Source: Acidimicrobiales bacterium
GTDB lineage: Bacteria > Actinomycetota > Acidimicrobiia > Acidimicrobiales > Bog-793
Reading direction: 5' to 3'
DNA: 64,000 nucleotides
Assembly: GCA_035294085.1 (NCBI GenBank)
Contig: DATGLP010000006.1
Location: 2,595 to 66,594 of the forward strand
Shown here: one piece after another, positions 1 to 64,000 of the stretch
How positions within the stretch are numbered: position 1 is the stretch's first letter
Layout of the letters: every line of letters starts with the position of its first letter
Position numbers and translations under genes: made by a program
Notes under the pieces: model-generated
The model's input: the letters and a program-made list of their open reading frames with translations, nothing else
The model's database searches: none
What the model was told of the DNA's origin: nothing

Positions 1-159
1 GGGTGTTCAGCGCTCGGCGTGCCTAGAGACGGCCTGCAACTGTCGAACCCGGGCTGACGCTCGCCCGAGCGATCGCGTCGATCCGGCAATCCAGCACCGC
101 GCGGTCTCATCGCCCTACGCTCGCGACGCTGGCGGTCGAGACGAGGATCGGAGGTCGCC

Positions 160-2007
160 GTGGTCCACGCGGGTTCTGCAGCGCTGGTCGGGGCCGTCGT
201 GAACCTCAACACCCCGGGCACCTACCTGCACTGGTCCGTGCTTGTCATCTCCGTCGCGAACCTCGGGGTCATCGGCGCGATGCTCCTCATCTTCGCCGGC
301 GCCCTGCTCGTGCGCTTCCCGCCGGGGCGCCAGGTCGAGCAGGTCGGCGACCCGGAAGGGCCCGAGCGAGCCGGTCGCTCGGGCGGGGACAGCGCGCCGT
401 CGTGGACCGGCCGCCTCCGGCGGCTCGGGGTGCGCCTGCTCCCACCAGACAAGCTGCTCCCCGAGACGCAGCCCTCCTACGTCGCCTCCTGGATCTACGT
501 CTTCGGCGTGGCGAGCCTCGCCGCCCTGGCGGTAGCGATCGTGTCGGGCCTGCTGATCGCGCTGGGCGGCGTCGACTGGTGGCACTCGAACCCGGGCGGG
601 CACTTCTTCAACAGCCTGCACCTCTGGAGCGTCGAGCTCTTCATGGCCTTCATGGTCATCCACCTGTGGGGCAAGTTCTGGATGGCGGCCTGGCGCGGCC
701 AGCGCGGGCGGACGTGGATGACCGGCGTCCTCGCCTTCCTCGCGTCGGTCGTGGAGTGCTTCACCGGCTACCTGTCCCAGCAGAACTTCGACTCGCAGTG
801 GATCGCCACGAACGGCAAGGACGCCTTCAACGCTGCCGGCGTGGGTGGCTTCTGGAACGTGATGAACCTCGGCCAGATGCTCCTCTGGCACGTCGTCCTC
901 ATGCCGCTCGTCCTCGTCGGCCTCGTCGCCGTCCACATCCTCCTCGTCCGCTACCGGGGGGTCGTGCACCCGTTCCCCGCGCGCGCCGGGCGCGACGCGC
1001 TCGGTCAGCGCTCGGCCGAGGTGCGCCGGCCGACTCGACGCGAGCTCAGGGCCCACGACGCGGCATCCTGGCGCGGCCCGGTTCGCCGCTACGACCTCGT
1101 GAAGGAGGCCGTCGCCGCCACCGTCGTCGTCGTCCTCGCGGCCGTTGCTCTCGCCTCGCTGCTCTCCTCGCCGGACAAGCCCCAGATCACGCTGCGCCAG
1201 TGGGCGAGCGCAGACCCGGCCGACTTCGTGGCCACCGCCGCCTCCGAGCTCGCAGGTACCTCGTTCTCCGCGACGTACGGCCCGCCCTACAACAACGGCG
1301 ATGGTGCCGTGCAGGGCCTCGGCATCTCCTGGCAGCGCCTCGCCGGCATCCTCGACCCGATCGACCCGCAGCAGATGTTCGTCCTCGACCCGCTGCGCGC
1401 CGTCGCCGGTCACGACCGGGCCCTGCGTCGCGCCCTCGCTGCCTGGGGTGCCGCCTCGCCCGCCCAGCAGCGGTCCTGGGCGCAGGCCTACGCGACAGCG
1501 GCTGCGAGGCGCGTCACCTTCGCGACCGGGGGCGCACCGGTCGTCGCGCCCGGCAGCTACGGGCCGGTGCCCGAGCTCATGGCGGCCGAGCTGACCCTCG
1601 CGCGCGACGGAGGCCTGGACGCCAGCCTCCTCGCTCGCCAGCCCTTCTACGGGACGAACTTCACGAAGCCGCTGCTCTGCCTCGCCGACGGCAGCTACTA
1701 CGCCAACCAGGCGACCGCCGAGCACCTCCAGGGGAACCAGTGGGGCGTGATGAACGAGACGGGGAGCTACCCGGGCCAACCCTGGCTGTGGCTCTACCAG
1801 CTCTGGTACCACATCCCGGGGATCGACACCTCGGCCAACATCGACCTCATCGCCATCTACCTCACCGGCGCCGCGACCCTCCTGCTGCTCCTCGTACCCT
1901 TCATCCCGGGCCTGCGCGACCTCCCGCGCCTCGTGCCGATCCACCGCCTCGTCTGGCGCCACTACTACCGAGAGGCCGAGTCCCTCGGCGAACGCCGGCC
2001 GAGCTGA
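160..2007 (+). CDS. di-haem cytochrome b-domain membrane protein with extra N-terminal TM and long C-terminal extension
   Basis: 615-aa ORF with GGAGG (150..154) 5 nt upstream of GTG 160. Two His pairs lie in consecutive TM helices: HLWSVELFMAFMVIH (H-x13-H) and HVVLMPLVLVGLVAVH (H-x14-H). This is the cytochrome b/b6 haem-ligand pattern. No PEWY-type C-terminal half; instead TM, about 230 hydrophilic aa, then TM. Confidence 0.7.
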   Translation: MVHAGSAALVGAVVNLNTPGTYLHWSVLVISVANLGVIGAMLLIFAGALLVRFPPGRQVEQVGDPEGPERAGRSGGDSAPSWTGRLRRLGVRLLPPDKLLPETQPSYVASWIYVFGVASLAALAVAIVSGLLIALGGVDWWHSNPGGHFFNSLHLWSVELFMAFMVIHLWGKFWMAAWRGQRGRTWMTGVLAFLASVVECFTGYLSQQNFDSQWIATNGKDAFNAAGVGGFWNVMNLGQMLLWHVVLMPLVLVGLVAVHILLVRYRGVVHPFPARAGRDALGQRSAEVRRPTRRELRAHDAASWRGPVRRYDLVKEAVAATVVVVLAAVALASLLSSPDKPQITLRQWASADPADFVATAASELAGTSFSATYGPPYNNGDGAVQGLGISWQRLAGILDPIDPQQMFVLDPLRAVAGHDRALRRALAAWGAASPAQQRSWAQAYATAAARRVTFATGGAPVVAPGSYGPVPELMAAELTLARDGGLDASLLARQPFYGTNFTKPLLCLADGSYYANQATAEHLQGNQWGVMNETGSYPGQPWLWLYQLWYHIPGIDTSANIDLIAIYLTGAATLLLLLVPFIPGLRDLPRLVPIHRLVWRHYYREAESLGERRPS

Positions 2008-2025
2008 GCCCGCACCGGGCGAGCT
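2002..2025. terminator. small hairpin between convergent stop codons (possible bidirectional terminator)
   Basis: AGCT-GA-GCCCG-CAC-CGGGC-G-AGCT. The stem spans both stop codons (TGA 2005..2007 and the reverse-strand stop at 2024..2026). No U-tract. Confidence 0.3.
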
Positions 2026-3166
2026 AGCGGCGCCGACGTGCCGTGCCGTCGCGGCGCGCGAGGGCACGTGCCCCGGCGGCGAGCATCAGCACGAGGACGA
2101 CGGCCCAAGCCGACAACCCGACGAAGAACCAGACCCTCGCCAGCGAGACCATGAACCCGAGCCTGGCGGCACGCCCGAGCGTGTAGGACGCCACCGTGTA
2201 CATCCCGAGCGGGAAGACGACGCTCCACAGGCGCGGCTCGTACGTGCGGGGGTAGCCCTGCAGGAGGTAGCGCCACACCCCGAACAGCACGAGGAGCGGT
2301 ATCCACCAGGTGCCGAAGGCCCACAGGACGGTCGAGAGCCCGACGAGAAAGGGGCGCAGCTCGCCGACGAAGGCCCCGCCCGGGACGTGCGCGTCGGCGA
2401 GGATCCCCGCCGCGGCGCGCACGCTGATGGCGGTCGCCCCCATCGCGATCCAGTACGCCGGGCCCATCTCCGCCGGCGTGATCTCGACGAGCAGGAGGCG
2501 GAGGAAGATCGCGCCGATGAGGAGGAGGTAGAGGACGGCGCCGACGCTCCAGAAGCAGACCGCGACCGCCGGAAGCGCGGCGCGCAGCGCGGCCGGGGGA
2601 CCCCCGGGCGCGAGCGCGGCGGCCACGATGGCCACGGACTGGGTGGCGACGACCCAGACGAGCCAGGTGCCGTTCAGCTCGCCGAGGACGGGCCGTCGGG
2701 CGGCGACCACGATCGACCACGGCAGGCCGTAGGTGAGGCCGAGCCAGACGAGCGCGCCCGCGGCACCGAGGCCGAGGGCGACGAGGGGGTGCCCGCCGAG
2801 CGCGACGCGCGCCGCGAGCACGTTCGAGCCGGCGACCACGGTGAAGTAGGCCATCGCGGTCGTCGGGTCGAGGAGGCTGCGCCGCACCGACGCCCGAAAC
2901 CAGACGAGGCGCGCGCCGTAGGCGAGGGTGAGGAGCACGAAGCCGGCGACCGTGACGCCGAGGACGACCTGCGAGAGAAGGGGGTACCCGAGGAGGTCGG
3001 CGCCGACGGAGACGATCCCGCTCGCCATGACGAACGCGAAGTAGCCGGGGTCGAGCGTGTCGAGCGCGCGCCGCACGGTGCCAGCACGCCCCGCGCCCGG
3101 CGCGGCCGGCGGCCGAGCAGGGGCGCTGCCGCCCTCGAGCCAGGCGAGGGGGTCGCCGGCGGTCAC
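2024..3166 (-). CDS. TDT family (TehA/Mae1/SLAC1-like) anion channel/transporter
   Basis: The real gene is the C-terminal ~380 aa of the 515-aa ORF. GTG at 3166 lies 13 nt after the narI stop. The profile is polytopic and hydrophobic, with TDT-like blocks LDPGYFAFVMASGIVS, GPAYWIAMGATAISV and VVFPLGMYTVAS. The upstream part of the ORF is Arg/Ser/Cys-rich read-through overlapping narI. Confidence 0.6.
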   Translation of the reverse strand: MTAGDPLAWLEGGSAPARPPAAPGAGRAGTVRRALDTLDPGYFAFVMASGIVSVGADLLGYPLLSQVVLGVTVAGFVLLTLAYGARLVWFRASVRRSLLDPTTAMAYFTVVAGSNVLAARVALGGHPLVALGLGAAGALVWLGLTYGLPWSIVVAARRPVLGELNGTWLVWVVATQSVAIVAAALAPGGPPAALRAALPAVAVCFWSVGAVLYLLLIGAIFLRLLLVEITPAEMGPAYWIAMGATAISVRAAAGILADAHVPGGAFVGELRPFLVGLSTVLWAFGTWWIPLLVLFGVWRYLLQGYPRTYEPRLWSVVFPLGMYTVASYTLGRAARLGFMVSLARVWFFVGLSAWAVVLVLMLAAGARALARRDGTARRRR

Positions 3167-3179
3167 GTCCGGCCGTCGC

Positions 3180-3941
3180 TCAGTAGGGCACACCGATGCG
3201 CCGCCAGCGCCGGCCGCTCGTCCCCGGTTCGTTCGGGCGCGTCGCGACCCGGCTGCGGTAGACGACGTACGGCCGCCACAGGTACCAGACCGGGTAGCTC
3301 CACGCGTGCACGAGGCGGCTGAAGGGCCACACGGCGAGCACCGCCCAGGCGGCCGTGGCGTGCACCTGGTAGATGAGCGGGGCGCGGGCCACCGCGCGCA
3401 CGTCGGGGTTGCCGACGAACAGTCCCCGGAACCACAGCGACACGCTCTCGCGGTAGTCGTAGCCGCTCCCGAGCAGCCCCACGCCGACGGTCTCGGCGAT
3501 CCCGAGCACGATGACGATGGCGAGCAGGACGAGCGCCACCCAGTCGACGGCGGACGTCGTCGCGCGGACACGGGCGACGAAGAGGCGGCGCCCCGCGAGG
3601 ATCGCGACGCCCGCGATCACGCCGGCAGCCGCGACGGTGCCCGCCGAGGCGGCGAACCAGCGGTAGGCCGCCTCGGGGATCCCGATGGCGCGCGTGAAAC
3701 GCTCGGGCACGAGGATGCCGATGACGTGGCCGCCGATGGCGGCGAACGTCGCGTAGTGGAACAACGGGGAGCCCCACTTCAGCAGGCGCCGCTCCTGGAG
3801 CTGGGTGGACCGGCTCGTCCAGCCGAACTGGTCGTAGCGGTAGCGCCAGACGTGGCCGATCACGAAGGTGGCGAGCGCGACGTACGGCAGGATCACCCAC
3901 CAGAACAGCTGGAAGCCGGTGACGCCGGCGAGTCCGCTCAC
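3180..3941 (-). CDS. narI: respiratory nitrate reductase gamma subunit (haem b membrane anchor)
   Basis: 253 aa, the last part of the 985-aa ORF. GTG 3941 overlaps the narJ stop (GTGA). NarI-like blocks: FWWVILPYVALATFVIGHVWRYRYDQFGWTSRS, FHYATFAAIGGHVIG and PFSRLVHAWS. Confidence 0.9.
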   Translation of the reverse strand: MSGLAGVTGFQLFWWVILPYVALATFVIGHVWRYRYDQFGWTSRSTQLQERRLLKWGSPLFHYATFAAIGGHVIGILVPERFTRAIGIPEAAYRWFAASAGTVAAAGVIAGVAILAGRRLFVARVRATTSAVDWVALVLLAIVIVLGIAETVGVGLLGSGYDYRESVSLWFRGLFVGNPDVRAVARAPLIYQVHATAAWAVLAVWPFSRLVHAWSYPVWYLWRPYVVYRSRVATRPNEPGTSGRRWRRIGVPY

Positions 3942-4549
3942 GTCGCCGCGGCGCACGCCCGACCGCGTCCGACCGCCGGCGCGGCCCTGGCGCCGTCGCC
4001 ACCTGCCCTCGCCCCCCGCCGGCGCCCGAGCGGCCCGAGTCGGCGCCGCGGACGCAGAACCTCCAGCAGCCCCTCGAGCGCGGCGGCGTACGGGCCCGAG
4101 GGGCCGAGGTCCTCGCTCAGCGCCTCGAGCGCGCTGCGGTGCTCGGCGAGGAGGGTGGCGCCAACTGGCGACACGGCCGCCAGCTCGAGCAGCGCCGGGA
4201 GGAAGTCGGGCAGTTCGCCCGGCGCGAGCGCGAGGCCGAGCGACCGGTAGGTGCCGGCCATCTCGGCGAGGGCGGCCCCCCGCTCGCGCCCCTCGCCGTA
4301 GCGGTAGGAGGTGAGGTGGAGCGAGCGTCGTCGCAGGTCGAAGGTGTCGACGTAGTCGGCCTGCGCCTCGAGGAGGGAGCGGAGGGCGAGCGCCTCGCAG
4401 GCAGCGGCGAGCCGGGCGCGCGCCCGCGAGCCCGGGAGGCGGCCGAGGGCGCCTCGCACCGCCCCGAGGTCCTCGGCGTAGCCCTCCTCCGGGTAGCTGA
4501 GGAGCACCGAGGCGCAGCCGAACAGGACCGCCGCCTCCCGGCGCCTCAC
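3938..4549 (-). CDS. narJ: nitrate reductase molybdenum cofactor assembly chaperone
   Basis: 203-aa ORF. GTG 4549 overlaps the narH stop (GTGA). NarJ-like block YVDTFDLRRRSLHLTSYRYGEGRERG. Positioned between narH and narI. Confidence 0.85.
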   Translation of the reverse strand: MRRREAAVLFGCASVLLSYPEEGYAEDLGAVRGALGRLPGSRARARLAAACEALALRSLLEAQADYVDTFDLRRRSLHLTSYRYGEGRERGAALAEMAGTYRSLGLALAPGELPDFLPALLELAAVSPVGATLLAEHRSALEALSEDLGPSGPYAAALEGLLEVLRPRRRLGPLGRRRGARAGGDGARAAPAVGRGRACAAAT

Positions 4550-6137
4550 GCCGGCGCCTCCGGCTCCGGCGAATCGGGCAGCACCCGCAGGTGGAGGCGC
4601 CGGACCTCGTCGCGGCCGAGGGCCTCGGCCGGATCGGCGGGGTCGCGCACGAGGATCTGGCTCGGCGTGGCCGCGACGCGAGGGTCCTCGTCAGCGCCGA
4701 GCGCGCAGCCGGAGAGGGCGTGCTGAGCGAGCAGACGCCCGCCCTCCTCGGCGTGCGCGGGGGCACGACGTAGCGGTCCTCGTAGCGGGCGATGGCGAGC
4801 AGGCGGAAGAGGTCCTCCGCATCCGCGTCGCTCATGCCCACGGCGTCGAGATCGACAGCCGGCGGACGCCCGAGCTGGCGCGCCCGCATGAGGGCGCGCA
4901 CGGCCGCGAGGCGTCGCAGCGCGTCGCGCACCGGTCCGACCCGCCCGGCGCTGAGCAGGCTGGCGAGGTACTCGAGCGGGATGCGCAAGGCGTCGATGGC
5001 GGCGAAGACCGCCGTCGGGTCTCGCCCGTCGTCGCCGCGGTCGGCGGCGACGTCGACGACCGGCGAGAGCGGCGGCACGTACCACACCATCGGCAGCGTC
5101 CGGAACTCCGGGTGCAGCGGCAGCGCGACCCGGTGGCGGGCGATCAGCGCGTAGGCAGGCGAGCGGCGGGCGGCCGCAACCCAGTCGTGCGGGATCCCCT
5201 GACGCTCCGCCTCGGCGGCGACGGCGGGGTCAGCCGGATCGAGGAAGAGCGCGAGCTGCGCCTCGTAGAGGTCGGCCGGGTCGGGGCTCGCGGCAGCGGC
5301 GGTCACGGCATCGGCGTCGTAGAGGACGAGCCCGAGGTAGCGCAGCCGACCGACGCAGGTCTCCGAGCAGATCGTGGGAAGTCCGGCCTCGACGCGGGGG
5401 AAGCAGAAGGTGCACTTCTCCGCCTTGCCGGTGCGGTGGTTGAAGTACACCTTCTTGTACGGGCACCCCGAGACGCAGAAGCGCCACCCTCGGCAGCGGT
5501 CCTGGTCGACGAGGACGATGCCGTCCTCGGACCGCTTGTACATCGCGCCCGACGGGCACGAGGCGACGCAGGAGGGGTTGAGGCAGTGCTCGCAGATGCG
5601 CGGCAGGTAGAACATGAACACCGACTCGAAGTCGAGCCGGACGCGCTCGCCGAGGGCAGCGAGGTTCGGGTCGTCGCGCGCGCGCTCGGGCGCCCCGGCG
5701 AGGTCGTCCTCCCAGTTCGCGCCCCAGCGCGGGGTCATCTCGAGGCCGGTCAGCGCCGACCGGGCCGAGACCGACGGTGCCTTCGTCCCCGCGGGGGCCT
5801 CGATCAGGCGCGCGTAGTCGTAGGTGAACGGGTCGTGGAAGTCCTCGATCGTCGGCAGGTCCGGGTTGTAGAAGATCGTCGCGAGCCGCCGCAGGCGCCC
5901 GCCGGCACGCAGGCGCAGCCGCCCCCTTCGGTCGAGCTCCCACCCGCCCTTCCAGCGCTGCTGGTCCTCGTAGTGCCTCGGGTAGCCGACGCCCGGCTTC
6001 GTCTCGACGTTGTTGAAGTAGACGTACTCGGTCCCCGGCCGGTTCGTCCACGTCTGCTTGCAGGTCACCGTGCAGGTGTGGCACCCGATGCACTTGTCGA
6101 GGTTCATCACCATGCACACCTGCGCCATCACCCGCAC
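4546..6137 (-). pseudogene. narH: respiratory nitrate reductase beta subunit, reading frame broken by an apparent 1-nt deletion (or assembly error) near the 3' end
   Basis: The N-terminus MRVMAQVCMVMNLDKCIGCHTCTVTCK, four Cys clusters and IARYEDRYVVPP are NarH. The conserved continuation AHAEEGGRLL...SGCALG...PEAPA* lies in the -1 frame (ORF 4546..5085). The junction is a G5 run at 4759..4763 (C5 on the coding strand). One extra C would give VVPPAHAEE. Confidence 0.8.
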
Positions 6138-6150
6138 GCCGGCCTCCCGA

Positions 6151-9100
6151 TCAGAACGCCACGTCCTGCGAGCGGCGCCGGATGACGGCGAGCTCGTCCC
6201 GCTGCGAGCCGGTCGGCCCGTAGTAGTTGAAGCCGTAGGAGAGCTGGGCGTAGCCGCCGATGAGGTGCGTCGGCTTCATGACGACGCGCGTCAGCGAGTT
6301 GTCGGTGCCGCCGTGCAGCCCGGACAGCTCGGAGAGGGGCATCTCGAGGTGGCGATCCACGGCGTGGTACATGAGCACGGTCCCCGGCGGGACGCGATGG
6401 CTGACCGCGGCGCGCGCCACCGTGACGCCGTTGCGGTTGTACGCCTCGACCCAGTCGTTGTCGGCGACCCCGAGGCGGCGCGCGTCGAGGTCGTTCACCC
6501 AGATGACCGGCCCGCCGCGGAACAGGTTCAGCATGTGCAGGTTGTCCTGGTACTCGGAGTGGATCGACCACTTCGAGTGCGGGGTGAGGAAGCGCGCGAC
6601 GAGCTGCGGGCCGGTCCCCGGCCGCCGCTGGTCGCCGAAGGCGGCGACGAGGTCGAGCGGCGGGCGGTAGGTGGGGAGCATCTCCCCGAGCTCGGCCACC
6701 CAGTCGTGGTCGAGGAAGAGGTGCTGGCGCCCCGTGAGGGTGTGCCAGGGCTTCAGCCGCTCGACGTTCACGGTGAACGGGGCGTAGCGGCGCTGGGACG
6801 ACTCTGCGCCGGACCACTCCGGCGAGCAGATGACCGAGCGCGGCTGGGCGATCGTGTCGGCGAAGGTGATGCGATCGCCGGCGCGCTCGTGCGCGAGGTC
6901 GGCGAGCCGCACACCCGTGCGCGCCTCGAGCGCCTCGAAGCCGGCGACCGCGAGCCGCCCGTTCGTCGTCCCCGAGAGCGCGAGGATCGCCTCGCAGAAC
7001 AGGATCGCCCGGTCGAGACGAGGACGACCGTGCGCGACGCCGCCGCGCACCGTCCCGTTCCGGCTGCGCAGGTACTCGACCTCGGCTCCGACGGGGAAGA
7101 CGACCCCCTTCGTCGTCGCGCCGAGCTCGTCGACGAGCGGTCCGAGCGCGCCGAAGCGCTCGGCGAGGCCCGGGTAGTCCCGCTCGACGACGACGAGGCG
7201 GGGCATCGTCCGGCCGGGCACGGGCGGGCACTCCCCTGCCTGCCAGTCGAGCGCCCGCCCGCCCGGCTGGGCGCACTCGTCGGGGGTGTCGTGCAGGAGC
7301 GGCACGGCGACGAGGTCCCGGCGCACGCCGAGCCGCCCGGCCGCGAGCCGGGAGAAGGCCGCGGCGAGGTCCTGGAAGATCTCGAAGTCCGGGCGCGCCT
7401 CCCAGGGGGGCGCGATCGCGGGGTTGAACGAGTGCACGAACGGGTGCATGTCGGTCGAGGAGAGGTCGTGCTTCTCGTACCAGGTCGCCGCCGGCAGCAC
7501 CACGTCGGCGTAGATGCCCGTCGAGGTCATGCGGAAGTCGATGTCGACGAGGAGGTCGAGCTTGCCCTCGGGCGCCGACTCGCGCCACGCGACCTCCCTC
7601 GGGCGCGCCTCGGGCGGACACGGAGAGGCCGCGACGGCATGGTCGGCCCCGAGGAGGTGCCTGAGGAAGTACTCGTGGCCCTTGCCCGAGGAGCCGAGGA
7701 GGTTCGAGCGCCAGACCGTGAGGACCCGCGGGAAGTTCGCCGGGTCATCGGGGTCGGCGGCCGCGAAGCGGAGCCGCCCGGCGGCGAGCTCCCCGACGAC
7801 GAAGTCGTCGCAGCTGCGCCCCGAGGCGACGGCCTCGTCGGCGAGGTCGAGCGGGTTGCGATCGAACGTCGGGTGGGAGGCGAGCCAGCCGCAGCGCGCC
7901 GCGTAGAGGTTGCAGTCCGCGACGGAGCGTCCGGCGAGGCGCCCGACGCCGAGGGGCGTGGCGAGCTCGTCGGCCCGGGCCGCCTCGTAGCGCCACTGGT
8001 CCGTGGCGAGGTACCAGAACGGGGTGGCCGGCATGTGCCGGGTCGGCCGCACCCAGTCCGCGGCGAAGGCGAGGGTCGACCACCCCGTCAGTGGGCGCAC
8101 CTTCTCCTGCCCCACGTAGTGGGCCCAGCCCCCGCCGTTCACCCCCTCGCACCCGGTGAGCAGGAGGAGAGCGAGGAAGGTGCGGTAGATCTGGTCCGAG
8201 TGGTACCAGTGGTTGGTCCCCGCGCCCATGGCGATCATCGAGCGACCGCCTGAGGCCTCGGCGTTGGCGGCGAACTCGCGAGCGACGCGCACGGCCGCGG
8301 CGGCCGGCACCGAGGTGATCGCCTCCTGCCAGGCTGGCGTGTAGGGTGCGCCGGCGTCGTCGTAGGACGACGGCCACTCGCCCGGGAGCCCCGGGCGCGC
8401 CACGCCGTAGTGGGCCATCACGAGGTCGAACACGGTCGTGACGAGACGGCCGCCGAGGCGGACCGCCGGGACGCCGCGCCGCACAGTCGAGCCCCCCTGA
8501 CCCTCCCCGACGTCGAAGCGCGGGAGGTCGACGGGGAGCGCCTCGGCGCCAGGCCGCCCGTAGAGGCTGAGCGCCGGGCGGATCTCCCCGAGGTCGAGGT
8601 TCCAGCGGCCGGCCCCCGACTCGCTCCAGCGGAAGCCGACCGATCCATTCGGCACGGCCGGCTCGCCCGTCGCCTCGTCGAGCACGACCGTCTTCCACTC
8701 GGCCAGCTCGACACGCTCGCCGAGGTCGGCGGCGGTGAGGAAGTGGTCGGGCACGTACGCGTCGGCGCGCTCGCGCAGCGAGACGAGGAAGGGCAGGTCG
8801 GTGTAGCGCGCTGCGTAGGCGGCGAAGGGCGGGTCGGGTCGGTCCCGGTAGAACTCGGTCAGGATGACGTGGCCCATCGCCATCGCCAGGGCGGCGTCGG
8901 TGCCCGGCGCCGCGGCGAGCCACTCGTCCGCGAACTTCGTGTGGTCGGAGTAGTCGGGCGAGACGACGACGACCTTCTGGCCCCGGTAGCGGGCCTCCGC
9001 CATGAAGTGCGCGTCGGGGGTGCGCGTGATCGGCAGGTTCGTGCCCCACACGATGAGGTAGGAGGCGTTCCACCAGTCGGCCGACTCCGGCACGTCGGTC

Positions 9101-9840
9101 TGGTCGCCGAAGGTCTGCGGCGAGGCCACCGGCAGGTCGGCGTACCAGTCGTAGAAGGAGAGGACCACGCCGCCGAGCAGGGAGTAGAAGCGCGTGCCGG
9201 CCGCGTAGGAGGCCATCGACATCGCCGGGATGACGGTGAACCCGGCCGTACGGTCCGGGCCGTAGGTGGCGACCGTGTGCACGTGCGCCGCGGCGACGAG
9301 CTCGAGCACCTCCGGCCACGGCGCGCGCACGAACCCGCCGCGGCCGCGCGCGGACTTGTACGCACGGGCGCGCTCGGGGTCGCCGCTCACCTCCGCCCAC
9401 GCCGCCACCGGGTCGCCGAGGCGCTCGCGGGCGGCGCGCCACGCCTCGAGGAGCACGCCCCGCACGTAGGGGTAGCGCACCCGCGCCGGCGAGTACGTGT
9501 ACCAGGAGAACGACGCCCCCCGCGGGCAGCCGCGCGGCTCGTACTCGGGCGAGTCCGGCCCCACCGACGGGTAGTCGACCGCCTGGGTCTCCCAGGTGAT
9601 GATCCCGTCCTTGACGAAGACCTGCCACGAGCACGAGCCGGTGCAGTTCACGCCGTGGGTCGAGCGCACGACCTTGTCGTGGCGCCAGCGCTCCCGGTAG
9701 AAATCCTCGGCGCGCCGCCCGCCACGGCGGTGCAGCTCACGCGTGTCGGGCGACGGCACGCCCGGCTGGAGGTAGCGGGCCGCCCGCACGAGGCCGCTGC
9801 CGGCGAGGAGCTCGGCCCCGCCGGCGCGCGCTGCGCTCAC
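6151..9840 (-). CDS. narG: respiratory nitrate reductase alpha subunit (Mo-bisPGD)
   Basis: 1262-aa ORF with probable start at GTG 9840 (VSAARAGG...). FS0 motif RSTHGVNCTGSCSW. Long DMSO-reductase-family body. The GGAGG of narH follows the stop. Confidence 0.95.
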   Translation of the reverse strand: MSAARAGGAELLAGSGLVRAARYLQPGVPSPDTRELHRRGGRRAEDFYRERWRHDKVVRSTHGVNCTGSCSWQVFVKDGIITWETQAVDYPSVGPDSPEYEPRGCPRGASFSWYTYSPARVRYPYVRGVLLEAWRAARERLGDPVAAWAEVSGDPERARAYKSARGRGGFVRAPWPEVLELVAAAHVHTVATYGPDRTAGFTVIPAMSMASYAAGTRFYSLLGGVVLSFYDWYADLPVASPQTFGDQTDVPESADWWNASYLIVWGTNLPITRTPDAHFMAEARYRGQKVVVVSPDYSDHTKFADEWLAAAPGTDAALAMAMGHVILTEFYRDRPDPPFAAYAARYTDLPFLVSLRERADAYVPDHFLTAADLGERVELAEWKTVVLDEATGEPAVPNGSVGFRWSESGAGRWNLDLGEIRPALSLYGRPGAEALPVDLPRFDVGEGQGGSTVRRGVPAVRLGGRLVTTVFDLVMAHYGVARPGLPGEWPSSYDDAGAPYTPAWQEAITSVPAAAAVRVAREFAANAEASGGRSMIAMGAGTNHWYHSDQIYRTFLALLLLTGCEGVNGGGWAHYVGQEKVRPLTGWSTLAFAADWVRPTRHMPATPFWYLATDQWRYEAARADELATPLGVGRLAGRSVADCNLYAARCGWLASHPTFDRNPLDLADEAVASGRSCDDFVVGELAAGRLRFAAADPDDPANFPRVLTVWRSNLLGSSGKGHEYFLRHLLGADHAVAASPCPPEARPREVAWRESAPEGKLDLLVDIDFRMTSTGIYADVVLPAATWYEKHDLSSTDMHPFVHSFNPAIAPPWEARPDFEIFQDLAAAFSRLAAGRLGVRRDLVAVPLLHDTPDECAQPGGRALDWQAGECPPVPGRTMPRLVVVERDYPGLAERFGALGPLVDELGATTKGVVFPVGAEVEYLRSRNGTVRGGVAHGRPRLDRAILFCEAILALSGTTNGRLAVAGFEALEARTGVRLADLAHERAGDRITFADTIAQPRSVICSPEWSGAESSQRRYAPFTVNVERLKPWHTLTGRQHLFLDHDWVAELGEMLPTYRPPLDLVAAFGDQRRPGTGPQLVARFLTPHSKWSIHSEYQDNLHMLNLFRGGPVIWVNDLDARRLGVADNDWVEAYNRNGVTVARAAVSHRVPPGTVLMYHAVDRHLEMPLSELSGLHGGTDNSLTRVVMKPTHLIGGYAQLSYGFNYYGPTGSQRDELAVIRRRSQDVAF

Positions 9841-9992
9841 GTCGCCGTCTCGGTCAAGCCCGCTGCCTCGCTTCCGGGCGCATCGCTCGTTCTGGGCAGC
9901 ATCGCAGCCCGGTCGTGTGCCGTCAAGGACGCGACGCATCGCCCCACGAGGTGGTGCAGCGGCGGCCGGGCAGCCGCTGGTCGTCGATGTTT

Positions 9993-10020
9993 TTCTGCTC
10001 TATGCTAGAAATAGTTCTGC
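9993..10020. promoter_or_regulatory. AT-rich palindromic box TTCTGCT-N5-CTAGAA plus adjacent ATAGTTCTGC half-site in the narG / hemerythrin divergent region
   Basis: This is the only AT-rich patch in the 195-nt intergenic region. The palindrome lies at 9993..10010. The 10-mer ATAGTTCTGC (10011..10020) recurs exactly at 12470..12479. TATGCT (10001..10006) is a possible -10 element. Confidence 0.4.
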
Positions 10021-10035
10021 ACGAGGAGGCGCGCC

Positions 10036-10974
10036 GTGACCGTGTCGGAGACCGAGAGCTTCCAGGCGATGCTCGCCCACCACCGAGAGCTCGAGGAGGG
10101 CGTCGCGCGTCGAGTCGCGGCCGTGCGCGACGCGCACCGCTCGGGCGAGGGCGCGCCCGGCGCGACCCGCGAGCTCGTCGCCTTCCTCGCCGGGACGGTC
10201 CTGCCGCACGCGGCGGCCGAGGAGCGCTCCGTCTACGCCGCTGCCGCGGCCCGTGCGGAGCTCGCCGCGACTATCGAGGAGATGACCGGCGAGCACGAGG
10301 CGCTCGCCGCTTCGGTGGCCCGCCTCGCCGGCCTCGCCTCGAGCGATGCCACGCCGCAGCTCGCTGCGGAGATCCAGGAGCTGTTCGCCTCCCACGTCGC
10401 TCGCGAGAACGAGGTCGTGCTGCCCGCCCTCCTCGCCGACCCTGGCGCCGACCTCAGCGCGCTCCTCGCCGCGATGCACGGCGAGCTCGGCTCCCCGGCG
10501 CGGCCCGACGAGGCCGGCGAGGTAGCGGGGCCCCTCGTGGCGCTCCTCCTCGAGGCGACCGAGGAGCTGGCGGCGAGCGGCCGCGGCGAGCGGGCGTGCT
10601 CGCTCGCCGCGGCCGCGTGGGTGGCGTGCCGGCGCTCCCGGCCCGACCTCGCCGCCCGGCTCGGCGCCGCCCTCCACCGCCTCAGCGCCGCGGCGCCCGC
10701 TCGGGCGGCGGCGCCCGGCGAGCCCGAACCGGGCGACCTCGAGCTCGACGTGCGACCGCTCGCCCCAGCGGAGCGCCACCGCGCCATCTTCGCCGCCTTC
10801 GATCGCCTCGCCCCGGGCACCGGCTTCGTCCTCGTGAACGACCACGAGCCGCGCCCCCTTCGCTACCAGCTCGAGGCCGAGCACCCCGGCGAGTTCACCT
10901 GGGCGGACCTCGAGACCGGCCCGCGGGTCTGGCGCGTACGCATCGGACGGGCCGGCGTCGCCGGATCGTCCTGA
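10036..10974 (+). CDS. hemerythrin (HHE cation-binding) domain fused to a DUF2249 domain
   Basis: 312-aa ORF with GAGGAGG (10023..10029) before GTG 10036. The N-terminal half has His/Glu spacing typical of hemerythrin (HHRELEE, PHAAAEE, EHEAL, SHVARENE). The C-terminus reads DVRPLAPAERHRAIFAAFDRLAPGTGFVLVNDHEPRPLRYQLEAEHPGEFTW..WRVRI, a DUF2249-type sequence. Confidence 0.75.
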   Translation: MTVSETESFQAMLAHHRELEEGVARRVAAVRDAHRSGEGAPGATRELVAFLAGTVLPHAAAEERSVYAAAAARAELAATIEEMTGEHEALAASVARLAGLASSDATPQLAAEIQELFASHVARENEVVLPALLADPGADLSALLAAMHGELGSPARPDEAGEVAGPLVALLLEATEELAASGRGERACSLAAAAWVACRRSRPDLAARLGAALHRLSAAAPARAAAPGEPEPGDLELDVRPLAPAERHRAIFAAFDRLAPGTGFVLVNDHEPRPLRYQLEAEHPGEFTWADLETGPRVWRVRIGRAGVAGSS

Positions 10975-10985
10975 TCCCCCGCTCG

Positions 10986-11023
10986 CTGCGCCGCCGGGAC
11001 GTCCGCCTCGCCCGGCGGCGCAG
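10986..11023. terminator. perfect 13-bp GC hairpin between convergent genes (bidirectional terminator candidate)
   Basis: CTGCGCCGCCGGG-(12 nt)-CCCGGCGGCGCAG. It starts 12 nt after the stop at 10974 and lies 70 nt before the convergent stop at 11093. No U-tract. Confidence 0.5.
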
Positions 11024-11092
11024 CGCCGGGCGCGTTCGAGAGGTGCCTCGACGGCGGCGCGCCGCGCGGCCGGCGCGGGAGCGGTCCGCGCG

Positions 11093-12460
11093 CTAGGCGG
11101 TCCGCTCGCCGGAACTGGCGCGCGCGGCGAGCACCGTCGGGCGCCACGACAGGTTGAGCGCGCCGAGCAGGCCACTCGCCGCGAGCAGCGAGCCGCCGAC
11201 GGCGGTGGCGGCGGGTGCTCGGGCAGCGAGGCCGGCGCACAGCGCCGCGACACCGCCGTTCACGAGGAGGTACGTGAGCGCCGCTGCGACGTGGCCGTAG
11301 AGATCGGCGAACAGGAGCGGGCGGCCAGCGCTGCTGCGGGCCACGCCCCGGGCGCGCAGGGCGGACCAGGCGATGAACGGCACGACCTTGTGGGCGTGCC
11401 CGACGAGCGTGACGAGGAGCCAACCGGCGATTGCCGCCACGCTCGCCGCCGCGAACGCGCGAGCCGGCCCGCCCGAACCCGCGAGCGCGCCGTCGAGGCC
11501 GAGTGCGGCGCCGGCGACGAGCCAGCACGCGGAGGTGACGACGAAGAGCAGGTGGAGGTCCGCGCGCCGCCGGCGGCGGCGGAGATGGGCGGCGAGCGAC
11601 GCGAGGTGCGCCCCGAGCCCGAGCGCGAGGAGCGCCGCCCCGGTCCAGGCGACGGCGGGCACGCGAAGGAGCAGGCCCGGAGCGAGCAGCGCGGCACCGG
11701 CGGGCACGGCCGACACCGCGAGCCAGGCGACCCGATGGCGGCCGGGCAGGTGCGCGAGGAAGAACATCGGCCAGAGCTTCTCGGCGACGCTCACGTAGAC
11801 GAGTCCGAGCCAGCCGAACAGACCGACGACGGCGTGAGCGAGGACCACGTGGCCCGACAGGTCGAACCAGCCCGCCCGGCGGTCGGCGACGTAGACGACG
11901 CCGAAGCACGCCGTCGCCACGAAGCCGGCGAGGCCGGTCCGCAGGCCGGCGACCGGCGCCCCCCGGCCGCGCGCGGCGAGCGGGGCTGCGAGGTTGGCGA
12001 CGGCGAGGGCGACGGCGACGGCAGCGAGACCGCCGCCGGCCTCGACGAGGTCCTCGACCCCGGTCGAAAAGCCGAGGGGCAGGAGCGCGCACGCCGCGGC
12101 GAAGGCGGCGAGGGTGGCGCGGGCGAGGCGCGTCGAGCGCAGCGGGCGCTGCGTGACGACCGGGACGAACTGGTGCATCGCCCCGAGCACGCCCATCGAC
12201 AAGGTGGCCAGCATGCCGAGGTGCGCGGCGGCCACGACCTCGTCGGCGGTCGGGTCGACGGCTGCCTGCCCTGCGACGAGCGCCCAGGCGATGCCGCAGG
12301 CCACGAGACCGACGGCCGCAACAGCGAGGAAGGCGAGCGGGACCGACGGCGGCGGCACGCTGCCGGGCACGCCGGACGGGCGCCCGGCCCACGGCCCGGC
12401 CGGCGCACCGGCGGGGGCGCTGGCCGCCGCACGCACCGTGGCCTTCGCCCCAGCGTCCAC
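11093..12460 (-). CDS. 12-TM integral membrane protein with conserved-looking intramembrane His residues (haem/copper-binding candidate, NnrS or haem-copper-oxidase-like)
   Basis: 455-aa ORF with about 12 hydrophobic segments. His residues inside predicted TMs: AAAHLGMLATLSMGVLGAMHQFVP, GHVVLAHAVVGLFGW and LVGHAHKVVPFIAW (H-x-H). The N-terminal 40 aa are low complexity, so the start (GTG 12460) is uncertain. Confidence 0.6.
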   Translation of the reverse strand: MDAGAKATVRAAASAPAGAPAGPWAGRPSGVPGSVPPPSVPLAFLAVAAVGLVACGIAWALVAGQAAVDPTADEVVAAAHLGMLATLSMGVLGAMHQFVPVVTQRPLRSTRLARATLAAFAAACALLPLGFSTGVEDLVEAGGGLAAVAVALAVANLAAPLAARGRGAPVAGLRTGLAGFVATACFGVVYVADRRAGWFDLSGHVVLAHAVVGLFGWLGLVYVSVAEKLWPMFFLAHLPGRHRVAWLAVSAVPAGAALLAPGLLLRVPAVAWTGAALLALGLGAHLASLAAHLRRRRRRADLHLLFVVTSACWLVAGAALGLDGALAGSGGPARAFAAASVAAIAGWLLVTLVGHAHKVVPFIAWSALRARGVARSSAGRPLLFADLYGHVAAALTYLLVNGGVAALCAGLAARAPAATAVGGSLLAASGLLGALNLSWRPTVLAARASSGERTA

Positions 12461-12468
12461 GCCTGCAC

Positions 12469-12491
12469 TATAGTTCTGCTAGTTACCAGAA
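12469..12491. promoter_or_regulatory. second copy of the palindromic box (ATAGTTCTGCT-AGTTA-CCAGAA) with TATAGT -10-like hexamer
   Basis: TTCTGCT-N5-CCAGAA at 12474..12491 contains the perfect inverted repeat TTCTG-N8-CAGAA. TATAGT lies at 12469..12474. It sits in the 64-nt divergent spacer between the membrane protein gene and the DUF2249 operon. Confidence 0.4.
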
Positions 12492-12524
12492 AAAACCGGC
12501 CCGTCGGCCGGGGGAGGTGGCGAG

Positions 12525-12743
12525 ATGGCCCTCGTGGACGCCCGTCCGATCATCGCGGCCGGAGGCGAGCCGTTCGAGACGATCATGGCGGCGGTTGCCT
12601 CGCTCGCCGACGGCGAGGAGCTCGTCGTCCTCGCGCCCTTCGAGCCCGTGCCCCTCGAGGGGGTACTGTCGTCGCAGGGGTTCGCCTACGAGGCGGTCGA
12701 CATCGGAGGTGGCGATTGGCGGGTCACCTTCCGGCGGACGTGA
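12525..12743 (+). CDS. small DUF2249-like protein
   Basis: 72-aa ORF with GGAGG (12513..12517) 7 nt before the ATG. DARPIIAAGGEPFETIMAAVASL..GEELVVLAPFEPVPL..GF.....DWRVTFRR resembles the DUF2249 / TusA-like small-domain pattern. Confidence 0.6.
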   Translation: MALVDARPIIAAGGEPFETIMAAVASLADGEELVVLAPFEPVPLEGVLSSQGFAYEAVDIGGGDWRVTFRRT

Positions 12744-13114
12744 GCGAGGAGCGCTCGGGCCGGCCGGTCTCGATCGGCCCGGCCCGAACCCGTCCCGACG
12801 CCGAGGACCCCGTCGGGCGCGCCTGGGCGGCGCTCGGCGACGTCTACGACCCCGAGCTGTGCCTCGACGTCGTGTCCCTCGGTCTCGTCTACGGCATCGC
12901 TGCGGTGGACGGCGCGCTCGTCGTGGAGATGACCCTCACGACGCCGGGCTGTCCGGCCGCGGAGAGCCTCCCCGAGCTCGCCGCCGAGGCCGTCGAGGCC
13001 GCGCTCGGCGGGTCGTTGCCCGTCGAGGTCCGCCTCGTCTTCGACCCGCCGTGGAGCCCGGCGATGATGTGCGAGGAGGCCGCGGCGGCCCTCGGGTTCC
13101 CGGCGAGGCGGTGA
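12740..13114 (+). CDS. DUF59 / SufT-MIP18-like Fe-S cluster assembly domain protein
   Basis: GTG 12740 overlaps the upstream stop (GTGA). VYDPELCLDVVSLGLVYGI....VVEMTLTTPGCPAAE is the hallmark DUF59 block. Confidence 0.75.
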   Translation: MSEERSGRPVSIGPARTRPDAEDPVGRAWAALGDVYDPELCLDVVSLGLVYGIAAVDGALVVEMTLTTPGCPAAESLPELAAEAVEAALGGSLPVEVRLVFDPPWSPAMMCEEAAAALGFPARR

Positions 13115-13482
13115 CCGTGGGCGTGGAGATCGTCCGCACCTACGAGGACCCCGGGCGCACCGCCGGCGAGCACCGCGTGCTCGTCGATCGGCTCTGGCCG
13201 CGCGGGATGGCGAAGGCCGCCGTCGACTACGACGAGTGGCTGAAGGACGTGGCGCCGAGCGAGGCGCTGCGGCGCTTCTACGGGCACGAGCCGGCGCGCT
13301 TCGAGGAGTTCGCCCGCCGCTACCGAGCTGAGCTCGGCGCGCCCCCGGCCGCTGCCGAGGTCGAGCGACTCCGCGCGCTCGCCCGCGCGGGCACCCTCGT
13401 GCTGCTCACGGCGACGCGCGACGTCGACCGCTCCGGCGCGGCCGTCCTGCGCGCGGTGCTCGAGGAGCGCCCCCACCGGTGA
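13111..13482 (+). CDS. DUF488 family protein
   Basis: GTG 13111 overlaps the upstream stop (GTGA). RVLVDRLWPRGMAKAAVDYDEWLKDVAPSEALRRFYGHEPARFEEFARRYRAEL matches the DUF488 consensus as I remember it. Confidence 0.7.
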   Translation: MTVGVEIVRTYEDPGRTAGEHRVLVDRLWPRGMAKAAVDYDEWLKDVAPSEALRRFYGHEPARFEEFARRYRAELGAPPAAAEVERLRALARAGTLVLLTATRDVDRSGAAVLRAVLEERPHR

Positions 13483-15809
13483 CCTCGGCGGCCCGCTGGC
13501 GGACCGCCGTGCACGGCATGGGCCGCATCGGCGAGGGGCGCGCGCTCAAGTGGGCGCTCGAGTCCTACTGGGCCGGGCGCTCGAGCGCCGACGAGCTCGA
13601 GGCGACTGGCGCGGCGATCCGCCGGGCGAACTGGCGCGCCGCGGCGGCGGCCGGGATCGACTTCATCCCCTCGAACGACTTCTCCCTCTACGACCACGTG
13701 CTCGACGCCGCGGTCATGACCGGCGCCCTGCCGGCGCGCCTCTCGGCTGGGGCCCCGCTCGGCCTCGACGCCTACTTCGCCCTCGCTCGCGGCGGAACGG
13801 TCGGCGGCCGCTTCGTCGCGCCGCTCGAGCTCACGAAGTGGTTCGACACGAACTACCACCACCTCGTGCCCGAGGTCGGCCCCGCCACCGCCTTTCGGGC
13901 CGACCCCTCCAAGGCGCGCGCCGAGCTCGCGGAGGCGGCCGGGCTCGGGATCGAGACGACGCCCGTCCTCCTCGGACCGTGCACCCTCCTCCTGCGCTCG
14001 AGCACCGAGGAGCCGGGCGTCGCGCCGGCGCGCCTCGTCGATCGCCTCGTGGACGTCTACGCCGAGGTGCTCGCCGCGCTCGCTGGCGACGGAGCGGCCT
14101 GGGCGGTCCTCGACGAGCCGGCGCTCGTCGAGGACCGCTCCACGGAGGAGCTCGACCTCGTCCGGCGCGCCTACGAGCGCCTCGGCGAGCGCACGGAGCG
14201 CCCGATGCTGGCGCTCAGCACGTACTTCGGCCACGTCGGCGAGGCGATGCCCCTCCTCGCCTCGCTGCCCGTCGAGGGGATCGGGCTCGACTTCTGCCGC
14301 GGCCCGGAGAACCTCGAGCTCCTCGAGGCCGCTGGCGGCCTCGGGCAGCGGGTGTGCTTCGCCGGGGTGGTCGACGGCCGGAACGTGTGGGTGAACGACC
14401 TCGAGCGATCCCTCGCCCTCCTCGCCCGCCTCGCGCCGCTCGCCAGGGAGGTCGTCGTGTCGACCTCCTGCTCGCTCCTGCACGTCCCCCTCGGCTTGCG
14501 CTTCGAGCCAGCCCTCGACGAGGAGGTGCGCCCCCTCCTCGCGTTCGCCGAGGAGAAGCTCGTCGAGCTCGGGATCCTCGCCCGCGGGGCTGCGGGGGGC
14601 GCCGAGGCGATCGCCGAGGAGCTGGCGGCCAACCGCGCGCTCCTCGAGGCGCGCCGGCGCTCCCCGCGCATCGTCGACCCGGCGCTGCGGCGCCGTATCG
14701 CCACCGTCGAGCCCGATCCGCGTCGCTCGGCGCGACCCGAGGAGCGCGCCGCCGCCCAGCGCGCGCGCCTCGGCCTGGCGCCGCTCCCGACGACGACGAT
14801 CGGCTCGTTCCCCCAGACCCAGGCGCTGCGGGCGCTTCGCGCCTCGTGGCGGGCGGGCGCGACGAGCGACGACGAGTACCGTCGGGCGCTTCGCGCCGAG
14901 ATCGACCGCGTCGTCGCGCTCCAGGAGGAGATCGGCCTCGACGTGCTCGTCCACGGCGAGCCCGAGCGCGACGACATGGTCCGCTACTTCGCCGAGCGTC
15001 TCGACGGCTTCGTGCTCCCAGCCGAGGGCTGGGTCCAGTCCTACGGCTCGCGCTGCGTCCGACCACCGGTGCTCTTCGGCGAGGTGCGCCGGGCCGCGCC
15101 GATCACCCTCGAGTGGACCCGGTACGCGCAGTCGAGGACGAGCCGGCCGGTGAAGGGCATGCTGACGGGGCCGGTGACGATGCTGCGGTGGTCCTTCGTG
15201 CGCGAAGACCAGCCGGAGTCCGACACGGCGCTCCAGCTCGCCCTGGCGCTTCGCGACGAGCTCGTCGAGCTCGAAGCCGCCGGGACCGCCGTCATCCAGG
15301 TCGACGAGCCGGCGCTGCGGGAGGGCCTCCCGCTCCGGGCCGCGGCGCGCCCCGCCTACCTCGCCTGGGCGACCCGCGCCTTTCGGACCGTGGTCTCGCC
15401 GGCCGGCCCGGCCACCCAGGTCCACACGCACATGTGCTACGCCCAGCTCGGCGACATCCTCGACGCGCTCGCCGACCTCGAGGTCGACGTCGTCTCGCTC
15501 GAGGCGGCGCGCTCGAAGATGGCGCTCGTGGGCGAGCTCGCCGCGAGCCGCTACGCGGGCGGCGTCGGTCCCGGCGTCTACGACGTCCACTCGCCGCGCG
15601 TCCCCGAGGCGGCGGAGATCGCGGCGCTGCTGCGCTCGGCGCTCGAACGCCTTCGGCCGGAGCGGCTGTGGGTGAACCCGGACTGCGGACTGAAGACCCG
15701 GCGCTACGAGGAGGTCGAGCCGGCGCTCCGCCACCTCGTCGCCGCGGCGGCGACGGTGCGAGCGGAGCTCGCGGCGCAGCCGACCGACGGCCGAGCCGCG
15801 GCACGCTAG
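13479..15809 (+). CDS. metE: cobalamin-independent methionine synthase
   Basis: 776-aa ORF. GTG 13479 overlaps the DUF488 stop (GTGA). It looks collinear with MetE over its full length (GRIGEGRALKWALESYWAG, IGSFPQT, HTHMCY, NPDCGLKTR). Confidence 0.95.
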   Translation: MTSAARWRTAVHGMGRIGEGRALKWALESYWAGRSSADELEATGAAIRRANWRAAAAAGIDFIPSNDFSLYDHVLDAAVMTGALPARLSAGAPLGLDAYFALARGGTVGGRFVAPLELTKWFDTNYHHLVPEVGPATAFRADPSKARAELAEAAGLGIETTPVLLGPCTLLLRSSTEEPGVAPARLVDRLVDVYAEVLAALAGDGAAWAVLDEPALVEDRSTEELDLVRRAYERLGERTERPMLALSTYFGHVGEAMPLLASLPVEGIGLDFCRGPENLELLEAAGGLGQRVCFAGVVDGRNVWVNDLERSLALLARLAPLAREVVVSTSCSLLHVPLGLRFEPALDEEVRPLLAFAEEKLVELGILARGAAGGAEAIAEELAANRALLEARRRSPRIVDPALRRRIATVEPDPRRSARPEERAAAQRARLGLAPLPTTTIGSFPQTQALRALRASWRAGATSDDEYRRALRAEIDRVVALQEEIGLDVLVHGEPERDDMVRYFAERLDGFVLPAEGWVQSYGSRCVRPPVLFGEVRRAAPITLEWTRYAQSRTSRPVKGMLTGPVTMLRWSFVREDQPESDTALQLALALRDELVELEAAGTAVIQVDEPALREGLPLRAAARPAYLAWATRAFRTVVSPAGPATQVHTHMCYAQLGDILDALADLEVDVVSLEAARSKMALVGELAASRYAGGVGPGVYDVHSPRVPEAAEIAALLRSALERLRPERLWVNPDCGLKTRRYEEVEPALRHLVAAAATVRAELAAQPTDGRAAAR

Positions 15810-17008
15810 CGGGCACCGGCGAGGGCCAGGGCGCCGAGGGCGGCGGCCATCGAGCAGGGCACGGCCACGAGCCCGATGCGGCTCGCGCGCGCCGGCGACG
15901 GTCGCGCGCCGGCAGCGCGCGCCGCCTTCAGCCACAGGAGCCAGGCGAGCGAGCCGGTGACCGCCAGGTTCGGCCCCAGGTTGAGGCCGACGAGGAGCGC
16001 GAAGGGGTGCGGCACGCGGCCCGCCGCGAGGAGGGACGCCGCCGGCAGGTTGTTGACGAGGACCGAGACCGCCGCGCCGAGCGCCCCCGTCGCCCACCCG
16101 CCGAGGTGGGCGAGCAGGTCGGCGGGGCCGGACCACGACCGCCCGAGCACGCCGAGGGCTACCGCCACGCCGAAGAGGCCGACGAGGACGGGCAGGCCCA
16201 GCACCTCGAGGACGCGGCCGGGGCGCTCGCGCCGGGCGGCGAGGCGGAGCACGCTGGCGCCGGCGCCGACCCCGGCGACGGCCGGAGCCGGATCGCGCAG
16301 CACGACGACGAGGACGGTCACGGCAACGACGGCAAGCGCGCCGAGGCCGAGGACGGGGCGGCCGGGCTCGCCGGGCGCGTCGCGCCGGGCGCGCAGCGAA
16401 CGGCGCTCGGCGACGGCCACGACGGCGATCGTCACGGCGAGCGCCGCCAGCGCCGGAAGCCACATGCGCGCGGCGAAGCGGCGGCCGCCGAGGTGCAGGT
16501 GGCCGAGGACGATGAGGTTCGTGAGGTTCGAGCCCGGGAGCAGGAGGGAGCCGGCGTTCGAGCACAGCAGGCAGCCGTAGAGGAGGGGCGAGTCGTCCTC
16601 GTCCCGGCTCCTCGCGCAGTGCACGAGCACCGGGGTGAGGAAGGCGACGGACGTGTCGAGGTTGAGGACGGCCGTCACCGCGCCGACGACGAGCATCGCC
16701 CCGAGGAAGAGCGCGCCCCCGCCCGGCGCGAGCCGGGCGATCGCGCTGCCCGCGGCGGCGAACAGCCCGTCGCCGTCGGCCAGGAGCCCGACGAGCAGCA
16801 GCCCGGTGACGAGGACGAACGGGGGCCAGTCCTGGGCGGCGGCCGCCGCGGCCGCGCCCGGTCTCGCCCCGGCCGCGGCCGCCAGGCCCGCGAGTCCCGC
16901 CAGACCGAACGCGCGCCAGGCGGCGCGCCGCGGGCCGGGCCGCCGCCCGGCTGCGCCGGCCGTGCGGGCGAGCGCCGCGCTGAGGGCGCCCCGGAGGCGG
17001 CCACGCAC
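15806..17008 (-). CDS. ArsB/NhaD-superfamily (citrate-transporter-like) permease
   Basis: 400-aa polytopic ORF. Blocks LNLDTSVAFLTPV, GSNLTNLIV and VNNLPA are typical of the ArsB/NhaD permease fold. It lies 18 nt downstream of lpd on the same strand. Confidence 0.6.
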   Translation of the reverse strand: MRGRLRGALSAALARTAGAAGRRPGPRRAAWRAFGLAGLAGLAAAAGARPGAAAAAAAQDWPPFVLVTGLLLVGLLADGDGLFAAAGSAIARLAPGGGALFLGAMLVVGAVTAVLNLDTSVAFLTPVLVHCARSRDEDDSPLLYGCLLCSNAGSLLLPGSNLTNLIVLGHLHLGGRRFAARMWLPALAALAVTIAVVAVAERRSLRARRDAPGEPGRPVLGLGALAVVAVTVLVVVLRDPAPAVAGVGAGASVLRLAARRERPGRVLEVLGLPVLVGLFGVAVALGVLGRSWSGPADLLAHLGGWATGALGAAVSVLVNNLPAASLLAAGRVPHPFALLVGLNLGPNLAVTGSLAWLLWLKAARAAGARPSPARASRIGLVAVPCSMAAALGALALAGAR

Positions 17009-17026
17009 GACCAGCGCGGGCGCTCG

Positions 17027-18466
17027 CTAGGCCGGCAGCTGGTGCAGGCGCCGACCCGCCAGGGTGAGGTGCGCCTCGCCGACCGCCTCCGACAGCGACG
17101 GGTGCGGGTGGATGAGGTCGGCGACGTCGAGCGGCAGCGCCTCCCAGCTCGTGATGAGCATGCCCTCGGCGATGAGCTCCGTGACGTGCGGCCCGACGAG
17201 GTGGACGCCGACGACGGGGCCGCCGCGCTCGGCCACGAGCTTCACCATGCCGCCCTCGCCGTAGATGAGGCCCTTCGCGATCGCGCCGAGGGGGAGGCGG
17301 TTGGTGACGACGTCCATCCCCCGCTCGCGCGCCTCGGGCTCGGTGAGCCCCACGCTCGCCGCCTCGGGCAGCGAGTAGGTGGCGCGCGGCACGTTCGCGT
17401 AGCTGATCGGGGACGGGTCCCTGCCGGCGAGCACCTCGGCGACGAGGAGGCCCTCGGCGAAGGAGGCGTGCGCGAGGGCGAGGGAGGGGGGCGGGAGGAC
17501 GTCGCCGACGACGTGCACGCCCGGCACGTGGGTCTCCAGCCGCTCCCAGCTCGCGGGGAGGACGTAGCCCCGCTCGAGGCGGACGCCGATCTCCTCGAGC
17601 CCGAGGCCCTCGGTCACCGGCGCGCGGCCGATCGCGCTGAGCAGGCGCTCGGCGACGATGGTGCGCGCCCCGTCCTCGCCGCGCACGACGGCGCGCACCT
17701 CGCCCCCGACCGCCTCGACCTCCTCGACGCGGGCCTTGACGAGGACGGCGACGCCCTTGCGGCGCAGGGCTCGCTGCATCTCGCGGCTCACGTCCGGGTC
17801 CTCGGTCGGCAGCACCCGCTCGAGCACCTCGACGAGCGTCACCTCGGCGCCGAAGGCCCGGTAGAAGGTGGCGAACTCCACGCCGATCGCGCCGGCGCCG
17901 ACGATGAGCACCGACGCCGGGAGGTGCTCCGAGCGAGTGGCCTCGTCGGAGGTCACCACCAGTGTTCCGTCCGCGGGCGCGCCGGGCAGCTGGCGCGGCC
18001 TGCTGCCGGTGGCGACGACGAGGCCGCGCCGGGCGCGCAGCTCGACGGGCGCCGTGAGCTCGCCGCCCGGCACGGGGGTGACCTCGACCGTGCGCGGGGA
18101 GGTGACCCGGCCCGTGCCGGCGAAGAGCGCGACCTTCTCCTGGGCGAGGTGGCCGAGCAGGCCCCGGTAGTTCCGCTCGACGATGTCGTCGCGTGTCGCC
18201 CCGAGGGCCTTGGCGTCGACGCGGGTGACCTGCGACGCGATCCCCCACCGCCGGGCGCCGTCCTCGATCGCCTCGCGCACGCTCGCGGCGTGCAGGAGCG
18301 CCTTGCTCGGGATGCAGCCCCGGTGGAGGCAGGTCCCGCCGACGAGGTCCCGCTCGACGAGGGCAGCGCGCAGCCCGAGGCCGCTCGCGCGCAGCGCGGC
18401 CGAGTAGCCACCCGTGCCGCCGCCGAGCACGACGACGTCGAACTCCTCCGAACGGTGCTCGCCCAT
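17027..18466 (-). CDS. lpdA: dihydrolipoyl dehydrogenase (E3)
   Basis: Internal ATG 18466 of a longer ORF. FAD motif DVVVLGGGTGGYSAA. Redox disulfide GGTCLHRGCIPSK. C-terminal HPHPSLSE. Confidence 0.9.
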   Translation of the reverse strand: MGEHRSEEFDVVVLGGGTGGYSAALRASGLGLRAALVERDLVGGTCLHRGCIPSKALLHAASVREAIEDGARRWGIASQVTRVDAKALGATRDDIVERNYRGLLGHLAQEKVALFAGTGRVTSPRTVEVTPVPGGELTAPVELRARRGLVVATGSRPRQLPGAPADGTLVVTSDEATRSEHLPASVLIVGAGAIGVEFATFYRAFGAEVTLVEVLERVLPTEDPDVSREMQRALRRKGVAVLVKARVEEVEAVGGEVRAVVRGEDGARTIVAERLLSAIGRAPVTEGLGLEEIGVRLERGYVLPASWERLETHVPGVHVVGDVLPPPSLALAHASFAEGLLVAEVLAGRDPSPISYANVPRATYSLPEAASVGLTEPEARERGMDVVTNRLPLGAIAKGLIYGEGGMVKLVAERGGPVVGVHLVGPHVTELIAEGMLITSWEALPLDVADLIHPHPSLSEAVGEAHLTLAGRRLHQLPA

Positions 18467-18583
18467 GCGCGACCTCCCCGTCGCCGGCCGGACCGCGACC
18501 GACGGCCGCGACAGACCGTACCCGGGAACGGCGCGCGTCGCCCACCTGGCCGGCCCGCGCCGGCGATCGGTAACAATGGGCCC

Positions 18584-19051
18584 GTGCGCGTCCGGGAGAT
18601 CATGACCACGCCCGTCGTGACCGTCCCGCCCGACGCCCCCGTGGGCGAGATCGCGCAGCTCCTCGTCCGGCGCCGGATCAGCGCGGTCCCGGTCGTCGAC
18701 GCCGCCGGGGCTCCGATCGGGATCGTGAGCGAGCACGACCTGCTCGCCCGGACCGGAGCGAGCGCCGCCGAGGTGATGACCTCGGCGCTCATCACCGTGA
18801 GCGAGGAGACCGACGTCGAGGACGTGCGCCACCTCCTCCTCGAGCGGCGCATCCGGCGCGTGCCCGTCATGCGCGCCGGGAGGCTCGTCGGGATCGTGAG
18901 CCGCGCCGACCTCGTCGCGACGCTCGCGACCGAGTGGGTCTGCCAGGTCTGCGGCGAGCCGGTGCGTTCCACCGAGGCGCCGCAGGGCTGCCCGCGCTGC
19001 CTCGGCGGCCGGGAGCGCTTCGTCCTCCAAGAGCAGCCCCCGGGGAGCTGA
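18584..19051 (+). CDS. CBS-pair domain protein with C-terminal CxxC..CxxC zinc ribbon
   Basis: Tail of a long shadow ORF. Starts at GTG 18584 (or ATG 18602). Two CBS repeats (IMTTPVVTV...ISAVPVVD and VMTSALITV...IRRVPVM), then CQVCGEPVRSTEAPQGCPRC. Confidence 0.75.
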   Translation: MRVREIMTTPVVTVPPDAPVGEIAQLLVRRRISAVPVVDAAGAPIGIVSEHDLLARTGASAAEVMTSALITVSEETDVEDVRHLLLERRIRRVPVMRAGRLVGIVSRADLVATLATEWVCQVCGEPVRSTEAPQGCPRCLGGRERFVLQEQPPGS

Positions 19052-19122
19052 GCGTGCGGCGGAGGGCAGGGCAGGGGCGGACAGGCGAGGAAGCCGGCGA
19101 GGCACCTGGCGCCGAGAGGGCC

Positions 19123-20169
19123 GTGCCGGCCGAGCTCGCGGGCGAGAAGCCGGAGGTCCTCGTCGGGTACTACCGGCAGATGGCGCTCATCCGGGCGTTC
19201 GAGCTGCGCGCCGCCGAGATGTACGCGAAGGCTCGCATCGGCGGCTACTGCCACCTCAACCTCGGCGAGGAGGCGACCGTCGTCGGCCTCGTCGACGCGC
19301 TCGAGGCCCGCGACTACCTCTTCGCCACCTACCGCGAGCACGGCTACGCGCTGGCGCGCGGCGTCGAGCCCGGGCGCGTCATGGCCGAGCTGTTCGGACG
19401 GGCGACGGGCGTCTCGGGGGGCTGGGGTGGCTCGATGCACCTGTTCGACGCGGCTCGGCGTCTCCTCGGCGGGTACGGCATCGTCGGCGGCCAGCTGCCT
19501 CCCGCGACCGGCGCGGCGCTCGCCATCGCCTACCGAAGCGAGCCGGGTCCACAGGCCGAGGCCGTGGTGTGCCTGCTCGGCGACGGGGCCACGAACACCG
19601 GGGCGTTCCACGAGTCGCTCAACCTGGCGGCGATCTGGAAGCTCCCGATCGTCTACGTGTGCGTGAACAACGGCCTCGGCATGGGCACGCCGGTCGAGGC
19701 CGCGTCGGGCGAGCCGGAGCTGTACCGGCGCGGCTGCTCCTACCGCATCGTCGGCGAGCGGGTCGACGGGAACGACCCCCTCGCGGTGCGGGACGCGGCC
19801 CGGCGCGCCCTCGAGGCGGCGCGCGAGCAGCGCCAGCCCCGCCTCCTCGAGGCCGTGAGCTACCGCCTGCGCGGCCACTCGGTCGTCGACCCCGCCCGCT
19901 ACCGCAGCCGGGAGGAGACCGAGCGGCTGCGTGCCCTCGACCCGCTGCCGGCGTGGCGCTCCCGCCTCATCGCGGCGGGGATCCTCAGCCTCGAGGAGGC
20001 CCAGCGCATCGACGCCGAGGCGGAGGAGGCCGTGTCCGCCGCGGTGGCCTTCGCCGAGGAGAGCCCGGACCCGCCGGTCTCGGAGCTCTTCGCCCACGCC
20101 TACGCGACGCCGGTGGCGAACGCGCCACGCGCCCTCCCGGGCGACCCCCTCCCCACCGAGAGACCCTGA
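19123..20169 (+). CDS. pdhA: pyruvate dehydrogenase E1 alpha subunit
   Basis: YRQMALIRAFELRAAEMYAKARIGGYCHLNLGEEA. ThDP motif GDGATNTGAFHES...VCVNNGLGMG. Start is ambiguous: GTG 19123 is preceded by GAGAGGG, and GTG 19054 is also in frame. Confidence 0.85.
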   Translation: MPAELAGEKPEVLVGYYRQMALIRAFELRAAEMYAKARIGGYCHLNLGEEATVVGLVDALEARDYLFATYREHGYALARGVEPGRVMAELFGRATGVSGGWGGSMHLFDAARRLLGGYGIVGGQLPPATGAALAIAYRSEPGPQAEAVVCLLGDGATNTGAFHESLNLAAIWKLPIVYVCVNNGLGMGTPVEAASGEPELYRRGCSYRIVGERVDGNDPLAVRDAARRALEAAREQRQPRLLEAVSYRLRGHSVVDPARYRSREETERLRALDPLPAWRSRLIAAGILSLEEAQRIDAEAEEAVSAAVAFAEESPDPPVSELFAHAYATPVANAPRALPGDPLPTERP

Positions 20170-20179
20170 GGAACGCTCG

Positions 20180-21163
20180 ATGGCGGAGATGAGCTACCGG
20201 CAGGCGCTCCACGACGCGCTGCGCGCCGAGATGCTGCGCGACGAGGCGGTGTTCCTCATCGGCGAGGAGATCGGCGTCTTCGAGGGCTCCTACAAGATCA
20301 CGGCCGGGCTCCTCGCCGAGTTCGGCCCGCGACGCGTGCGCGACACCCCGATCAGCGAGGCGGGCTTCGTCGGGGCGGCCGTCGGCGCGGCGATGCTCGG
20401 TCTGCGGCCGGTCGTCGAGATCATGACGATCAACTTCAGCCTGCTCGCGATCGACCAGATCGTGAACCACGCGGCGAAGGTGCACGCCATGTTCGGCGGG
20501 CAGGCGACCGTGCCCCTCGTCATCCGGACGCCCGGAGGCGGCGGCCAGCAGCTCGGGGCGACGCACTCGCAGAACATCGAGGTCTACTACGCCCACATGC
20601 CAGGCCTGAAGGTGGTGGCGCCCGCCACGCCCGCGGACGCGAAGGGTCTGCTCACCGCAGCGATCCGCGACGACGACCCCGTCCTCGTCGTGGAGAACCT
20701 CGCCCTGTACAACACGAGGGGCGAGGTCCCCGACGGTCCCCACCTCGTCGAGATCGGCACCGCCCAGGTGACGAAGGCCGGACGCGACGTCACGGTCGTC
20801 GCCTACTCGCGGGCCGCGGCGATCGCGCTCGACGTCGCCCGGCGGCTCGAGGAGGACGGCATCTCGGTCGAGGTGGTCGACCTGCGAAGCCTTCGCCCGC
20901 TCGACCGCCCGACGATCTGCGCCTCGGTGCGCAAGACGACCCGCGCCGTCGTCCTCGAGGACGACTGGCTGAGCTACGGCGTCGGTGCCGAGGTCGCCGC
21001 GACCATCCAGGAGGGCGCCTTCGACTACCTCGACGCCCCGGTGCGGCGGGTCGCTGCAGCCGAGGTGCCGCTCCCCTACTCGAAGCCCCTCGAGTCCGCC
21101 GCGCTCCCCGACGCGGCTGCCCTCGAGCGGGCGATCCGCGAGACGCTCGACGGTAGGCGTTGA
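20180..21163 (+). CDS. pdhB: pyruvate dehydrogenase E1 beta subunit
   Basis: ATG 20180. MSYRQALHDALRAEMLRDEAVFLIGEEIG...DTPISEAGF is a typical E1 beta sequence. Confidence 0.9.
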   Translation: MAEMSYRQALHDALRAEMLRDEAVFLIGEEIGVFEGSYKITAGLLAEFGPRRVRDTPISEAGFVGAAVGAAMLGLRPVVEIMTINFSLLAIDQIVNHAAKVHAMFGGQATVPLVIRTPGGGGQQLGATHSQNIEVYYAHMPGLKVVAPATPADAKGLLTAAIRDDDPVLVVENLALYNTRGEVPDGPHLVEIGTAQVTKAGRDVTVVAYSRAAAIALDVARRLEEDGISVEVVDLRSLRPLDRPTICASVRKTTRAVVLEDDWLSYGVGAEVAATIQEGAFDYLDAPVRRVAAAEVPLPYSKPLESAALPDAAALERAIRETLDGRR

Positions 21164-21191
21164 GACTGGGCCGTTGGGACAACGTTGAGAC
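21158..21191 (+). repeat. three direct copies of CGTTGRGAC in the pdhB-E2 spacer
   Basis: CGTTGAGAC (21158..21166), CGTTGGGAC (21172..21180) and CGTTGAGAC (21183..21191). The first copy overlaps the pdhB stop. The last abuts the AAGGAG RBS of the E2 gene. Confidence 0.5.
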
Positions 21192-21202
21192 AAGGAGCGC
21201 AC

Positions 21203-22447
21203 GTGGCCGACGTCGTCATGCCCCGCCTCTCCGACACGATGCAGGAAGGCACCGTGGCCCGCTGGCTGAAGCGCCCGGGCGAGCGCGTGCAGCGCGGCGA
21301 CGTGCTCGCCGAGATCGAGACCGACAAGGCCACGATGGACCTCGAGGCGTTCGAGGACGGGGTCGTGGAGCGCCTCCTCGTCGAGGAGGGCGCGACGGTG
21401 CCCATCGGTCAGCCGATCGCGTCGATCGGCACGCCCGGCGTGGCCTCGGCGACGCCCGAGGCGCCGCGCGCACCGGCCCCAGCACCACCACCTGCACCAC
21501 CACCTGCACCCGTGCCCGCCGGCGACGCCGCGCCCGGCCACGCCCCCGTGCCCGGCGGCGGCGCGCCGCCCGCCGCCCCCGAGGAGGCCGCGTCGGTGCG
21601 CAGCTCCCCGCTCGCCCGCACGCTCGCCCGGCGCCACGGCGTCGACCTCGCCAGCCTCTCGGGCAGTGGTCCGGGCGGACGAGTCGTGCGCGCGGACGTG
21701 GAGCGCGCCATTGCCGGCACGGCGCGCGCACCCGAGACGCCCCCGGCGGGCCCGGGCGTCGCCGACGTCGAGGAGGTCGCCCTCTCTCGCGTGCGCCGCC
21801 GTACGGCGGAGCGGCTGAGCGAGAGCGCGCTCGTGCCGACCTTCTCGCTCACGAGCACGGTCGACGCCGGGCGCCTCGTGGACCTGCGCGCCGAGCTCAA
21901 CGAGCACCTCGCCCCCGACGGCGAGCGGGTGACGGTCACCGACCTCCTCGTGAAGGCGTGCGCGACCGTCCTCACCCAGCACCCGGCGGTGAACGCGTCC
22001 TTCGCGAACGACCGGATCCTCCGCTTCCGCCGAGTCCACATCGGCGTCGCCGTGGCCGTCCCCGACGGCCTCATCGTGCCCGTCGTCCACGACGCCGACG
22101 CGAAGACCCTCCGCCAGGTGGCCGCCGAGGCCCGTGCCCTCGCCGAGCGGGCCCGGGCCGGCACGCTCACCCTGGACGACGTGAGCGGCGGCACCTTCAC
22201 AATCAGCAACCTCGGCATGTACGGCATCGACGACTTCACCGCCGTCATCAACCCGCCCCAGGCGGCGATCCTCTCGGTCGGCGCCGTCGCGCCGACCCCG
22301 GTGGTGCGCGACGGAGCGCTCGCGATCGGCACGACGATGAAGGTCACCCTCACGGTCGACCATCGGGCACTCGACGGCGCCGGTGCGGCGGCCTTCCTCG
22401 CCGACCTGCGCCGCGTGCTCGAGCACCCCCTCGGCCTCGTGCTCTAG
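21203..22447 (+). CDS. pdhC: dihydrolipoamide acetyltransferase (E2), single lipoyl domain
   Basis: GTG 21203 lies 6 nt after AAGGAG. Lipoyl motif EIETDKATMD, a Pro/Ala linker, a subunit-binding domain (SPLARTLARRHGVDL) and catalytic DHRALDG. Confidence 0.9.
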   Translation: MADVVMPRLSDTMQEGTVARWLKRPGERVQRGDVLAEIETDKATMDLEAFEDGVVERLLVEEGATVPIGQPIASIGTPGVASATPEAPRAPAPAPPPAPPPAPVPAGDAAPGHAPVPGGGAPPAAPEEAASVRSSPLARTLARRHGVDLASLSGSGPGGRVVRADVERAIAGTARAPETPPAGPGVADVEEVALSRVRRRTAERLSESALVPTFSLTSTVDAGRLVDLRAELNEHLAPDGERVTVTDLLVKACATVLTQHPAVNASFANDRILRFRRVHIGVAVAVPDGLIVPVVHDADAKTLRQVAAEARALAERARAGTLTLDDVSGGTFTISNLGMYGIDDFTAVINPPQAAILSVGAVAPTPVVRDGALAIGTTMKVTLTVDHRALDGAGAAAFLADLRRVLEHPLGLVL

Positions 22448-22501
22448 CGACCCGATGGGACGCCCGGGCACGGTCCCAGCCGACGACGGCGGCGCCTGAG
22501 C

Positions 22502-23242
22502 GTGGGGCCGCGCGCCGAGGAGCCGGCCCTCGCGCCCCTCGACGAGTCCTTCGAGCGGGCGCTCATCGTCGTCGCCCACCCCGACGACGTCGACTACAGC
22601 GGCCTCGGTGCCGCCGCTCACCGCTGGACGGCGCGCGGCAAGCACGTCGCCTACCTCGTCTGCTCGAGAGGCGAGGCGGGAATCGACGCCCTGGAACCGG
22701 AGGCGGCGGCGCCCCTGCGCTGCGCCGAGCAGCTCGCCGCCGCGCGCGCCGTCGGGGTGCGCGCGGTCGAGTTCGCCGAGTTCGCCGACGGTGCCATCGA
22801 GTACAGCGTGGCCCTCCGCTGCCGGATCGCGGCGGCGATCCGGCGGCACCGTCCCGGCGCCGTCTTCACGCTCAGCCCGCACGCGCGCGGCGGGGGCGGC
22901 GGGCTCAACCTGGCAGACCACCGCGTCGTCGCCCGAGCGGCGCTCGACGCCGTGCGCGACGCCGCCAACCGCTGGGTCTGCCGGGAGCTTCTCCGCGAGG
23001 GGCTCGAGCCGTGGCACGGCGTGCACCTCGCGGCCTGCGCCACCTCGCCGCGGCCGACGCATGCCCTCGACCTCACGGGCTCGGTCGAGGCCGGCGTCGC
23101 GGGCCTGCTCGAGCACCGCGCCTACCTGGCGTCCGTCGGCAGCCCCGAGGGTGCCGCGCGCGCCCTGCGCGCGAGCCTGGCCGCGGCGGGGACGGCCGCC
23201 GGCTGCGAGGCCGCGCTCGCGCTGGAGGTGCTCGCCCTGTGA
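22502..23242 (+). CDS. PIG-L/LmbE family deacetylase
   Basis: 246-aa ORF. VVAHPDDVDYSG plus downstream His/Asp positions are typical of the LmbE fold. Confidence 0.7.
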   Translation: MGPRAEEPALAPLDESFERALIVVAHPDDVDYSGLGAAAHRWTARGKHVAYLVCSRGEAGIDALEPEAAAPLRCAEQLAAARAVGVRAVEFAEFADGAIEYSVALRCRIAAAIRRHRPGAVFTLSPHARGGGGGLNLADHRVVARAALDAVRDAANRWVCRELLREGLEPWHGVHLAACATSPRPTHALDLTGSVEAGVAGLLEHRAYLASVGSPEGAARALRASLAAAGTAAGCEAALALEVLAL

Positions 23243-23486
23243 CCTGCGCCCACCGCGCGCTCGTGCGCTGGGTCGCGGACACCCGGCCGACGCGGACGCG
23301 CGCCCCGCGCCGCCGCTGACCGCCGAGGAGCTCGACGCAGGCCGTCGCAGGCGAGCTCTCACCGGGCTGCCGAGACCACGGGCGCGGCGCCTCTCGGCGG
23401 GTCCCTCGCGAGCGTCGGGGGCGCGCCGGCACCGGCGGTGGGCCGCTCGCCTCGCCGCTCGCGCAGCCGGTGGTTAGCCTCGACCC

Positions 23487-24719
23487 GTGCGCACGGACCT
23501 CCTCGCCGGGGAGCGGGCACCGAACCGGCTGAGCCCCTGGCGGTTCGTGCTCGTGTTCGGCGTCGTGAGCATGCTCGCCGACTTCGTCTACGAGGGCGCC
23601 CGCAGCATCGTCGGCCCGTACCTCGCCACCTTCGGCGCGAGCGCCGCCGTCGTCGGCGTGGTGACCGGCGCGGGCGAGGCCGCGGCGCTGCTCTTCCGCT
23701 TCGTCACCGGGCCGCTGTCGGACCGCACCCGCCGCTACTGGCCGATCACCATCGCCGGCTACGTCATCACCGTGGCCGCCGTGCCGCTGCTCGCCGCGGT
23801 CGCCACGCTCTGGCAGGCGGCGGTCGCCGTCGTCGCCGAGCGCTTCGGGAAGGCGGTGCGCACCCCGGCGCGCGACACGATGCTCGGCCACGCCAGTGCC
23901 GGCCTGGGCCGCGGACGGGCGTTCGCGGTCCACGAGGCCCTCGACCAGTCCGGCGCCCTCCTCGGGCCGTTGGTGGTCGCCGGCATGATCGCGCTCTCCG
24001 GCTTCCGGCTCGGGTTCGCCGTACTCGCGATCCCCGGGGCGCTCGCGGTCGCCCTGCTCGGGCACCTCCGCCGTGCCGTGCCGACCCCTGCCGCCTACGA
24101 CCCCGTCGGCAGCGACGCCGTCGCCGCTGCTCGCGCCGGCACGCCCGAGCCGTGGTGGCGCTTCTCTCGCCGCTTCTGGGCCTACAGCGCGTTCACGGCC
24201 CTCACGATGCTGGGCTTCGCCACCTTCGGCGTCCTCGCCTACCACCTCGCCGTGGCCCGCGTCCTGCCCGCCTGGCAGATCCCGATCGTCTATGCCGCGG
24301 CCATGGGCGTCGACGCGCTCGCGGCGCTCGCCTCTGGCTGGTGCTACGACCGGATCGGTCTCCGAGGCCTCCTCGCGCTCCCGGCGCTGACCGCCGTCGT
24401 ACCGTTCCTCGCCTTCAGCGACCGGCCGGTGCTCGCCTGGATCGGGGCCCTCGTGTGGGGTGCGGCCGTCGGGGTGCACGAGTCGACGATGCGCGCCGCG
24501 GTCACCGACCTCGTGCCCGCCGCCCGTCGCGGCACCGGCTACGGCACCTTCACCGCGGCCTACGGGCTGGCGTGGCTTGGCGGCAGCGCGATCATCGGCG
24601 CCCTCTACGACACCTCGCTCGCCGGCCTGCACGTGTTCGTCCTCGCGACGCAGGCCGCCGCGCTCGTCGCGTTCGTGCCGATGGCGCTCGGCCGTACCGG
24701 CGCCGCCAGCCCGCCGTGA
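23487..24719 (+). CDS. MFS transporter
   Basis: 410-aa ORF with about 12 TM and an MFS-like loop GPLSDRTRRYWP between TM2 and TM3. Confidence 0.75.
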   Translation: MRTDLLAGERAPNRLSPWRFVLVFGVVSMLADFVYEGARSIVGPYLATFGASAAVVGVVTGAGEAAALLFRFVTGPLSDRTRRYWPITIAGYVITVAAVPLLAAVATLWQAAVAVVAERFGKAVRTPARDTMLGHASAGLGRGRAFAVHEALDQSGALLGPLVVAGMIALSGFRLGFAVLAIPGALAVALLGHLRRAVPTPAAYDPVGSDAVAAARAGTPEPWWRFSRRFWAYSAFTALTMLGFATFGVLAYHLAVARVLPAWQIPIVYAAAMGVDALAALASGWCYDRIGLRGLLALPALTAVVPFLAFSDRPVLAWIGALVWGAAVGVHESTMRAAVTDLVPAARRGTGYGTFTAAYGLAWLGGSAIIGALYDTSLAGLHVFVLATQAAALVAFVPMALGRTGAASPP

Positions 24720-24750
24720 GCGTCGCCACCCTGGCGCCGCCTCGCCCGGC

Positions 24751-25674
24751 CTACGTCGGCGAGGCGGCGCCCACGAGCCCCGCGAGGTGCCGCCAGAAGG
24801 CGGCGAGCGCCGGTGGGTGGGAGCGGCGGCGGCGCACGGCGCGAAGCTCGCGCTCGAGCGCGGCGCGGGCCGTGGCGAGGCAGGTGATCCGCCCCGCGGC
24901 GATGTCGCCCTCGACGGCGAGGCGCGGCAGCACGGCGTAGCCGATGCCGGCGAGCACGCCGCCGCGCACCGCGTCGATCTGGTCGAGCTCGAGCACCGGG
25001 CCGCGTCGGTAGGCGGCGCCGAGCAGCTGCGCGGCGAGCGCCTCGGTCCCCGACCCGTCCTCGCGCGCGAGGTAGCGGTGCTCGGCGAGGTCGTCGGCGG
25101 TCACCGGGGCGACCTGCGCGAGCGGGTGGCCGCTCGAGGCCACGAGGACGAGCTCGTCGCGCTCGATCGTCAGCACCTCGAAGCCGTCGCACTCGCCGGG
25201 CCCCTCGATGAGGGCGCAGTCGACCTCGGCGCGCTCGAGCAGCTCGAGCGCCCGCGCCGTGTTCACGAGGCGCGCCTGGACCTCGAGCGCGGGGTGGCGG
25301 GCGACGAAGGGTGCGAGCCACCTCGGGAGGCGGTAGATGCCGACGGTGTTGCTCGCGGCGAGGCGCAGGCGCCCCGAGCCGAGGCTCCGGCGCGAGGCGA
25401 CGACCTCCTCGAGCGCCCGCAGCGCGCCGAGCACGCCGGAAGCGGCGGGCACGAGGGCGGCTCCCTCGGCGGTCAGGCGCACGCGTCGGCCGACCCGTTC
25501 GAGGAGCGGGAGGCCGACGAGCGCCTCGAGCGAGCGCAGCTGGTGGCTCACCGCCGGCTGGCTGCAGCCGAGCTCCTCGGCGGCCCGCGTGACGTGCTCG
25601 TGGCGCGCGACCGCCACGAACGCCCGCAGCTGGGCGAGCGTGATTTCGCTGCCCGGTGGAGGATCGCTTTCCAT
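24751..25674 (-). CDS. LysR family transcriptional regulator
   Basis: 307-aa ORF with N-terminal HTH LAQLRAFVAVARHEHVTRAAEELGCSQPAVSHQLRSLE. Divergent from the molybdoenzyme operon, separated by a 17-nt AT-rich spacer. Confidence 0.9.
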   Translation of the reverse strand: MESDPPPGSEITLAQLRAFVAVARHEHVTRAAEELGCSQPAVSHQLRSLEALVGLPLLERVGRRVRLTAEGAALVPAASGVLGALRALEEVVASRRSLGSGRLRLAASNTVGIYRLPRWLAPFVARHPALEVQARLVNTARALELLERAEVDCALIEGPGECDGFEVLTIERDELVLVASSGHPLAQVAPVTADDLAEHRYLAREDGSGTEALAAQLLGAAYRRGPVLELDQIDAVRGGVLAGIGYAVLPRLAVEGDIAAGRITCLATARAALERELRAVRRRRSHPPALAAFWRHLAGLVGAASPT

Positions 25675-25691
25675 TCTGAAAATTTATCCAA

Positions 25692-27314
25692 ATGAGAGAA
25701 ATGATTCGTTGGACCGTGGGACGGCGCGCCCGTACGCTTCGCTGCCCAGTGGAGGCGGCGAACGAGCGCGCGATCGCGGTGCCGGGACGCGCGCCGAGCG
25801 AGGCCGGCACGACCGTGCGCTGGGCGAAGCTGCTCGACCAGCAACGCTGCATCGGCTGCCACGCCTGCACGACGGCGTGCAAGTCCGAGAACGACGTACC
25901 GCTCGGGGTGACGCGCACCTACGTCAAGTCCGTCGACGTCGGCCGCTTCCCCGCGACCCGACGTGCCTTCCAGGTGACGAGGTGCAACCAGTGCGACGAC
26001 GCGCCCTGCGTCGCCGCGTGCCCGACCGGCGCGATGTTCCGCCGGCTCGACGGCATCGTCGACTTCGACAAGCGGATCTGCATCGGGTGCAAGGCCTGCA
26101 TCGCGGCCTGCCCGTACGACGCGATCTTCATCAACCCAGAGGACCACTCGGCCGAGAAGTGCAACTTCTGCGCGCACCGCCTCGAGGTCGGGCTCGAGCC
26201 GGCCTGCGTCGTCGTCTGCCCGACCGGGGCGATCCTCGTCGGCGACCTGAACGACCCCGCCTCCGCCGTCGCGCGCGCCGTCGGGCGCGCCGCCGTCACG
26301 GTGCGGCGCCCCGAGAAGCACACGAACCCGAAGGTCTTCTACCGCGGCGCGCACGAGGCGACGCTCGACCCCCTCGCCGCGCGCCGCCCCGAGGGCGGCC
26401 TCTTCGCGTGGGCGCTCCAGCGCGGCCGCACGGGCGGCGTCGCCGCGGGCGTCTCGCGTCCTGCCTCAAGCGCCGAGGCGCTCCTCTCCTACGACGTGCC
26501 CCACACCGTCCCGTGGGGCTGGCGGGTGAGCTGCTACACCTGGACGAAGGGGCTCGCCGCCGGCGGCTTCGCGGTCCCCGTCCTGCTCGCCCTCGCCGGG
26601 CGGCTGGGCTTCCAGGCGGCGCTCGTGCGCTTCTTCGCACCCGGCGCGGGCCTCGCCTTCCTCGCGCTCACCGGGGTCCTCCTCATCGCCGACCTGAAGC
26701 ACCCCTGGCGCTTCTACCTCATCTTCACGAAGCACCAGCTCCGGAGCTGGCTCGTGCGGGGAGCCTTCCTCCTCGCCGCCTTCGGCGCCGGCCTCGCCGC
26801 TGACCTCGGCGGGTCCCTCGCCGGCTCGGTGGCGACCGAGCGCGTCGCCGGCGCGTTCGGCGTCGCTCTCGCGCTCGCCGCAGCGTGCTACACGGCCTGG
26901 CTGTTCGCCCAGGCGACGGCGCGCGACCTGTGGCAGAGCCCCCTCCTCGCCCCGCACCTCGCCGTGCAGGCAGCGCTCCTCGGTGCAGCGACGGCGCTCC
27001 TCGCTGGCGAGGCGCTCGGTCCGGCGACGGTACGCCCCCTGCTCGCCTGGCTGGTCTGCTCGTCGGCCGCCGCCCACCTCGCGCTCGTCGGGGCCGAGGT
27101 GACGACGGCGCACCCGAGCGCGCACGGCCGCCTCGCCGTGCGCGAGATGACCCGAGGCAGCCAGGCGGTCGCCTTCTGGGTCGGCATCCTCGCCGTCGCC
27201 GTGGCGCTCGCCGCGCCGCTCGTCGGGGCGATCGCCGCGGCCTTCGCCCTCGGCGGCGTCCTCGCCCACGAGCACGCCTTCGTGCGCGCCGGCCAGTCCG
27301 TGCCGCTCGCGTGA
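25692..27314 (+). CDS. fused 4Fe-4S ferredoxin subunit (PsrB/DmsB-like) and NrfD/PsrC-like 8-TM quinone-interacting membrane subunit
   Basis: Single 540-aa frame. The N-terminal half has four Cys clusters (CIGCHACTTAC, CNQCDDAPCVAAC, CIGCKACIAAC, CNFC....CVVVC). The C-terminal half has about 8 TM helices. No stop separates the halves. The true start may be an internal GTG, since ATG 25692 has no visible RBS. Confidence 0.75.
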   Translation: MREMIRWTVGRRARTLRCPVEAANERAIAVPGRAPSEAGTTVRWAKLLDQQRCIGCHACTTACKSENDVPLGVTRTYVKSVDVGRFPATRRAFQVTRCNQCDDAPCVAACPTGAMFRRLDGIVDFDKRICIGCKACIAACPYDAIFINPEDHSAEKCNFCAHRLEVGLEPACVVVCPTGAILVGDLNDPASAVARAVGRAAVTVRRPEKHTNPKVFYRGAHEATLDPLAARRPEGGLFAWALQRGRTGGVAAGVSRPASSAEALLSYDVPHTVPWGWRVSCYTWTKGLAAGGFAVPVLLALAGRLGFQAALVRFFAPGAGLAFLALTGVLLIADLKHPWRFYLIFTKHQLRSWLVRGAFLLAAFGAGLAADLGGSLAGSVATERVAGAFGVALALAAACYTAWLFAQATARDLWQSPLLAPHLAVQAALLGAATALLAGEALGPATVRPLLAWLVCSSAAAHLALVGAEVTTAHPSAHGRLAVREMTRGSQAVAFWVGILAVAVALAAPLVGAIAAAFALGGVLAHEHAFVRAGQSVPLA

Positions 27315-30268
27315 GGCGGCAAGGTCGAGCCGTGCGCGCCCGGCGGCGTGGCGGCGAGGTCGAGCTCGCCGACCTCGCGGGACTCGTCAGCGCGGCGCGC
27401 CAGGAGGTCGAAGCCCGCGGGGAGACCTTCTACCCGGGGGCCTCTCGGGTCCACCTCGGCGCCTTCCCGCCGAGGGAGCGCTGGGACGACTGGGTGGAGC
27501 TCGACTCCCGAGCCTGGCCGGAGCGGCGCGAGCGGCGCACGATGCTCGTCCCGACGACGTGCTTCAACTGCGAGTCGGCCTGCGGCCTCCTCGCCTACGT
27601 CGACCGGGACACGCTCGAGATCCGCAAGTTCGAGGGGAACCCCGAGCACCCCGGCTCGCGCGGCCGCAACTGCGCCAAGGGGCCGGCGACGCTCAACCAG
27701 GTCACCGACCCCGACCGCATCCTCTACCCGCTGCGACGGGTCGGGCCGCGCGGCAGCGGTCGCTGGGAGCAGATCAGCTGGGACGAGGCGCTCGACCACC
27801 TCGCGCGCCGGATCCGGGCCGCGATCGTCGAGGGGCGCCGCAACGAGGTCATGGTGCACGTCGGCCGGCCCGGCGAGGACGGCTTCACCGAGCGCGTCCT
27901 CGCCGCCTGGGGCGTGGACGGGCACAACTCGCACACGAACGTGTGCTCGAGCGGCGGGCGCACCGGCTACCAGTTCTGGATGGGGATCGACCGGCCGAGC
28001 CCGGACCACGCCAACGCGAAGGTGATCTACCTCATCAGCTCCCACCTCGAGGCGGGCCACTACTTCAACCCGCACGCCCAGCGCATCACCGAGGCACGCG
28101 AGCGCGGCGCCAAGGTGATCGTCTGCGACACGAGGCTGTCGAACACCGCGACGCACGCCGACTGGTGGCTCTCGCCGTGGCCGGGCAGCGAGGCGGCCAT
28201 CAACCTCGCCATCGCCAACCACATCATCCGGACCCGCCGCTACGACCGCGAGTTCGTCCGGCGCTGGTGGAACTGGGCGGAGTACCTCTCGGCGTGCCAC
28301 CCCGAGCTGCCCTGCGAGTTCGAGTCGTTCGAGGCCGTGCTCCACGACCTGTACGCGGACTACACCTTCGAGTTCGCGGCGAGCGAGTCGGGCGTCGACG
28401 CCGCCGTGCTCGCCGAGGTCGCCGAGGCCATCGCCGCAGCGGGGACCCGCTTCTCGGCCCACAACTGGCGCTCCGCGGCGGCCGGCAACCTCGGCGGCTG
28501 GCAGGTCTCCCGGACGCTGTTCCTGCTCTCCGCCCTGCTCGGCGCCGTCGCGACCGAGGGCGGCGTCTTCCCGAACGCGTGGAACAAGTTCGTGCCGCGC
28601 CCGATCCACCTGCCGGGCCACCCCGAGACCTGGAACGAGCTCACCTACCCCCTCGAGTACCCGCTCGCGCAGAACGAGCTCTCCTTCCTGCTGCCGCACT
28701 TCCTGAAGGACGGCCGCGGACGGCTCGACACCTACTTCGTGCGCGTCTACAACCCCGTGTGGACGAACCCCGACGGGATGAGCTGGGTCGAGGTACTGAC
28801 CGACGAGCGTCTCGTCGGCTGCTTCGTGGCGCTCACCCCCACCTGGAGCGAGTCGGCGTTCTTCGCCGACCTCGTCCTGCCGATGGGCCACGGGCCGGAG
28901 CGCCACGACACCCACTCCTACGAGCAGTACGACGGGCAGTGGATCGCCTTCCGCCAGCCCGTGCTGCGCGCCGCGCGCGAGCGCCTCGGGCAGCCCGTCG
29001 CCGACACCCGGGCGGTGAACCCAGGCGAGGTCTGGGAGGAGAACGAGTTCTGGATCGAGCTCTCCTGGCGCATCGACCCCGACGGCGAGCTCGGCATCCG
29101 CCGCTACTTCGAGTCGCGCACCTCGCCGGGGACGAAGCTCGGCGTCGACGAGTACTACGGCTACCTCTTCGAGCACTCCGTTCCCGGCCTCGCCGAGGCC
29201 GCCGCGGACCAGGGCTGCACGCCCCTCGAGTACATGCGCCGCTACGGGGCCTTCGAGATCGCCTCGGGCGTCGGCCAGCGCCACGAGGAGCCGGTGCCCG
29301 ACGCCGAGCTCGTCGACGTCGCCGTCGACCGCTTCGGCCGCGTCTACACGGCCGCTCCGAAGCCCGAGGAGCGAAACATCGTCCCGACCGGGATGCCCCC
29401 GCCCGATCCCGAGGGTCGGCGCGCCGTCGGGGTGCTCGTCGACGGCGTGGTGCGCCGGGGGTTCCCGACGCCGTCGGGCCGGCTCGAGTTCTACAGCTCG
29501 ACGCTCGCTGCATGGGGCTGGCCCGAGCACGCCCTGCCCGGCTACATCCGCAGCCACGTCCACCCCCGTGCGCTCGAACCGGGCCAGGCCGTCCTGCTCT
29601 CGACCTTCCGCCTCCCGACGCAGGTGCACACCCGCTCGGCCAACGCGAAGTGGCTCGACGAGCTCGCGCACGCCAACCCGGTGTGGATCCACCCGAGCGA
29701 CGCCGAGCGCTTCGGCATCGCGGCGACCGGGGACCTCGTGCGCGTCGAGACGGCGATCGGCCACTTCGTGGCGCGTGCCTACGTCACCGAGGGCATCCGC
29801 CCCGGCGTCGTCGCCTGCAGCCACCACATGGGGCGCTGGAAGCCGGAGGGCCATCGGCTGGGTCAGGGCCAGGCCATGGCGACCGTCGGGCTCGAGCGCT
29901 CGCCGTCGAGCTGGGCGCTCAGACGCCGGGCAGGCGTCGCCCCCTACCGCTCGGCCGACGCGGACACCTCGCGGATCTGGTGGACCGACGTGGGCGTGCA
30001 CCAGAACCTCACCTTCCCGGTCCAGCCCGACCCGATCTCCGGGATGCACTGCTGGCACCAGGCCGTACGGGTCGGGCCGGCACGGCCCGGGGACGCCTTC
30101 GGCGACGTCGTCGTCGACACGGCGAAGGCCCGGGACGTCTACCGGCGCTGGCTCGCCCTGACGCGTCCGGCCGACCGGTTCTCGCCCGACGGGACCCGCC
30201 GCCCCTCCTGGCTGATGCGCCCGCTCCGGCCGGCCGACGCGGCCTGGGCGCTCCCGTCGGGACCGTGA
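27311..30268 (+). CDS. molybdopterin (Mo/W-bisPGD) oxidoreductase catalytic subunit, no Tat signal
   Basis: GTG 27311 overlaps the upstream stop (GTGA). GTG 27332 is an alternative start. FS0 motif TTCFNCESACGLL....RGRNCAKG. Candidate Cys ligand in HTNVCSSGG. About 985 aa. The N-terminus (RRQGRAVRARRRGGEVELADL...) has no hydrophobic h-region. Confidence 0.85.
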   Translation: MRRQGRAVRARRRGGEVELADLAGLVSAARQEVEARGETFYPGASRVHLGAFPPRERWDDWVELDSRAWPERRERRTMLVPTTCFNCESACGLLAYVDRDTLEIRKFEGNPEHPGSRGRNCAKGPATLNQVTDPDRILYPLRRVGPRGSGRWEQISWDEALDHLARRIRAAIVEGRRNEVMVHVGRPGEDGFTERVLAAWGVDGHNSHTNVCSSGGRTGYQFWMGIDRPSPDHANAKVIYLISSHLEAGHYFNPHAQRITEARERGAKVIVCDTRLSNTATHADWWLSPWPGSEAAINLAIANHIIRTRRYDREFVRRWWNWAEYLSACHPELPCEFESFEAVLHDLYADYTFEFAASESGVDAAVLAEVAEAIAAAGTRFSAHNWRSAAAGNLGGWQVSRTLFLLSALLGAVATEGGVFPNAWNKFVPRPIHLPGHPETWNELTYPLEYPLAQNELSFLLPHFLKDGRGRLDTYFVRVYNPVWTNPDGMSWVEVLTDERLVGCFVALTPTWSESAFFADLVLPMGHGPERHDTHSYEQYDGQWIAFRQPVLRAARERLGQPVADTRAVNPGEVWEENEFWIELSWRIDPDGELGIRRYFESRTSPGTKLGVDEYYGYLFEHSVPGLAEAAADQGCTPLEYMRRYGAFEIASGVGQRHEEPVPDAELVDVAVDRFGRVYTAAPKPEERNIVPTGMPPPDPEGRRAVGVLVDGVVRRGFPTPSGRLEFYSSTLAAWGWPEHALPGYIRSHVHPRALEPGQAVLLSTFRLPTQVHTRSANAKWLDELAHANPVWIHPSDAERFGIAATGDLVRVETAIGHFVARAYVTEGIRPGVVACSHHMGRWKPEGHRLGQGQAMATVGLERSPSSWALRRRAGVAPYRSADADTSRIWWTDVGVHQNLTFPVQPDPISGMHCWHQAVRVGPARPGDAFGDVVVDTAKARDVYRRWLALTRPADRFSPDGTRRPSWLMRPLRPADAAWALPSGP

Positions 30269-31164
30269 GCGCGCCGGCGGTCACGCGCCGGCAGGCGCCG
30301 GCGGCGGGGCGCTCCGAGCTGCTGCGCGCCCTCGGCGCGCTCTGCGAGCGACCGTCCCCCGAGCACCGCCGGATCGCCGCGTCGCTCGGCCTCCCGCTCC
30401 CGAGTGGCGAGGAGCACACGGCTACCTTCGTCCTCGAGTGCCCGCCGTACGCGTCGGTCTACCTCGGGCCCGACGGCATGCTCGGCGGCGAGGCGACCGA
30501 CCGCGTCGCGGGGTTCTGGCGCGCGCTCGGCTGCGAGCCGCCCACCGAGCCGGACCACCTCGCGAGCATCCTCGCCCTGCTCGCCGCCCTCGGGGAGCTC
30601 GAGGCGGGCGAGGCGCCCGGCTCGTCACGGCGCGCCCGGATCGCCCGGGCTCGCGAGGTGCTCCTCGTCGAGCACCTGTGGTCGTGGGTGCCGGTTTTCC
30701 TCGTCGCCGTGCGCGAGGCGGGCAGCCCCCCCTACCGGCGCTGGGCGCGCCTCGTCGGGGCGGCGCTCGCCATGCCAGCGGGAGGTGCGAGCGCGCGCCG
30801 CGCCCGAGCGTCCGCGCACCTCCCCCTCGCGCTGCGCGCGGCGCCGGCGGTAGCGGAGGAGGGTGTCGACGACGTCGCCCGCCTCGCCACCGTCGCGATC
30901 CGCTCGGGCATGGTGCTGACGCGCCGGCGCCTCGCCAGCGGGGCGGGGAGGCTCGGGCTCGCGGCACGCGTCGGCGAGCGGCGCTTCGCGCTCGAGGCCC
31001 TGCTCGCCGCCGACCGGCGGGCGACGCTCGCCTGGCTGGCGCGCGAGGCGGGCCGCTGGGAGCGGCTCCACCGGGCCGCCCCCCAGCCGCACGCGGGCAT
31101 CCGCGCCTTCTGGCAGGGGCGCGCGCGAGCGACCGCCGCCCTGCTCGCCCGCCTCGCGCCCTAG
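30265..31164 (+). CDS. TorD/NarJ-like redox-enzyme maturation chaperone with ~150-aa C-terminal extension
   Basis: GTG 30265 overlaps the upstream stop (GTGA). PPYASVYLGPDGMLGGEATDRVAGFWRALG....PDHLASILALLAALGE resembles the TorD-family core. The second half is Ala/Arg-rich and I do not recognise it. Confidence 0.6.
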   Translation: MSAPAVTRRQAPAAGRSELLRALGALCERPSPEHRRIAASLGLPLPSGEEHTATFVLECPPYASVYLGPDGMLGGEATDRVAGFWRALGCEPPTEPDHLASILALLAALGELEAGEAPGSSRRARIARAREVLLVEHLWSWVPVFLVAVREAGSPPYRRWARLVGAALAMPAGGASARRARASAHLPLALRAAPAVAEEGVDDVARLATVAIRSGMVLTRRRLASGAGRLGLAARVGERRFALEALLAADRRATLAWLAREAGRWERLHRAAPQPHAGIRAFWQGRARATAALLARLAP

Positions 31165-31200
31165 CGACGCCCGGGCGCGCACCGCCTCGTCGGCGGCGCC

Positions 31201-33006
<1,806 letters not shown>

Positions 33007-33125
33007 TTACCCACCGGGCACCGTTCGTGTCACCGCCCGTGACGGCCCTCGTCGAGCCTCGCGAGGACGGGCATCCCCGAGCGTCGGGCAGGAGCACCGT
33101 CCCCGAACTTGACCGCCACCGCGAG

Positions 33126-33147
33126 TTGGTATACCTTTGCATACAAG
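33126..33147. promoter_or_regulatory. GntR-type operator candidate TTGGTATAC-CTTT-GCATACAAG
   Basis: AT-rich box 97 nt upstream of the binding-protein gene. It contains the perfect palindrome GGTATACC. The same GTATAC-N4-GYRTAC-AA arrangement recurs at 43221..43243. TTGACC (33109..33114) lies upstream. Confidence 0.45.
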
Positions 33148-33243
33148 CCGTCCGCCCCGAGCGGGAGGGAGAAGGCCCGCCGCAGGCGGGTTGGGCAGCG
33201 GACGGTTCGCCGGCGATCGCGTGGAGTGACAAGGGGGAGCACC

Positions 33244-34473
33244 ATGTCGACCGGAGCCGTCCCGACCGCACAGTCCAGTTCGCGCCACCTCGAGCGCCGA
33301 CCGAGACGGAGGCTCGGTTCCGCCGCCGTCGCCGGCCTGGCCGCCGCACTGGCCACGGCCCTCGCCGGCACGCCGGCGCTCGCCGCGCCTCGGCGCGCGG
33401 CGCACGGCACGGCCGTCGCGCACAAGGCGAAGGGCAAGAAGAAGCGGCTCAGCCAGGCGAACATCACGGTCACGGGGAACTACACGGCCGACATGCTCCC
33501 GGCGTGGGTCGCCGAGAACGCCGGCTTCTTCAAGAAGAACGGCCTGAACGCCCAGATCGTCAACTCCTCGGGCGGCTCGGCGAGCGGCGCGATCGCCGCC
33601 TTCATCGGCAACCACGAGGACTTCCTGCTCACCGCGACGCCCACCGAGATGGCGGCGCGCCAGGCCGGCGAACCGGTCATCGCCGTCTACAACGTGCGCC
33701 GCGGCGGACCCTTCTGGATCACGATCAGCTCGAGCGTCGCGCGGGCGAAGGGCATCCCGTCGGCCGGCTCGACCCCCGCGCAGGCGAGGAAGCAGCTCGC
33801 CGCCCTGCGCCGCACCCACCTCACCGTCGCCGTGACGAGCCTCGCTGCACCCGCCTACGACTACGCGGTGGCCGTCTTCCGCCAGAACGGCGTGTCGTAC
33901 GGACCGAACGGCGACGTGACCTTCGTCCCCGTCGGCAACGCCTCGGCCCAGCAGGCCGCCGTGGAGCACGGGACGACCGACGCGCTCGTCAACGATCCGC
34001 CGACCGCCGTCCTGCCCGGCACGGTGACCATCAACCTCGGGCTCCTCCCGCCGGTCGCGAGCGCCGACACTCTCTACGCGGTGACGACCGTCTCCTTCCT
34101 GCGGGCGCACCGCGACAGCGTCCAGGCGTTCGTGAACGCGCTCACCGAGGCCTGGGCCTGGGCCCACGAGCACCCAACCCTCGCCGAGCGGATCAGCGAC
34201 GCCTACAACAAGACGATCGACATCACCGACCCGACGGCGCTCAGCAAGATCTTCCACGGCGACTACGACTTCTGGGTCGGCCCGTCGATGACGCTCGGCG
34301 GCTTCACGACGGCCGAGCGCATCGCCAACATGGGGATCAAGGGCAGCACCCTGTCGGTTACCTACGGCCAGCTCGTCGACAACGTCTTCGTCAAGAACGC
34401 GCTGCGGCAGCTGCCCGCGTACCTGCGCAACAAGCTGCCGGCATCGCTGCGCCGGGCGCTGCGCGGCGGCTAG
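33244..34473 (+). CDS. ABC transporter substrate-binding protein, NMT1/SsuA/TauA-like (NitT/TauT family)
   Basis: ATG 33244. Signal-like N-terminus RRPRRRLGSAAVAGLAAALATALAGTPALAAP. The mature part resembles the NMT1/THI5-like periplasmic binding fold. Confidence 0.7.
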   Translation: MSTGAVPTAQSSSRHLERRPRRRLGSAAVAGLAAALATALAGTPALAAPRRAAHGTAVAHKAKGKKKRLSQANITVTGNYTADMLPAWVAENAGFFKKNGLNAQIVNSSGGSASGAIAAFIGNHEDFLLTATPTEMAARQAGEPVIAVYNVRRGGPFWITISSSVARAKGIPSAGSTPAQARKQLAALRRTHLTVAVTSLAAPAYDYAVAVFRQNGVSYGPNGDVTFVPVGNASAQQAAVEHGTTDALVNDPPTAVLPGTVTINLGLLPPVASADTLYAVTTVSFLRAHRDSVQAFVNALTEAWAWAHEHPTLAERISDAYNKTIDITDPTALSKIFHGDYDFWVGPSMTLGGFTTAERIANMGIKGSTLSVTYGQLVDNVFVKNALRQLPAYLRNKLPASLRRALRGG

Positions 34474-34606
34474 ACGGCGGCGAGCCGTCCCGCGACGTCG
34501 GGCCTCCGCAGGCCGCCAGCTGGGGGAGATCCGGGGCCGGCGAGCACGCGACGAACCGGGCGCGCACGCCACCGAGCACGCCACGACGAAGGAGCGAGGA
34601 AGGGGA

Positions 34607-36016
34607 ATGGACGCCACGACGCGCCGACTGGTCGACTACACCCTCGGGTTTGCGTGGGCGGACCTGACAGAGTCCGCGCGCGACCTCGCCGTTCGTCACC
34701 TCGCCGACTCGCTCGCCTGCGCGATCGCGGGCTACTTCACCGAGCCGGCGCAGGCCGCGGTGCGCGTCGCGTCACGCGTCGGCAGCGACACGCCGGTGAC
34801 CGTGCTGGGCGCGGGCATCACCTCGGCACCTGCCTACGGCGCCTTCGCCAACACCGTGATGGTTCGCGCGCTCGACTGGAACGACGGCATGCTCGCTCGA
34901 GGCGGCGGACACCCGAGCGACCTCGTCGCCGGGCTCCTCGCCGCGGCCGAGGTCGTCGGGGCCTCAGGCGTCGAGCTCCTCGAGGCGATGACGCTCTCCT
35001 ACGAGGTCCTCGGCGCCCTCGGCAACGCCGCGCCCGTCCACGAACGCGGCTGGGACCAGGGCACCTTCATGGGGGTGGCCGCCGCCCTCGGCATCGGCCG
35101 GCTCTACGGCCTCAGTGCGGACCAGCTCGCCAACGCCGTGTCGATCTCGATCGTCCCGGCGATCCCGCTCATGGTGACGCGTCGCGGCGAGCTCTCGCAC
35201 TGGAAGGGCGCGGCCACCGCCGCGGCGATCCTCAACGCGACGAACGCCGTTGCGCTGGCGCGCGAGGGCTTCACCGGGCCCAGCGAGCCCTTCGAGGGGC
35301 GCCACGGCGTCATCGAGCAGGTTTCGGGCCCCCTTGAGCTGTCCCTGCCCGTCTACCCGGACGGACCACGGGTCGTCGAGCTCTCGCACCTGAAGGCGTA
35401 CCCCGCCGAGACCCACGCGCAGGGCCTGCTCGGCATCGTCCCCGAGATCCGCGCCTGGACGGCGATCGAGGAGATCGCCTCCGTCGAGGTCGAGGCCTAC
35501 CGCATCGTCTACAGCGAGATCGGCTCGCACCCGAGTGTGTGGGACCCCAAGACGCGCGAGACGGCCGACCACAGCCTCCCCTACCTCCTCGCCGTCGCGA
35601 TGGTCGACGGCGAGGTCACCCTGGACTCCTTCCGCCCCGAGCGCATCGCGGACCCGGCGCTGCGCCCCCTGATGGCGAAGATCAGGATCGTCGAGGACCC
35701 CGCACTCACCGCCAACTACCGGCCGCCCGGGCTCGAGATCGCCGGGAACCCCTGCGTCCGGATCACGATCCGGAAGACGACGGGAGAGACCTTCGCGCGC
35801 GAGGTCACCTTCCCGAAGGGCCACTTCCGCAACCCACTCACACGCGAGGACATCGACGCCAAGCTGCAGAAGATCTGCGCCGGCGTCGTGAAGGACGACG
35901 TGCGCGACGAGATCAGAGCCGCGCTCTGGGAGGTCGCGCGCGCACCCGACGTGCGCGGCCTCCTCGCCCTCCTCGGCAGCTTCGCCGCCGACGGTGCGGC
36001 GCGCGGCACACGATGA
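34607..36016 (+). CDS. MmgE/PrpD family protein (paralogue 1)
   Basis: 469-aa ORF. FANTVMVRALDWNDGMLARGGGHPSD, RGWDQGTF and ETADHSLPYLLAVA are MmgE/PrpD hallmarks. Confidence 0.85.
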   Translation: MDATTRRLVDYTLGFAWADLTESARDLAVRHLADSLACAIAGYFTEPAQAAVRVASRVGSDTPVTVLGAGITSAPAYGAFANTVMVRALDWNDGMLARGGGHPSDLVAGLLAAAEVVGASGVELLEAMTLSYEVLGALGNAAPVHERGWDQGTFMGVAAALGIGRLYGLSADQLANAVSISIVPAIPLMVTRRGELSHWKGAATAAAILNATNAVALAREGFTGPSEPFEGRHGVIEQVSGPLELSLPVYPDGPRVVELSHLKAYPAETHAQGLLGIVPEIRAWTAIEEIASVEVEAYRIVYSEIGSHPSVWDPKTRETADHSLPYLLAVAMVDGEVTLDSFRPERIADPALRPLMAKIRIVEDPALTANYRPPGLEIAGNPCVRITIRKTTGETFAREVTFPKGHFRNPLTREDIDAKLQKICAGVVKDDVRDEIRAALWEVARAPDVRGLLALLGSFAADGAARGTR

Positions 36017-37662
36017 GGGTCGACGAAGCGCTCGCGACCGCGGTCGCGGCCGAGGGCGTCACGGCCGTGTTCGGGATGATGGGCGACGCGAACGCCCGCT
36101 GGATGCAACGCCTCGGCGAGCGCGGCGTCGAGGTCGTCCACGTCCGCCACGAGGGGGCGGGCCTCGCCATGGCCGACGGGTGGGCGCGCATGACCGGGGT
36201 GCCCGGCGTGTGCACGACCACGGGCGGCCCCGGCTGCGCCCAGCTCGCCACGACCGCCCTCGCCGCGAGCCGAGCCCGCACACCGCTCGTCGCGTTCTGC
36301 GGCGACGTGCCGCTCGGGGACGACCAGAATGCGCAGCACCTCGACCAGGCGCGCTTCGCCGCCGCGATCGAGGCCGGGTTCGTACGCCTCACGAGCGCCG
36401 AGCGCGCCCACGCGGCGATCCAGCGCGCCTTCTACCGGGCGAGGATCGAGTCGCGCCCGATCATCTTGAGCATGCCAGTCGAGGTGAAGGACCAGGAGCT
36501 CGACGACGACGACGAGTACGTGCCGTCGGCCTCGATCATCGACCCGTCACCCATCTGGCCAGAACCAGACGCCATCGAGCGAGCCGCCGAGCTCGTGGCC
36601 GCCAGCGAGCGGCCGGTGCTCCTCGTCGGACGCGGTGCGATGCGCTCGGGCGCGGGCGCGGCGGTGCGCTCGCTCGCCGATCGACTCGGCGCCGTGGTCG
36701 CGACGACGCTCATGGCGAAGAACTGGCTGAACGACTACCCCTACCACGTCGGCGTGTGCGGCCTCTTCTCGAGCCGGGTAGCCATCGAGTGCTTCGCGGC
36801 GGCCGACTGCGTCATCGCCGCGGGCGCGAGCCTCAACATCTACACGACCGAGTCCGGCTACCTCTTCCCCGCGGCGCGCTTCGTCCAGTTCGACACGAGG
36901 CCGCACCTCGTCATGGGCGACGGTCGGGCGGCGGACTGCTACGTCGAGTCCGACGCTCGCCCCGGCCTCGAGGCGCTCGACGCCGCACTCGCGCGCGCCG
37001 GGGTACGACGCGAGGGCTTCCACCGCCCCGAACTGACGGCACGCCTCGCCTCAGCACTCGACGACCCGGCCAGCTTCGATCTCCCGCCCGGCACGCTCGA
37101 CCCGCGCGACGTGGTTCGGACGCTCGACGCCGAGCTGCCGGCGCACGTCGGGATGATCCTCGGGGGCGGCCAGCAGAACCATTTCGGCATCATGCTGTGC
37201 AACAAGGCGCGAGACTGGCTCCTGCCGAACCTCCACTTCGCGGCGATCGGCCAGGGCCTCACGACGGCCATCGGCGCCGTGATCGCGATGGGGCGACGCC
37301 CCGGTTTCCTGATGGAGGGCGATGCGGGGTTCCTCATGCACCTCGCCGAGTTCGAGACCGCCGTCCGCTACCGGGTGCCGCTCCTCGTGGTCGTGATGAA
37401 CGACGAGGGCATGGCGGCCGAGTACCACTCGATGCACGCGAAGGGGGTGGACCTGCGAATGACCGCCATCCCGACGCCGGACCTCGGCCGCGTCGCGGAC
37501 GCGATGGGCGGCCGAGGGTCCCTGTGCCGCACCCTCGACGAGCTGCGCGACGCGCTACGGCGCTTCGTCGCCGATCCGGCGCCGTCCCTCGTCGACGTGC
37601 GCATCGCCCGCAACGTCCCCAGCATCCCGAACCGGCGCCGCTTCTACGGTCTCGATGCCTAG
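36013..37662 (+). CDS. thiamine diphosphate-dependent enzyme (acetolactate-synthase-like fold), paralogue A
   Basis: ATG 36013 overlaps the PrpD-like stop (ATGA). N-terminal Pyr domain with VRHEGAGLAMADGWAR. ThDP motif variant GDAGFLMHLAEFETAVRYRVPLLVVVMND (GDA-x24-ND). Confidence 0.85.
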   Translation: MRVDEALATAVAAEGVTAVFGMMGDANARWMQRLGERGVEVVHVRHEGAGLAMADGWARMTGVPGVCTTTGGPGCAQLATTALAASRARTPLVAFCGDVPLGDDQNAQHLDQARFAAAIEAGFVRLTSAERAHAAIQRAFYRARIESRPIILSMPVEVKDQELDDDDEYVPSASIIDPSPIWPEPDAIERAAELVAASERPVLLVGRGAMRSGAGAAVRSLADRLGAVVATTLMAKNWLNDYPYHVGVCGLFSSRVAIECFAAADCVIAAGASLNIYTTESGYLFPAARFVQFDTRPHLVMGDGRAADCYVESDARPGLEALDAALARAGVRREGFHRPELTARLASALDDPASFDLPPGTLDPRDVVRTLDAELPAHVGMILGGGQQNHFGIMLCNKARDWLLPNLHFAAIGQGLTTAIGAVIAMGRRPGFLMEGDAGFLMHLAEFETAVRYRVPLLVVVMNDEGMAAEYHSMHAKGVDLRMTAIPTPDLGRVADAMGGRGSLCRTLDELRDALRRFVADPAPSLVDVRIARNVPSIPNRRRFYGLDA

Positions 37663-38650
37663 ACCCTCGCGCGCTGGCACCGGGCTGGCGACGCCCGCTG
37701 CGCTCGGCGAGTGGTCGACGACGACGGACGTCGTGCGCAGCGTCGACCTCACGGGCCGGCGGGCCATCGTGACCGGCGCCACCGCGGGGCTCGGCCTGGA
37801 GAGCGCGCGGGCGCTCGCGGCCGCCGGGGCACGCGTCGTGCTGGCTGGACGCGACCCGGGGCGGCTCGCGCGCGCCGAGGAGGAGATCGAGCGCGCCGCG
37901 CCCGGTGCGCTCGTCGACGCGCTGGTCTGCGACCTCGCCTCGCTCGCGAGCGTCCGTCGTGCCACCGAGGAGGTGCGCGCGAGCGGCGAGGCGCTCGACC
38001 TGCTCGTGAACAACGCCGGCGTCACCCCCCGCTCGCTCGGGCCGGTGACCGAGGCCCCGCGCACGCTCGAGGGCTTCGAGCTCAGCCTCGGCACGAACCA
38101 CCTCGGCCACTTCCTCCTCACCTGTCGGCTCGCGCCGCTCCTCCTCGAGCACGGCGCCCGGGTCATCAACGTGGGCTCGGGCGCCCACCGCGACTCCTCG
38201 ATGCGCTGGGAGGACCCCCACTACCTGCGCCGCCCCTACGACGTACGCGAGGCCTACGGGCAGTCGAAGACGGCGAACGCGCTCTTCACCCTCGGTCTCG
38301 AGCGGCGGCTCGGGAACCGGGGAGTCCACGCCTTCACCGTTCGCCCCGGAGCCACCTCCCCGGGCGCGAGCAACGAGCGGCCCGAGCTCGTCGAGGCGGC
38401 GAGTCGAGACAAGCGCCGCTACCCGGTGGAGGTCGCGGCCGCGACGACGGTGTGGGCGTGCACGGCGCCCGAGCTCGACGCGCACGGCGCCGCCTACCTC
38501 TACCGCTGCCGCGTCGTCGCCGAGCCGGGGGCGCCAGGGTCGGCAGACGACCACGCGCCGTGGATCTTCGACGAGGACGCCGCCGAGCGCCTGTGGGCGT
38601 GGTCCGAGGAGCAGGTCGGCGAGCACTTCGCGCTCGGCGCCCCGCGATGA
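37655..38650 (+). CDS. short-chain dehydrogenase/reductase
   Basis: ATG 37655 overlaps the upstream gene by 8 nt. TGATAGLG cofactor motif, NNAG, and catalytic YGQSK. Confidence 0.85.
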   Translation: MPRPSRAGTGLATPAALGEWSTTTDVVRSVDLTGRRAIVTGATAGLGLESARALAAAGARVVLAGRDPGRLARAEEEIERAAPGALVDALVCDLASLASVRRATEEVRASGEALDLLVNNAGVTPRSLGPVTEAPRTLEGFELSLGTNHLGHFLLTCRLAPLLLEHGARVINVGSGAHRDSSMRWEDPHYLRRPYDVREAYGQSKTANALFTLGLERRLGNRGVHAFTVRPGATSPGASNERPELVEAASRDKRRYPVEVAAATTVWACTAPELDAHGAAYLYRCRVVAEPGAPGSADDHAPWIFDEDAAERLWAWSEEQVGEHFALGAPR

Positions 38651-38762
38651 GCACGCCTGGGGCGCGTCGCTCGATTGCAGCGGGGGTCCGCCACTGGCCG
38701 CCTCGCCGAGGGGGCGCGGGCGCCCGCCGGCATCGGCGAGCCGACTGGAAGCGGCGGAGCTC

Positions 38763-40403
38763 GTGACGACCAGCGGTGCCGAGACCGGCACGGTCGCTGC
38801 GGCGATCGCGGCCTGCGTGGCGGACCTCGGCATCCGCCGCGTCTACGGCCTGCCCGGCGAGGACCACCTCCTCCTCCTCCACGAGCTCGAGCTCGCCGGC
38901 TGCACCTACGTGCCCGCGCGCGACGAGAGCGCGGCCTGCATCATGGCGGCCGCCGAGAGCCAGGCGACCGGGCTGCCCGGACTCGCCGTCGTCACCTTGG
39001 CCCCGGGCATCACGAACGCCCTGAACGGCCTGGCGAGCGCGTTCTTGGACCACGTCCCCCTCCTCGTCGTGAGCGGCCAGCACGACCCTGATCGCCGGCC
39101 GCTCATCGTGCGCCAGTCCCTCGATTCCCACGCGCTCGTCGCGCCGGTCACGAAGTGGCGGGCGACCATCGGGGGCCACGTCCACCAGCTCCTCGCGAAG
39201 GCGCTCGACGCCGCGGTCGCACCCCCCGCCGGCCCCGTCTTCCTGGAGCTCCCGCCGTCGGTGGCGCGCAGCCCGGCGCTCGATGGCGCGCCCGACTGGC
39301 GCCCCCTTCTCGCCGGCACCGACCGCCCCGGGCCGCCGGTGGCTCCGCCGGGCGCGCTCGCCCCGGTGCGCGAGGCGCTCGGCGCGGCGCGCCGACCGGT
39401 CGTCCTCGTCGGCGGCCGCTGCCCGCCCGACGCCGGTCCGCCGATCGCGCGCCTCGCGGCGGCGCTGCGCGCTCCGGCGTTCACGACGCCGGCGGCCAAG
39501 GGGACGCTGCGAGACGGCGACCCCTTCCTCGCCGGCACCTTCCTCAACGGCAACCTCGAGGCGGCGCTGCTCGAGCGAGCCGACGTCGTGCTCGCGGTGG
39601 GGCTCGACGCCTACGACTTCTTCAACGGCCCCTGGCGCTACGGCGCCACGATCCTCGCCGTCGAGCCCGACGCGACGAGCGTGCAGCGCGTCCTGCCCGC
39701 GCGCTACCAGGTCGTCGGGGACCCGCGGACGCTGTGCGAGGACCTCCTCGCCGGCGAGCTCGCCGGCGCGTCCGCGTGGGAGCCTGGCGACGTCGCCGCC
39801 TACCGTGCCGGCGTGCTCGAGCGGTTCTCGCTCGACGACGAGGCGCTCACGATCCCCGCGGCGATCGTCGACGCTCGCTCGCTGCTCCCCGACGACACCA
39901 TCGTCACCGTCGATGCCGGCTTCGGCAAGCCCCTCCATGCGCTCCTGTGGGCGGCGCGCTGCCCCAACGCCTGCTTCAGCTCCCAGGGGCTGTCGACGAT
40001 GGGCTACGCGATCCCGGCCGCCAACGCCCTCAAGCTCGTCTGGCCGCAGCGCACGGTCGTCGCCTTCCTCGGCGACGGATCCCTCTACCTGCGCGCGAGC
40101 GAGATCGGGGTCGCCGCCGAGCAGGGCGTGGCGCCGATCTACGTCGTGTGGTCCGACGCCTGCCTCTCGCAGATCGCGGTGAAGCAGGACCGTCAGTCGC
40201 TCAGGCGCGTCGGCGTCGACGTCGCCGCATCGTCCTGCGAGCGCATCGCAGCCGCCTTCGGCGGAGTCGGCTGGGACGTGGACAGCCGCGCCTCGTTCCG
40301 CGACGCGCTGCGCGAGGCGATGGCCTCGCGTGCCCCGGCGCTCATCGGCGCTCGGGTCGACCAGCGCTCGCGCGCGTCGTGGTTCGAGCTCGTCCGCGGC
40401 TGA
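38763..40403 (+). CDS. thiamine diphosphate-dependent enzyme (acetolactate-synthase large-subunit-like), divergent third member
   Basis: 546-aa ORF. VYGLPGEDHLLLLHEL, ARDESAACIMAAA and GDGSLYLRASEIGVAAEQGVAPIYVVWSD (atypical end of the ThDP motif). Confidence 0.8.
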   Translation: MTTSGAETGTVAAAIAACVADLGIRRVYGLPGEDHLLLLHELELAGCTYVPARDESAACIMAAAESQATGLPGLAVVTLAPGITNALNGLASAFLDHVPLLVVSGQHDPDRRPLIVRQSLDSHALVAPVTKWRATIGGHVHQLLAKALDAAVAPPAGPVFLELPPSVARSPALDGAPDWRPLLAGTDRPGPPVAPPGALAPVREALGAARRPVVLVGGRCPPDAGPPIARLAAALRAPAFTTPAAKGTLRDGDPFLAGTFLNGNLEAALLERADVVLAVGLDAYDFFNGPWRYGATILAVEPDATSVQRVLPARYQVVGDPRTLCEDLLAGELAGASAWEPGDVAAYRAGVLERFSLDDEALTIPAAIVDARSLLPDDTIVTVDAGFGKPLHALLWAARCPNACFSSQGLSTMGYAIPAANALKLVWPQRTVVAFLGDGSLYLRASEIGVAAEQGVAPIYVVWSDACLSQIAVKQDRQSLRRVGVDVAASSCERIAAAFGGVGWDVDSRASFRDALREAMASRAPALIGARVDQRSRASWFELVRG

Positions 40404-40425
40404 GCTCGCCGACGCGAGCGCCGCG

Positions 40426-41352
40426 TCAGCCCGCGAGGAGCTCGAGCTCGGCGAGCTCGTCCGGCTCGAGGTGCCAGGACCCGCAGGCTGCCGCGTTCCG
40501 CTCGACGTGCGCCGGGCTCGACGCGCCGGCGATCACCGTCGCGACCGGCCGGTGCGCGAGCAGGAAGGCGAAGGCGAGCTCGACGAGGCTGCGGCCGTGC
40601 TCGCGTGCCCAGGCGGCGAGGCGGTCGAGGCGATCGAAGTTCTCCGCCGTCAGCCACTCGGGCACCCGGGCGCGCCAGCGGTCCCACTCGGCGAAGCGCG
40701 TCCCCGCCGGTGGGGGCCGGCCGCGCTCGTACTTGCCCGTGAGCAGCCCGCCCGCAAGCGGGCAGTACGGGACGTAGGCGATCCCGAGCCGCTCGCAGAC
40801 AGGCAGCACGCTCTGCGCGTCGCCGGGTTCGAGGAGGTTGAGGCGGTTCTGCACGCTGACGAAGCGCACGCCGCTCGAGGCGGCCGCCTCCGCCTCGAGC
40901 AGCTGGTCCGCGGAGAACTTCGAGCACCCGATCTCACGGACCTTGCCAGCAGCGACGAGCTGCGCGAGGGCGCCGAGCGTGTCGGCGATGGGCGTGGCCG
41001 GATCGGGACGGTGCAGCTGGTAGAGGTCGATCCGGTCGGTGCCGAGTCGCCGCAGGCTCCGGTCGACGGCGGCACGCACGTGGGCCGGCGCCGCGCACGC
41101 CTCGACACCGGGTGCAACGCGGGAGCCGAACTTCGTCGCGAGCACCACCTCGTCGCGCGAGGACCGGACGGCTCGCCCCACCCACTCCTCGGCCGCTACC
41201 TGGCGGTCCGAGAGGTCGAAGAAGGTGACCCCCTGCTCGCGCGCGGCGGCAACGATGGCCCTCGCGCCCGTCTCGTCGACCATCGCGCCGAGGCTGCCGC
41301 AGCCGAGCCCGAGGACGGAGACCTCGAGCGAACCGATGCGCCTCGTCTCCAC
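40426..41352 (-). CDS. aldo/keto reductase
   Basis: 308-aa ORF. GLGCGSLG, the FDLSD region, GTDRIDLYQLHRPD and VIAGASSPAHVE. Confidence 0.85.
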   Translation of the reverse strand: METRRIGSLEVSVLGLGCGSLGAMVDETGARAIVAAAREQGVTFFDLSDRQVAAEEWVGRAVRSSRDEVVLATKFGSRVAPGVEACAAPAHVRAAVDRSLRRLGTDRIDLYQLHRPDPATPIADTLGALAQLVAAGKVREIGCSKFSADQLLEAEAAASSGVRFVSVQNRLNLLEPGDAQSVLPVCERLGIAYVPYCPLAGGLLTGKYERGRPPPAGTRFAEWDRWRARVPEWLTAENFDRLDRLAAWAREHGRSLVELAFAFLLAHRPVATVIAGASSPAHVERNAAACGSWHLEPDELAELELLAG

Positions 41353-41373
41353 CGCGCCGCCTGCCCGCAGGAC

Positions 41374-43023
41374 TCAGGCGTCCTGGCCGAACCACAGGCG
41401 CCGGTAGGGGATGCTGATCACCTGGCGGGAGATGCGCACGTCGATGATCGTCGGTCGGGGCTGCGCGACGAAGGCCGCCGTCGCGTCCCGCACCTCGTCG
41501 ATCGTGCGCGCGAGGGCGCCCGCCCCGCCCATGGCTCGCGCCACGGCACCGAGGTCCGGCGTGGGAATGCGCGCCAGCTCGGCCTTCAGTCCCTTCGCGA
41601 CGGACTTCTGGTACTCGGCGCCCAGTGCCTCGTCGTTCATCACGACGACGAGGAGGGGCAGGCGGTAGCGCACGGCCGTCTCGAACTCGGCGAGGTGCAT
41701 GAGGAACCCGGCGTCGCCTTCGACGAGGAACGCGGGCCGCTTGCCCTTCGCGACGAGCGCCCCGATGGCGGTCGTGAGCCCCTGGCCGATGCAGCCGAAG
41801 TGCTGGTTCGCGAGCAGCCACGACCGCCCACGGTTGAACAGCATGGTGCTGAAGCAGATCTGCTGGCCGCCCCCGAGGACGAGACCGATCTCGGGCGGCA
41901 CGATCGAGTCGATGACGCGGCAGGCCTCGCGCGGATCGACCGTGCCCGGCTCGAGGTCGAAGCGCGCCGGGTCGTCGAACGCGCTCGCCAGCTTCTCCTT
42001 CACCTCCGGCGTGTGGTAGCCGACGGCGGTCACCGACCGCTCCTCGAGGAGGCGGTCGAGCGCCTCGACGCCGAGGCGCGCGTCGGTGTGCACGAAGCAG
42101 TCCGCGAGACGGCCGTCGCCCATGACGACGTTGGGCCGCGAGTCGAGGTGGACGACGCGAGCGTTCGGGTACAGCAGGCCGTGCTCGGTCGTGTACCGAT
42201 TGAGGCTCGCGCCGACGCCGATGACACAGTCCGCCTCTTGGAACAGCTCGATGGCAGAGCGGGTCGCGTACAGGCCCGAGATCCCCGCGTGAAACTCGGC
42301 GTCGTTCAGCCAGTTCTTCGCCATGAGCGTCGTCGCGATGAGCGCGCCGATGCGCGACGCGAGCCGACGGACGGCGTCGCCGGCCCCGGCGCGCATCGCG
42401 CCGCGCCCGACGACGATCACGGGTCGCTCGCTCGAGGCGACGATCTCGGCCGCCTCCTTCAGGCGCTCGGGGTTCGGGTACGCAGGGGGGGTCCGCAGGA
42501 GCGCGTGGGAGGGCACGTACTCCTCGTCATCGTCGACGATCTCCTGCTGGACGTCCATCGGGGCGCTCAGCATCACCGGCCTCGACTCCAGCCGGGCGAG
42601 GTAGAAGGCGCGCTGCACCGCCTTGTAGGCGGTATCCGCCGCGGTGACGCGCACGAAGGCGGCCTCGATCGCCTCGGCGAAGCGCTGCTGGTCGAGCCAC
42701 TGCACCGCCTCGTCGTCGCCCCAGGCGACCTCCCCGCAGAAGGCGACGAGGGGCGTGCGGGCCCGGCTGGCGACGAGCATGGTCGTCGCCAGCTGGGCGC
42801 ACCCGGGACCGCTCGTCGTCGTGCACACCCCCGGCTCGCCGGCGAGGCGGGCAAAGCCGTCCGCCATGGCGAGGCCCGCTCCCTCGTGCCGCACCTCGTA
42901 CTGCTCGACGCCGAGGTCGTCGAGGGCGTTCATCCAGTACATGTTGGCGTCGCCGAGCATGCCGAACACCGCGGAGGTGCCCTCCCGCGCGAACGCCCTC
43001 GCCAGTGCTTCGTAGACCCGCAC
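41374..43023 (-). CDS. thiamine diphosphate-dependent enzyme, paralogue B of 36013..37662
   Basis: GTG 43023 (VRVYEALARAFAREG...) with GGAG upstream. It looks collinear with paralogue A, including VRHEGAGLAMADGFAR and GDAGFLMHLAEFETAVRYRLPLLVVVMND. Confidence 0.85.
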   Translation of the reverse strand: MRVYEALARAFAREGTSAVFGMLGDANMYWMNALDDLGVEQYEVRHEGAGLAMADGFARLAGEPGVCTTTSGPGCAQLATTMLVASRARTPLVAFCGEVAWGDDEAVQWLDQQRFAEAIEAAFVRVTAADTAYKAVQRAFYLARLESRPVMLSAPMDVQQEIVDDDEEYVPSHALLRTPPAYPNPERLKEAAEIVASSERPVIVVGRGAMRAGAGDAVRRLASRIGALIATTLMAKNWLNDAEFHAGISGLYATRSAIELFQEADCVIGVGASLNRYTTEHGLLYPNARVVHLDSRPNVVMGDGRLADCFVHTDARLGVEALDRLLEERSVTAVGYHTPEVKEKLASAFDDPARFDLEPGTVDPREACRVIDSIVPPEIGLVLGGGQQICFSTMLFNRGRSWLLANQHFGCIGQGLTTAIGALVAKGKRPAFLVEGDAGFLMHLAEFETAVRYRLPLLVVVMNDEALGAEYQKSVAKGLKAELARIPTPDLGAVARAMGGAGALARTIDEVRDATAAFVAQPRPTIIDVRISRQVISIPYRRLWFGQDA

Positions 43024-43220
43024 CTCACCAGCTCCCTTCGACCACGGCGACGCACCCGCCGCCGATGCACCTCGACGACGGGCCGACGGACCCGATCCCG
43101 CGGTCGGGGCCACCGCGTACCTCGCCCGCACCCCTCGCCACGGCGACGGGGCCGGTCGCCGGGACCCCTCCAGCGTGCCCTCGAGATCGAGCACCGTTGA
43201 CGCCCGACCGAGACGGCCGT

Positions 43221-43243
43221 ATCGTATACAGTTGTGTACAAAG
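43221..43243. promoter_or_regulatory. GntR-type operator candidate ATCGTATAC-AGTT-GTGTACAAAG
   Basis: The only AT-rich patch in the 351-nt divergent region between ThDP paralogue B and PrpD-like paralogue 2. Same architecture as 33126..33147. Confidence 0.45.
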
Positions 43244-43374
43244 CGTCAAGGCCCGCCCGCCGCCGCGCGTGGCCCGGCCCGATGGTGCGGCCGAGCGCGG
43301 CGGGGTGACGGGCGCGGCGCTCGCGCCAGGTTCGTGGCGCGCAGCGAGACGAAGGGGGGCGAGGGGAGCCGCTC

Positions 43375-44793
43375 GTGGACGCGACGACAGAGAAGCTGGT
43401 CGCCTACGCCCTCGCTGCCGAGACCGACCTGCGCCCCGCGGTGCGGATCGCCGCGCTGCAGCGCGTCGTCGATTCGGTGGCCTGCGCGATCGCCGGCTAC
43501 GACACGGCCCCGGCGCGCGTCGCCCGGCGCCTCGCCCGCCGCGTCCGCGCCGACCTGCCCGCGACGGTGTTCGGCGACGGCACCCCCACGGCGCCCGAGC
43601 TCGCTGCGTTCGCCAACACCGTGATGGTGCGCGCCCTCGACTGGAACGACGGGATGCTCGCGCGCGGCGGGGGGCACCCGAGCGACATGATCCCCGCCGT
43701 GCTCGCGGCCGGCGAGGTCGCCCACGCCTCGGGGCGGGAGGTCCTCGCCGCCATCGTGCTCGCCTACGAGGTCCTCGGCTCGCTCGGCAGCGCCACCGGG
43801 CTGCGAGAGCGGGGGTGGGACCAGGGGACGTTCATCGCGGTGGCGAGCGCCCTCGCGATCGGCAGGCTGTCGGGCCTCGGCGCCGACGACCTCGCCAACG
43901 CCGTGTCGCTCGCCATCGTGCCGAACGTCCCGCTGCGAGTCACTCGTGTCGGCCACCTGTCCATGTGGAAGGGGTGCGCGTCGGCTGCCGCCGTGCGCAA
44001 CGCCCTGTTCGCGGTGTCGCTGGCGAGCGAAGGCATGACCGGTCCCGCCGAGCCGTTCGAGGGCAGGTCGGGTCTGTGGGACCAGGTGACGGGGCCCTTC
44101 GAGTTCCAGCTGCCGGTGAACCCGGGTGGTCCGAGCGTGGTCGAGCTCTCGCACCTGAAGCCGTACCCGGCCGAGTCCCACTCCCAGGCGCTCATCTCGC
44201 TCGCGCCGGCAATCCGAGCTGCCGTCGACCCCACGGACATCCGCGCCATCGAGGTCGAGACCTACTGGCACGCCTTCAACGAGATCGGCTCGGACCCGGC
44301 GAAGTGGGACCCCGACACTCGCGAGACCGCCGACCACAGCCTGCCCTACCTGCTCGCTGTGGCGCTCCTCGACGGCACGGTCACGCCCGCCTCCTTCACC
44401 CCCGAGCGCCTCGCCGACCCGGCGCTGCGCGACCTCATGGCGAAGATCGAGGTACGCGAGAACCCGGAGTTCACGGCCCAGTACCGGCCGACCGGCCGCG
44501 AGATCGCCGGCTCGCCGCGCACCCGTATCACCGTCCGAGGTGGCACCGGCGCCCCGTTCGTGGCCGAGGTCGGCTTCCCGAAGGGCCACTACCGCAACCC
44601 GATGTCGCCCGGGGAGACGGATGCGAAGCTCGAGGCGGCCTGCGCGCCACTCGTGGCTCCCGCGAGACGCGAGGAGATCCGCGCCGCGTTCTGGTCGCTC
44701 GATTCGCTGCACGACGTCGGCGACGCGATCAGAACGCTCTCGTCCCTCGCCCCCCCGACGACGGGCGACGCGGTGGGCGTCGGCGACGACTAG
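43375..44793 (+). CDS. MmgE/PrpD family protein (paralogue 2)
   Basis: 472-aa ORF with GAGGGGAG before GTG 43375. It shares FANTVMVRALDWNDGMLARGGGHPSD, RGWDQGTF and ETADHSLPYLLAVA with paralogues 1 and 3. Confidence 0.85.
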   Translation: MDATTEKLVAYALAAETDLRPAVRIAALQRVVDSVACAIAGYDTAPARVARRLARRVRADLPATVFGDGTPTAPELAAFANTVMVRALDWNDGMLARGGGHPSDMIPAVLAAGEVAHASGREVLAAIVLAYEVLGSLGSATGLRERGWDQGTFIAVASALAIGRLSGLGADDLANAVSLAIVPNVPLRVTRVGHLSMWKGCASAAAVRNALFAVSLASEGMTGPAEPFEGRSGLWDQVTGPFEFQLPVNPGGPSVVELSHLKPYPAESHSQALISLAPAIRAAVDPTDIRAIEVETYWHAFNEIGSDPAKWDPDTRETADHSLPYLLAVALLDGTVTPASFTPERLADPALRDLMAKIEVRENPEFTAQYRPTGREIAGSPRTRITVRGGTGAPFVAEVGFPKGHYRNPMSPGETDAKLEAACAPLVAPARREEIRAAFWSLDSLHDVGDAIRTLSSLAPPTTGDAVGVGDD

Positions 44794-44820
44794 GACACCG
44801 AGCACGGAGGGGACAGCGCA

Positions 44821-45234
44821 GTGGACCACTTCGAGTACCTACGGAACGTCGACTGGGAGCGGCTGCGGGCCACGCCTGCAACCGAGCGGGTCACGCAGCG
44901 GCTCCTCGACCCAAGCTCGGGCGCGGCGAACTGCACCTTCGCCGTCATCCGCACCCCGCCGGGCGGCGCCTCGCCCGAGGGGCTGCACGTCCACGAGGTC
45001 GAGCAGCTCGTCTACGTGCTCGACGGCACCCTCAGCGTCGACGTCGACGGAAGGCGCCTGAGCGTCGAGCCCGGCGGTCTCGTCGTGCTCCCGCCGCAGG
45101 TGCCCCACCGAGTCGCGAACGAGGCGCACGAGCCGAGCCTCCACATCGCCATCAACGCACCCGCGCCCGATCCCCGCCAGCCCCGGGCTCGCCGCGTCGA
45201 AGCCGGGGACGCCTCGGAGGCTCGCGCCCGGTGA
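44821..45234 (+). CDS. cupin domain protein
   Basis: 137-aa ORF with a GGAGGGG RBS. Cupin motifs GLHVHEVEQLVYVLDG and LVVLPPQVPHRVAN. Confidence 0.75.
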   Translation: MDHFEYLRNVDWERLRATPATERVTQRLLDPSSGAANCTFAVIRTPPGGASPEGLHVHEVEQLVYVLDGTLSVDVDGRRLSVEPGGLVVLPPQVPHRVANEAHEPSLHIAINAPAPDPRQPRARRVEAGDASEARAR

Positions 45235-45869
45235 TCGAGGTCGCCGAGCGCATCGCCGTCCCGGTCCCGCCGAGGGCCGTCTTCGAGGTGCTCGCCGACG
45301 TACGCGCCGTCGCGTCCTGCATCCCGGGCGCATCGCTCGACCCGGAGGTCCTGGACGGCGCCTTCAGCGGCAGCCTCGCGGTGCGCTTCGGGCCGATGGT
45401 CGTCACCTTCCGAGGGCGCGGGACCCTCGAGCTCGAGGAAGGGGAGCTCAGCGGGCGCGTCCAGGCGCAGGGACGCGACGGGCGGGGCGGGACGCGCTTC
45501 CACGCGAGCGCCACCTTCCACGTGCTCGAGGAGCCCGACGGCGCCGCCGTCACGATCGACAGCAGGATCGACCTTCGCGGTCCGCTCGCCTCGGTCGTCG
45601 AGGCCGGCGCCGCCACGGTCGCGCGCGAAATGACCGCGGAGTTCGGTCGCGCCCTGCAGGCGCGCCTCGCCCCCGAACCTGCCCTCGCAGCCGCGGTCGA
45701 GGGCCCCGCACGCGCCGCGAGGCGGATCCCCGTGCGCCTCGTCCTCGAGGCGCTGCGCGCGACGCTCGCCGCTCTCCTCCGCAGGATCGCACGCCCCTTG
45801 CGCCGGCGCACCCCCGCCGAGGAGGCTACCGACGGCCCTGGCGCGCCGCTCGAGCGCGCGCAGCGCTAG
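45231..45869 (+). CDS. SRPBCC / CoxG-like protein
   Basis: GTG 45231 overlaps the cupin stop (GTGA). IAVPVPPRAVFEVLADVRAVASCIPGA...FSGSLAVRFGPM resembles the CoxG family. Confidence 0.55.
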   Translation: MIEVAERIAVPVPPRAVFEVLADVRAVASCIPGASLDPEVLDGAFSGSLAVRFGPMVVTFRGRGTLELEEGELSGRVQAQGRDGRGGTRFHASATFHVLEEPDGAAVTIDSRIDLRGPLASVVEAGAATVAREMTAEFGRALQARLAPEPALAAAVEGPARAARRIPVRLVLEALRATLAALLRRIARPLRRRTPAEEATDGPGAPLERAQR

Positions 45870-45914
45870 CGGTCGCAGGGGCAGCCGGTCGGCACGAACG
45901 ACGGAGGCACGGAC

Positions 45915-46754
45915 GTGGAGCGAGGACCGGTCACTGCTGCCATCGGATCGCCGCAAGCCGCCGCGGAACCTGGCGCCACCCCCGGCACACGGGTCGAGGC
46001 CGCGCTCGAGATCGACGCGGTGTCCTTCGCCTTCCCAGGCGCCGCGCCAATCCTCGAGGAGGTGACGCTGCGGGTCGACGCCGGGGAGATCGTCGCCCTC
46101 ATCGGCCCGTCGGGCTGCGGGAAGTCGACGCTGCTGAACCTCCTCGCAGGGGCGCTGCGCCCGAGCGCGGGCGAGGTCCGCTGCTTCGGGAGGTGCGTCA
46201 ACGGCCTGAACCGCCGCGTCGTCTACATGACCCAGCGTGACACGCTGCTGCCGTGGCGAAGCGCGCTCGACAACGCCGCCTTGCCCCTCGAGATCAAGAA
46301 GGTCCCCCGCGCCGAGCGCTACGCGCGTGCTCGGTCGGTCCTCGAGCTCGTCGGCCTCGCGGAGGCCGAGCGTCGCCGGCCCCACCAGCTCTCCGGGGGG
46401 ATGCGCAGCCGCCTGTCGCTCGCGCGCGCGCTACTCAGCGACGCCGAGGTCTTCCTCCTCGACGAGCCGTTCGCCGCCATCGACGCCCTCCTGCGGATCC
46501 GCCTGCAGCAGCTCCTCGTCGACCTCTGGGCGCGCACGCAGGTGGCGATCGTCTACGTCACCCACGATCTCAACGAGGCGATCGCGCTCGGCCACCGAGT
46601 CGTCGTCATGTCGAAGGGCCCGGGACGCGTCGCCCTCGAGCGGGCGATCGAGGCGCCGCACCCGCGCACCGTGGCTCGCTTCCGCGAGGAGCCGGAGGCG
46701 CAGCGCGCCTACAGCGCGCTCTGGGACGCCCTCGAGACGCAGCTGCCGAGATGA
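45915..46754 (+). CDS. ABC transporter ATP-binding protein (NitT/TauT-type)
   Basis: Walker A GPSGCGKST, signature LSGGMRSR, Walker B FLLDEPF. GGAGG lies before GTG 45915. Confidence 0.9.
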   Translation: MERGPVTAAIGSPQAAAEPGATPGTRVEAALEIDAVSFAFPGAAPILEEVTLRVDAGEIVALIGPSGCGKSTLLNLLAGALRPSAGEVRCFGRCVNGLNRRVVYMTQRDTLLPWRSALDNAALPLEIKKVPRAERYARARSVLELVGLAEAERRRPHQLSGGMRSRLSLARALLSDAEVFLLDEPFAAIDALLRIRLQQLLVDLWARTQVAIVYVTHDLNEAIALGHRVVVMSKGPGRVALERAIEAPHPRTVARFREEPEAQRAYSALWDALETQLPR

Positions 46755-47587
46755 GCCTGGCGACGCAGACGATCGGGGTGGGCCGGACGGCACGCGGGCT
46801 GCGCCGCCTCAACCAGGTCGACCTCGCGGCGCTCGCCGCGCGCCTCGGCACGCTCGGCGTCGTCGCCGCGCTCTGGCAGGTCTTCGCTGGCGGACCGAGG
46901 AGCGTGCTGCCCGCGGACGTGGTCGGTCGGCCGTCGAGCATCCTCGCCTCGCTCTGGCACCTGGTCGTCGACGGCCAGTTCTTCTCGTCGCTCGGCCTCA
47001 CGGCGCTCTCGGTGTGCTACGCCCTCGTGCTCGCGGTGCCGATCGGGGTCGGCCTCGGCCTCCTCACCACGATCCGGCCGATCGGCTGGCTCCTCCAGCC
47101 ACTCGTGAACCTGACCTACGCGATCCCGAAGGTCGGCCTCGTGACGCTGTACGTGCTGCTCCTCGGTACGCACCCCGACACGCACGTGGCCCTCGTCCTG
47201 AGCCAGATCCTCTTCGTCTTCTACTACGCCACCCGCCAGGCGATCCTCGAGCTCGACCCCGGCGTCGTCACCGCGCTGCGTCTGATGGGCGCCTCGCGCC
47301 TCAAGCTCGTCTGCTCGCTCGCCCTGCGAGCGGCGCTCCCGCACCTGCTCGCCGCGATCCGCCTGTGCGTCCCGCTCGCCTTCGCGACCGAGATCTTCGC
47401 CGAGCTGCGCGCCCCGACCTCGAGCGGGCTCGGGGTCCTCCTGCAGAACCTCATCACCGCTGGCGACGGCGCGGCGGCGATGGCGATCATGCTGTGCACC
47501 GCCCTCATCGGCTACCTGCTCGATCTCGTGATCGGGCGCCGGCTGCGCGCCTACACGACGTCCATCGGCGTCGGACTCCCGACGTGA
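46751..47587 (+). CDS. ABC transporter permease
   Basis: ATG 46751 overlaps the ATPase stop (ATGA). About 6 TM. EAA-like loop ATRQAILELDPGVVTALRLMGASRLK. Confidence 0.85.
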   Translation: MSLATQTIGVGRTARGLRRLNQVDLAALAARLGTLGVVAALWQVFAGGPRSVLPADVVGRPSSILASLWHLVVDGQFFSSLGLTALSVCYALVLAVPIGVGLGLLTTIRPIGWLLQPLVNLTYAIPKVGLVTLYVLLLGTHPDTHVALVLSQILFVFYYATRQAILELDPGVVTALRLMGASRLKLVCSLALRAALPHLLAAIRLCVPLAFATEIFAELRAPTSSGLGVLLQNLITAGDGAAAMAIMLCTALIGYLLDLVIGRRLRAYTTSIGVGLPT

Positions 47588-48378
47588 GCAATCCCCTACG
47601 CCTCGCCCGGCGCGCCGGCGCCTCCGTCCTCCAGTGGGCGTGCTCGCTCGGCCTCGGGTACGCGCTGTGGCGCTTCGTGCTCGCGCCGCACCTCTCCCCC
47701 GTCTTCTTCACGGGGCCCAACCAGGTGTTCTCACAGCTGCGGTCCTTCGCCGAGACCGGTGCGCTCTGGTCGATGGTGCGCGTCACCCTCTCCGAGGCCC
47801 TCCTCGGCTTCGCCCTCGGCGCAACGATCGGCGTCCTCCTCGCGGTTGCGATCGGCGTGCTGCCGAGCCTGTTCGCGAAGGTCGTCGAGCCGGTCGTCAG
47901 CGGCGTCTACGCCATGCCGAAGTTCGTGCTCGCCCCGATCCTGTTCGTCTGGGTCGGGACGGGGCTTCTGCCCCGCGCCTACCTCGTGCTCGCCGCCGTG
48001 CTGCCAGTCGTGACGATCTACACGGTGGGCGGGATCCGCACCGTCGACACCGACCAGGTGAAGATGCTCCTCCTCCTCGGGGCGAATCGCCGCCAGGTGG
48101 CGAGGACGCTCATCGTCCCCCACATGTTCCGCTACCTCATGACGTCGATCGCCGTCGTCATCCCGCACGCCCTCACCGTGGCGGTAGGCGCCGAGATCCT
48201 CTTCGGGGCGGACAACGGCATCGGGGGCACGCTGTACACCGCGGGCGAGTTCTTCCGCCCCGCCGCGGTGCTCGGGGCCCTCTTGGTCGGGACGATCATC
48301 TCCGCCGTCTTGATGGCGGCGTCGCGCGCGGTCGAGTCGCACTTCCTCGGTCGCATGGCGGGGAGCGCGCGAGGATGA
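47584..48378 (+). CDS. ABC transporter permease
   Basis: GTG 47584 overlaps the upstream stop (GTGA). About 6 TM. EAA-like loop GGIRTVDTDQVKMLLLLGANRRQ. Confidence 0.85.
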   Translation: MSNPLRLARRAGASVLQWACSLGLGYALWRFVLAPHLSPVFFTGPNQVFSQLRSFAETGALWSMVRVTLSEALLGFALGATIGVLLAVAIGVLPSLFAKVVEPVVSGVYAMPKFVLAPILFVWVGTGLLPRAYLVLAAVLPVVTIYTVGGIRTVDTDQVKMLLLLGANRRQVARTLIVPHMFRYLMTSIAVVIPHALTVAVGAEILFGADNGIGGTLYTAGEFFRPAAVLGALLVGTIISAVLMAASRAVESHFLGRMAGSARG

Positions 48379-48463
48379 TGGCGGCATCGGCCGCGCTCGC
48401 GGCGTGCCCGGGTTGTCCGCCGTGCCGGGCGGCTCACGGCGGCGCTGACGAAGGAGCGGAACG

Positions 48464-49213
48464 GTGGCCCTAGAGCAAGAGCGCGAGACGCGGTCGCTCG
48501 TCGACCGCGCCTACCTGCGGCTCAAGGCCGCGATCCACACCGGTCAGTTCCAGCCGGGGACCCGCCTTCGCGAGGTCGAGCTCGGCGAGTGGCTCGGCAT
48601 CAGCCGCACCCCGATCCGTGAGGCCCTGAACCGCCTCGAGTCCGAGGGCATGATCGAGGCCGCGCCTCGAGGCGGGCGCGTCGTGACCGGACTCGACCAG
48701 CAGCGCATGTCCGAGATCTACGCGGTGCGCGACGTCCTCGAGGGACTCGCCGCCGAGCTCGCCGCCGAGCACGCCTCGAGCGCGGAGCTCGCGACGCTGC
48801 GGGCGCTGCTCGACCAGCAGGCGCAGACGCCGGCGACGGACGCGATCGCCCTCGCCCAGCAGAACACCGCGTTCCACGACGTCATCTACCGAGCGGCTCG
48901 GAACCGCTACCTCGTCATCGTCCTGCGATCGCTCGAGAACGCCTCCGCCCTGCTCCCGGTGCCCGGGACGACGCACAGCGTCCCGCTGCCGGGCACGACC
49001 TACAACTTCCCCGGGCGCGCCGAGTCCGCCCTCGCGCAGCACCGCCAGCTCGTCGACGCGCTCGAGGCTCGGGACGCTGCCCGGGCGGGCAAGATCGCCC
49101 GCGAGCACATCCGCGAGGCCGAGCGCATCCGCCTGCTCATGCTCTCGGGGACGGGGGCTCCCGGACAGGCGCCAGCGGTCGACGGCCCGCTCGCCCGCCC
49201 CCATGCCGAGTAG
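48464..49213 (+). CDS. GntR family (FadR/FCD subfamily) transcriptional regulator
   Basis: AAGGAG lies before GTG 48464. wHTH ELGEWLGISRTPIREALNRLESEGMI, followed by an FCD-like helical domain. Confidence 0.9.
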   Translation: MALEQERETRSLVDRAYLRLKAAIHTGQFQPGTRLREVELGEWLGISRTPIREALNRLESEGMIEAAPRGGRVVTGLDQQRMSEIYAVRDVLEGLAAELAAEHASSAELATLRALLDQQAQTPATDAIALAQQNTAFHDVIYRAARNRYLVIVLRSLENASALLPVPGTTHSVPLPGTTYNFPGRAESALAQHRQLVDALEARDAARAGKIAREHIREAERIRLLMLSGTGAPGQAPAVDGPLARPHAE

Positions 49214-49250
49214 CAGGCGCGCCGGGCGCGAGCTGGAGGGCCGGACAGCG

Positions 49251-50687
49251 GTGCCGAAGCCCTTCATCATCGGCGACCGCTTCGTCGACGACGCCGACGA
49301 CGTCCTGGTGTCGACGAACCCGGCCGACGGCAGCGTCAACTGGGAGGTCTGCGCCGCCCGCGAGGACCACGTCGTCGAGGCGGTGCGCGTCGCCGACGAG
49401 GCGTGGCGCTCCTCCGGCTGGCGCGACCTCCTGCCCCACGAGCGGGCCCGGGCGCTCGCGCGGCTGGCGGCTGCGATCGAGGCGAACGCCGAGGAGCTCG
49501 CGACCGTGCAGCGGCGCGAGAACGGCAAGCTGGCACGCGAGTGCAGCGCCCAGGCGCGCGCCGCAGCGGCGACCTTCCGCTACTACGCAGCGGTCTGCGA
49601 GACGGTGGACGGCGATCTCACGCCACCGCGCGGCCCCTACCTGTCGATGTGCCTCTACGAGCCGTACGGCGTCGTGGCAGCGATCACGCCGTTCAACTCG
49701 CCCCTCACCCTCGAGGCCCAGAAGCTGGCCCCGGCGCTCGCCGCGGGCAACGCTGTCGTGCTGAAGCCCTCGGAGGTGACGCCGAGCGTGGCGATCGAGT
49801 TCGCCCGGCTCGCGCTCGACGCGGGGCTCCCGCCGGGCCTGGTGAACGTCCTCCCCGGCCGGGGCGACGTTGCCGCCGCGCTCCTCGAGCAGCCGGCGGT
49901 CCGCATGGTCTCCTTCACTGGCGGAACGACGACCGGCCACGCCGTGGCCGCGGCGGCGGCGCGGCGGATCATCCCGGCCGTGCTCGAGCTCGGCGGGAAG
50001 TCGCCGCACATCGTCTTCGCGGACGCGGACCTCGACGCGGCTGCCGACGCCGTCGCTTCCGGCATCTTCCAGGCGAGTGGGCAGTCCTGCGTCGCCGGCT
50101 CGAGGGTCCTCGTCGAGCGACCGATCGCCTCCCGCTTCGTCTCGGCGCTCGTCGAGCGAGCTCGGGCGCTGCGGGTCGGCGACCCGGCGTCGCCGGACGC
50201 ACAGATGGGGCCGCTCGCGAGCTTCGCCCAGCGCGAGCGCGTCGAGGCGTATGTCGCCGCCGCGCTCGCCGAGGGCGGGCGCGTCCTCGCCGGCGGGGAC
50301 CGGCCGGTGGGATCGGCGTACGATCGCGGCGCCTACCTCCTGCCGACGGTCATCGACGGGCTCGCGGCCGGTTCGCGCGTCCTTCGCGAGGAGATCTTCG
50401 GCCCGGTGCTCTGCATCGTCCGCTTCGACAGCGAGGAGGACCTCGTGACCGAGGCGAACGACACGCCCTTCGGCCTCGCCTGCGGAATCTGGACTGCCGA
50501 CTACCGCAGGGCGTGGCGCGTCGCTCGTGCGATCGAGGCCGGGACCGTGTGGGTCAACACCTACAAGGAGCTCAGCATCTCGACGCCCTTCGGCGGCTTC
50601 AAGCAGAGCGGGCTCGGGCGGGAGAAGGGGGTTCTCGGGCTGCGCAGCTACCAGCAGGCGAAGAGCCTCTACTGGGGTCTCGCCTAG
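49251..50687 (+). CDS. NAD(P)-dependent aldehyde dehydrogenase
   Basis: GTG 49251 follows GGAGGG. ELGGKSP, catalytic GQSCVAGSR, and PFGGFKQSGLGRE. Confidence 0.9.
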   Translation: MPKPFIIGDRFVDDADDVLVSTNPADGSVNWEVCAAREDHVVEAVRVADEAWRSSGWRDLLPHERARALARLAAAIEANAEELATVQRRENGKLARECSAQARAAAATFRYYAAVCETVDGDLTPPRGPYLSMCLYEPYGVVAAITPFNSPLTLEAQKLAPALAAGNAVVLKPSEVTPSVAIEFARLALDAGLPPGLVNVLPGRGDVAAALLEQPAVRMVSFTGGTTTGHAVAAAAARRIIPAVLELGGKSPHIVFADADLDAAADAVASGIFQASGQSCVAGSRVLVERPIASRFVSALVERARALRVGDPASPDAQMGPLASFAQRERVEAYVAAALAEGGRVLAGGDRPVGSAYDRGAYLLPTVIDGLAAGSRVLREEIFGPVLCIVRFDSEEDLVTEANDTPFGLACGIWTADYRRAWRVARAIEAGTVWVNTYKELSISTPFGGFKQSGLGREKGVLGLRSYQQAKSLYWGLA

Positions 50688-50707
50688 CCGTGGCCGGAGG
50701 ACGACCG

Positions 50708-51697
50708 GTGCGGCTCGGGCTGCTCGACCCGCTCGACGAGGGGCTCCTGCGCGAGCTCAGGGCACGCCTCCCGGCGCGCTGGGAGCTCGCCTGCGCGGCC
50801 TCCGCGCGCACCGACGACCAGGCCGCGGCGGCCCGAAGCGCAGACGCGGTCCTCGTCATCTGGTCCGCCGTGTCCCGCCCGGTCCTCGAGGCGTCGGCGA
50901 GCCTCCGCCTCGTCCAGAAGCTCGGCGTCGGCGTCGACAAGGTGGATCTCGAGTGCTGCCGGGAGCGGGGCGTCGCGGTCGCGCGTCTCGCCGGCGTGAA
51001 CGCGCCCGCCGTCGCCGAGCACGTCGTCATGCTCGTCCTCGCGTCGCTCCGGCGCCTCGCCAGCTCGGACCGCAGGGTGCGCGCCGGCGAGTGGTTCAAG
51101 GAGGAGGCACGCGCCTTCCAGCGGCAGCTGCGGGCCAAGACGGTCGGGCTCGTCGGTCTCGGCCACGTCGGTACCGAGGTCGCGAAGCGCCTTCGCCCCT
51201 TCGAGGTCCTCCTCCTCTACACCGACCTGCGCCGCGCCCCGCGCGCCACGGAGCGGCGCCTCGGCCTGCGCTTCGTCGGCCTCGACGAGCTGCTCGCCTC
51301 CTCGGACGTCGTCTCCCTCCACGTCCCGTACTCGCCGTCGAGCGCGAACCTGCTGAGCGCCGAACGCATCGCTCAACTGCGCGAGGGGGCCGTCGTCGTG
51401 AACTGCGCGCGCGGTGGACTCGTCGACGAGGACGCGCTCGCGGACGCACTCGCGAGCGGTCGGCTCGCTGGTGCCGGACTCGACACCTTCGCGGGCGAGC
51501 CGGTGGTGAGCGAGCGCCTGCGCGCGCTCGACACGGTCGTGCTGACGCCGCACTGCGCGGGAGCGGTCGCGGACAACTTCCCCTTCGTGGTCGAGCGCGC
51601 CCTCGCCAACGTCTCGTCCTACCTCGCGAGCGGCGAGCTGCCAGCCGAGGACCGCATCTTCGTGCCCGGCGCGGAGCACCCCGGCCTCGGTGGGTGA
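50708..51697 (+). CDS. D-isomer-specific 2-hydroxyacid dehydrogenase
   Basis: GTG 50708 lies 8 nt after GGAGG (GTG 50690 is an alternative). GLVGLGHVGTEVAKRL, NCARGGLVDE and TPHCAG. Confidence 0.85.
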   Translation: MRLGLLDPLDEGLLRELRARLPARWELACAASARTDDQAAAARSADAVLVIWSAVSRPVLEASASLRLVQKLGVGVDKVDLECCRERGVAVARLAGVNAPAVAEHVVMLVLASLRRLASSDRRVRAGEWFKEEARAFQRQLRAKTVGLVGLGHVGTEVAKRLRPFEVLLLYTDLRRAPRATERRLGLRFVGLDELLASSDVVSLHVPYSPSSANLLSAERIAQLREGAVVVNCARGGLVDEDALADALASGRLAGAGLDTFAGEPVVSERLRALDTVVLTPHCAGAVADNFPFVVERALANVSSYLASGELPAEDRIFVPGAEHPGLGG

Positions 51698-53153
51698 CGT
51701 GGACGCGCTGGTTCGCCGGCTCGTCGAGCTCACCTCGTCGTTCTCGCTCGCCGAGGTCCCGGATCGGGCCCGCCGGGCTGCCGTGCGCCACATCGTCGAC
51801 TCCGTCGCGTGCGCCATCGCCGGCTACGGCACCGAGCCAGGGCGCCGGGCGCGGCGCTTCGCCGGCGCGCTGCGCCACGAGCCCGGCGCGACCGTGATCG
51901 GCGCCGGCACGAAGAGCGCGCCGGCCTATGCGGCGTTCGCGAACACCGTGATGGTGCGCGCTCTCGACTGGAACGACGGCATGCTCGCCCGTGGCGGCGG
52001 CCACCCGAGTGACATGCTCGGGGCGCTCTTCGCGACCGGCGAGGTGGCCGGATCGTCGGGCGCGCAGGTGCTCGAGGCGACGGTCCTCGCCTACGAGCTC
52101 CTCGGCGCGCTCGGCCGCGTCGCGCCGCTCACCGAGCGAGGGTGGGACCAGGGGCTGTTCGTCGGCGCTGCCGCGGCGCTGGCGATGGGCAAGCTCCTCG
52201 GACTGCGCGAGCGCGAGCTCGCGAATGCGCTCTCGCTGTCGCTCGTGCCGGCAGTCCCGCTGCTCGTGACGCGGCGGGGAGAGATCTCGATGTGGAAGAA
52301 CGCCGCCACGGCCTGGGCCCTGCTCAATGCGACGAACGCTGTCGCGTTCGCCGAAGCAGGCATGACCGGCCCCTCGCACCCCTTCGAGGGGCCCTGCGGT
52401 GTCTTCGACCAGGTGACCGGCCGCATCGAGCCGCAGCTGCCCGCCGACCCCGAGGGCGCCCTCGTGATCGAGCTCTCCCACCAGAAGCTGTTCCCCGCCG
52501 AGTCGCACGCCCAGGCGCTCCTCGGGCTCCTGCCACGCCTTCGCGCCTTCACGAGCGTCGAGGAGATCGAGGCGATCGAGATCGAGGCCTACGCCGTGCT
52601 GCGCAACGCGATCGGCTCGCACCCTTCGGTCTACGATCCGAAGACGCCCGAGACCGCGGACCACAGCCTGCCGTACCTCCTCGCGGTCGGCCTCGTCGAC
52701 GGCGCGGTCACGCCCGCCTCCTTCACCCCCGAGCGCCTCGCCGACCCGGCGCTGCGCCCCCTCATGGCACGCATCTCGATTCGCGAGGATCCGGACCTCA
52801 CCGCGGGCTACCGCCCGGCGAGGAGCGAGATCTCCGGGGCGCCGCGCGCGAGGATCACGGTGCGCAAGCGATCCGGTGAGGTGCTCGAGGCGGAGGCCTC
52901 CTTCCCGAAGGGCCACGCGCGCAACCCGTTCGACGACGACGACGTGAACGCCAAGCTGGACGTGGCCTGCGCCGGTCGGCTGACCGAATCGCAGCGGGAG
53001 ACGGTGCGCGGCGCGTGGTGGCGGATCGAGGAGGCCCCGACGCTGGCGCCGTTGATGGCGACGATCGCCGACCTCGGTGCGTCGGAAGAGCCGGGGGCGA
53101 GAGGGCGCGCCACCTCGCGCGCCGCTAGGCCGGCGTCTCCGAGTACATCTTGA
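51690..53153 (+). CDS. MmgE/PrpD family protein (paralogue 3)
   Basis: 487-aa ORF overlapping the upstream gene by 8 nt. It has the same hallmark blocks as paralogues 1 and 2. Its 3' end overlaps the convergent GntR gene by 29 nt. Confidence 0.85.
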   Translation: MGDVDALVRRLVELTSSFSLAEVPDRARRAAVRHIVDSVACAIAGYGTEPGRRARRFAGALRHEPGATVIGAGTKSAPAYAAFANTVMVRALDWNDGMLARGGGHPSDMLGALFATGEVAGSSGAQVLEATVLAYELLGALGRVAPLTERGWDQGLFVGAAAALAMGKLLGLRERELANALSLSLVPAVPLLVTRRGEISMWKNAATAWALLNATNAVAFAEAGMTGPSHPFEGPCGVFDQVTGRIEPQLPADPEGALVIELSHQKLFPAESHAQALLGLLPRLRAFTSVEEIEAIEIEAYAVLRNAIGSHPSVYDPKTPETADHSLPYLLAVGLVDGAVTPASFTPERLADPALRPLMARISIREDPDLTAGYRPARSEISGAPRARITVRKRSGEVLEAEASFPKGHARNPFDDDDVNAKLDVACAGRLTESQRETVRGAWWRIEEAPTLAPLMATIADLGASEEPGARGRATSRAARPASPSTS

Positions 53154-53754
53154 GCCGCAGGTCGCGCGCCGCGCTCATGTGCTGTGCGGCGATCTTCGCC
53201 GCCTCCTCGGCCCTCCCCTCGCTGATGGCTTCGATGAGCGCCTCGTGCTCGCTGAGGACCGTTTCCCAGCGTCCGGGGTAGTTGAGGGTCGGCTCGGGGT
53301 AGCGGTGGAGGAGCGTGCTGATGCGCTCGAGCAGGTCGCGCAGCGTCCGGTTGTGGCTCGCCACCCAGATCTGTTCGTGGAAGGCCCGGTTCGCGCGGAT
53401 CCTCGCGTCGGCGTCCTCGAAGGGGAGCTGGCACATGTCCCGGTGGAGGTGGACGAGGCGGTTGAGGTCGAGCTCGCTCCGGCGCGACGCGGCCGAGCGT
53501 GCGGCGAACTCCTCGAGGAGGACGCGCAGCTCGTAGATCTCGAGGATCTCCTCCGGGCTCTGGCGCCGCACCTCGAGGCCACCACCCGTCGGCTCGACGA
53601 GGCCGTCCTGGCGCAGCTTGAGCAGCGCCTCGCGAATCGGCGTCCTCGACACACGGAAGCGCTTCGCCAGGGCAGTCGCAACGAGTGGCGTACCGGGCGC
53701 GAGCTTCCCCGTCACGATCTCGTCGCGCAGCGCGTCGTAGACGGAGCGTGCCAT
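53125..53754 (-). CDS. GntR family (FCD subfamily) transcriptional regulator
   Basis: 209-aa ORF. wHTH LAKRFRVSRTPIREALLKLRQDGLV, then an FCD-like domain. Confidence 0.9.
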   Translation of the reverse strand: MARSVYDALRDEIVTGKLAPGTPLVATALAKRFRVSRTPIREALLKLRQDGLVEPTGGGLEVRRQSPEEILEIYELRVLLEEFAARSAASRRSELDLNRLVHLHRDMCQLPFEDADARIRANRAFHEQIWVASHNRTLRDLLERISTLLHRYPEPTLNYPGRWETVLSEHEALIEAISEGRAEEAAKIAAQHMSAARDLRLKMYSETPA

Positions 53755-54086
53755 CGCGGGCGGCTAGCCCGGACCGGCGCGAGGACGGCGCCGCGGCACC
53801 CGGTGCGGACGCGCCCCGAACACGTCTGCACCACCGTGCCTACACCGACGCATCGTCCGCATCGTCGCCGCACCCTCCGTACCGGCACTACCGGCGGCCC
53901 GCGCTGAGGAAACCGGTGCTCAGGCTACCAGCGGGCCGAGACGAGGCGTTCCCCCGTCATCTCCGCGACGGCTGTCCTCCCCGTGATGGCGTCGCGGGGT
54001 CCGGGATCTGCCCGCTTCCCGCCGTAGCGGAACCGGCCCGGGACGCGGGCGCGGCCAGCCGGGGCGGCGCCCCGTAGCATCGAGAC

Positions 54087-54713
54087 ATGACCACCAAGAA
54101 CCTTGGACTCCTCACGCTCCGCCTCGGGGTCGGGCTGACGCTCTTCGCCCACGGAGCACAGAAGCTGTTCGGCTGGTTCGGGGGGCGTGGCCTCGCGGAG
54201 ACGGCCCGCTCCTTCGACACGATGGGCTTTCGTCCTGGCCGTGCGAGTGCCCTCGCGGCCGGGCTCGGCGAAGCCGGGGGCGGTCTCCTCCTCGCGGCGG
54301 GCCTCGCGACGCCCGCGGCCGGAGCGGCCGCCGGCGCGACGATGGCGGTGGCGGCGAGCACGCACGTGCCCAACGGCTTCTTCAACGCCAAGCGTGGGCT
54401 CGAGTTCCCCATGACTCTCGCCGTCGCAGCGGCGTCGCTCGCGCTCACGGGTCCGGGGTCGCTGTCCGTCGACCGACTCCTCGGCTGGGACGAGGTCCGA
54501 CCTCGTCTTCGCGTCGCCGCGCTCGCGCTCGGCGCGGCGGCTGCTGGCGCGGTGATCGGACGTCGCCGCCGCGCGGTGACGACGAGAAGCACGGCCGGGA
54601 CGGGTCCGGGACACGAGGCCGCGCGAGGCGAGGACGACGCCTCTCGCCAGGATGCCGGCCGATCTGGTCCAGACGGCCAGCGCGACGCGGGCATGGCCGC
54701 GGCGACCGCCTGA
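54087..54713 (+). CDS. DoxX family membrane protein
   Basis: 208-aa ORF. LRLGVGLTLFAHGAQKLFGWFGG and four TM helices. Charged C-terminal tail. Confidence 0.8.
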   Translation: MTTKNLGLLTLRLGVGLTLFAHGAQKLFGWFGGRGLAETARSFDTMGFRPGRASALAAGLGEAGGGLLLAAGLATPAAGAAAGATMAVAASTHVPNGFFNAKRGLEFPMTLAVAAASLALTGPGSLSVDRLLGWDEVRPRLRVAALALGAAAAGAVIGRRRRAVTTRSTAGTGPGHEAARGEDDASRQDAGRSGPDGQRDAGMAAATA

Positions 54714-54868
54714 GAACGGCGGTGACGAGGTAGCAGCGCGTGGCGCGGTCCTCGCTCGAGCGAGCCTGAGGAGGCGTCGCGGGCAGACCCGCTCCGGCGC
54801 CGCCTCCGAGCCCCGTCGATCGGCCGTCGCGACCAGTCGCGGAATGCCGTAGTGCTCTCTACGGTTGA

Positions 54869-55459
54869 CCTCGACGTGCTCTCCGCGGTCCCTCCCGCCC
54901 GTGGCGCACGCCACGTACCCGGCCCCCTCGAGGGCTCGACCGGCTCTCGCGTCGGACGGCTCGCTCGCTCCTCAGGGCGCGCCTTGCCGCCGCCCTCCGG
55001 CCGCTCGACCTCACACCGCCACAGGCAGCCGTGCTGCGGGCGCTCAGCGACTCGTCCTCCTAGGGGATCCGTACGGTGGCACGCCGGCTCTCCGCGGACC
55101 CGATGAACGTGAAGCGCTGCGCCGACGAGCTCGAGGCGCGAGGTCTCCTCCGCAGCAGACCGGTGCCCGGTGACCGGCGACCGCGAGGCCTCGAGCTGAC
55201 CGAGCGAGGCCGGGAGCTCGCCTGCCGCGCCGTGCAGGCGGCAGCCGCCGAAGAGGAGTGGCCCGCAGCGGTCCTCGGCGCGGACGGTGCCGATGCGCTC
55301 GCCGCGACGCTCGCGCGCCTCGAGGAGTCGCTCGGCCTGGCCAGGTACCGCACGGCCGACCTCGCGCTCGTGGGCTCGTCGCGCCTGGCGGGCTCGCCGG
55401 CACCGAGAGGGCATGCCCGAGGACGACGGCACGCGAGGACGGCGGAGGGGCAGCGATGA
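54869..55459 (+). pseudogene. MarR family regulator interrupted by an in-frame TAG and lacking an obvious start
   Basis: One frame reads ...RLSRRTARSLLRGRLAAALRPLDLTPPQAAVLRALSDSSS-TAG(55061..55063)-GIRTVARRLSADPMNVKRCADELEARGLLRSRPVPGDRRPRGLELTERG. This is a complete MarR wHTH split by a stop. There is no ATG, GTG or TTG in the upstream segment back to the stop at 54866. Confidence 0.6.
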
Positions 55460-56091
55460 GTAGCCCGAGGCACCTGCACGACCAAGGCCCCACGTCGGCG
55501 CCCGACGAGTCCGTCGGCGCCTTCTGGGACGAGCGCTTCGCCTCCCACGACTGGCCGAGCGAGCCCGACGACGCCCTCGTCGAGCTCGCGGGCGGTCTCG
55601 CGCCCGGTACGGCGCTGGACCTCGGCTGCGGTCCTGGACGGAACGCGATCTGGCTCGCCCGCCGAGGCTGGCGGGTGACCGGCGTCGACGCGTCGGCGGT
55701 CGGCCTCGCCCTCGCGAGCGCCCGCGCCCGCGAGGCGGGGGTCGAGATCACCTGGGTCCAGGCCGACCTGCTGGCCTACGACGTGGTGCCAGCGGCCGCC
55801 GAGCTCGTCGTGCTCGCCAACGTCCACCTGCCCCCTCCCGAGCACCGCCGCCTGGTCGAGCTGGCGAAGAGGGCGCTCGCGCCCGGTGGCCACCTCTTCG
55901 TGATCGGCCACCACCTCGACTCGCTCGGGCGGGCAGGCCCGCCCGATCCCGAGCGCCTCTACACCGAGGAGCGCCTGCGAGACGAGCTCTCCGGCCTCGT
56001 GGTCGAGGTCCTCGAGCAGCGGACGCGGGCTGGCGGCGAGGGAGAGGCCCCGCTCGTCGACCTCGTCGCCTGGGCGCTGCGGCCGCGGTGA
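55456..56091 (+). CDS. class I SAM-dependent methyltransferase
   Basis: ATG 55456 follows GGAGGGG and overlaps the marR-frame stop (ATGA). Motif I is LDLGCGPGRNAIWLA. Confidence 0.85.
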   Translation: MSSPRHLHDQGPTSAPDESVGAFWDERFASHDWPSEPDDALVELAGGLAPGTALDLGCGPGRNAIWLARRGWRVTGVDASAVGLALASARAREAGVEITWVQADLLAYDVVPAAAELVVLANVHLPPPEHRRLVELAKRALAPGGHLFVIGHHLDSLGRAGPPDPERLYTEERLRDELSGLVVEVLEQRTRAGGEGEAPLVDLVAWALRPR

Positions 56092-57833
56092 GGCCCGTCC
56101 GAGCGCCTCGCCGCTTCCAGGCCCGCCTGCCGGGCGTCCCGAGGCCCGACCCCAGCCAGCTCGCTCTGGAGGACGTGGACACGGCCAGCCCATCGACCAT
56201 CCCAGCACGGCCCGTGGGCATCCTGAGACGCCCGCACGCGAGTCGCGCGCACCGCCAGGGCCTCGCCCTCGTGGTGCTCGCGACCGCACAGCTCATGGTG
56301 ATGCTCGACCTCACGATCGTGAACATCGCCCTGCCGGCCCTGCAGCGCGCCCTCGCGTTCTCTTCGACGAGGCTCGCCTGGGTCGTCGACGGCTACGTCC
56401 TCGCCTTCGGGGGCTTCCTCCTCCTCGGGGGACGCGCCGGTGACCTCCTCGGTCGCCGGCGGGTCTTCATGGCCGGGGTGGCCCTCTTCGCCGCGGCCTC
56501 GCTCGCGGGCGGGCTCGCGACGAGCCAGGCGTGGCTCGTCGCCGCCCGCGTCGCGCAGGGCCTCGGCGCGGCGATCGCCTCGCCCACGGCGCTCTCGCTC
56601 ATCGCCACCACGTTCGAGGAGGGGCCACGTCGGCACCGTGCCATGGCCGTCTACGCGGCCATGTCGGCGGCGGGAGGGGCACTCGGCCTCCTGCTCGGCG
56701 GGATGCTGGTCGACATCGCCTCGTGGCGCTGGGTGCTCTTCGTGAACGTGCCGATCGGAGCCGCCGTCGTCGCGAGCACCCCGTTCCTCTTCGCCCCGGC
56801 CCGAGGGCGCCCTGGTCGTCTCGACGTGCGGGGGGCGCTCACGGGTTCCGCTGGCGTCGCGCTCGCCGTCTTCGGTCTCGTCCGCGCTCCCGAGGCCGGC
56901 TGGACGGACCCGTTCACCCTCGGGGCGTTCGTGCTCGCCGGCGCGCTGATCGGTGCGTTCGTGCTCGCCGAGTCGCGAAGCCCCGCACCGCTCGTGCCCC
57001 TGCGTTTCGTCGCCGATCGCCACCGGGCCGGGACGTACGCCGTCATGCTCCTGCTCGGCGGAGCGATGCTGTCGCTGCTGTACTTCCTCACCCAGTACCT
57101 CCAGGACGTCCTCGGCTACAGCCCGATCGCTGCCGGGCTCGCCTACGTCCCGCTCCCCCTGGCCGTCGGGAGCACCGGTGCCCTCGTCTCCCGCAAGGTG
57201 GGGCGGCACGGGACGAGGCCCTTCCTCGTCGCCGGGCCCGCCTTCGTGGGCACCGGCCTTGTCCTGCTGTCGCGCCTCGGCATCCACAGCGGCTACCCCG
57301 CGGTCCTGCTGCCTCTCGTCGTGGTGGGGGTCGGGATGGGCCTGTCCTTCGTCCCCCTCACCTTGCGGGCCGTCTCCGGCGTGGCCCACGGTCAGGCGGG
57401 GCTCGCGTCCGCCCTGCTCAGCACGAGCCAGCAGGTCGGTGGTTCGCTCGGGCTCGCCGTGCTCGTCACCGTGGCCGCGACCGTGACGCGCGACCGCCTC
57501 GGCGCAGGCGCCGCGGCGATGCCGGCGCACGGGCCGAGCACCTCGATGCTGCTCGCCCGTACGAGCGGCTACGACGCCGCCCTACTCGCCGGCGCTGCCG
57601 CGGCGGCGCTCGCCTTCCTCGTCGCGCTCGTCGCCGTGCGGGACGCCCCCCACCAGCCGCTCGGAGGCAGGCAGACGAGCCCGGAGAGGCAGGGTCGGAG
57701 CGTTCGAGCGCACCGCCGGGGTACCCGTCAGCGGCTGATGCGGACGTCGGGACTCCGAAGCCGAGGCCGGGCGCGCGCGAGCCGTGGTCGACGGCGGACG
57801 GATCACGTCGAGACGCCGGTCCGTTGTCCGTAG
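56088..57833 (+). CDS. MFS transporter, DHA2 (EmrB/QacA-like, 14-TM) drug:H+ antiporter type
   Basis: GTG 56088 overlaps the upstream stop (GTGA), though the start could be further downstream. LMVMLDLTIVNIALP and GRAGDLLGRRRVF are DHA2 motifs. About 14 TM. Confidence 0.85.
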   Translation: MRPVRAPRRFQARLPGVPRPDPSQLALEDVDTASPSTIPARPVGILRRPHASRAHRQGLALVVLATAQLMVMLDLTIVNIALPALQRALAFSSTRLAWVVDGYVLAFGGFLLLGGRAGDLLGRRRVFMAGVALFAAASLAGGLATSQAWLVAARVAQGLGAAIASPTALSLIATTFEEGPRRHRAMAVYAAMSAAGGALGLLLGGMLVDIASWRWVLFVNVPIGAAVVASTPFLFAPARGRPGRLDVRGALTGSAGVALAVFGLVRAPEAGWTDPFTLGAFVLAGALIGAFVLAESRSPAPLVPLRFVADRHRAGTYAVMLLLGGAMLSLLYFLTQYLQDVLGYSPIAAGLAYVPLPLAVGSTGALVSRKVGRHGTRPFLVAGPAFVGTGLVLLSRLGIHSGYPAVLLPLVVVGVGMGLSFVPLTLRAVSGVAHGQAGLASALLSTSQQVGGSLGLAVLVTVAATVTRDRLGAGAAAMPAHGPSTSMLLARTSGYDAALLAGAAAAALAFLVALVAVRDAPHQPLGGRQTSPERQGRSVRAHRRGTRQRLMRTSGLRSRGRARASRGRRRTDHVETPVRCP

Positions 57834-58159
57834 CCTGCCAGCCTGCCGCGGCGCAGGGGGCTCCGCCCGGCGGCCGGTCGGCGAACCGTCGTGGCCCTCG
57901 GCCCGTCACGGGCCGCAGGTCCCGATACCGGCCGCGAGGACGCGTGCAGGCGCCTGCCAACGGCCACGGGACGCTCGACCACCGGAGGTAGGCAGGTGGC
58001 GCCTGCGCATCGCCATGCCGGGAGAACGAGGGCCCGTCCAGAAGAGAGCGCCTCGCCCCTGCTCGCGCCTCGCCCGACGAGGAGCGGACCGGGGTCGGGC
58101 GCCTGTGAACGCTGGGCTCGCCTCGACGCGCCCCGTTCCGCCGTCGGGCGGTCCTTCCC

Positions 58160-59065
58160 TCACCCAGCGGGCTCGCCGGGTTCGACGTCGGCAGCCCTGC
58201 CGTTCGCGACCTGCAGGCGCGGGAGGAGCGCCAGGAGGTCGAGCCCGCCGAAGCCCTCGGCGCAGCCTTCGCGCGCGAGGCGCGCCACGAGCTCCGTGAC
58301 GGGCAGGGACAGTCGGCCTTCGTCGGCGAGGTCCGCCGCGAGGTCGAGGTCCTTCACGAGCATCTCCAGGGTGAACGTCGCCTCGTAGTCGCGCTCGAGC
58401 AGCGTTCGCTGCTTGTAGTGGACGAAGGGCGACCCGATGGCGGAGACCTTGGCCGCCTCGAGGAACACCTCGCGGCTCACGCCCGACGCCTCTGCCAGGA
58501 GGACGACCTCGGCGAGGAGCTCGGCGGTGCCGGCCAGCATGGCGTTGATGGCCAGCTTCACGACCCGGGCCTCCTCGCCGGCCCCGACCCGCACGACCCG
58601 CGACCCGACGAGCGCGAGCACCGGCCGGGCTGCCGCGAGGGTCGCCTCGTCGCCGGAGACGAGGAGCGAGAGGTTGCCTGCCGCGAGCACGTCCGGGTTG
58701 CCGCTCACCGGGCAGCGCAGGTAGCCGACGCCGCGGCCGGCAGCCGCCGCCGCGATCTGCGCGGATGCCCTCACCGAGATGGTGCTCATCTCGAGGAGGA
58801 GAGAGCCCTCGGGGGCCGACTCGAGCAGTCCCCCGGGCCGGAGCAGGACGTCGCGGACCGCAGCGTCATCGGCGAGGAAGGTCGCGACCGCTGCCGCACC
58901 CTGCCAGAGCGCCGCGAGGCCACTCGCCACCGTCGCGCCCTCGGCCACCAGAGGAGCGGCGCGCTCGGGCGAGCGGTTCCAGACGACCACCTCGACGCCC
59001 TGGGCGAGCAGGCGTCGCGCGAGGGCGCTGCCCATCCGGCCGGTCCCCACGACAGCAACCTTCAT
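58160..59065 (-). CDS. NAD(P)-dependent beta-hydroxyacid dehydrogenase (3-hydroxyisobutyrate dehydrogenase-like)
   Basis: Internal ATG 59065 (MKVAVVGTGRMGSALARRL, Rossmann fold). VVKLAINAML and a C-terminal helical domain. Confidence 0.85.
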   Translation of the reverse strand: MKVAVVGTGRMGSALARRLLAQGVEVVVWNRSPERAAPLVAEGATVASGLAALWQGAAAVATFLADDAAVRDVLLRPGGLLESAPEGSLLLEMSTISVRASAQIAAAAAGRGVGYLRCPVSGNPDVLAAGNLSLLVSGDEATLAAARPVLALVGSRVVRVGAGEEARVVKLAINAMLAGTAELLAEVVLLAEASGVSREVFLEAAKVSAIGSPFVHYKQRTLLERDYEATFTLEMLVKDLDLAADLADEGRLSLPVTELVARLAREGCAEGFGGLDLLALLPRLQVANGRAADVEPGEPAG

Positions 59066-59223
59066 CTCGTACCTCCGATCCAGCACATCCTGTGAGCGCT
59101 GCGCTCCCGACGCCCCTCCCCGCGTCGCCGACGCGAGCCCGGCGCCGCCACGAGGGCGGCGCGCGCGCAAGACTCTGGCGACCCGGCGGAGGGTCGCCTC
59201 CGGCGCGGCGGAGGGGCGTGAGG

Positions 59224-60426
59224 ATGAGCGGAGAGCGGGTCGTGATCGTGGGCGGCGGCATCATCGGCCTGGCGACCGCCCGCCAGCTCTGCCAGCTGCG
59301 ACCGGACCTTCGCGTCGTCGTGCTCGAGAAGGAGCGCGCCATCGCGTCCCACCAGTCCGGTCGCAACAGCGGGGTCGTGCACGCCGGCCTGTACTACCGG
59401 CCCGGTTCGCTCAAGGCCCGGCTGTGCCGACGCGGCGGCGAGCTGCTGCGCGAGCTCAGCCGCACCCGGGACATCCCCTACGTCGAGTGCGGCAAGGTCG
59501 TCGTCGCCCGCGACGACACCGAGCTCGCCGCGCTCGCCGAGATCGAGGCGAGGGCGCGGGCCAACGCCGTGCCGGGCCTGCGGCGGCTGTCGGCAGACGA
59601 GCTCAGGGCGATCGAGCCGCACGTGCGCGCCCGGGCCGCGCTCCACTCGCCTCGCACCGCGATCACCGACTTCGCCGCCGTGGCGCGGGCACTCGCCGCC
59701 GACGTCATCGCGCACGGCGGCGAGATCCGCCTCGCGCACGAGGTCCGGTCGCTGCGGCGGGGACGGCGCGGCGTCGAGGTCGTCTCCGGGCACGGCGCGC
59801 TCGTCGCGGACCGCGTCGTCGTCTGTGCCGGCCTGCACGCCGACCGGGTGGCCCGGCTCGCTGGGGACACCGAGGACCCGGCGATCGTGCCCTTCCGGGG
59901 CGAGTACCTCCGGCTGCTGCCGCCGGCAGCCAGCCTCGTGCGTGGCCTCGTGTACCCGGTCCCCAACCTCGCCTACCCCTTCCTCGGGGTCCACTTCACG
60001 CGGCGCCTCGACGGGAGCGTCGACATCGGGCCGAACGCCGTGCTCGCGCTCGCCCGCGAGGGCTACCGCTGGCGAGACGTCAGCCTCGGCGACGTGGCCG
60101 AGCTGCTCTCCTTCCCTGGGTTCCGCCGGCTCGTTCGCCGCTACTGGCGGGTCGGACTGCGGGAGCTCGTCGGCTCGCTCTCGAAGCGAGCCTTCGTGCG
60201 CGAGGCGCGCTCGTACGTGCCCGAGCTGTCCGCCGCCGATGCGGTCCGGGCCCCTGCGGGCGTGCGAGCCCAGGCGGTCGGCCCGGACGGCTCGCTCGTC
60301 GACGACTTCGTCATCCACGAGACGGGGCCCGTGGTGAGCGTCCGGAACGCCCCGTCGCCCGCCGCGACCTCGTCGCTCGCGATCGCCGAGCTCCTCGCGC
60401 AGCGCGTCGTCGCCGGCGGCGCCTGA
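59224..60426 (+). CDS. lhgO: L-2-hydroxyglutarate oxidase/dehydrogenase (FAD)
   Basis: ATG 59224. VVIVGGGIIGLATA, HQSGRNSGVVHAGLYY, PFRGEYL and NAPSPAATSSLAI. Confidence 0.8.
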   Translation: MSGERVVIVGGGIIGLATARQLCQLRPDLRVVVLEKERAIASHQSGRNSGVVHAGLYYRPGSLKARLCRRGGELLRELSRTRDIPYVECGKVVVARDDTELAALAEIEARARANAVPGLRRLSADELRAIEPHVRARAALHSPRTAITDFAAVARALAADVIAHGGEIRLAHEVRSLRRGRRGVEVVSGHGALVADRVVVCAGLHADRVARLAGDTEDPAIVPFRGEYLRLLPPAASLVRGLVYPVPNLAYPFLGVHFTRRLDGSVDIGPNAVLALAREGYRWRDVSLGDVAELLSFPGFRRLVRRYWRVGLRELVGSLSKRAFVREARSYVPELSAADAVRAPAGVRAQAVGPDGSLVDDFVIHETGPVVSVRNAPSPAATSSLAIAELLAQRVVAGGA

Positions 60427-60548
60427 GCGCGGCGCGAGCTCGCTGCGCTGCACCGCTCGCGCCCAGCGGCCCCCGAGCACGCCCGAGAGGTCGGGCAGCC
60501 GGCGCGCGCCCCACGGACGCCACCGCGTCGCGCGCTGCGGGCGGCTCC

Positions 60549-61325
60549 TCACCGCTCCGCTCGCACCAGCCGGAGGTGCTCGAGGAGCGCGAGGTGGTGC
60601 GTCACGAGCGCGCGCCGCACGCCGCGCTCGCTGCGGTGCACGAGCGCCTCGACGATGGGCCGGTGGAGGCGGGCGTGCTTCTCGGCGTGCTCCGAGCGCA
60701 GCCAGTCGGGCGCGTCGTCGGTCCGGATCCAGCGCTCGTACTCGGTCATCACGACGGCGCTGTGCACGCTCTCGTAGATGGCCGACAGGTAGGGGTTGCC
60801 CGCCCCCGCGACGACGAGGGCGTGGAAGTTCGTGTCGGCGGCGACGAGGGACGACGCGCTCTCGCCACCGGCGGAGAGCCGCTCGAGCGCCACGCCGAGC
60901 TCGGCGAGATGACCGTCGCTCGCCGCGGCCGACGCCTCAACCGCTCCGAGCGTCTCGAGCCAGAGGCGCAGCTGGCAGAGGTGCTCGAGCGAGCCCTGGC
61001 GGAGGTCCAGCATGAGGTGGACCGAGGCCGTCACCATGGTCGAGGGGTTGCGCAGGACGTAGGCCCCCGATCCGGGGCGGATCTCGACGAGGCCCATCAC
61101 CGCCAGCATCCGCAGCGCCTGTGCCACGACCGCCCGGCTCGAGCCGCAGCGCCGCGCGAGGTCGCGCTCGGAGGGCAGGCGCGCGCCCTCGGCGAGGCCC
61201 TCCTCGGCGATGAGCCGCCGGATCTGGTCGACGAGCTCGTCGGCGAGCCGCTGCGCGCGCACCGGCCGGAACGACTCGACCGCCACCGCGCCTGGCCTCG
61301 GCGCGCGCTGCGCCGCTTGGGTCAT
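60549..61325 (-). CDS. GntR family (FCD, PdhR/LldR-like) transcriptional regulator
   Basis: ATG 61325 with GGAGGAG upstream. wHTH LPSERDLARRCGSSRAVVAQALRMLAVMGLV plus an FCD domain. Confidence 0.85.
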   Translation of the reverse strand: MTQAAQRAPRPGAVAVESFRPVRAQRLADELVDQIRRLIAEEGLAEGARLPSERDLARRCGSSRAVVAQALRMLAVMGLVEIRPGSGAYVLRNPSTMVTASVHLMLDLRQGSLEHLCQLRLWLETLGAVEASAAASDGHLAELGVALERLSAGGESASSLVAADTNFHALVVAGAGNPYLSAIYESVHSAVVMTEYERWIRTDDAPDWLRSEHAEKHARLHRPIVEALVHRSERGVRRALVTHHLALLEHLRLVRAER

Positions 61326-61348
61326 CGCTCCCACCTTCTCCTCCGACC

Positions 61349-61396
61349 TTGACACGCAAGCCTAGGCGGCGTAGAAGGAGAGAGTGGCTCAGCCAC
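61349..61396 (+). promoter_or_regulatory. sigma70-like promoter (TTGACA-N17-TAGAAG) followed by the perfect palindrome GTGGCTCAGCCAC
   Basis: TTGACA at 61349..61354, TAGAAG at 61372..61377, palindrome at 61384..61396. It sits in the divergent region between the GntR gene and the split-transketolase operon. Confidence 0.4.
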
Positions 61397-61461
61397 TTGA
61401 CCAGTTGCTTCCCAGTCGAGGGCCGAGCCGGGAAGCTGCCCGGGACGAGGAGGGGGATCGG

Positions 61462-62340
61462 ATGCAGGCCGAGCCCGACGCTGCGTCGCGGCCGCGCGCC
61501 GATGGCGACCCGTTCCGGCGGGCCCGCCCCCCGACCGACGACCCCGAGGAGCTGCGCGCCGCGGCGCGCCGCATCCGCCGGCGGGCCCTGCAGATGGTGG
61601 CCCCCGCGGGCGCCGGCTACCTCGGCCAGGCGTTCTCGTCCGCCGAGCTCTTCGCCGTCTTGTACCGCTCGGTCCTGCGCCACGGCTGGGACCGCTTCGT
61701 CCTCTCCCCGGGCCACTACGTCATCGCCCACTACGCGGCCGCGGCCGAGGCGGGCCTGCTCGACGAGGAGGACCTCGCCTCCTACGGGGCCGACGGCTCG
61801 CCGATCGAGAGCATCTCGAGCGAGCGAACCCCGCTCGTCGCCGCGACCTGCGGCTCCCTCGGCCAGGAGCTGTCGGTCGCGGCCGGGCTCGCGCTCGCCG
61901 ACCAGCTCGCGGGCGTGGACCGGCGGGTCTTCGTGCTGTGCAGCGACGGCGAGCTCGAGGAGGGCCAGACCTGGGAGGCAGCGATGTTCGCGGCCCACCA
62001 CCGGCTGGGCTCGCTCGTCGCCGTCGTCGACTGCAACGGCTCCCAGGTCGACGGCGCCGTGTCCACCGTCACGACGCTCGAGCCGCTGGCCGACAAGTGG
62101 CGTGCCTTCGGCTGGCACGCCGAGGAGGTCGACGGCCACGACGTCGTGGCGCTCGACCGGGCGCTCGCCGCCGCCCTCGCCGACAGCCGCCCGAGCGCCG
62201 TCGTCGCGCGCACCTCGGTGGTCACCGGACCCGCCGGCCTCGTGCCCGCGGGCGACTCGCACTTCGTCAAGGTCACGCCGGACCAGGTCGCACAGGCCCT
62301 CGCGGCCCTCGACGGCCCGGCAGGAGGGGGTGCGCCGTGA
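61462..62340 (+). CDS. transketolase, N-terminal (ThDP-binding) subunit
   Basis: ATG 61462 follows GGAGGGGG. GYLGQAFSSAELFAVLY and GDGELEEGQTWEAAMFAAHHRLGSLVAVVDCNG. Confidence 0.85.
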   Translation: MQAEPDAASRPRADGDPFRRARPPTDDPEELRAAARRIRRRALQMVAPAGAGYLGQAFSSAELFAVLYRSVLRHGWDRFVLSPGHYVIAHYAAAAEAGLLDEEDLASYGADGSPIESISSERTPLVAATCGSLGQELSVAAGLALADQLAGVDRRVFVLCSDGELEEGQTWEAAMFAAHHRLGSLVAVVDCNGSQVDGAVSTVTTLEPLADKWRAFGWHAEEVDGHDVVALDRALAAALADSRPSAVVARTSVVTGPAGLVPAGDSHFVKVTPDQVAQALAALDGPAGGGAP

Positions 62341-63395
62341 GGGACGACGCACCCGAGCGAGCCGAGCTGCGACCCGGCGCGACCGCGCCGGAGCTGCTCG
62401 CGCCGCCGTACCGGACGGTCCTCAAGCCCTACGGGACGGCCCTGCTCGAGCTGGCCCGGCGACGACCCGACGTCATCGTGCTGAGCGCCGACCTCACGCG
62501 CCAGACCGAGATCGACCTCGTCAGGGACGAGCTGCCGGCGCAGTTCGTCAACGTCGGGGTCGCAGAGCAGAACATGATCGGGGTCGCCGCCGGCCTCGCC
62601 CGAGCCGGTCGCTGCGTCTTCGTCCACACCTTCGGCGTCTTCGCCACGCGCCGCCCCTTCGAGCAGGTCGCCATGCAGGTCGCCTACCCCCGCCTCGACG
62701 TCAAGCTCGTCGGCTTCATGCCGGGCCTGTCCAGCCCGGGGGGACCGTCCCACCAGGCCGTCGACGACGTCGCGCTCATGCGCTGCCTACCGAACATGAC
62801 CGTCGTCGACGTCGCCGATGCGACCGAGGTCCGCCAGGTCGTCGGCCTCCTCGCCAGCCGGCGCGGCCCGTGCTACCTGCGACTCAAGCGGGGCGAGGTG
62901 CCGGTGCTCTTCGGCGAGGGCCACGAGCTCGACCTCGCCAGGGCGCAGTGGCTTCGCCGAGGCGACGACGTCGCCATCGTGGCCTCCGGCATGCTGGTCG
63001 CGACGGCCCTGCGCGCCGCGCAGGTGCTCGCCGAGGCCGGCGTCGAGGCCTCCGTGCTCAACGTCGCCGTCCTCAAGCCGATCGACCGGGACAGCGTGCT
63101 CGAGGCCGCTCGCAGCGCCCGGGCCGTCGTCACCGCGGAGAACCACTCGGTCATCGGCGGCCTGGGCTCGGCCGTCGCCGAGGTGCTCGCCGAGGCGGGG
63201 GCGAGCCGGCTGCTCCGGCGTGTCGGCGTCCAGGACACCTACGCCCAGGCGTCGAGCGCCCCCTGGCTCTTCCGCCGCTACGGCCTCGACACGAGCTCGG
63301 TCATCGCCGCGGCCTGGGCCGCTCTCGGGCGCGCCGGGGAGCCGCCGAGCGCGAGCGACGTCCCCGTCGAGACGGGCGAGTACGCGGCCGTGTGA
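62337..63395 (+). CDS. transketolase, C-terminal (Pyr/TKC) subunit
   Basis: GTG 62337 overlaps the upstream stop (GTGA). VGVAEQNMIGVAAGLA and GPSHQAVDDVALMRCLPNM. Confidence 0.85.
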   Translation: MRDDAPERAELRPGATAPELLAPPYRTVLKPYGTALLELARRRPDVIVLSADLTRQTEIDLVRDELPAQFVNVGVAEQNMIGVAAGLARAGRCVFVHTFGVFATRRPFEQVAMQVAYPRLDVKLVGFMPGLSSPGGPSHQAVDDVALMRCLPNMTVVDVADATEVRQVVGLLASRRGPCYLRLKRGEVPVLFGEGHELDLARAQWLRRGDDVAIVASGMLVATALRAAQVLAEAGVEASVLNVAVLKPIDRDSVLEAARSARAVVTAENHSVIGGLGSAVAEVLAEAGASRLLRRVGVQDTYAQASSAPWLFRRYGLDTSSVIAAAWAALGRAGEPPSASDVPVETGEYAAV

Positions 63396-63409
63396 GCGAA
63401 GGAGGAGCC

Positions 63410-64000
63410 GTGCCACCAGTCACCCCCGTCACCAGCCCCGCCTCGAACGGGCCGCGAGCGCCGAGCGTCTCGCCGTCGTCGATCGCCGCCGCCGTGGCTG
63501 CAGCGGGCCGGGCGGTCGGCCCGCCGCGCACCGAGCCGGCGGCCGTCGCGTCGCCGGGGGCGGTCACCGCCGTCGACTGGGAGCACCGCGCCGACATGGC
63601 GAGGCTGCGCGCCGAGCGCCTGGCGCGAGCCCAGGCCGGCCTCGCGGCGAGCGACCTCGGGGCCCTCCTGCTGTTCGACATGAACAACATCCGCTACACG
63701 ACGGGTACGCACATCGGCAACTGGGCGCGCGACAAGCTCTTCCGCTGCGTGCTGCTCCAGCGCGATCGCGACCCGATCCTGTGGACCATCGGGTCCGCGG
63801 CCCGCCAGCACCGACGCTACGGCGACTGGCTCGACGAGGGGGCCTGGCGCGCCGGGCTGTCGAGCTGGCGCGGCTCGATCCCCGAGGACGTCGGCGTCGA
63901 GGCGGGCAACGCCCGGAGGATCGCGGGCATCCTGCGAGACAGCGGCCTCGCCGGCGAACCCCTCGGGGTCGACGTCGTCGAGCTCCCGGTCCTGCGGGCG
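63410..64000 (+). CDS. M24 family metallopeptidase-fold protein (creatinase/Xaa-Pro aminopeptidase N-terminal domain), 3'-truncated by the window edge
   Basis: GTG 63410 follows GAAGGAGGA. The frame is open to the window end. RADMARLRAERLARAQAGLAASDLGALLLFDMNNIRYTTGT resembles the creatinase_N-type domain. Confidence 0.6.
   Translation, partial: MPPVTPVTSPASNGPRAPSVSPSSIAAAVAAAGRAVGPPRTEPAAVASPGAVTAVDWEHRADMARLRAERLARAQAGLAASDLGALLLFDMNNIRYTTGTHIGNWARDKLFRCVLLQRDRDPILWTIGSAARQHRRYGDWLDEGAWRAGLSSWRGSIPEDVGVEAGNARRIAGILRDSGLAGEPLGVDVVELPVLRA

Follow-up and report, generated by a model that had tools for sequence, protein, structure and literature searches.

The metE gene of the window analysed here (64,000 nucleotides of DNA from a soil member of the Acidimicrobiales) looks like the last member of a single four-gene transcription unit, DUF2249–DUF59/SufT-like–DUF488–metE, and on balance we take this operon to stand under an ArnR/SufR-type operator common to the narG promoter, with metE responding to nitrosative stress and nitrate respiration and not to B12. 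The features concerned are collected in Table 1. The DUF2249 protein is DrpA-like in size, contains neither His nor Cys in its translation, and is 72–90% identical to its counterparts in relatives L002, L003, L005, L083 and L163 (L numbers denote the loci compared). The DUF59 protein scores 90.6 bits against NCBIfam SUF_assoc (cutoff 143.4) and 75.2 bits against SufT (cutoff 202.6), and there is no suf operon near its gene. Window MetE carries both domains at full length over its 776 residues (PF08267, E = 1.1e-105; PF01717, E = 4e-137), is 45–69% identical to the proteins of the 160 MetE loci compared, and is already on public record as an exact protein. The metE stop codon overlaps a convergent CitMHS gene.

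Table 1. Genes and regulatory features around the metE operon, in window coordinates
Feature	Position	Strand	Remarks
narGHJI, respiratory nitrate reductase	3180..9939 (narG start 9840 or 9939)	-	Pfam; operator-bearing divergent promoter shared with the hemerythrin gene
Operator dyad copy 1 (predicted), TTCTGCTCTATGCTAGAA	9993..10010	.	narG / hemerythrin–DUF2249 divergent promoter
Hemerythrin + DUF2249 fusion	10036..10974	+	312 aa; divergent from narG; Pfam Hemerythrin E = 4.9e-16, DUF2249 E = 4.2e-29
12-helix membrane protein, heme-copper-oxidase-like fold	11093..12460	-	455 aa; divergent from the metE operon
Palindrome ACTATAGT	12467..12474	.	reads TATAGT, a -10-like hexamer, on both strands
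Operator dyad copy 2 (predicted), TTCTGCTAGTTACCAGAA	12474..12491	.	18 bp; 34 nt upstream of the DUF2249 ATG
GC hairpin CCGGCC-CGTC-GGCCGG	12496..12511	+	presumed 5' UTR; A6 before, Shine-Dalgarno GGGAGGTG (12512-12519) after
DUF2249 protein	12525..12743	+	72 aa; Pfam PF10006 E = 1.8e-17, residues 4-71 of 72 covered
DUF59 (FeS_assembly_P) / SufT-like Fe-S assembly protein	12740..13114	+	124 aa; Pfam PF01883 E = 1.2e-15; TTPGCP motif
DUF488 protein, inactive N3 subclade	13111..13482 (start 13111, 13117 or 13123)	+	121-123 aa; Pfam DUF488-N3i E = 6e-33
metE, cobalamin-independent methionine synthase	13479..15809	+	776 aa; Pfam Meth_synt_1 + Meth_synt_2

The four genes run head to tail with GTGA start/stop overlaps at 12740–12743, 13111–13114 and 13479–13482, which would let ribosomes reinitiate from gene to gene within the operon. 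The DUF488/metE junction is secure because, in the metE frame, no start other than GTG 13479 is available from the preceding stop at 13329–13331 down to the conserved R-T-A-V-H-G N-terminus. The claim of the earlier note that metE, overlapping the DUF488 stop, has no leader of its own is borne out. The same note had read GTGA at all three junctions; this sequence is indeed seen at each, but the DUF59/DUF488 junction is ambiguous, with in-frame GTGs at 13111, 13117 and 13123 in the DUF488 frame. The public gene call places the start at 13117, leaving a 2-nt gap after DUF59, and the spacing of a GAGG Shine-Dalgarno sequence favours this position as well. An overlap of 4 nt between DUF2249 and DUF59 (ATGA or GTGA) is kept in every relative examined (L002, L003, L005, L083, L163, L173 and L176). 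The tight DUF59/DUF488 and DUF488/metE overlaps are specific to the window organism, since relatives show gaps of 85–216 nt at these places, or have an additional gene or a decayed DUF488, and spacers of 90–216 nt precede their metE. As far as sequence can tell, the window metE may also have a promoter inside DUF488. No terminator-like site was found on the plus strand between 12525 and 15809, and a consensus promoter scan of 9800–16200 returned no promoter. Overlaps of 4 nt are common on the contig (narI/narJ, narJ/narH and several other pairs) and not unusual per se; what exceeds chance is the dyad in the spacer ahead of the operon.

This 64-bp divergent spacer (12461–12524), from which the operon would be transcribed, is shared with the gene of the heme-copper-oxidase-like membrane protein. 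The 18-bp dyad within it has the consensus TTCTAG-N6-CTAGAA, and the same candidate operator recurs 2.5 kb away in the narG/hemerythrin–DUF2249 promoter, where it is followed by AATAGT (10010–10015) and preceded by a GC hairpin and a T-run (9960–9992); the exact 10-mer ATAGTTCTGC occurs at 10011–10020 and 12470–12479. A regular expression for the dyad matches both window copies and, independently of these, a perfect palindrome ahead of the L005 regulator gene, against a background of 3 matches in 2.03 Mb of unrelated loci. Scoring matrices that draw solely on regulator-proximal sites in other genomes (4 or 7 of them) rank position 9993 first in the window (24.7–25.3 bits) and position 12474, the weaker of the two copies, second (17.6–19.2 bits), with the next match at 7–10 bits and a shuffle maximum of 18.3. 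In L003, L083 and L176 an orthologous dyad precedes the DUF2249 start by 36–42 nt, and further sites are present in L005 and L163. In related Acidimicrobiales the dyad is found upstream of the regulator gene and of hemerythrin, membrane-protein and DUF2249–DUF59 genes, and the three top matches in L176 fall exactly in the regulator, hemerythrin–DUF2249 and DUF2249/membrane-protein promoters. The palindrome-containing spacer, which had been singled out earlier as the only upstream control region, thus holds a conserved predicted operator, as judged by both matrix and orthologous sites. In L084 and L085, which belong to this clade, metE stands alone and shows no dyad, so that dyad control is not universal for metE.

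The TATAGT-bearing palindrome may act as a promoter element: on the minus strand its -10-like hexamer ends 6 nt before GTG 12460, from which the membrane protein gene probably starts leaderless, and the equivalent hexamers in L003 and L083 read TAGAGT/TATAGT. Since the -10-like box and the probable start of transcription both fall partly within the dyad, a repressor sitting there would silence the promoters in both directions. The hairpin region of the presumed 5' UTR is, as a whole, no more stable than shuffled sequence (z 0.47), and the hairpin is terminator-like on the minus strand only.

We infer that a SufR/ArnR-type winged-helix repressor with a [4Fe-4S] cluster uses the dyad as its operator, and that in relatives the repressor gene would be autoregulated through it; in L005, L163, L164, L166, L170 and L176 the dyad lies 20–60 nt upstream of that gene. 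The regulator of the relatives has COG2345 features, namely a winged helix-turn-helix (Pfam HTH_20 and HTH_5), a GRP AT-hook and a Cys3-His set, and is modelled as an ArsR-type domain followed by a C-terminal domain matching TRAPPC3/bet3. Invariant among 31 sequences are R48-Q-H50, G71-R-P-R74, C162, C176, H179 and C208. Its gene is found beside narGHJI in L164/165 and beside the membrane protein and DUF2249–DUF59 genes in cultured Acidiferrimicrobium sp. IK; at L170, a separate HTH_20 paralogue lies next to NifU. A tblastn search of the window gave no ArnR/SufR-like homologue (best E 0.7–3), nor is there one in the 10-kb left flank. The link to nitrate respiration proposed in the earlier note is materially strengthened by the dyad and 10-mer shared with the narG/hemerythrin–DUF2249 promoter and by the regulator contexts in relatives.

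In Actinobacteria such as M. tuberculosis and Streptomyces, metE is under a cobalamin riboswitch (RF00174). Rfam models at the gathering threshold find no riboswitch in the whole window except a TPP element at 32900–33003, and at E ≤ 10 they find nothing relevant, and no cobalamin aptamer, between 10900 and 13700. As positive controls, relatives including Streptomyces and Mycolicibacter gave cobalamin riboswitches ahead of their metE, the aptamer being found by the Rfam model in L010, L031, L043, L086–88 and L090. With an nhmmer profile, the riboswitch is present in 75 of 150 relatives; it occurs in 23 of the 24 whose MetE falls in the 57–64% identity band, and in none of the 7 with at least 64% identity. 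The riboswitch is thus absent from metE, as had been noted, but the reason then given, that there is no room for one, does not hold up, since the clade of at least 64% identity goes without a riboswitch even at stand-alone metE genes with 130–325 nt upstream. No other known metE control element was found in this clade, and neither metH nor B12 genes occur in the window or in the 10 kb to its left.

The order DUF2249–DUF59–(DUF488)–metE is kept in five contigs in which MetE is just 64–66% identical. L003 has a decayed DUF488 and L083 a frameshifted one, metE being intact in both, and in L005 an unrelated HhH-GPD gene is inserted before metE. Most sampled DUF2249–DUF59 modules of Acidimicrobiales are without metE (L163, L173–176), metE stands alone in unrelated contexts in L084 and L085, and the MetE loci L004, L084 and L085 have no DUF2249, DUF59 or DUF488 partners. 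Judged from these sequences, metE has joined the dyad regulon in one subclade only. An alternative is passive compaction, by which metE landed behind unrelated small genes, the overlaps stem from the deletion bias of a compact, GC-rich genome, expression is constitutive or driven by a weak DUF488-internal promoter, and the nitrate link has no function. Such compaction accounts for the routine 4-base overlaps on the contig, for junctions that vary among relatives, for solitary metE genes and metE-less modules, and for a DUF488/metE overlap that is derived (relatives start metE with ATG, and N-terminus comparison finds TGG at the same position in the window). We nonetheless consider it unlikely, given that the linkage has outlasted this degree of MetE divergence even after DUF488 decay, that two further architectures put metE near the regulator (in L004, metE follows the regulator gene directly, 43 nt separating the two; in L089, its neighbours are a regulator paralogue, narGHJI and a hemerythrin gene), and that the clade offers no alternative known control element.

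For the operator-controlled operon that we favour, a mode of action is suggested by ArnR of Corynebacterium glutamicum, a SufR-like COG2345 [4Fe-4S] repressor of narKGHJI and hmp that is released by NO when nitrate reduction generates it (PMC12343034; bioRxiv 10.64898/2025.12.26.696629); a [4Fe-4S] cluster, NO-sensitive DNA binding and target repression have been established only in ArnR of C. glutamicum and in SufR (PMC12343034). Both window promoters would be freed once the cluster is lost or nitrosylated. With the repressor released in this way, metE expression would therefore track nitrate respiration and nitrosative stress, not B12, and methionine synthesis would probably be switched on along with nitrate respiration and nitric-oxide defence. 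Compared feature by feature, the relatives' regulator resembles ArnR in its winged helix-turn-helix with R-x-H motif, GRP AT-hook, dimerisation helix and TRAPPC3-like sensory domain, and in its ligand pattern (Cys-X13-Cys-X2-His-X28-Cys versus C179/C193/His/C223 in ArnR). Both systems are actinobacterial and have an AT-rich operator, and their known or predicted targets include the respiratory nitrate reductase along with genes putatively involved in handling NO. They differ in the operator, TTCTAG-N6-CTAGAA here versus the published C. glutamicum hmp site TAATCTAATTAAATAAATC, and in the regulon, which here comprises hemerythrin–DUF2249, the heme-copper-oxidase-like protein, DUF2249–SufT and, in the subclade, metE, with no hmp seen.

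The same operon and operator could also belong to an Fe-S/oxidative-stress regulon, whose regulator would respond, like SufR, to oxygen or to the status of iron or Fe-S clusters. The weak full-length similarity of the regulator to cyanobacterial SufR (TIGR02702, E 1.2e-6) points this way, as do two members of the regulon, one SufT-like and the other a RIC-like hemerythrin protein, and some regulator loci without nar genes nearby. In its fourth ligand, on the other hand, the regulator agrees with ArnR (His) and departs from SufR (Glu) (bioRxiv 10.64898/2025.12.26.696629), and no suf operon adjoins it at any regulator locus seen, the NifU neighbour in L170 being that of the separate paralogue. 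With the operator in the window narG promoter, the regulator adjoining narGHJI in L164/165 and a NOR/cbb3-like membrane protein in the regulon, we regard a SufR-like signal as quite improbable. This membrane protein has no match in Pfam (COX1 included) or NCBIfam, and its 585 homologues are all annotated as hypothetical. Its AF2 model (pTM 0.81) is matched by Foldseek to cbb3 CcoN (TM 0.61–0.65) and cNOR NorB (TM 0.46–0.47) at E 2e-4 to 2e-3, and it has an H355-x-H357 pair and several invariant His; catalytic subunits of the heme-copper superfamily carry six metal-ligand histidines.

A further parallel exists in Thermus thermophilus, where DUF2249 proteins are encoded by drpAB, accessory genes of nitrate respiration situated downstream of nar (PMC6282519); the literature connects proteins of this family with denitrification and nitrate respiration (PMC6282519, PMC11218638). 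As in drpAB, a 72-residue single-domain DUF2249 protein is encoded by a gene overlapping the next (PMC6282519), close to narGHJI (2.6 kb away in the window), with a larger DUF2249 fusion encoded nearby, and the drpAB promoter is likewise its own and driven by a nitrate-respiration regulator. The hemerythrin–DUF2249 fusion gene is conserved beside the DUF2249–DUF59 module in L005, L173 and L176. Differences are that the partner here is DUF59/SufT-like and in Thermus is DrpB (DUF1858 and two DUF2249 domains), that DrpA and nar-cluster homologues have conserved His residues (PMC11218638) which the window protein lacks, and that no metE is linked in Thermus. That the DUF2249, DUF59 and DUF488 proteins might be accessory or repair factors of MetE (protecting or re-metallating its zinc-thiolate site, for example), co-translated for stoichiometry, would agree with the tight overlaps typical of stoichiometric partners and with the role of DUF59/SufT proteins in metallo-cofactor maturation (NCBIfam SUF_assoc/SufT similarity), but is very improbable given the DUF2249–DUF59 pairs that keep their 4-nt overlap without metE, the intact metE beside DUF488 pseudogenes, the intervening HhH-GPD gene of L005 and the partnerless MetE of L004, L084 and L085.

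PMC13059711, citing Sullivan et al. 2013, describes, for Paracoccus and Pseudomonas, a switch leading from N2O via MetH to metE. The window gene shares with metE of the riboswitch or N2O-switch type the enzyme itself, with both Pfam domains, and the logic proposed in the earlier note, in which MetE would be an N-oxide-proof methionine synthase; it differs in having a predicted protein repressor at the operon promoter, through which metE would answer an N-oxide signal directly and not via B12 depletion. Our tentative suggestion is that, in this clade of soil Acidimicrobiales, an ArnR-like, Fe-S/NO-sensing repressor may have taken over metE from the ancestral B12 riboswitch, tying the gene to nitrate respiration and nitrosative stress. 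If true, this would be the first amino-acid biosynthesis gene in an ArnR-type regulon, and a genomic footprint of NO/N2O poisoning of cobalamin-dependent MetH, or of anaerobic B12 shortage, as a real selective force.

The gene arrangement is confirmed: Pfam gives the DUF2249, DUF59, DUF488 and MetE genes exactly the positions assigned to them in the earlier note, in a window of 74% G+C that matches an ENA soil-metagenome contig of 212 kb at 99.97% identity, and GTGA can be read at all three junctions. GTG 13479, the first start codon past the upstream in-frame stop, overlaps the DUF488 stop as claimed and is secure as the metE start, because use of the next start codon would delete the conserved R-T-A-V-H-G N-terminus. 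The proposed overlap of the DUF488 start with the DUF59 stop depends on which of three in-frame GTGs (13111, 13117 or 13123) is used: it holds for 13111 but is lost with 13117, the start in the public gene call, which is also better suited by the spacing of GAGG 13105–13108, and the DUF488 start is thus insecure. Overlaps of four bases also occur at narI/narJ, narJ/narH and several other gene pairs of the contig and are therefore ordinary here, which makes three consecutive ones tidy rather than remarkable. The metE stop itself overlaps by 4 nt (15806–15809) that of a convergent CitMHS/ArsB-type transporter gene (15806–17008, −), with no terminator-like structure found between the two.

Features of the probable operon and of the two divergent promoter regions (window coordinates)
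Feature	Position	Strand	Remark	Basis
Hairpin	9960–9986		narG/hemerythrin-DUF2249 divergent region; followed by T-run	
Dyad TTCTGCTCTATGCTAGAA	9993–10010		narG/hemerythrin-DUF2249 divergent region; followed by AATAGT	
Palindrome ACTATAGT	12467–12474		TATAGT −10-like hexamer on both strands	sequence
Dyad TTCTGCTAGTTACCAGAA	12474–12491			sequence
Run of six A	between dyad 12474–12491 and hairpin 12496–12511			sequence
GC hairpin CCGGCC-CGTC-GGCCGG	12496–12511			sequence
Shine-Dalgarno GGGAGGTG	5' of DUF2249 ATG at 12525			sequence
DUF2249 gene	12525–12743	+		Pfam
DUF59 (FeS_assembly_P) gene	12740–13114	+		Pfam
DUF488 gene	13111–13482	+	inactive N3 subclade	Pfam
MetE gene	13479–15809	+		Pfam

The absence of a riboswitch near metE, as claimed earlier, stands: Rfam yields no match there at the gathering threshold, and relaxing the search to any family at E ≤ 10 in 10900–13700 gives only chance microRNA and CRISPR-repeat matches. 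As a positive control, the same search detects cobalamin aptamers directly 5' of metE in Streptomyces, Mycolicibacter and six other relatives; an nhmmer profile was built from seven of these aptamers and its matches upstream of metE counted. With this profile an aptamer is found at 75 of 150 relatives overall and at 23 of the 24 loci with a MetE 57–64% identical to that of the window, and at none of the seven loci with at least 64% identity. Lack of room, the reason offered in the earlier note, does not account for this, since the riboswitch-less group includes stand-alone metE genes (loci L084 and L085) with 130–325 nt of upstream spacer; the absence is therefore clade-wide, whatever lies 5' of the gene. 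The window does hold a TPP riboswitch (32900–33003, −; 57.9 bits) ahead of thiC, an ordinary arrangement.

The closest MetE relatives are from Acidimicrobiales MAGs (64–69% identity), and the order DUF2249-DUF59-(DUF488)-metE is found in five contigs, namely the window, L002, L003, L005 and L083; with their MetE proteins just 64–66% identical to the window's, the linkage must be old. The 4-nt DUF2249/DUF59 overlap (ATGA or GTGA) is kept in all five, as well as in modules without metE, and the remaining junctions vary between relatives: the L002 spacers measure about 85 and 93 nt, and L005 carries an additional HhH-GPD gene between DUF488 and metE, with a GTGA junction to the latter. Of DUF488, L003 (1186–1323) retains a remnant of 45 codons and L083 (3107–3433) a frameshifted copy, both with DUF2249, DUF59 and metE intact, and the gene is dispensable for metE; no published function was found in the literature on DUF488. 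MetE of the relatives begins M-R-T-A-V-H-G, and the metE start ATG of all close relatives corresponds to TGG (13497–13499) in the window, whose own start lies 18 nt further upstream and adds a six-residue N-terminal extension, VTSAAR, from sequence that is spacer in the relatives. The DUF488/metE overlap is therefore derived in this organism. Most sampled DUF2249-DUF59 modules lack both metE and DUF488, which are late additions, in one subclade, to the DUF2249-DUF59 operon. The idea that the DUF proteins are MetE-specific partners was rejected on the comparative data.

In the spacer 12461–12524, the ACTATAGT palindrome ends, on the minus strand, 6 nt ahead of GTG 12460, a distance that points to a leaderless transcript of the divergent gene. 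The narG/hemerythrin-DUF2249 divergent region is the mirror image of this layout, and the exact 10-mer ATAGTTCTGC occurs at only two places in the 64 kb, 10011 and 12470. A scan for sigma-70 consensus promoters in 9800–16200, uninformative for Actinobacteria, found none, and the dyad does not fit as −35/−10 core promoter elements, nor as a GlnR, NsrR, DosR, Rex or FNR site. The 5'-UTR fold of 12475–12540 is no more stable than that of shuffled sequences (z 0.47), and we therefore claim no structured leader.

By sequence comparison the dyad, of consensus TTCTAG-N6-CTAGAA, is a conserved putative operator, in keeping with the earlier proposal that the palindrome-bearing spacer is the control region. 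L003, L083 and L176 each have an orthologous dyad 36–42 nt ahead of the DUF2249 start codon, and L005 and L163 have more copies. The pattern from these sites, with a background of three matches in 2.03 Mb of unrelated loci, leads to an independent perfect palindrome, TTCTAGTAGAATCTAGAA, 22 nt 5' of an ArsR-type regulator gene in L005. A dyad is found 20–60 nt upstream of this regulator's own gene in L005, L163, L164, L166, L170 and L176, and in L176 the three best matrix matches lie, as expected, in the promoters of the regulator, of hemerythrin-DUF2249 and of DUF2249-DUF59/membrane protein. For a clean test, matrices were made from regulator-proximal sites of other genomes only. With these, the window dyad at 9993 ranks first (24.7–25.3 bits) and that at 12474 second (17.6–19.2 bits), with a third window match at 10 bits or less and a maximum of 18.3 over 100 shuffles.

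The regulator belongs to a family of 2,818 homologues, the best 120 of which, mostly Acidimicrobiales proteins, show 68% identity or more. It carries an ArsR-type HTH (Pfam), matches cyanobacterial SufR weakly over the full length (NCBIfam), and its alignments are invariant at R48-Q-H50, G71-R-P-R74, C162, C176, H179 and C208. These residues are the defining features of SufR-like COG2345: an R-x-H recognition motif, a GRP AT-hook, Cys at three positions and, three residues past the second of these, a fourth ligand (bioRxiv 10.64898/2025.12.26.696629). Its fourth-position His and Cys-X13-Cys spacing are like those of Corynebacterium ArnR, a [4Fe-4S] repressor of narKGHJI and hmp that is released by NO (PMC12343034). 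The AlphaFold model (pLDDT 81) matches ArsR-type wHTH structures, and TRAPPC3/bet3 with its C-terminal domain, a likeness also reported for ArnR. The regulator gene adjoins narGHJI-SLAC1 in L164/165, the membrane-protein gene and DUF2249-DUF59 in L163 (the cultured Acidiferrimicrobium sp. IK), L005 and L176, and lies directly 5' of metE, with a 43-nt gap, in L004. In L089, with a MetE 57% identical and no riboswitch, metE has narGHJI on one side and a hemerythrin gene on the other, and a distant paralogue of the regulator is encoded close by. The regulator gene was not found in the 64-kb window or the 10 kb to its left. A DDE_Tnp_1 transposase gene (L168 8070–9737), about 0.3–1.9 kb left of the window start, adjoins a 615-aa cytochrome-b-like gene (window 160–2007) and the nar cluster, which hints at rearrangement as a possible cause of displacement of the regulator gene. 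The L170 genome encodes, besides the ArnR-like regulator, a second, 227-aa HTH_20 protein divergent from a NifU gene (region 12927–14585), which may be the true SufR paralogue and as such argues for separate roles of the two.

The genes flanking the two dyads together have the look of a set for nitrate respiration and nitrosative stress. The 455-aa product of the divergent gene (11093–12460, −) has no Pfam or NCBIfam family and 585 homologues, all annotated hypothetical; a JGI contig of 371,760 bp encodes an identical protein. Its predicted 12-helix fold resembles catalytic subunits of heme-copper oxidases and NO reductases (cbb3 CcoN, TM 0.61–0.65; cNOR NorB, TM 0.46–0.47), and with an H-x-H pair at 355–357 the protein may represent an as yet uncharacterised relative of the heme-copper oxidases, controlled by the same predicted operator. 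The hemerythrin-DUF2249 fusion is faintly RIC-like and the DUF59 protein SufT-like. Thermus nitrate respiration requires DUF2249 proteins such as DrpA (72 aa; PMC6282519), and in haloarchaea they are induced under denitrification (PMC11218638); the window DUF2249 protein has no His and in that respect is not a DrpA orthologue. Directly 3' of narI lies a SLAC1/TehA-type anion-channel gene (2024–3166, −), a candidate nitrate/nitrite channel in place of NarK, for which the window nar cluster has no gene; the nar-SLAC1 linkage recurs in L164/L165, and in L089 a SLAC1 gene adjoins metE. Relative to the matching ENA record, narH has a 1-nt deletion at 4759 that puts roughly its last 70 codons out of frame, and narJ/narH have four substitutions (4379, 4403, 5907 and 5926). 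This reflects either misassembly or a variant strain whose nitrate reductase beta subunit is damaged. A second molybdopterin oxidoreductase cluster (25692–30268, +), with a Fer4/NrfD-type subunit and a 985-aa Mo-bisPGD subunit, lies beside a LysR regulator gene, and a Nitrate_red_del-type chaperone is encoded farther along.

We infer that the four genes are co-transcribed, most likely from about 12481. The mRNA would have a hairpin near its 5' end and a strong Shine-Dalgarno ahead of DUF2249, and reinitiation at the overlaps would account for translation of the genes that follow. An ArnR-like holo-repressor, we infer, would sit on the dyad and keep both divergent promoters shut until damage to its cluster, with NO, O2 or Fe-S status as the possible signal. 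The purpose of such control could be to have MetE as an N-oxide-proof substitute for MetH (PMC13059711), to compensate for damage to MetE itself, or to meet an anaerobic B12 shortage; neither metH nor B12 genes are among the Pfam-annotated genes of the window and of the 10 kb to its left. The earlier interpretation, that metE is tied to nitrate respiration, is partly supported, with the regulon evidence strengthening its most speculative part. A link between ArnR and methionine was not found in the literature searched. The locus combines a regulon of the ArnR/SufR type with a coupled operon, both of known kinds, and represents no new category.

To our knowledge, the switch to MetE is so far known only via B12 riboswitches. 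Inactivation of B12-dependent methionine synthase by N2O and NO, with growth rescued by MetE, shapes interactions of soil bacteria (PMC13059711). Should metE be a passenger, the locus would be an ordinary compact operon together with a useful prediction of the regulon to which the nar-associated genes for DUF2249, DUF59, hemerythrin and HCO-like proteins belong. If metE is indeed controlled through the dyad, loss of the riboswitch and placement of metE under the repressor of nitrate reductase would be a direct, anticipatory solution, and the barely explored SufR/ArnR-like family would gain a defined operator and regulon in Acidimicrobiales, a prediction of regulator and operator that is testable in the cultured relative Acidiferrimicrobium sp. 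IK.

What the first reader, a model, noticed from the sequence alone, without database searches (positions are those of the whole stretch)
25692..30268. Tat-less molybdoenzyme with FeS and NrfD subunits fused into one polypeptide (SoeABC-like architecture)
The operon is divergent from a LysR regulator. It encodes a single 540-aa protein that joins a four-cluster ferredoxin (PsrB/DmsB-like) to an 8-TM NrfD/PsrC-like domain. A ~985-aa Mo-bisPGD catalytic subunit follows, with a GTGA overlap.

Neither protein shows a twin-arginine signal (RRxFLK plus a hydrophobic region). The catalytic N-terminus is charged (RRQGRAVRARRRGGEVELADL) and precedes the CxxCxxxC...C FS0 motif by about 70 aa.

Most Psr/Phs/Ttr/Arr-type enzymes are Tat-exported, have three separate subunits and are encoded in the order A-B-C. 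The cytoplasm-facing exceptions known to me are NarGHI and the sulfite-oxidising SoeABC. I recall the SoeA subunit as being of similar size.

The substrate is unknown. Sulfite, perhaps released by desulfonation in the neighbouring island, is one speculative candidate.
Basis: partly seen in the sequence, partly recalled or inferred. Interest (0 to 1): 0.7.

Follow-up and report, generated by a model that had tools for sequence, protein, structure and literature searches.

The report
Inward-facing molybdoenzyme with fused membrane anchor
This operon encodes a very widespread but unnamed membrane-bound molybdenum enzyme that faces the cell interior, has its iron-sulfur subunit fused to its membrane anchor, and most likely oxidises the toxic sulfite made when soil bacteria detoxify sulfide.

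Summary
One gene joins a 16-cysteine, four-cluster ferredoxin to an 8-helix NrfD/PsrC anchor.

Neither protein has a Tat signal, in the window or in 240 homologues. The fusion is uninterrupted in 81 of 81 related loci. Loop charge bias puts the FeS domain in the cytoplasm, which means the anchor is inverted relative to PsrC.

The family is not rare. There are more than 8000 relatives at 70-80% identity in Actinomycetota, Acidobacteriota, Gemmatimonadota and Chloroflexota, plus Myxococcota and haloarchaea at about 50%. All carry only generic names.

The nearest unfused relatives keep the B-C-A gene order and a canonical Tat signal. The family is therefore an inward-flipped, fused offshoot of exported enzymes.

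Its commonest neighbour is a CstB-like persulfide dioxygenase-rhodanese gene (31 of 83 loci, usually adjacent). DsrE, TusA, SQR and candidate persulfide-sensing regulator types also recur.

Best reading: a SoeABC-like cytoplasmic sulfite:quinone oxidoreductase that finishes the SQR-PDO pathway. The substrate is inferred, not shown. I could not compare it with a genuine SoeA sequence. The window's own neighbourhood contains no recognisable sulfur-oxidation genes.

The parts
24751..25674 (-). Divergent LysR-family regulator (307 aa).
   Evidence: Pfam HTH_1 and LysR_substrate. A LysR gene accompanies the operon in 16 of 83 close loci, and 6 of those 16 also carry the persulfide dioxygenase gene.
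25675..25778 (.). Intergenic control region with a 45-nt AT-rich island (25675-25720). It probably holds divergent promoters and a LysR box. This is inferred.
   Evidence: Sequence read directly. The simple sigma-70 consensus scan found nothing. Homologue lengths place the real start of the next gene at about 25779.
25779..27314 (+). Fused electron-transfer and anchor subunit (511 aa from GTG 25779; the open frame extends up to ATG 25692). The N-terminal part is a four-[4Fe-4S] ferredoxin of PsrB/TtrB type. A conserved linker of about 55 residues follows, then an 8-TM NrfD/PsrC domain.
   Evidence: Pfam Fer4_11 and NrfD. NCBIfam TtrB, NrfC and DsrO are the best hits, all below their cut-offs. 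There are 16 invariant Cys and a conserved linker. AF2 gives eight helices with pLDDT above 90. Foldseek matches PsrC with TM-score 0.80 and PsrB with 48% identity. The frame is fused in 81 of 81 loci. K+R count is 8-10 on the termini side and 0-1 on the opposite side.
27311..30268 (+). Mo-bisPGD catalytic subunit (985 aa from GTG 27311, or 978 aa from GTG 27332). It has a conserved, non-hydrophobic N-terminal extension of about 55 residues, an FS0 cluster motif and a Cys212 Mo ligand.
   Evidence: Pfam. No NCBIfam model reaches its cut-off; the best is PhsA at 192 bits against 694. Closest PDB chains are ArrA (7e-33) and PsrA (2e-31). N-termini of 120 homologues lack Tat signals. Invariant residues are listed.
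30265..31164 (+). Dedicated NarJ/TorD/DmsD-family maturation chaperone (299 aa). Its start overlaps the stop of the Mo gene.
   Evidence: Pfam Nitrate_red_del at 7.9e-15. It occupies the same position in Conexibacter and Aciditerrimonas. It is present in 57 of 67 close loci that have enough downstream sequence.

Best explanation
The operon (lysR <> BC-A-D) encodes a membrane-bound complex iron-sulfur molybdoenzyme whose catalytic side faces the cytoplasm.

Proposed assembly and electron path:
- The NarJ/TorD-like chaperone binds the charged N-terminal helix of the catalytic subunit. This helix sits where exported relatives carry their Tat signal. The chaperone holds the apoprotein until Mo-bisPGD is inserted.
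- The mature A subunit docks on the ferredoxin domain of the BC protein.
- Electrons taken from the substrate at the Cys-ligated Mo centre pass through FS0 and the four [4Fe-4S] clusters. [quoted passage not shown]
- The NrfD domain is inserted upside-down relative to PsrC, so the PsrB-PsrC interface is kept. Because nothing is exported in folded form, B and C can be one polypeptide.

The most likely reaction is sulfite + H2O + (mena)quinone -> sulfate + quinol. That is the job SoeABC does in sulfur oxidisers. Here it would serve as the last step of the heterotrophic sulfide-detoxification route: SQR -> persulfide -> persulfide dioxygenase -> sulfite.

What is shown: the domain content, the absence of export signals, the conserved fusion, the charge bias, the Cys ligand position, the chaperone, and the neighbourhood statistics.

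What is inferred: the orientation (from sequence rules), the direction of electron flow, the quinone as acceptor, and sulfite as substrate.
For: Architecture and orientation:
- Pfam and NCBIfam domain content.
- No Tat or Sec signal in the window proteins or in 240 homologues.
- K+R count of 8-10 on the loops on the same side as the FeS domain, against 0-1 on the other side, in five fused members. Three Tat-dependent unfused relatives show 3/3, 8/5 and 2/2.
- PsrC has both termini on the side where PsrB binds (PMC8076601), so an N-terminal fusion preserves that interface.
- The fusion is present in 81 of 81 loci.

Descent from exported enzymes:
- The nearest unfused relatives (P0248, P0266, P0307) have the B-C-A(-D) order (shown for P0248 and P0266) and canonical Tat signals on A. 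Those signals are followed by the same PP(F/K)E(K/R)W motif.
- In an NJ tree these relatives branch next to the Tat-less fused clade, apart from PhsA, TtrA and ArxA.

Sulfur link:
- In unbiased clustering of neighbours from 83 loci at 68% identity or more, the top family is a 450-470 aa MBL-fold plus rhodanese protein (30 loci). The probe search gives 31 of 83, with 21 of those within 550 nt of the operon edge. Among loci with at least 5 kb on both sides it is 17 of 44.
- That neighbour matches S. aureus 3r2u at 2e-48 (which I recall to be CstB), A. acidocaldarius 3tp9 at 5e-63 and human persulfide dioxygenase ETHE1 (4chl).
- DsrE and TusA are present in 12 and 11 loci, directly downstream of the chaperone in several of them. 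A type III SQR is present in 3.
- Regulators next to the operon belong to families that include known persulfide sensors: ArsR/BigR-like, CsoR/CstR-like (T. roseum) and sigma-54 type (Myxococcota).
- Rhodococcus jostii RHA1 pRHL3 has dsrE-tusA-BC-A-mrp flanked by three PDO-rhodanese genes.
- The Myxococcota relative has pdo-yeeE/yedE-BC-A.
- The literature reports tusA next to canonical soeABC (PMC11507549).
- The Cys Mo ligand and cytoplasmic location match the published description of SoeA and bacterial SreA (PMC10100899).
Against: - There is no biochemical or genetic evidence for any member.
- The window itself has no PDO, DsrE, TusA or SQR gene within 64 kb. Its operon is controlled by a LysR regulator of unknown ligand.
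- Only about 40% of orthologous loci show the sulfur neighbours.
- I could not obtain a genuine SoeA sequence, so relatedness to SoeABC is untested.
- The gene order (BC-A-D) differs from soeABC.
- CstB-type dioxygenase-rhodanese fusions are reported to release thiosulfate rather than free sulfite (from my own knowledge). Thiosulfate, or sulfide plus sulfite, therefore remain possible substrates.
- The bacterial sulfur reductase Sre, which is also cytoplasm-facing, shows that this kind of enzyme can work as a reductase.
- The AlphaFold model of the catalytic subunit was poor (pLDDT 49), so the active site could not be inspected.
Confidence: 0.55

Rival explanations
1. It is a cytoplasm-facing quinol-oxidising reductase of sulfane sulfur, polysulfide, thiosulfate or tetrathionate, like the bacterial sulfur reductase SreABC of Aquifex. 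It would lower the intracellular reactive-sulfur load by reducing it to sulfide or thiosulfate.
For: The best profile and structure matches are reductases: PhsA, PsrA, ArrA and TtrB. Bacterial SreA is listed as cytoplasmic, Cys-ligated and clustering with SoeA (PMC10100899). The DsrE and TusA neighbours are sulfane-sulfur carriers that could deliver persulfide to the enzyme.
Against: The hosts are mostly aerobic soil heterotrophs. The tight linkage is to an O2-dependent persulfide dioxygenase, which removes the same sulfane sulfur oxidatively, so a reductase beside it would be futile. All similarity scores to reductase models are far below their family cut-offs.
Confidence: 0.17
2. It runs the thiosulfate reductase reaction in reverse inside the cell (sulfide + sulfite -> thiosulfate + 2 e- to quinone), or it otherwise acts on thiosulfate, the product of CstB-like dioxygenase-rhodanese fusions.
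For: PhsA is the best NCBIfam hit for the catalytic subunit. The neighbours are PDO-rhodanese fusions. The Myxococcota locus contains YeeE/YedE-type (Sulf_transp) genes, a family I recall as linked to thiosulfate uptake. Reversibility of Phs is known from the literature (my own knowledge).
Against: There is no precedent for a cytoplasmic enzyme of this kind. The PhsA score is 192 bits against a cut-off of 694. Identity to Salmonella PhsA is only 25%.
Confidence: 0.08
3. It acts on a substrate unrelated to sulfur, such as arsenite, antimonite, selenium oxyanions, formate or an organic compound. The sulfur genes would be neighbours for regulatory or mobility reasons.
For: More than half of the loci, including the window, show no sulfur genes nearby. 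ArsR-family regulators are frequent. The more distant Azoarcus relative sits behind an arx/aio-like PhnD-histidine kinase-sigma54 regulator set. Some UniRef names say 'formate dehydrogenase'.
Against: No arsenic-resistance or selenium genes emerged among the recurrent neighbour families in the unbiased clustering. The Mo ligand is Cys in a Psr/Arr-type context. Identity to ArxA is only 25%. The PDO gene is by far the most frequent neighbour across several phyla, which chance or mobility does not explain.
Confidence: 0.1
4. It is an ordinary Tat-exported periplasmic enzyme whose signal peptide was missed through a wrong start codon, or the fusion is an assembly or frameshift artefact.
For: High-GC DNA makes start-codon calls uncertain. 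The upstream frame of the Mo gene is open back to 26885.
Against: The upstream extension overlaps the NrfD coding region by 430 nt and reads as Arg/Pro-rich nonsense without a Tat motif. All 120 homologues of A and all 120 of BC lack Tat signals and share conserved N-termini. The frame is fused in 81 of 81 loci. The linker is conserved.
Confidence: 0.02

Closest known systems
SoeABC, sulfite:quinone oxidoreductase of Allochromatium vinosum and Aquifex aeolicus (EC 1.8.5.6)
   Same: Both are a Mo-bisPGD catalytic subunit with an N-terminal FeS cluster, a four-cluster ferredoxin and a haem-free 8-TM NrfD/PsrC anchor. Neither has an export signal, so the catalytic side faces the cytoplasm and the anchor is predicted to be inverted (PMC8076601). 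Both have a Cys Mo ligand (PMC10100899). The catalytic subunit is about 110 kDa in both, as I recall for SoeA. Both show a genomic link to cytoplasmic sulfite production and to TusA.
   Different: The gene order is BC-A-D, not A-B-C. B and C are one polypeptide. A dedicated NarJ/TorD-type chaperone is present. In the 360 listed homologues the family carries only generic names from NCBI, UniRef and JGI. The KO-based Bohai Sea survey reported no SoeABC, although a MAG named after one of its samples carries this operon.
Polysulfide/thiosulfate reductase PsrABC/PhsABC (structure 2vpw)
   Same: These are the best structural and profile matches. PsrA scores 2e-31 and PsrB is 48% identical over 174 columns. 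PsrC matches with TM-score 0.80. The Mo ligand is Cys.
   Different: Psr and Phs are Tat-exported and face the periplasm, have three separate subunits and the A-B-C order. The catalytic subunit is about 200 residues shorter. The PhsA model score is 192 bits against a cut-off of 694, and identity to PhsA is 25%.
Tetrathionate reductase TtrBCA
   Same: The gene order is B-C-A. TtrB is the top NCBIfam hit for the ferredoxin domain (194 bits). The catalytic subunit is large, about 1000 aa.
   Different: Ttr is exported. TtrA is only 25% identical over 301 residues. The scores are far below the Ttr cut-offs of 416 and 1750. TtrC has 9 TM helices (PMC8076601).
Respiratory nitrate reductase NarGHJI (also present in this window at 3180-9939)
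   Same: It is a cytoplasm-facing CISM with a NarJ-family chaperone. By analogy with NarG (my own knowledge), the chaperone is proposed to bind a non-exported N-terminal 'remnant' peptide. Both are cases of an inward-facing enzyme related to exported ones.
   Different: Nar has an Asp Mo ligand, a dihaem cytochrome b anchor (NarI) instead of NrfD, and a type II catalytic subunit. The window A subunit scores only 29 bits on the narG model.
Uncharacterised Tat-dependent B-C-A(-D) enzymes (P0248, P0266, P0307; Azoarcus sp. KH32C pAZKH locus)
   Same: These are the nearest sequence relatives outside the fused clade, at 30-39% identity. They have the same gene order (seen for P0248, P0266 and Azoarcus), and the P0248 and Azoarcus loci also have a TorD-type chaperone. 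P0248, P0266 and P0307 carry the same PPxExW motif ahead of FS0.
   Different: They have separate B and C genes and a canonical twin-arginine signal on A. Their anchor loops lack the positive charge bias. Their function is unknown.

Membership tests
Complex iron-sulfur molybdoenzyme (CISM) / DMSO reductase (MopB) superfamily with NrfD-type anchor | Mo-bisPGD catalytic subunit with Molybdopterin and Molydop_binding domains and an N-terminal FS0 Cys motif | tested here: met
   Pfam PF04879, PF00384 and PF01568. C84, C87, C91 and C121 are invariant.
Complex iron-sulfur molybdoenzyme (CISM) / DMSO reductase (MopB) superfamily with NrfD-type anchor | Four-cluster ferredoxin electron-transfer subunit | tested here: met
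   Fer4_11. There are 16 invariant Cys in four groups. Identity to PsrB is 48%.
Complex iron-sulfur molybdoenzyme (CISM) / DMSO reductase (MopB) superfamily with NrfD-type anchor | Haem-free NrfD/PsrC membrane subunit with two four-helix bundles | tested here: met
   Pfam NrfD. AF2 predicts eight helices. Foldseek matches PsrC with TM-score 0.80 and ActC.
SoeABC sulfite dehydrogenase (quinone) | No Tat or Sec signal on any subunit; catalytic side in the cytoplasm | tested here: met
   (no signal in 240 homologues). (positive-inside bias). The orientation itself is inferred from sequence and was not measured.
SoeABC sulfite dehydrogenase (quinone) | Cys-ligated Mo centre | tested here: met
   Cys212 aligns with the Mo-ligand cysteine position of PsrA and ArrA, as I recall it, and is invariant.
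SoeABC sulfite dehydrogenase (quinone) | Three separate subunits encoded in the order soeA-soeB-soeC | tested here: not met
   The order here is BC(fused)-A-chaperone.
SoeABC sulfite dehydrogenase (quinone) | Catalytic subunit clusters with characterised SoeA (A. vinosum, A. aeolicus) in phylogeny, or is assigned to KEGG K21307 | tested here: inconclusive
   No SoeA sequence could be obtained with these tools. Indirect evidence points away from membership. JGI gives only the COG name 'anaerobic selenocysteine-containing dehydrogenase'. The KO-based Bohai Sea study counted no SoeABC, although a MAG named after its sample BHB10-26 (L082) carries this operon. The nearest relatives in the tree are Tat-dependent B-C-A enzymes.
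SoeABC sulfite dehydrogenase (quinone) | Sulfite-dependent quinone reduction | not testable with these tools
   This needs an enzyme assay. The only support is genomic association with sulfite-producing persulfide dioxygenase.
PsrABC/PhsABC polysulfide/thiosulfate reductase | Tat signal on the catalytic subunit and score above the PhsA equivalog cut-off | tested here: not met
   There is no Tat signal. The score is 192 bits against a cut-off of 694.
TtrBCA tetrathionate reductase | Scores above the TtrA and TtrB equivalog cut-offs; exported A and B subunits | tested here: not met
   TtrB scores 194 against 416 and TtrA 98 against 1750. Identity to TtrA is 25% over 301 aa. There are no signals. 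Only the B-C-A order is shared.
NarGHI respiratory nitrate reductase | NarG-type subunit (Asp ligand, type II) with a cytochrome b anchor | tested here: not met
   The narG model scores 29 bits against a cut-off of 1084. The anchor is NrfD. A genuine narGHJI lies elsewhere in the window.

The most novel reading that the evidence does not exclude
This is a phylogenetically separate, so far unrecognised sulfite (or sulfite/thiosulfate):menaquinone oxidoreductase. It arose independently of SoeABC from a Tat-exported B-C-A enzyme by three changes: loss of the signal peptide, inversion of the NrfD anchor, and fusion of the ferredoxin to the anchor. It would supply the 'missing' direct sulfite-oxidising step of the SQR-persulfide dioxygenase pathway in aerobic Actinomycetota, Acidobacteriota, Gemmatimonadota, Chloroflexota, Myxococcota and some haloarchaea. 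At least one KEGG-based sulfur-cycle survey (the Bohai Sea study) appears to have missed it.
Probability: 0.4. Interest if true: 0.75.

Novelty: new variant of a known kind. Interest (0 to 1): 0.62.

Why it matters
Heterotrophic bacteria that detoxify sulfide with SQR and persulfide dioxygenase produce sulfite inside the cell. For many of them no sulfite-oxidising enzyme is annotated. A 2025 survey of 5,233 Bohai Sea MAGs found persulfide dioxygenase in 1,818 MAGs. It counted complete Sat-AprAB in 567, SorA in 37, SUOX in 32 and no SoeABC (PMC12345210).

If this family is the enzyme that closes the gap, three things follow:
- Sulfur-cycle gene catalogues (KEGG and HMM sets) would be undercounting sulfite oxidation in soils and sediments.
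- Electrons from sulfide detoxification would feed the quinone pool in very abundant soil and freshwater lineages, including Nanopelagicales.
- The family would be a clean natural example of a respiratory enzyme being turned to face the other way: signal peptide lost but its chaperone kept, anchor charge bias reversed, and subunits fused once Tat export no longer forbids it.

Genetically tractable or culturable hosts exist, namely Rhodococcus jostii RHA1, R. opacus, Nocardioides and Thermomicrobium roseum. The hypothesis is therefore directly testable.

Tried and rejected
- **Getting a genuine SoeA sequence for a phylogeny.** All routes failed. NCBIfam returned no SoeA model among its hits. 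PDB has no Soe structure among the hits. tblastn against plasmids found only family members, Arx, Phs, Ttr, Dms, Fdh and Nap/Nas. The names of distant cluster representatives were generic. The afdb50 fold library was unavailable. The supplement of the MopB phylogeny paper holds only links.
- **AlphaFold2 model of the catalytic subunit.** It came out at pLDDT 49 because the alignment was shallow (28 sequences at 74% identity or more to the query). It was unusable for active-site inspection or fold search. The BC model is good only for the NrfD part, so docking of the FeS domain could not be read.
The TPP enzyme at 41377-43245 is not identifiable as Xsc (212 bits against a cut-off of 620). The binding protein and ABC ATPase are generic NitT/TauT-type. 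I rejected this as evidence.
- **Single-linkage clustering of all ORFs in the loci.** It collapsed into one giant cluster because of spurious high-GC ORFs. I redid it after removing ORFs that overlap the anchor genes.
- **Promoter and terminator scan.** It was uninformative in this GC-rich DNA.
- **Literature searches.** I looked for a described FeS-NrfD fusion or a link between PDO and a molybdoenzyme, and found no description. [quoted passage not shown]
- **Tat-exported enzyme with a missed start, or a frameshift artefact.** Considered and rejected.
Full report
**1. What is in the window**

The window is about 74% G+C. Between 24.7 and 31.2 kb lie a LysR-family regulator on the minus strand (24751-25674) and, divergently, three co-directional genes.

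The first gene has an open frame from 25692 to 27314. It joins a PsrB/TtrB-like ferredoxin (Pfam Fer4_11) to an NrfD/PsrC membrane domain.
- In an alignment of 30 family members, 16 cysteines in four CxxCxxCxxxC-type groups are invariant. So is much of the linker of about 55 residues between the two domains.
- AlphaFold2 predicts eight transmembrane helices with pLDDT above 90.
- Foldseek matches that part to PsrC of Thermus polysulfide reductase (TM-score 0.80 on the target). The ferredoxin part is 48% identical to PsrB.

The second gene (27311 or 27332 to 30268) is a Mo-bisPGD catalytic subunit.
- Its FS0 motif is C84-x2-C87-x3-C91...C121.
- Cys212 is invariant and aligns with the Mo-ligand cysteine position of PsrA and ArrA, as I recall that position.

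The third gene (30265-31164) overlaps the stop of the second by 4 nt. It is a NarJ/TorD/DmsD-family chaperone (Pfam Nitrate_red_del).

**2. Corrections to coordinates**

Homologues of the fused protein are about 509 aa and cover 92% of the 540-aa frame. Only about 19 residues precede their first cluster motif.

The ATG at 25692 sits 17 nt from the lysR start, inside a 45-nt AT-rich island. The real start is most likely GTG 25779, which gives 511 aa. The island is then probably the divergent promoter and LysR box; this is inferred.

For the catalytic gene, GTG 27311 (the GTGA overlap) and GTG 27332 (used in a public gene call, P0001) are both possible.

**3. No export signal; orientation**

Neither protein has a twin-arginine motif followed by a hydrophobic stretch. 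The same holds for 120 homologues of each.

The catalytic subunit instead has a well-conserved, charged and non-hydrophobic N-terminal segment: LxxLGxRVSAARAxVEARGETFYPGxSRVHLAAFPPKERWDDWVEL.

The loops of the NrfD domain that lie on the same side as its termini, and therefore on the side of the fused ferredoxin, carry 8-10 Lys+Arg. The opposite side carries 0-1. This holds in five fused members from different lineages.

In PsrC both termini lie on the periplasmic side, where PsrB binds (PMC8076601). The simplest reading is that the whole B-C module is preserved but inserted the other way round, as has been proposed for SoeC.

A folded four-cluster domain fused in front of eight helices, with no signal, is hard to reconcile with any export route. 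So the fusion itself argues for a cytoplasmic location. The orientation remains an inference from sequence rules.

**4. The fusion is conserved, not an artefact**

All 81 related loci with data have one continuous frame from the ferredoxin to the NrfD part. These include Thermomicrobium roseum, Rhodococcus jostii RHA1, a Myxococcota MAG and Natrinema.

**5. Distribution**

Each protein search returned 8000 scored relatives.
- The top 120 for the catalytic subunit are 75-81% identical.
- The top 120 for the fused protein are 65-70% identical, and all carry both domains.

The 80 best (69-79% identity) come mostly from Actinomycetota, Pyrinomonadaceae and other Acidobacteriota, and Gemmatimonadota. 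Single or few loci come from Chloroflexota, Dormiibacterota, a Gammaproteobacterium and a Mycobacterium.

A second subfamily, about 58% identical, occurs in cultured Rhodococcus, Nocardioides, Kribbella, Actinomadura and Amycolatopsis, and in freshwater Nanopelagicales. Haloarchaeal megaplasmids carry members at about 50% identity.

All names given by NCBI, UniRef and JGI in these 360 listed homologues are generic. No NCBIfam model reaches its cut-off.

**6. Where it comes from**

At 50%-identity clustering the family collapses to a handful of representatives. The next relatives are P0248, P0266 and P0307.
- P0248 and P0266 have separate B and C genes in the same B-C-A order, and P0248 also has a TorD-type chaperone.
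- All three have canonical Tat signals on A (for example MAMHRRTFLKAAALTSGAAAAVVG). These are followed by the same 'RYPPFExW' motif that follows the charged helix in the Tat-less family.

In a neighbour-joining tree the Tat-less fused proteins form one clade. These Tat-dependent enzymes branch immediately outside it, apart from PhsA, TtrA and ArxA.

The family therefore looks like an inward-flipped, fused derivative of exported B-C-A enzymes. The dedicated chaperone and the conserved N-terminal helix parallel the NarJ-NarG 'remnant signal' situation; that comparison rests on established knowledge of Nar and was not tested here.

The B-C-A order is shared with ttrBCA, but TtrA is only 25% identical over 301 residues.

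**7. What it probably does**

The window's own neighbours give no hint. They are 2-oxoacid dehydrogenase E1-beta and E2 genes, a PIG-L protein, an MFS transporter, thiC, PrpD-like proteins and generic transporters. No PDO, DsrE, TusA or SQR gene lies within 64 kb.

Orthologous loci are informative. I clustered all neighbours from 83 loci at 68% identity or more, after removing ORFs that overlap the operon.
- The most frequent family by far is a 450-470 aa metallo-beta-lactamase-fold plus rhodanese protein (30 loci). LysR is next (16), then an ArsR-type regulator (9).
- Probe searches give 31 of 83 loci with this protein. In 21 of them it lies within 550 nt of the operon edge. It is present in 17 of the 44 loci that have at least 5 kb on both sides.
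- The protein matches 3r2u from S. aureus (2e-48), which I recall to be CstB, and 3tp9 (5e-63). It also matches human persulfide dioxygenase ETHE1 (4chl) and several bacterial chains that I recall as persulfide dioxygenases.
- DsrE-like and TusA genes occur in 12 and 11 loci. In several they lie directly downstream of the chaperone. Type III SQR occurs in three.

Three other loci show the same theme:
- On pRHL3 of R. jostii RHA1 the arrangement is dsrE-tusA-BC-A-mrp. It is flanked by three such dioxygenase genes, rhodanese, thioredoxin and ArsR- and CsoR-family regulators.
- In T. roseum a CsoR-family regulator directly precedes the operon. This regulator lacks the copper-binding histidine, which by my knowledge of that family makes it CstR-like.
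- In a Myxococcota relative the order is sigma-54 activator, PDO-rhodanese, two YeeE/YedE-type genes, BC, A.

Six of the 16 LysR-linked loci also carry the dioxygenase. This ties the window's LysR-type arrangement to the same context.

Persulfide dioxygenase makes sulfite in the cytoplasm. A cytoplasm-facing, quinone-linked, Cys-ligated molybdoenzyme beside it is most simply a sulfite dehydrogenase, which is the role SoeABC plays in sulfur oxidisers. tusA next to canonical soeABC is reported in the literature (PMC11507549).

I put about 0.55 on sulfite:quinone oxidoreductase. About 0.17 goes to a cytoplasmic sulfane, thiosulfate or tetrathionate reductase of the Aquifex Sre kind. About 0.08 goes to a thiosulfate-forming or thiosulfate-using variant. 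About 0.1 goes to a non-sulfur substrate.

**8. Is it SoeABC?**

It shares these defining architectural features: three modules, no export signal, an NrfD anchor and a Cys ligand. It differs in gene order, in the B-C fusion and in having a chaperone.

I could not obtain a SoeA sequence, so the decisive phylogenetic test is open. The indirect evidence argues against simple membership:
- JGI gives these proteins only the COG name, whereas a Psr-like relative (P0296) received a specific name that I take to be KO-derived.
- A study that identified sulfur genes by IMG KO assignment counted no SoeABC in its MAGs (PMC12345210). Yet a Gemmatimonadota MAG named after its sample BHB10-26 (L082) carries this operon followed by dsrE, tusA and the dioxygenase gene.

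A published MopB phylogeny notes a large and unusually conserved 'bSreA/SoeA' radiation that collapses at 50% identity (PMC10100899). The present family behaves in the same way and might be part of that radiation. This cannot be decided here.

**9. Verdict**

- The Tat-less, fused, SoeABC-like architecture is right.
- The sulfite guess is supported, but by evidence other than the one offered.
- The arrangement is a widespread family, not a curiosity of this genome.

I rate it a new variant of a known kind: a cytoplasm-facing CISM with a fused, inverted NrfD anchor. It is moderately to highly interesting because it offers a testable candidate for an unannotated sulfite-oxidising step in abundant soil, sediment and freshwater heterotrophs, and because it is a clear case of topological inversion of a respiratory enzyme.

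Noticed in passing
window 3180-9939 (-): A complete respiratory nitrate reductase cluster narGHJI is present. narG is 6151-9939, narH about 4551-6137, narJ 3938-4549 and narI within 3180-3900. All four score above their NCBIfam cut-offs. The genome therefore has the classical inward-facing molybdoenzyme with its own NarJ, in addition to the fused-anchor enzyme with its own chaperone.
   Followed up: partly
window 25675-25720: A 45-nt AT-rich island (ttctgaaaatttatccaaatgagagaaatgattcgttgg) sits in a 74% GC context between lysR and the fused gene. It is probably a divergent promoter and LysR-binding region.
   Followed up: partly
loci L027, L029, L035, L036, L038, L045, L047, L052, L056, L059, L063, L064, L070 (Acidobacteriota, mostly Pyrinomonadaceae): Between the fused BC gene and the catalytic gene lie 0.6-3.2 kb of extra DNA. 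In part of these loci the extra DNA holds small genes, mainly a DinB_2-family protein (about 176 aa) and a DUF1905/OmdA protein (about 172 aa), each recovered in five loci. Their role is unknown.
   Followed up: partly
L083 (R. jostii RHA1 pRHL3), L087 (Natrinema), L019, L020, L079: An Mrp/NBP35-type FeS-cluster carrier ATPase gene follows the catalytic gene. In RHA1 and Natrinema it comes directly after the catalytic gene and no chaperone gene is annotated. In L019, L020 and L079 it comes after the chaperone. This suggests a dedicated FeS-loading factor.
   Followed up: no
L085 (Azoarcus sp. KH32C plasmid pAZKH, 55687-70137): A Tat-dependent relative with B-C-A-TorD order (32% identity) sits behind a PhnD-like binding protein, a histidine kinase and a sigma-54 regulator. 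This is the same regulator set as in the arx arsenite-oxidase clusters seen in L088 and L090. It may be an uncharacterised oxyanion enzyme.
   Followed up: no
window 41377-43245 (-), 33043-34470 (+), 45870-46751 (+): The putative 'desulfonation' genes are a TPP enzyme that cannot be assigned to Xsc (212 bits against a cut-off of 620, and similar to acetolactate synthase), an NMT1-type binding protein and a TauB-like ABC ATPase below its cut-off. Three PrpD/MmgE-family genes (34292-36013, 43309-44790, 51546-53150) cluster in the same region.
   Followed up: partly
window 30265-31164: The chaperone is about 100 residues longer than typical TorD/DmsD proteins (299 aa here, about 325 aa in relatives). 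Only residues 49-145 match the Pfam domain. The C-terminal half has no recognised domain.
   Followed up: no

Follow-up and report, generated by a model that had tools for sequence, protein, structure and literature searches.

The window, a stretch of 64,000 nucleotides from an Acidimicrobiales MAG, carries at positions 33244-53754 a real and intact cluster of 18 genes that is assembled from uncharacterised branches of well-known enzyme families and probably serves the uptake and breakdown of a carboxylic acid. In the reading that we prefer, whose chances appear evenly balanced, the cluster is a GntR/FCD-controlled catabolic supra-operon that imports and degrades one or a few related polycarboxylic acids with hydroxy or oxo groups, either substituted-succinate-like or citrate-like. 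GC3 frame analysis and Pfam recovered exactly the genes and families listed in an earlier sequence-only reading. No internal stop interrupts any of the 18 genes, and each matches its Pfam models over almost their whole length. The GC content of the region (0.72-0.76) is that of the flanks; the "island" named there is therefore a gene cluster, not a compositionally distinct island. The features are:

33129..33146 (+): operator-like AT-rich site of 18 bp, GTATACCTTTGCATACAA, upstream of the SBP gene
33244..34473 (+): secreted substrate-binding protein (SBP), NMT1/THI5 (NitT/TauT) type; Pfam NMT1 and NMT1_2
34607..36016 (+): PrpD1, MmgE/PrpD-family hydro-lyase-like, clade A; Pfam MmgE_PrpD_N and MmgE_PrpD_C
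36013..37662 (+): ThDP1, ALS-like, ThDP-A family, ThDP1 sublineage; three TPP_enzyme domains (Pfam)
37655..38650 (+): classical SDR oxidoreductase; Pfam adh_short; 8-nt overlap with the end of ThDP1
38763..40403 (+): ThDP3, ThDP-B type, catabolic-ALS-like, GDG-x24-SD motif
40426..41352 (-): aldo/keto reductase (AKR); Pfam Aldo_ket_red, 227 bits
41374..43023 (-): ThDP2, ALS-like, ThDP-A family, mainstream sublineage
43197..43249: face-to-face divergent promoter-like sites, TTGACG-17-TATCGT on + and TTGACG-17-TACGAT on -
43224-43241: second operator-like site, GTATACAGTTGTGTACAA, in the ThDP2/PrpD2 divergent region
43375..44793 (+): PrpD2, clade B, orthologue of the PrpD heading PrpD–cupin–CoxG operons
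44821..45234 (+): small metal-binding cupin, HVHEVEQ ... PHRVAN; Pfam Cupin_2
45231..45869 (+): CoxG-like SRPBCC protein; Pfam COXG; GTGA overlap with the cupin gene
45915-46754 (+): ABC ATPase, NitT/TauT type; Pfam ABC_tran
46751-47587 and 47584-48378 (+): two permeases, NitT/TauT type; Pfam BPD_transp_1
48464..49213 (+): GntR/FCD regulator 1, within a long plus-strand operon; Pfam GntR and FCD
49203..50687 (+): NAD(P)-dependent aldehyde dehydrogenase (ALDH); Pfam Aldedh, 530 bits
50690..51697 (+): D-isomer-specific 2-hydroxyacid dehydrogenase (2HADH); Pfam 2-Hacid_dh and 2-Hacid_dh_C; alternative start 50708 possible
51690..53153 (+): PrpD3, clade A; 8-nt overlap with the end of the 2HADH gene
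53125..53754 (-): GntR/FCD regulator 2, convergent with PrpD3; Pfam GntR and FCD

Start and stop codons overlap at PrpD1/ThDP1 (an ATGA overlap, real on inspection of the junction), ThDP1/SDR, cupin/CoxG, ATPase/permease, permease/permease, GntR1/ALDH and 2HADH/PrpD3, and the ATPase and both permeases are translationally coupled. The AKR gene lies 21 nt downstream of ThDP2 and is transcribed in the same direction. No protein of the cluster reaches a curated NCBIfam equivalog cut-off: PrpD1 scores 159 bits to the PrpD model (cut-off 950), the SDR 264 bits to PRK06196 (cut-off 414) and the ALDH 461 bits to BADH, its best equivalog (cut-off 669), while the 2HADH satisfies no equivalog. For none of the enzymes does a characterised relative exceed about 30% identity, which weighs against the preferred reading. 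No paper linking these families was found in the literature searched; this and the equivalog scores agree with the proposed catabolic-type cluster of uncharacterised subfamilies.

The three PrpD-like proteins (pairwise identities 60.2, 59.4 and 56.7%) all contain verbatim the two motifs quoted for them earlier. These are family-wide active-site motifs and not specific to the cluster; the corresponding positions of E. coli and Salmonella PrpD read LDFNDTWLAAEWGHPSDN and DRDHCIQY. The PrpD-type active-site motifs LDxND, GHPSD, PAExHxQ and DH..Y are retained, and profile scores amount to 141 bits for PrpD, 120 for IDS epimerase and 104 for CAD. The ADH element is common to true PrpD, but absent from IDS epimerase. 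In the tree, PrpD1 and PrpD3 fall into one old clade and PrpD2 into another. PrpD1 orthologues adjoin ThDP genes in contigs L168 and L169, and PrpD2 is 59-60% identical to Streptomyces and Actinomadura PrpDs in a PrpD–cupin–CoxG context. To our knowledge, every characterised member of the MmgE/PrpD family acts on a free C2-substituted succinate; the substrates include 2-methylcitrate, cis-aconitate and iminodisuccinate. A further substrate acted on by the family is (S)-methylsuccinate (PMC9875883).

ThDP1 and ThDP2 are 63.6% identical, share GDAGFLMHLAEFETAVRYR(V/L)PLLVVVMND and both show the GDA-x24-ND cofactor motif described earlier, with Ala for Gly and a final Asp for Asn in comparison to the GDG...NN of plant AHAS. 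ThDP3, rightly called divergent, is only 27% identical to ThDP1 and has 42% identity to the ThDP enzyme heading ThDP–2HADH–ALDH operons in Streptomyces and Actinomadura. ThDP1 and ThDP2 stand for two different sublineages, each having its own orthologues and its own contexts. Orthologues of ThDP2 occur with 56-71% identity in Actinomycetota, Chloroflexota and presumed Proteobacteria; the ThDP enzyme of L169 is clearly nearer to ThDP1 (61.5% versus 54.8% to ThDP2), that of L168 only marginally (61.5% versus 60.0%). The AF2 model of ThDP2 (pLDDT 82.5) is equidistant from AHAS, benzaldehyde lyase (BAL), HACL, ALS and cyclohexanedione hydrolase (CDH). Given this predicted fold, ThDP-A enzymes could act as carboligase, lyase or hydrolase instead of decarboxylase, a point against the preferred reading.

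Clusters of the same type recur in Streptomyces and other soil Actinomycetota, with Actinomadura among the examples, and on many contigs from soil metagenomes; the comparison took in about 25 long contexts and additional short metagenome contigs and is not a full census. The recurring sub-modules are SDR + ThDP + PrpD, PrpD–cupin–CoxG-like, ThDP-B–2HADH–ALDH (L002, L003, L170, L173) and SBP–PrpD–ABC–GntR. SDR–ThDP–PrpD occurs in L171 (45, 67 and 60% identity, respectively), ThDP–PrpD–SDR in L148 and the PrpD–ThDP pair in L168 and L169. AKR and/or SDR genes accompany ThDP in L006 and L092, with AKR orthologues (59-60%) near ThDP-A in both and SDR orthologues adjoining ThDP-A in L092 (51%) and L171 (45%). 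Direct PrpD→ThDP or ThDP→PrpD tandems in five unrelated contigs (L168, L169, L171, L148, L086) support the suggested functional link between PrpD and the ThDP1/2 family. The recurring unit comprises three genes and not two as first read, since an SDR or AKR accompanies PrpD and ThDP. The idea of a duplicated two-enzyme module proved wrong: the PrpD clades are old, and because the paralogues belong to old sublineages, each with orthologues elsewhere, the module was not recently duplicated. The paralogues of the cluster are old and differentiated, not a recent copy.

The recurrent trio of SDR/AKR, ThDP and PrpD, along with AHAS being one of the nearest relatives of ThDP-A in sequence and fold, would also suit a route of biosynthesis or salvage on the pattern of ALS–KARI–DHAD. 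In it, ThDP-A would form an acyloin as carboligase, SDR/AKR would reduce it and a PrpD-like enzyme would dehydrate the diol acid, giving a new 2-oxo acid. We consider such a route highly improbable: besides FCD-type repressors and an aldehyde dehydrogenase, the cluster has an importer whose binding protein is secreted, its neighbours vary in a mosaic-like, catabolic-looking manner, and tailoring, export and scaffold genes are absent from it (Pfam).

The commonest neighbour of the ThDP1/2 family in metagenome loci is a CoxG-like gene and not PrpD. Of 80 loci chosen solely through the ThDP1/2-family protein, 62 were informative, and in 41 of these the CoxG-like gene immediately precedes ThDP-A on the same strand; a PrpD of at least 40% identity was present in 2 of 47 loci chosen through the ThDP protein. 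The CoxG-like protein of the window matches M. smegmatis CoxG (PDB 8uds_D, E = 1.6e-9), and its architecture of SRPBCC domain, Pro/Ala linker and C-terminal basic amphipathic helix is conserved among about 109 homologues. True CoxG functions in menaquinone extraction and CODH anchoring (PMC12202499), and Sulfolobus uses a CoxG-like protein to anchor G3PDH (PMC11962113). ThDP-A and the CoxG-like protein might accordingly form a membrane-associated, quinone-coupled 2-oxo-acid oxidoreductase similar to PoxB or PQO, with the SRPBCC protein bringing the quinone or holding the enzyme at the membrane, the part that true CoxG plays for CO dehydrogenase. This appears quite improbable: many CoxG-like neighbours of ThDP-A are bare 150-aa domains without the tail, the domain is fused to an alpha/beta-hydrolase in Streptomyces-type clusters, and no CoxG::ThDP fusion was found among the best 150 representatives. 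Moreover, the AHAS stretches MLGMHG and GVRFDDRVTG, which we take to be FAD contacts, align with ISGLYA and GASLN-RYTTE of ThDP2.

PrpD–cupin–CoxG is found in L002, L003 and L173, and cupin–CoxG in L088, L089 and L170, with no PrpD on the stretch analysed. The 137-aa cupin retains the full His/His/Glu/His metal site, which fits an aromatic-acid lower pathway. There, the cupin (LigAB or a 3-HAO-like cupin in relatives) would open a hydroxylated ring, the PrpD-like enzymes would hydrate or isomerise an unsaturated oxalo-type tricarboxylate such as 4-oxalomesaconate or CHA analogues, ThDP-A would remove the oxalo carboxyl, the ALDH would yield aconitate- or citrate-like acids and the CoxG-like protein would bind the aromatic ligand. 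Several related loci contain ring-cleavage dioxygenases, and the true substrate may therefore be aromatic. L086, L087 and L108 have LigB–LigA–PrpD–ThDP–esterase–Rieske(LigXa_C) with several Amidohydro_2 genes nearby, their LigB gene matching class III extradiol dioxygenase models; CoxG–ThDP–cyclase–Amidohydro_2–3-HAO with TctC receptors occurs in presumed proteobacterial loci, CoxG–HpcH/HpaI aldolase–Amidohydro_2–ThDP in L085, L112, L115 and L126, and an FAA-hydrolase-like gene follows ThDP-A in L170. We nevertheless regard this lower pathway as rather unlikely. No ring-hydroxylating or ring-cleaving dioxygenase is recognised in the window apart from the cupin, whose best PDB matches (quercetinase, RemF, 3-HAO) reach only 33-36 bits. 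Amidohydro_2, aldolase and Rieske genes are absent as well (Pfam), and the PrpD of L086 is only 25% identical to those of the window.

The SBP has a signal-like N-terminus containing RRRL; between its gene and the ATPase gene lie, as described, 11.4 kb. Inserted enzyme genes appear to split the transporter: L172 shows the compact order SBP–PrpD–ATPase–permease–permease–GntR, in which the genes directly after SBP–PrpD are 55-65% identical to the ATPase and permeases of the window. SBP→PrpD adjacency is kept in L004/L005 and L172. The best NCBIfam matches of the importer are TauB, SsuC, TauC and SaoA/P, all under cut-off (TauB 207 versus 357), the SBP matches SsuA (31 versus 163 bits) and SaoX weakly, and Xsc is the second-best model for ThDP2 (213 bits versus 620). 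The earlier reading had raised organosulfonates for a TauT-type importer with ThDP enzymes; their degradation, for example that of sulfolactate or DHPS, would involve TauABC-like uptake. The sulfolactate degradation route is established, and the enzyme types are formally compatible with it: 2HADH, then a sulfopyruvate decarboxylase-like ThDP enzyme giving sulfoacetaldehyde, then an Xsc-like ThDP enzyme, IsfD-like SDR or SafD-like ALDH. With scores far below the cut-offs, however, and sulfite exporter, sulfite dehydrogenase and phosphotransacetylase absent from the cluster, the idea found no support; PrpD has no role in the route, the relatives lie among tricarboxylate receptors, CoA-transferases and ring-cleavage genes, and we attach very little probability to it.

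The two GntR/FCD regulators are 39.6% identical, and homologous clusters typically have a GntR gene divergent from ThDP-A. ThDP2 and PrpD2 diverge across 351 bp, where the expected shared operator corresponds to the operator-like site at 43224-43241, flanked and overlapped by the divergent promoter-like sites; the other copy lies upstream of the SBP gene. The pattern has only two matches in the window; as it was built from exactly these sites, the count is not independent. Related elements, CGTATACA and TTGTATGC..GCATACAA, are present next to GntR genes in homologous clusters. The SBP promoter and the divergent ThDP2/PrpD2 promoters are probably repressed by one regulator type via this shared AT-rich site.

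Direct evidence covers gene families, integrity, translational coupling, sub-module recurrence and operator-like sites; reaction order, reaction types and substrate class are what we infer for the polycarboxylate pathway. One or a few related acids would enter through the binding-protein-dependent NitT/TauT-type importer. The PrpD-like enzymes, as hydro-lyases or isomerases, would add or remove water across the carboxylate-bearing C2-C3 bond of the free acid. The co-operonic SDR, AKR and 2HADH would interconvert the resulting alcohol and the matching 2-oxo or alpha-hydroxy-ketone, the ALS-like ThDP enzymes would cut the C–C bond adjoining the carbonyl by 2-oxo acid decarboxylation or acyloin-type cleavage, and the ALDH would convert the aldehyde into a shorter acid for central metabolism. 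Candidate units are PrpD1–ThDP1–SDR, ThDP2–AKR with PrpD2–cupin–CoxG-like, and ThDP3 with ALDH–2HADH–PrpD3, the last for an alpha-oxidation from 2-hydroxy acid via 2-oxo acid and aldehyde to acid. In this pathway the cupin is given no function, and neither is the CoxG-like protein, the most faithful neighbour of the ThDP family; this counts against the pathway. The retained PrpD motifs, the recurrent sub-modules, the FCD-type GntR regulators and the shared operator-like sites are in its favour, as are the TctC receptors near relatives, with 31 genes across 13 loci, and the itaconate-pathway-like and Bbs-like genes that neighbour PrpD paralogues in L084, L170, L171, L172 and L169, among them CoA_transf_3, HpcH/HpaI lyase, MaoC and thiolase with DUF35.

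The cluster is a reasonable target for enzyme discovery rather than a new kind of system. Its proposed first step is modelled on PrpD acting on 2-methylcitrate, and the unit of ThDP3 and ALDH–2HADH–PrpD3 would resemble the mandelate pathway.

Gene calling by third-position GC, checked with Pfam in a window of ~74% GC, recovered all 18 genes that the sequence-only reading had assigned to the cluster at 33244-53754, each at its assigned position, intact and full-length against its Pfam model. Pseudogenisation was ruled out, since every ORF is intact. Start and stop codons overlap between PrpD1 and ThDP1, ThDP1 and SDR, the cupin and CoxG-like genes, the ATPase and two successive permease genes, GntR1 and ALDH, and 2HADH and PrpD3; inspection of the first junction confirmed the ATGA overlap described before. 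These overlaps point to the following transcription units:

Unit 1: SBP (33244-34473, +), an NMT1/THI5-type binding protein
Unit 2: PrpD1 (34607-36016, +), an MmgE/PrpD paralogue; ThDP1 (36013-37662, +), a ThDP enzyme; SDR; possibly also ThDP3 (38763-40403, +), a divergent ThDP enzyme
Unit 3, minus strand: ThDP2 (41374-43023, -), a ThDP enzyme; AKR
Unit 4, a long plus-strand unit: from PrpD2 (43375-44793, +) to PrpD3 (51690-53153, +), both MmgE/PrpD paralogues, including 2HADH (50690-51697, +), a D-2-hydroxyacid dehydrogenase
Unit 5: GntR2, an FCD-type regulator

The GC content of the cluster equals that of its flanks, so composition gave no sign of a recent transfer and recent horizontal acquisition was ruled out. 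Coding signal was weak in the ~1.7 kb past GntR2 (53755-55455), where a DoxX-family membrane protein (54087-54713, +) was the sole Pfam match and two long minus-strand ORFs matched no family.

The region is a GntR-regulated catabolic cluster of known superfamilies, with two orphan subfamilies and an undescribed association of a ThDP enzyme with a CoxG-like protein. The gene observation of the sequence-only reading stands, and its interpretation does so in part. None of the 18 proteins reached an NCBIfam equivalog cut-off; the BADH model gave 461 bits against a cut-off of 669 and the PGDH model 207 bits against 454. The literature searched contained no paper connecting MmgE/PrpD with thiamine, cupin, CoxG/SRPBCC, protocatechuate/lignin or (for PrpD) SAR202, and nothing that pairs the NCBI product names of the two families.

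The three PrpD paralogues, 57-60% identical to each other, belong to the MmgE/PrpD superfamily, with 201-211 bits for the N domain and 127-140 bits for the C domain in all three (Pfam cut-off 32.1). The two motifs formerly quoted as common to them occur verbatim in PrpD1, PrpD2 and PrpD3. Both are active-site motifs of the whole PrpD family, flanked by subfamily-specific residues, and align to LDFNDTWLAAEWGHPSDN and DRDHCIQY in the PrpD of E. coli and Salmonella. Scores with the PrpD equivalog models stayed below the cut-offs (NF042438, 159-183 vs 950; NF006943, 114-132 vs 575; TIGR02330, 80-98 vs 458), and no member of the prpB, prpC, acnD or prpF families was found in the island or its flanks. 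A profile of the paralogues scored 141 bits with PrpD, 120 with iminodisuccinate (IDS) epimerase, 98-104 with cis-aconitate decarboxylase (CAD) and 80-85 with bacterial Irg1. A CAD/Irg1 identity was rejected on these lower scores, and an IDS epimerase identity on its score and the absence of the variant motif, the epimerase having EEAKFSIE at the site where the window proteins and PrpD carry (T/D)(A/R)DH. The PrpD-type ADH element, missing from IDS epimerase, is kept in the profile of PrpD1-3. This element and the profile scores make a PrpD-like hydro-lyase type of chemistry, in a separate subfamily, the most likely one for PrpD1-3. To our knowledge, the MmgE/PrpD family comprises four or five known activities and no more, and its characterised substrates are all free C2-substituted succinates.

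A scan of genome contigs with the PrpD alignment returned, among the matches listed (L013-L083), mostly relatives of 35-48% identity from other phyla and without ThDP neighbours. They keep the GGGHPSD and ETADHS motifs and often lie as two or three paralogues side by side. Such relatives were common among these matches, with hosts in the Burkholderiales, Binatia, Rokubacteria, Dehalococcoidia and even Thaumarchaeota MAGs. Together they form a very large uncharacterised PrpD subfamily; the scan shows only that the two PrpD motifs are widespread.

ThDP1 and ThDP2 are 63.6% identical, and the GDA-x24-ND cofactor motif ascribed to both proved correct, as did the divergence of the third enzyme, ThDP3 being 27% identical to ThDP1. 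Membership of ThDP1 and ThDP2 in the superfamily is evident from N-terminal, central and C-terminal TPP_enzyme domains, the invariant RHEG Glu and the GDA-x24-ND motif. ThDP3 also has all three domains, but a deviating metal motif, GDG-x24-SD, with Ser in place of the usual Mg-ligand Asn. The AHAS/ALS equivalogs were not reached by ThDP1 and ThDP2 (TIGR00118, 207-231 vs 538) or by ThDP3 (PRK08322, 243 vs 509), nor was the BFDC model PRK07092 by ThDP3 (125 bits vs 493). Organosulfonate degradation, raised earlier as a speculation, was rejected as the main reading on NCBIfam scores: the Xsc models remained far under their cut-offs (NF005713, 193-213 bits vs 620; TIGR03457, 175-190 vs 676). With neither pta nor sulfite-export neighbours in the island, it is very improbable.

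The AF2 model of ThDP2 (pLDDT 82.5) was equidistant in Foldseek from AHAS, benzaldehyde lyase, 2-hydroxyacyl-CoA lyase, catabolic ALS and cyclohexane-1,2-dione hydrolase (TM 0.82-0.86, ~24% identity). PDB sequence and profile searches, together with Foldseek on the ThDP2 model, yielded no near relative among solved structures; BbmA and CsmA were the best PDB matches for ThDP1 only (130 bits). Among annotated plasmids, every tblastn match to ThDP2 was at most 36% identical. The AHAS stretches MLGMHG and RFDDR, which we take to be FAD contacts, align to the unconserved ISGLYA and SLN-R in ThDP2, whose sequence thus gives no sign of FAD binding at these places.

Together with a split transketolase-like enzyme and a 2-oxoacid dehydrogenase complex in the flanks, the cluster enzymes bring the number of ThDP-dependent enzymes in the 64 kb window to at least six. 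The 2-oxoacid dehydrogenase complex lies within 15806-22447; a molybdopterin oxidoreductase set (25749-31164) is located between a LysR regulator and thiC, and 58160-63395 is another small catabolic unit, with a GntR gene divergent from the split enzyme:

15806-17008 (-): CitMHS-family transporter, beside the 2-oxoacid dehydrogenase complex
17027-19030 (-): E3-like protein with N-terminal extension
19123-22447: E1 alpha, E1 beta and E2 of the 2-oxoacid dehydrogenase complex
25749-27314: Fe-S/NrfD fusion
27332-30268: molybdopterin oxidoreductase catalytic subunit
30265-31164: NarJ-like chaperone
31201-~32899 (-): radical-SAM thiC
32900-33003 (-): TPP riboswitch (Rfam RF00059, 57.9 bits), upstream of thiC and adjoining the island
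58160-59086: HIBADH-like dehydrogenase
59218-60426: DAO-type FAD oxidoreductase
60549-61355 (-): FCD-type GntR regulator
61462-62340 and 62337-63395: split transketolase-like ThDP enzyme

The riboswitch overlaps the longest-ORF start of thiC at 32931, so the true start lies further downstream. Riboswitch control of the SBP gene was dismissed, since the element has minus-strand orientation and belongs to thiC. That a gene of thiamine biosynthesis adjoins a cluster encoding three ThDP enzymes is probably a coincidence.

The NMT1-type binding protein, BPD_transp_1 permeases and ABC ATPase identify a NitT/TauT-type importer; the ATPase has its best matches among proteins of the TauB, NrtCD or SsuB kind, and none of the components reaches a substrate-specific equivalog. 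Both regulators have an N-terminal GntR winged helix-turn-helix and a C-terminal FCD domain and belong to the FadR/FCD type. Two candidate operators of the GTATAC / TTGnnTACAA type were found. One (GTATACCTTTGCATACAA, 33129-33146) is upstream of the SBP gene; the other (GTATACAGTTGTGTACAA, 43224-43241) is in the ThDP2/PrpD2 intergenic region, where it lies between and overlaps two face-to-face promoter-like sites. They are the sole two such sites in the window, and because the pattern was derived from both, the shuffle statistic lacks independence. In five comparison loci (L002, L003, L004, L084, L170), the regions upstream of GntR/ThDP and of PrpD or ABC genes contain related CGTATACA and TTGTATGC..GCATACAA elements. 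Together these sites fit a single FCD-type repressor that would govern uptake and enzymes jointly.

The proteins encoded in the window are identical to those of an Acidimicrobiales MAG. Gene neighbourhoods were compared in ~170 loci. The PrpD subfamily and ThDP-A, the 549-aa family of ThDP1 and ThDP2 (orthologues 56-71% identical), are widespread in Streptomyces, Actinomadura, Nocardioides, Nonomuraea, Micromonosporaceae, Pseudonocardiaceae, Chloroflexota and soil metagenomes, where the neighbourhoods are a mosaic of recurring sub-modules. The counterpart of PrpD1–ThDP1–SDR is SDR–ThDP–PrpD in L171 (45, 67 and 60% identity), with PrpD–ThDP in L168 and L169, ThDP–PrpD–SDR in L148, and AKR and/or SDR with ThDP in L006 and L092. 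PrpD–cupin–CoxG-like is common to the window, L002, L003 and L173, and its cupin–CoxG part is also present in L088, L089 and L170. ThDP-B–2HADH–ALDH units, whose ThDP-B proteins are 42% identical to ThDP3, recur in L002, L003, L170 and L173, often followed by an FAD_binding_2 oxidoreductase. SBP–PrpD–ATPase–permease–permease–GntR has a compact form in L172 (37-65% identity), and the window looks like this transporter unit with enzyme genes inserted. A further module, which combines CoA-transferases and thiolase/DUF35 or MaoC or HpcH/HpaI lyase with PrpD and a luciferase-like monooxygenase (L003, L084, L169-L172), is missing from the window. The soil metagenome contig Ga0133547_10003802 (L169) carries four PrpD-family genes with ThDP-A, cupin, CoA_trans, thiolase/DUF35 and 2HADH in 16 kb, a stronger PrpD paralogue expansion than that of the window.

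A duplicated two-enzyme module, as initially proposed, did not hold up. In a neighbour-joining tree, PrpD2 groups with PrpDs of Streptomyces and Actinomadura whose genes come first in PrpD–cupin–CoxG operons, and PrpD1 and PrpD3 form a sister clade (clade A) with orthologues of its own. ThDP enzymes just downstream of clade-A PrpDs are nearer to ThDP1, clearly in L169 (61.5% vs 54.8%) and by a small margin in L168 (61.5% vs 60.0%), and those beside GntR or CoxG genes are nearer to ThDP2 (61-66% vs 50-59%). By these clades and context-dependent identities, the cluster consists of old, differentiated paralogues and not of a module that was duplicated recently.

Among 80 metagenome loci fetched with ThDP-A as sole query, a CoxG-like gene (42-51% identity) lies immediately upstream of ThDP-A and in the same orientation in 41 of the 62 with enough upstream sequence, and anywhere in the locus in 54 of the 80. 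Of the 47 loci with 3 kb or more of flank, only 2 contain a PrpD of 40% identity or higher. Thirteen loci contain TctC tricarboxylate receptors (31 genes); other ThDP-A neighbours are GFO/IDH/MocA oxidoreductases, cyclase, Amidohydro_2, HpcH/HpaI aldolases, CoA_transf_3 and 3-HAO-type cupins, and one contig has the order LigB–LigA–PrpD–ThDP–esterase–Rieske. A lower pathway for aromatics, in which the cupin would open the ring, is unlikely in our estimation.

The window's CoxG-like protein is a CoxG member at the domain level (PF06240, 49.6 bits vs a cut-off of 22.2) and is matched by M. smegmatis CoxG (PDB 8uds_D, E = 1.6e-9). Its SRPBCC domain is followed by a Pro/Ala linker and, at the C-terminus, by a basic amphipathic helix that is not transmembrane, an architecture shared by many homologues. 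No coxSML (Mo-CO dehydrogenase) genes lie beside it, and we know of no ThDP enzyme for which a CoxG-like SRPBCC partner has been described. A quinone-linked oxidative decarboxylase, that is, a CoxG-assisted quinone-coupled oxidoreductase, appears quite improbable: the presumed FAD-contact stretches of AHAS are unconserved in ThDP2, and no CoxG::ThDP fusion was found among the best 150 representatives of an exhaustive homologue search. The CoxG-like match and architecture speak for it, as does the role of true CoxG as quinone shuttle and membrane anchor (PMC12202499; PMC11962113). Most loci with PrpD–cupin–CoxG or cupin–CoxG encode the CoxG domain as a fusion with an alpha/beta-hydrolase. These Streptomyces-type fusions (Hydrolase_4 / Abhydrolase_6) carry the hydrolase at the position of the linker and amphipathic helix in the window:

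L002, 11797-13095: CoxG-like::hydrolase fusion
L003, 11787-13040: CoxG-like::hydrolase fusion
L170, 1-920: CoxG-like::hydrolase fusion
L173, 11769-12998: CoxG-like::hydrolase fusion
L088, 276-1496: CoxG-like::hydrolase fusion

The tight coupling of PrpD with SDR, AKR or 2HADH, ThDP enzymes and ALDH suggests a sequence of four steps. The PrpD-like enzyme would hydrate or dehydrate the substrate, SDR, AKR or 2HADH would oxidise the product to a 2-oxo or alpha-hydroxy-ketone compound, a ThDP enzyme would cleave or decarboxylate it, and ALDH would oxidise the resulting aldehyde. We regard the case for this general scheme as evenly balanced. ALDH–2HADH–PrpD3 and ThDP3 may constitute a mandelate-like alpha-oxidation arm. 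The FCD regulators and TctC receptors point to carboxylate substrates, and where a hydrophobic-ligand domain is joined to a hydrolase, the substrate might be an ester or lactone. Tentatively, the cluster could represent a route, so far undescribed and independent of CoA, for acids of the substituted succinate or citrate type. Differentiated PrpD-family hydro-lyases, a dedicated SDR or AKR and a new orphan subfamily of ALS-like ThDP enzymes would make up a conserved hydrate–oxidise–cleave module, and this ThDP subfamily would also work with a membrane-directed CoxG-like partner. Examples of substrates would be alkyl- or hydroxy-citrates, derivatives of itaconate and ring-cleavage products of the oxalo type.

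Should the model be right, both large orphan subfamilies would gain a first function: a PrpD clade whose thousands of members are spread over soil Actinomycetota, Chloroflexota and Proteobacteria, and a tightly conserved 549-aa ThDP enzyme family. The model would also place the MmgE/PrpD family in a new reaction context and explain how a class of polycarboxylic acids from plants, fungi or lignin is consumed by soil bacteria that are abundant. For CoxG-type proteins, which bind lipids or quinones, the pairing with a ThDP enzyme would add a partner that is neither a molybdo- nor a flavoenzyme. Should the model fail, one is left with an ordinary mosaic catabolic cluster.

The mandelate pathway proceeds from a 2-hydroxy-acid dehydrogenase via benzoylformate decarboxylase (ThDP) to benzaldehyde dehydrogenase. 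A comparable set of D-2-hydroxyacid dehydrogenase, ALS/BFDC-superfamily ThDP enzyme and ALDH is present in the window and contiguous in Streptomyces, Actinomadura, L170 and L173. The likeness would be an analogy of mechanism only; the window dehydrogenase is of the D-2-hydroxyacid family, not an FMN-dependent mandelate dehydrogenase, and no equivalog was reached. With AHAS, catabolic ALS and their relatives (benzaldehyde lyase, 2-hydroxyacyl-CoA lyase and cyclohexane-1,2-dione hydrolase), the ThDP enzymes share the three-domain fold, the catalytic Glu (RHEG) and the GD(A/G)-x24-N(D/N) metal motif, but ThDP-A is ~24% identical to every solved relative, with none nearest and no equivalog reached. 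Unlike for AHAS, there is no ALS small-subunit gene and the context is catabolic. A biosynthetic chain of the ALS–KARI–DHAD type is hardly plausible.

The CoxG-like protein resembles CoxG of M. smegmatis (8uds; PMC12202499) and the Sulfolobus G3PDH anchor (PMC11962113) in its SRPBCC/COXG domain, linker and C-terminal membrane-directed helix, and in the position of its gene beside a presumed enzyme partner. Unlike in those systems, this partner is a ThDP enzyme and not a molybdo- or flavoenzyme, the helix is not a transmembrane anchor, and the domain is fused to an alpha/beta-hydrolase in some related clusters.

The P. aeruginosa cluster PA0878-PA0886, for itaconate and branched short-chain dicarboxylates, includes the PrpD-family protein PA0881, a proposed isomerase structurally closest to IDS epimerase (PMC9875883). 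Both clusters place a PrpD-family enzyme in a catabolic context, which in P. aeruginosa serves substituted succinates and involves action on the free acid (PMC9875883). CoA_transf_3, MaoC hydratase and HpcH/HpaI lyase occur in PA0878-PA0886 and in relatives of the window cluster, whereas genes for a CoA-transferase, a hydratase or a lyase of these kinds are missing from the window; PA0878-PA0886, in turn, lacks the ThDP enzyme, cupin and CoxG-like protein. With 2-methylcitrate dehydratase PrpD (E. coli, Salmonella; PDB 1szq, 5mvi) the window proteins share the two-domain MmgE/PrpD fold and the active-site motifs LDxND, GHPSD, PAExHxQ and DH..Y, and like it they are probably hydro-lyases of a free hydroxy-polycarboxylate. 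In contrast to the methylcitrate-cycle enzyme, to which they are only ~27% identical and whose prpB, prpC, acnD and prpF are not nearby, they form three paralogues in one cluster, with ThDP enzymes, SDR, AKR and cupin as partners.
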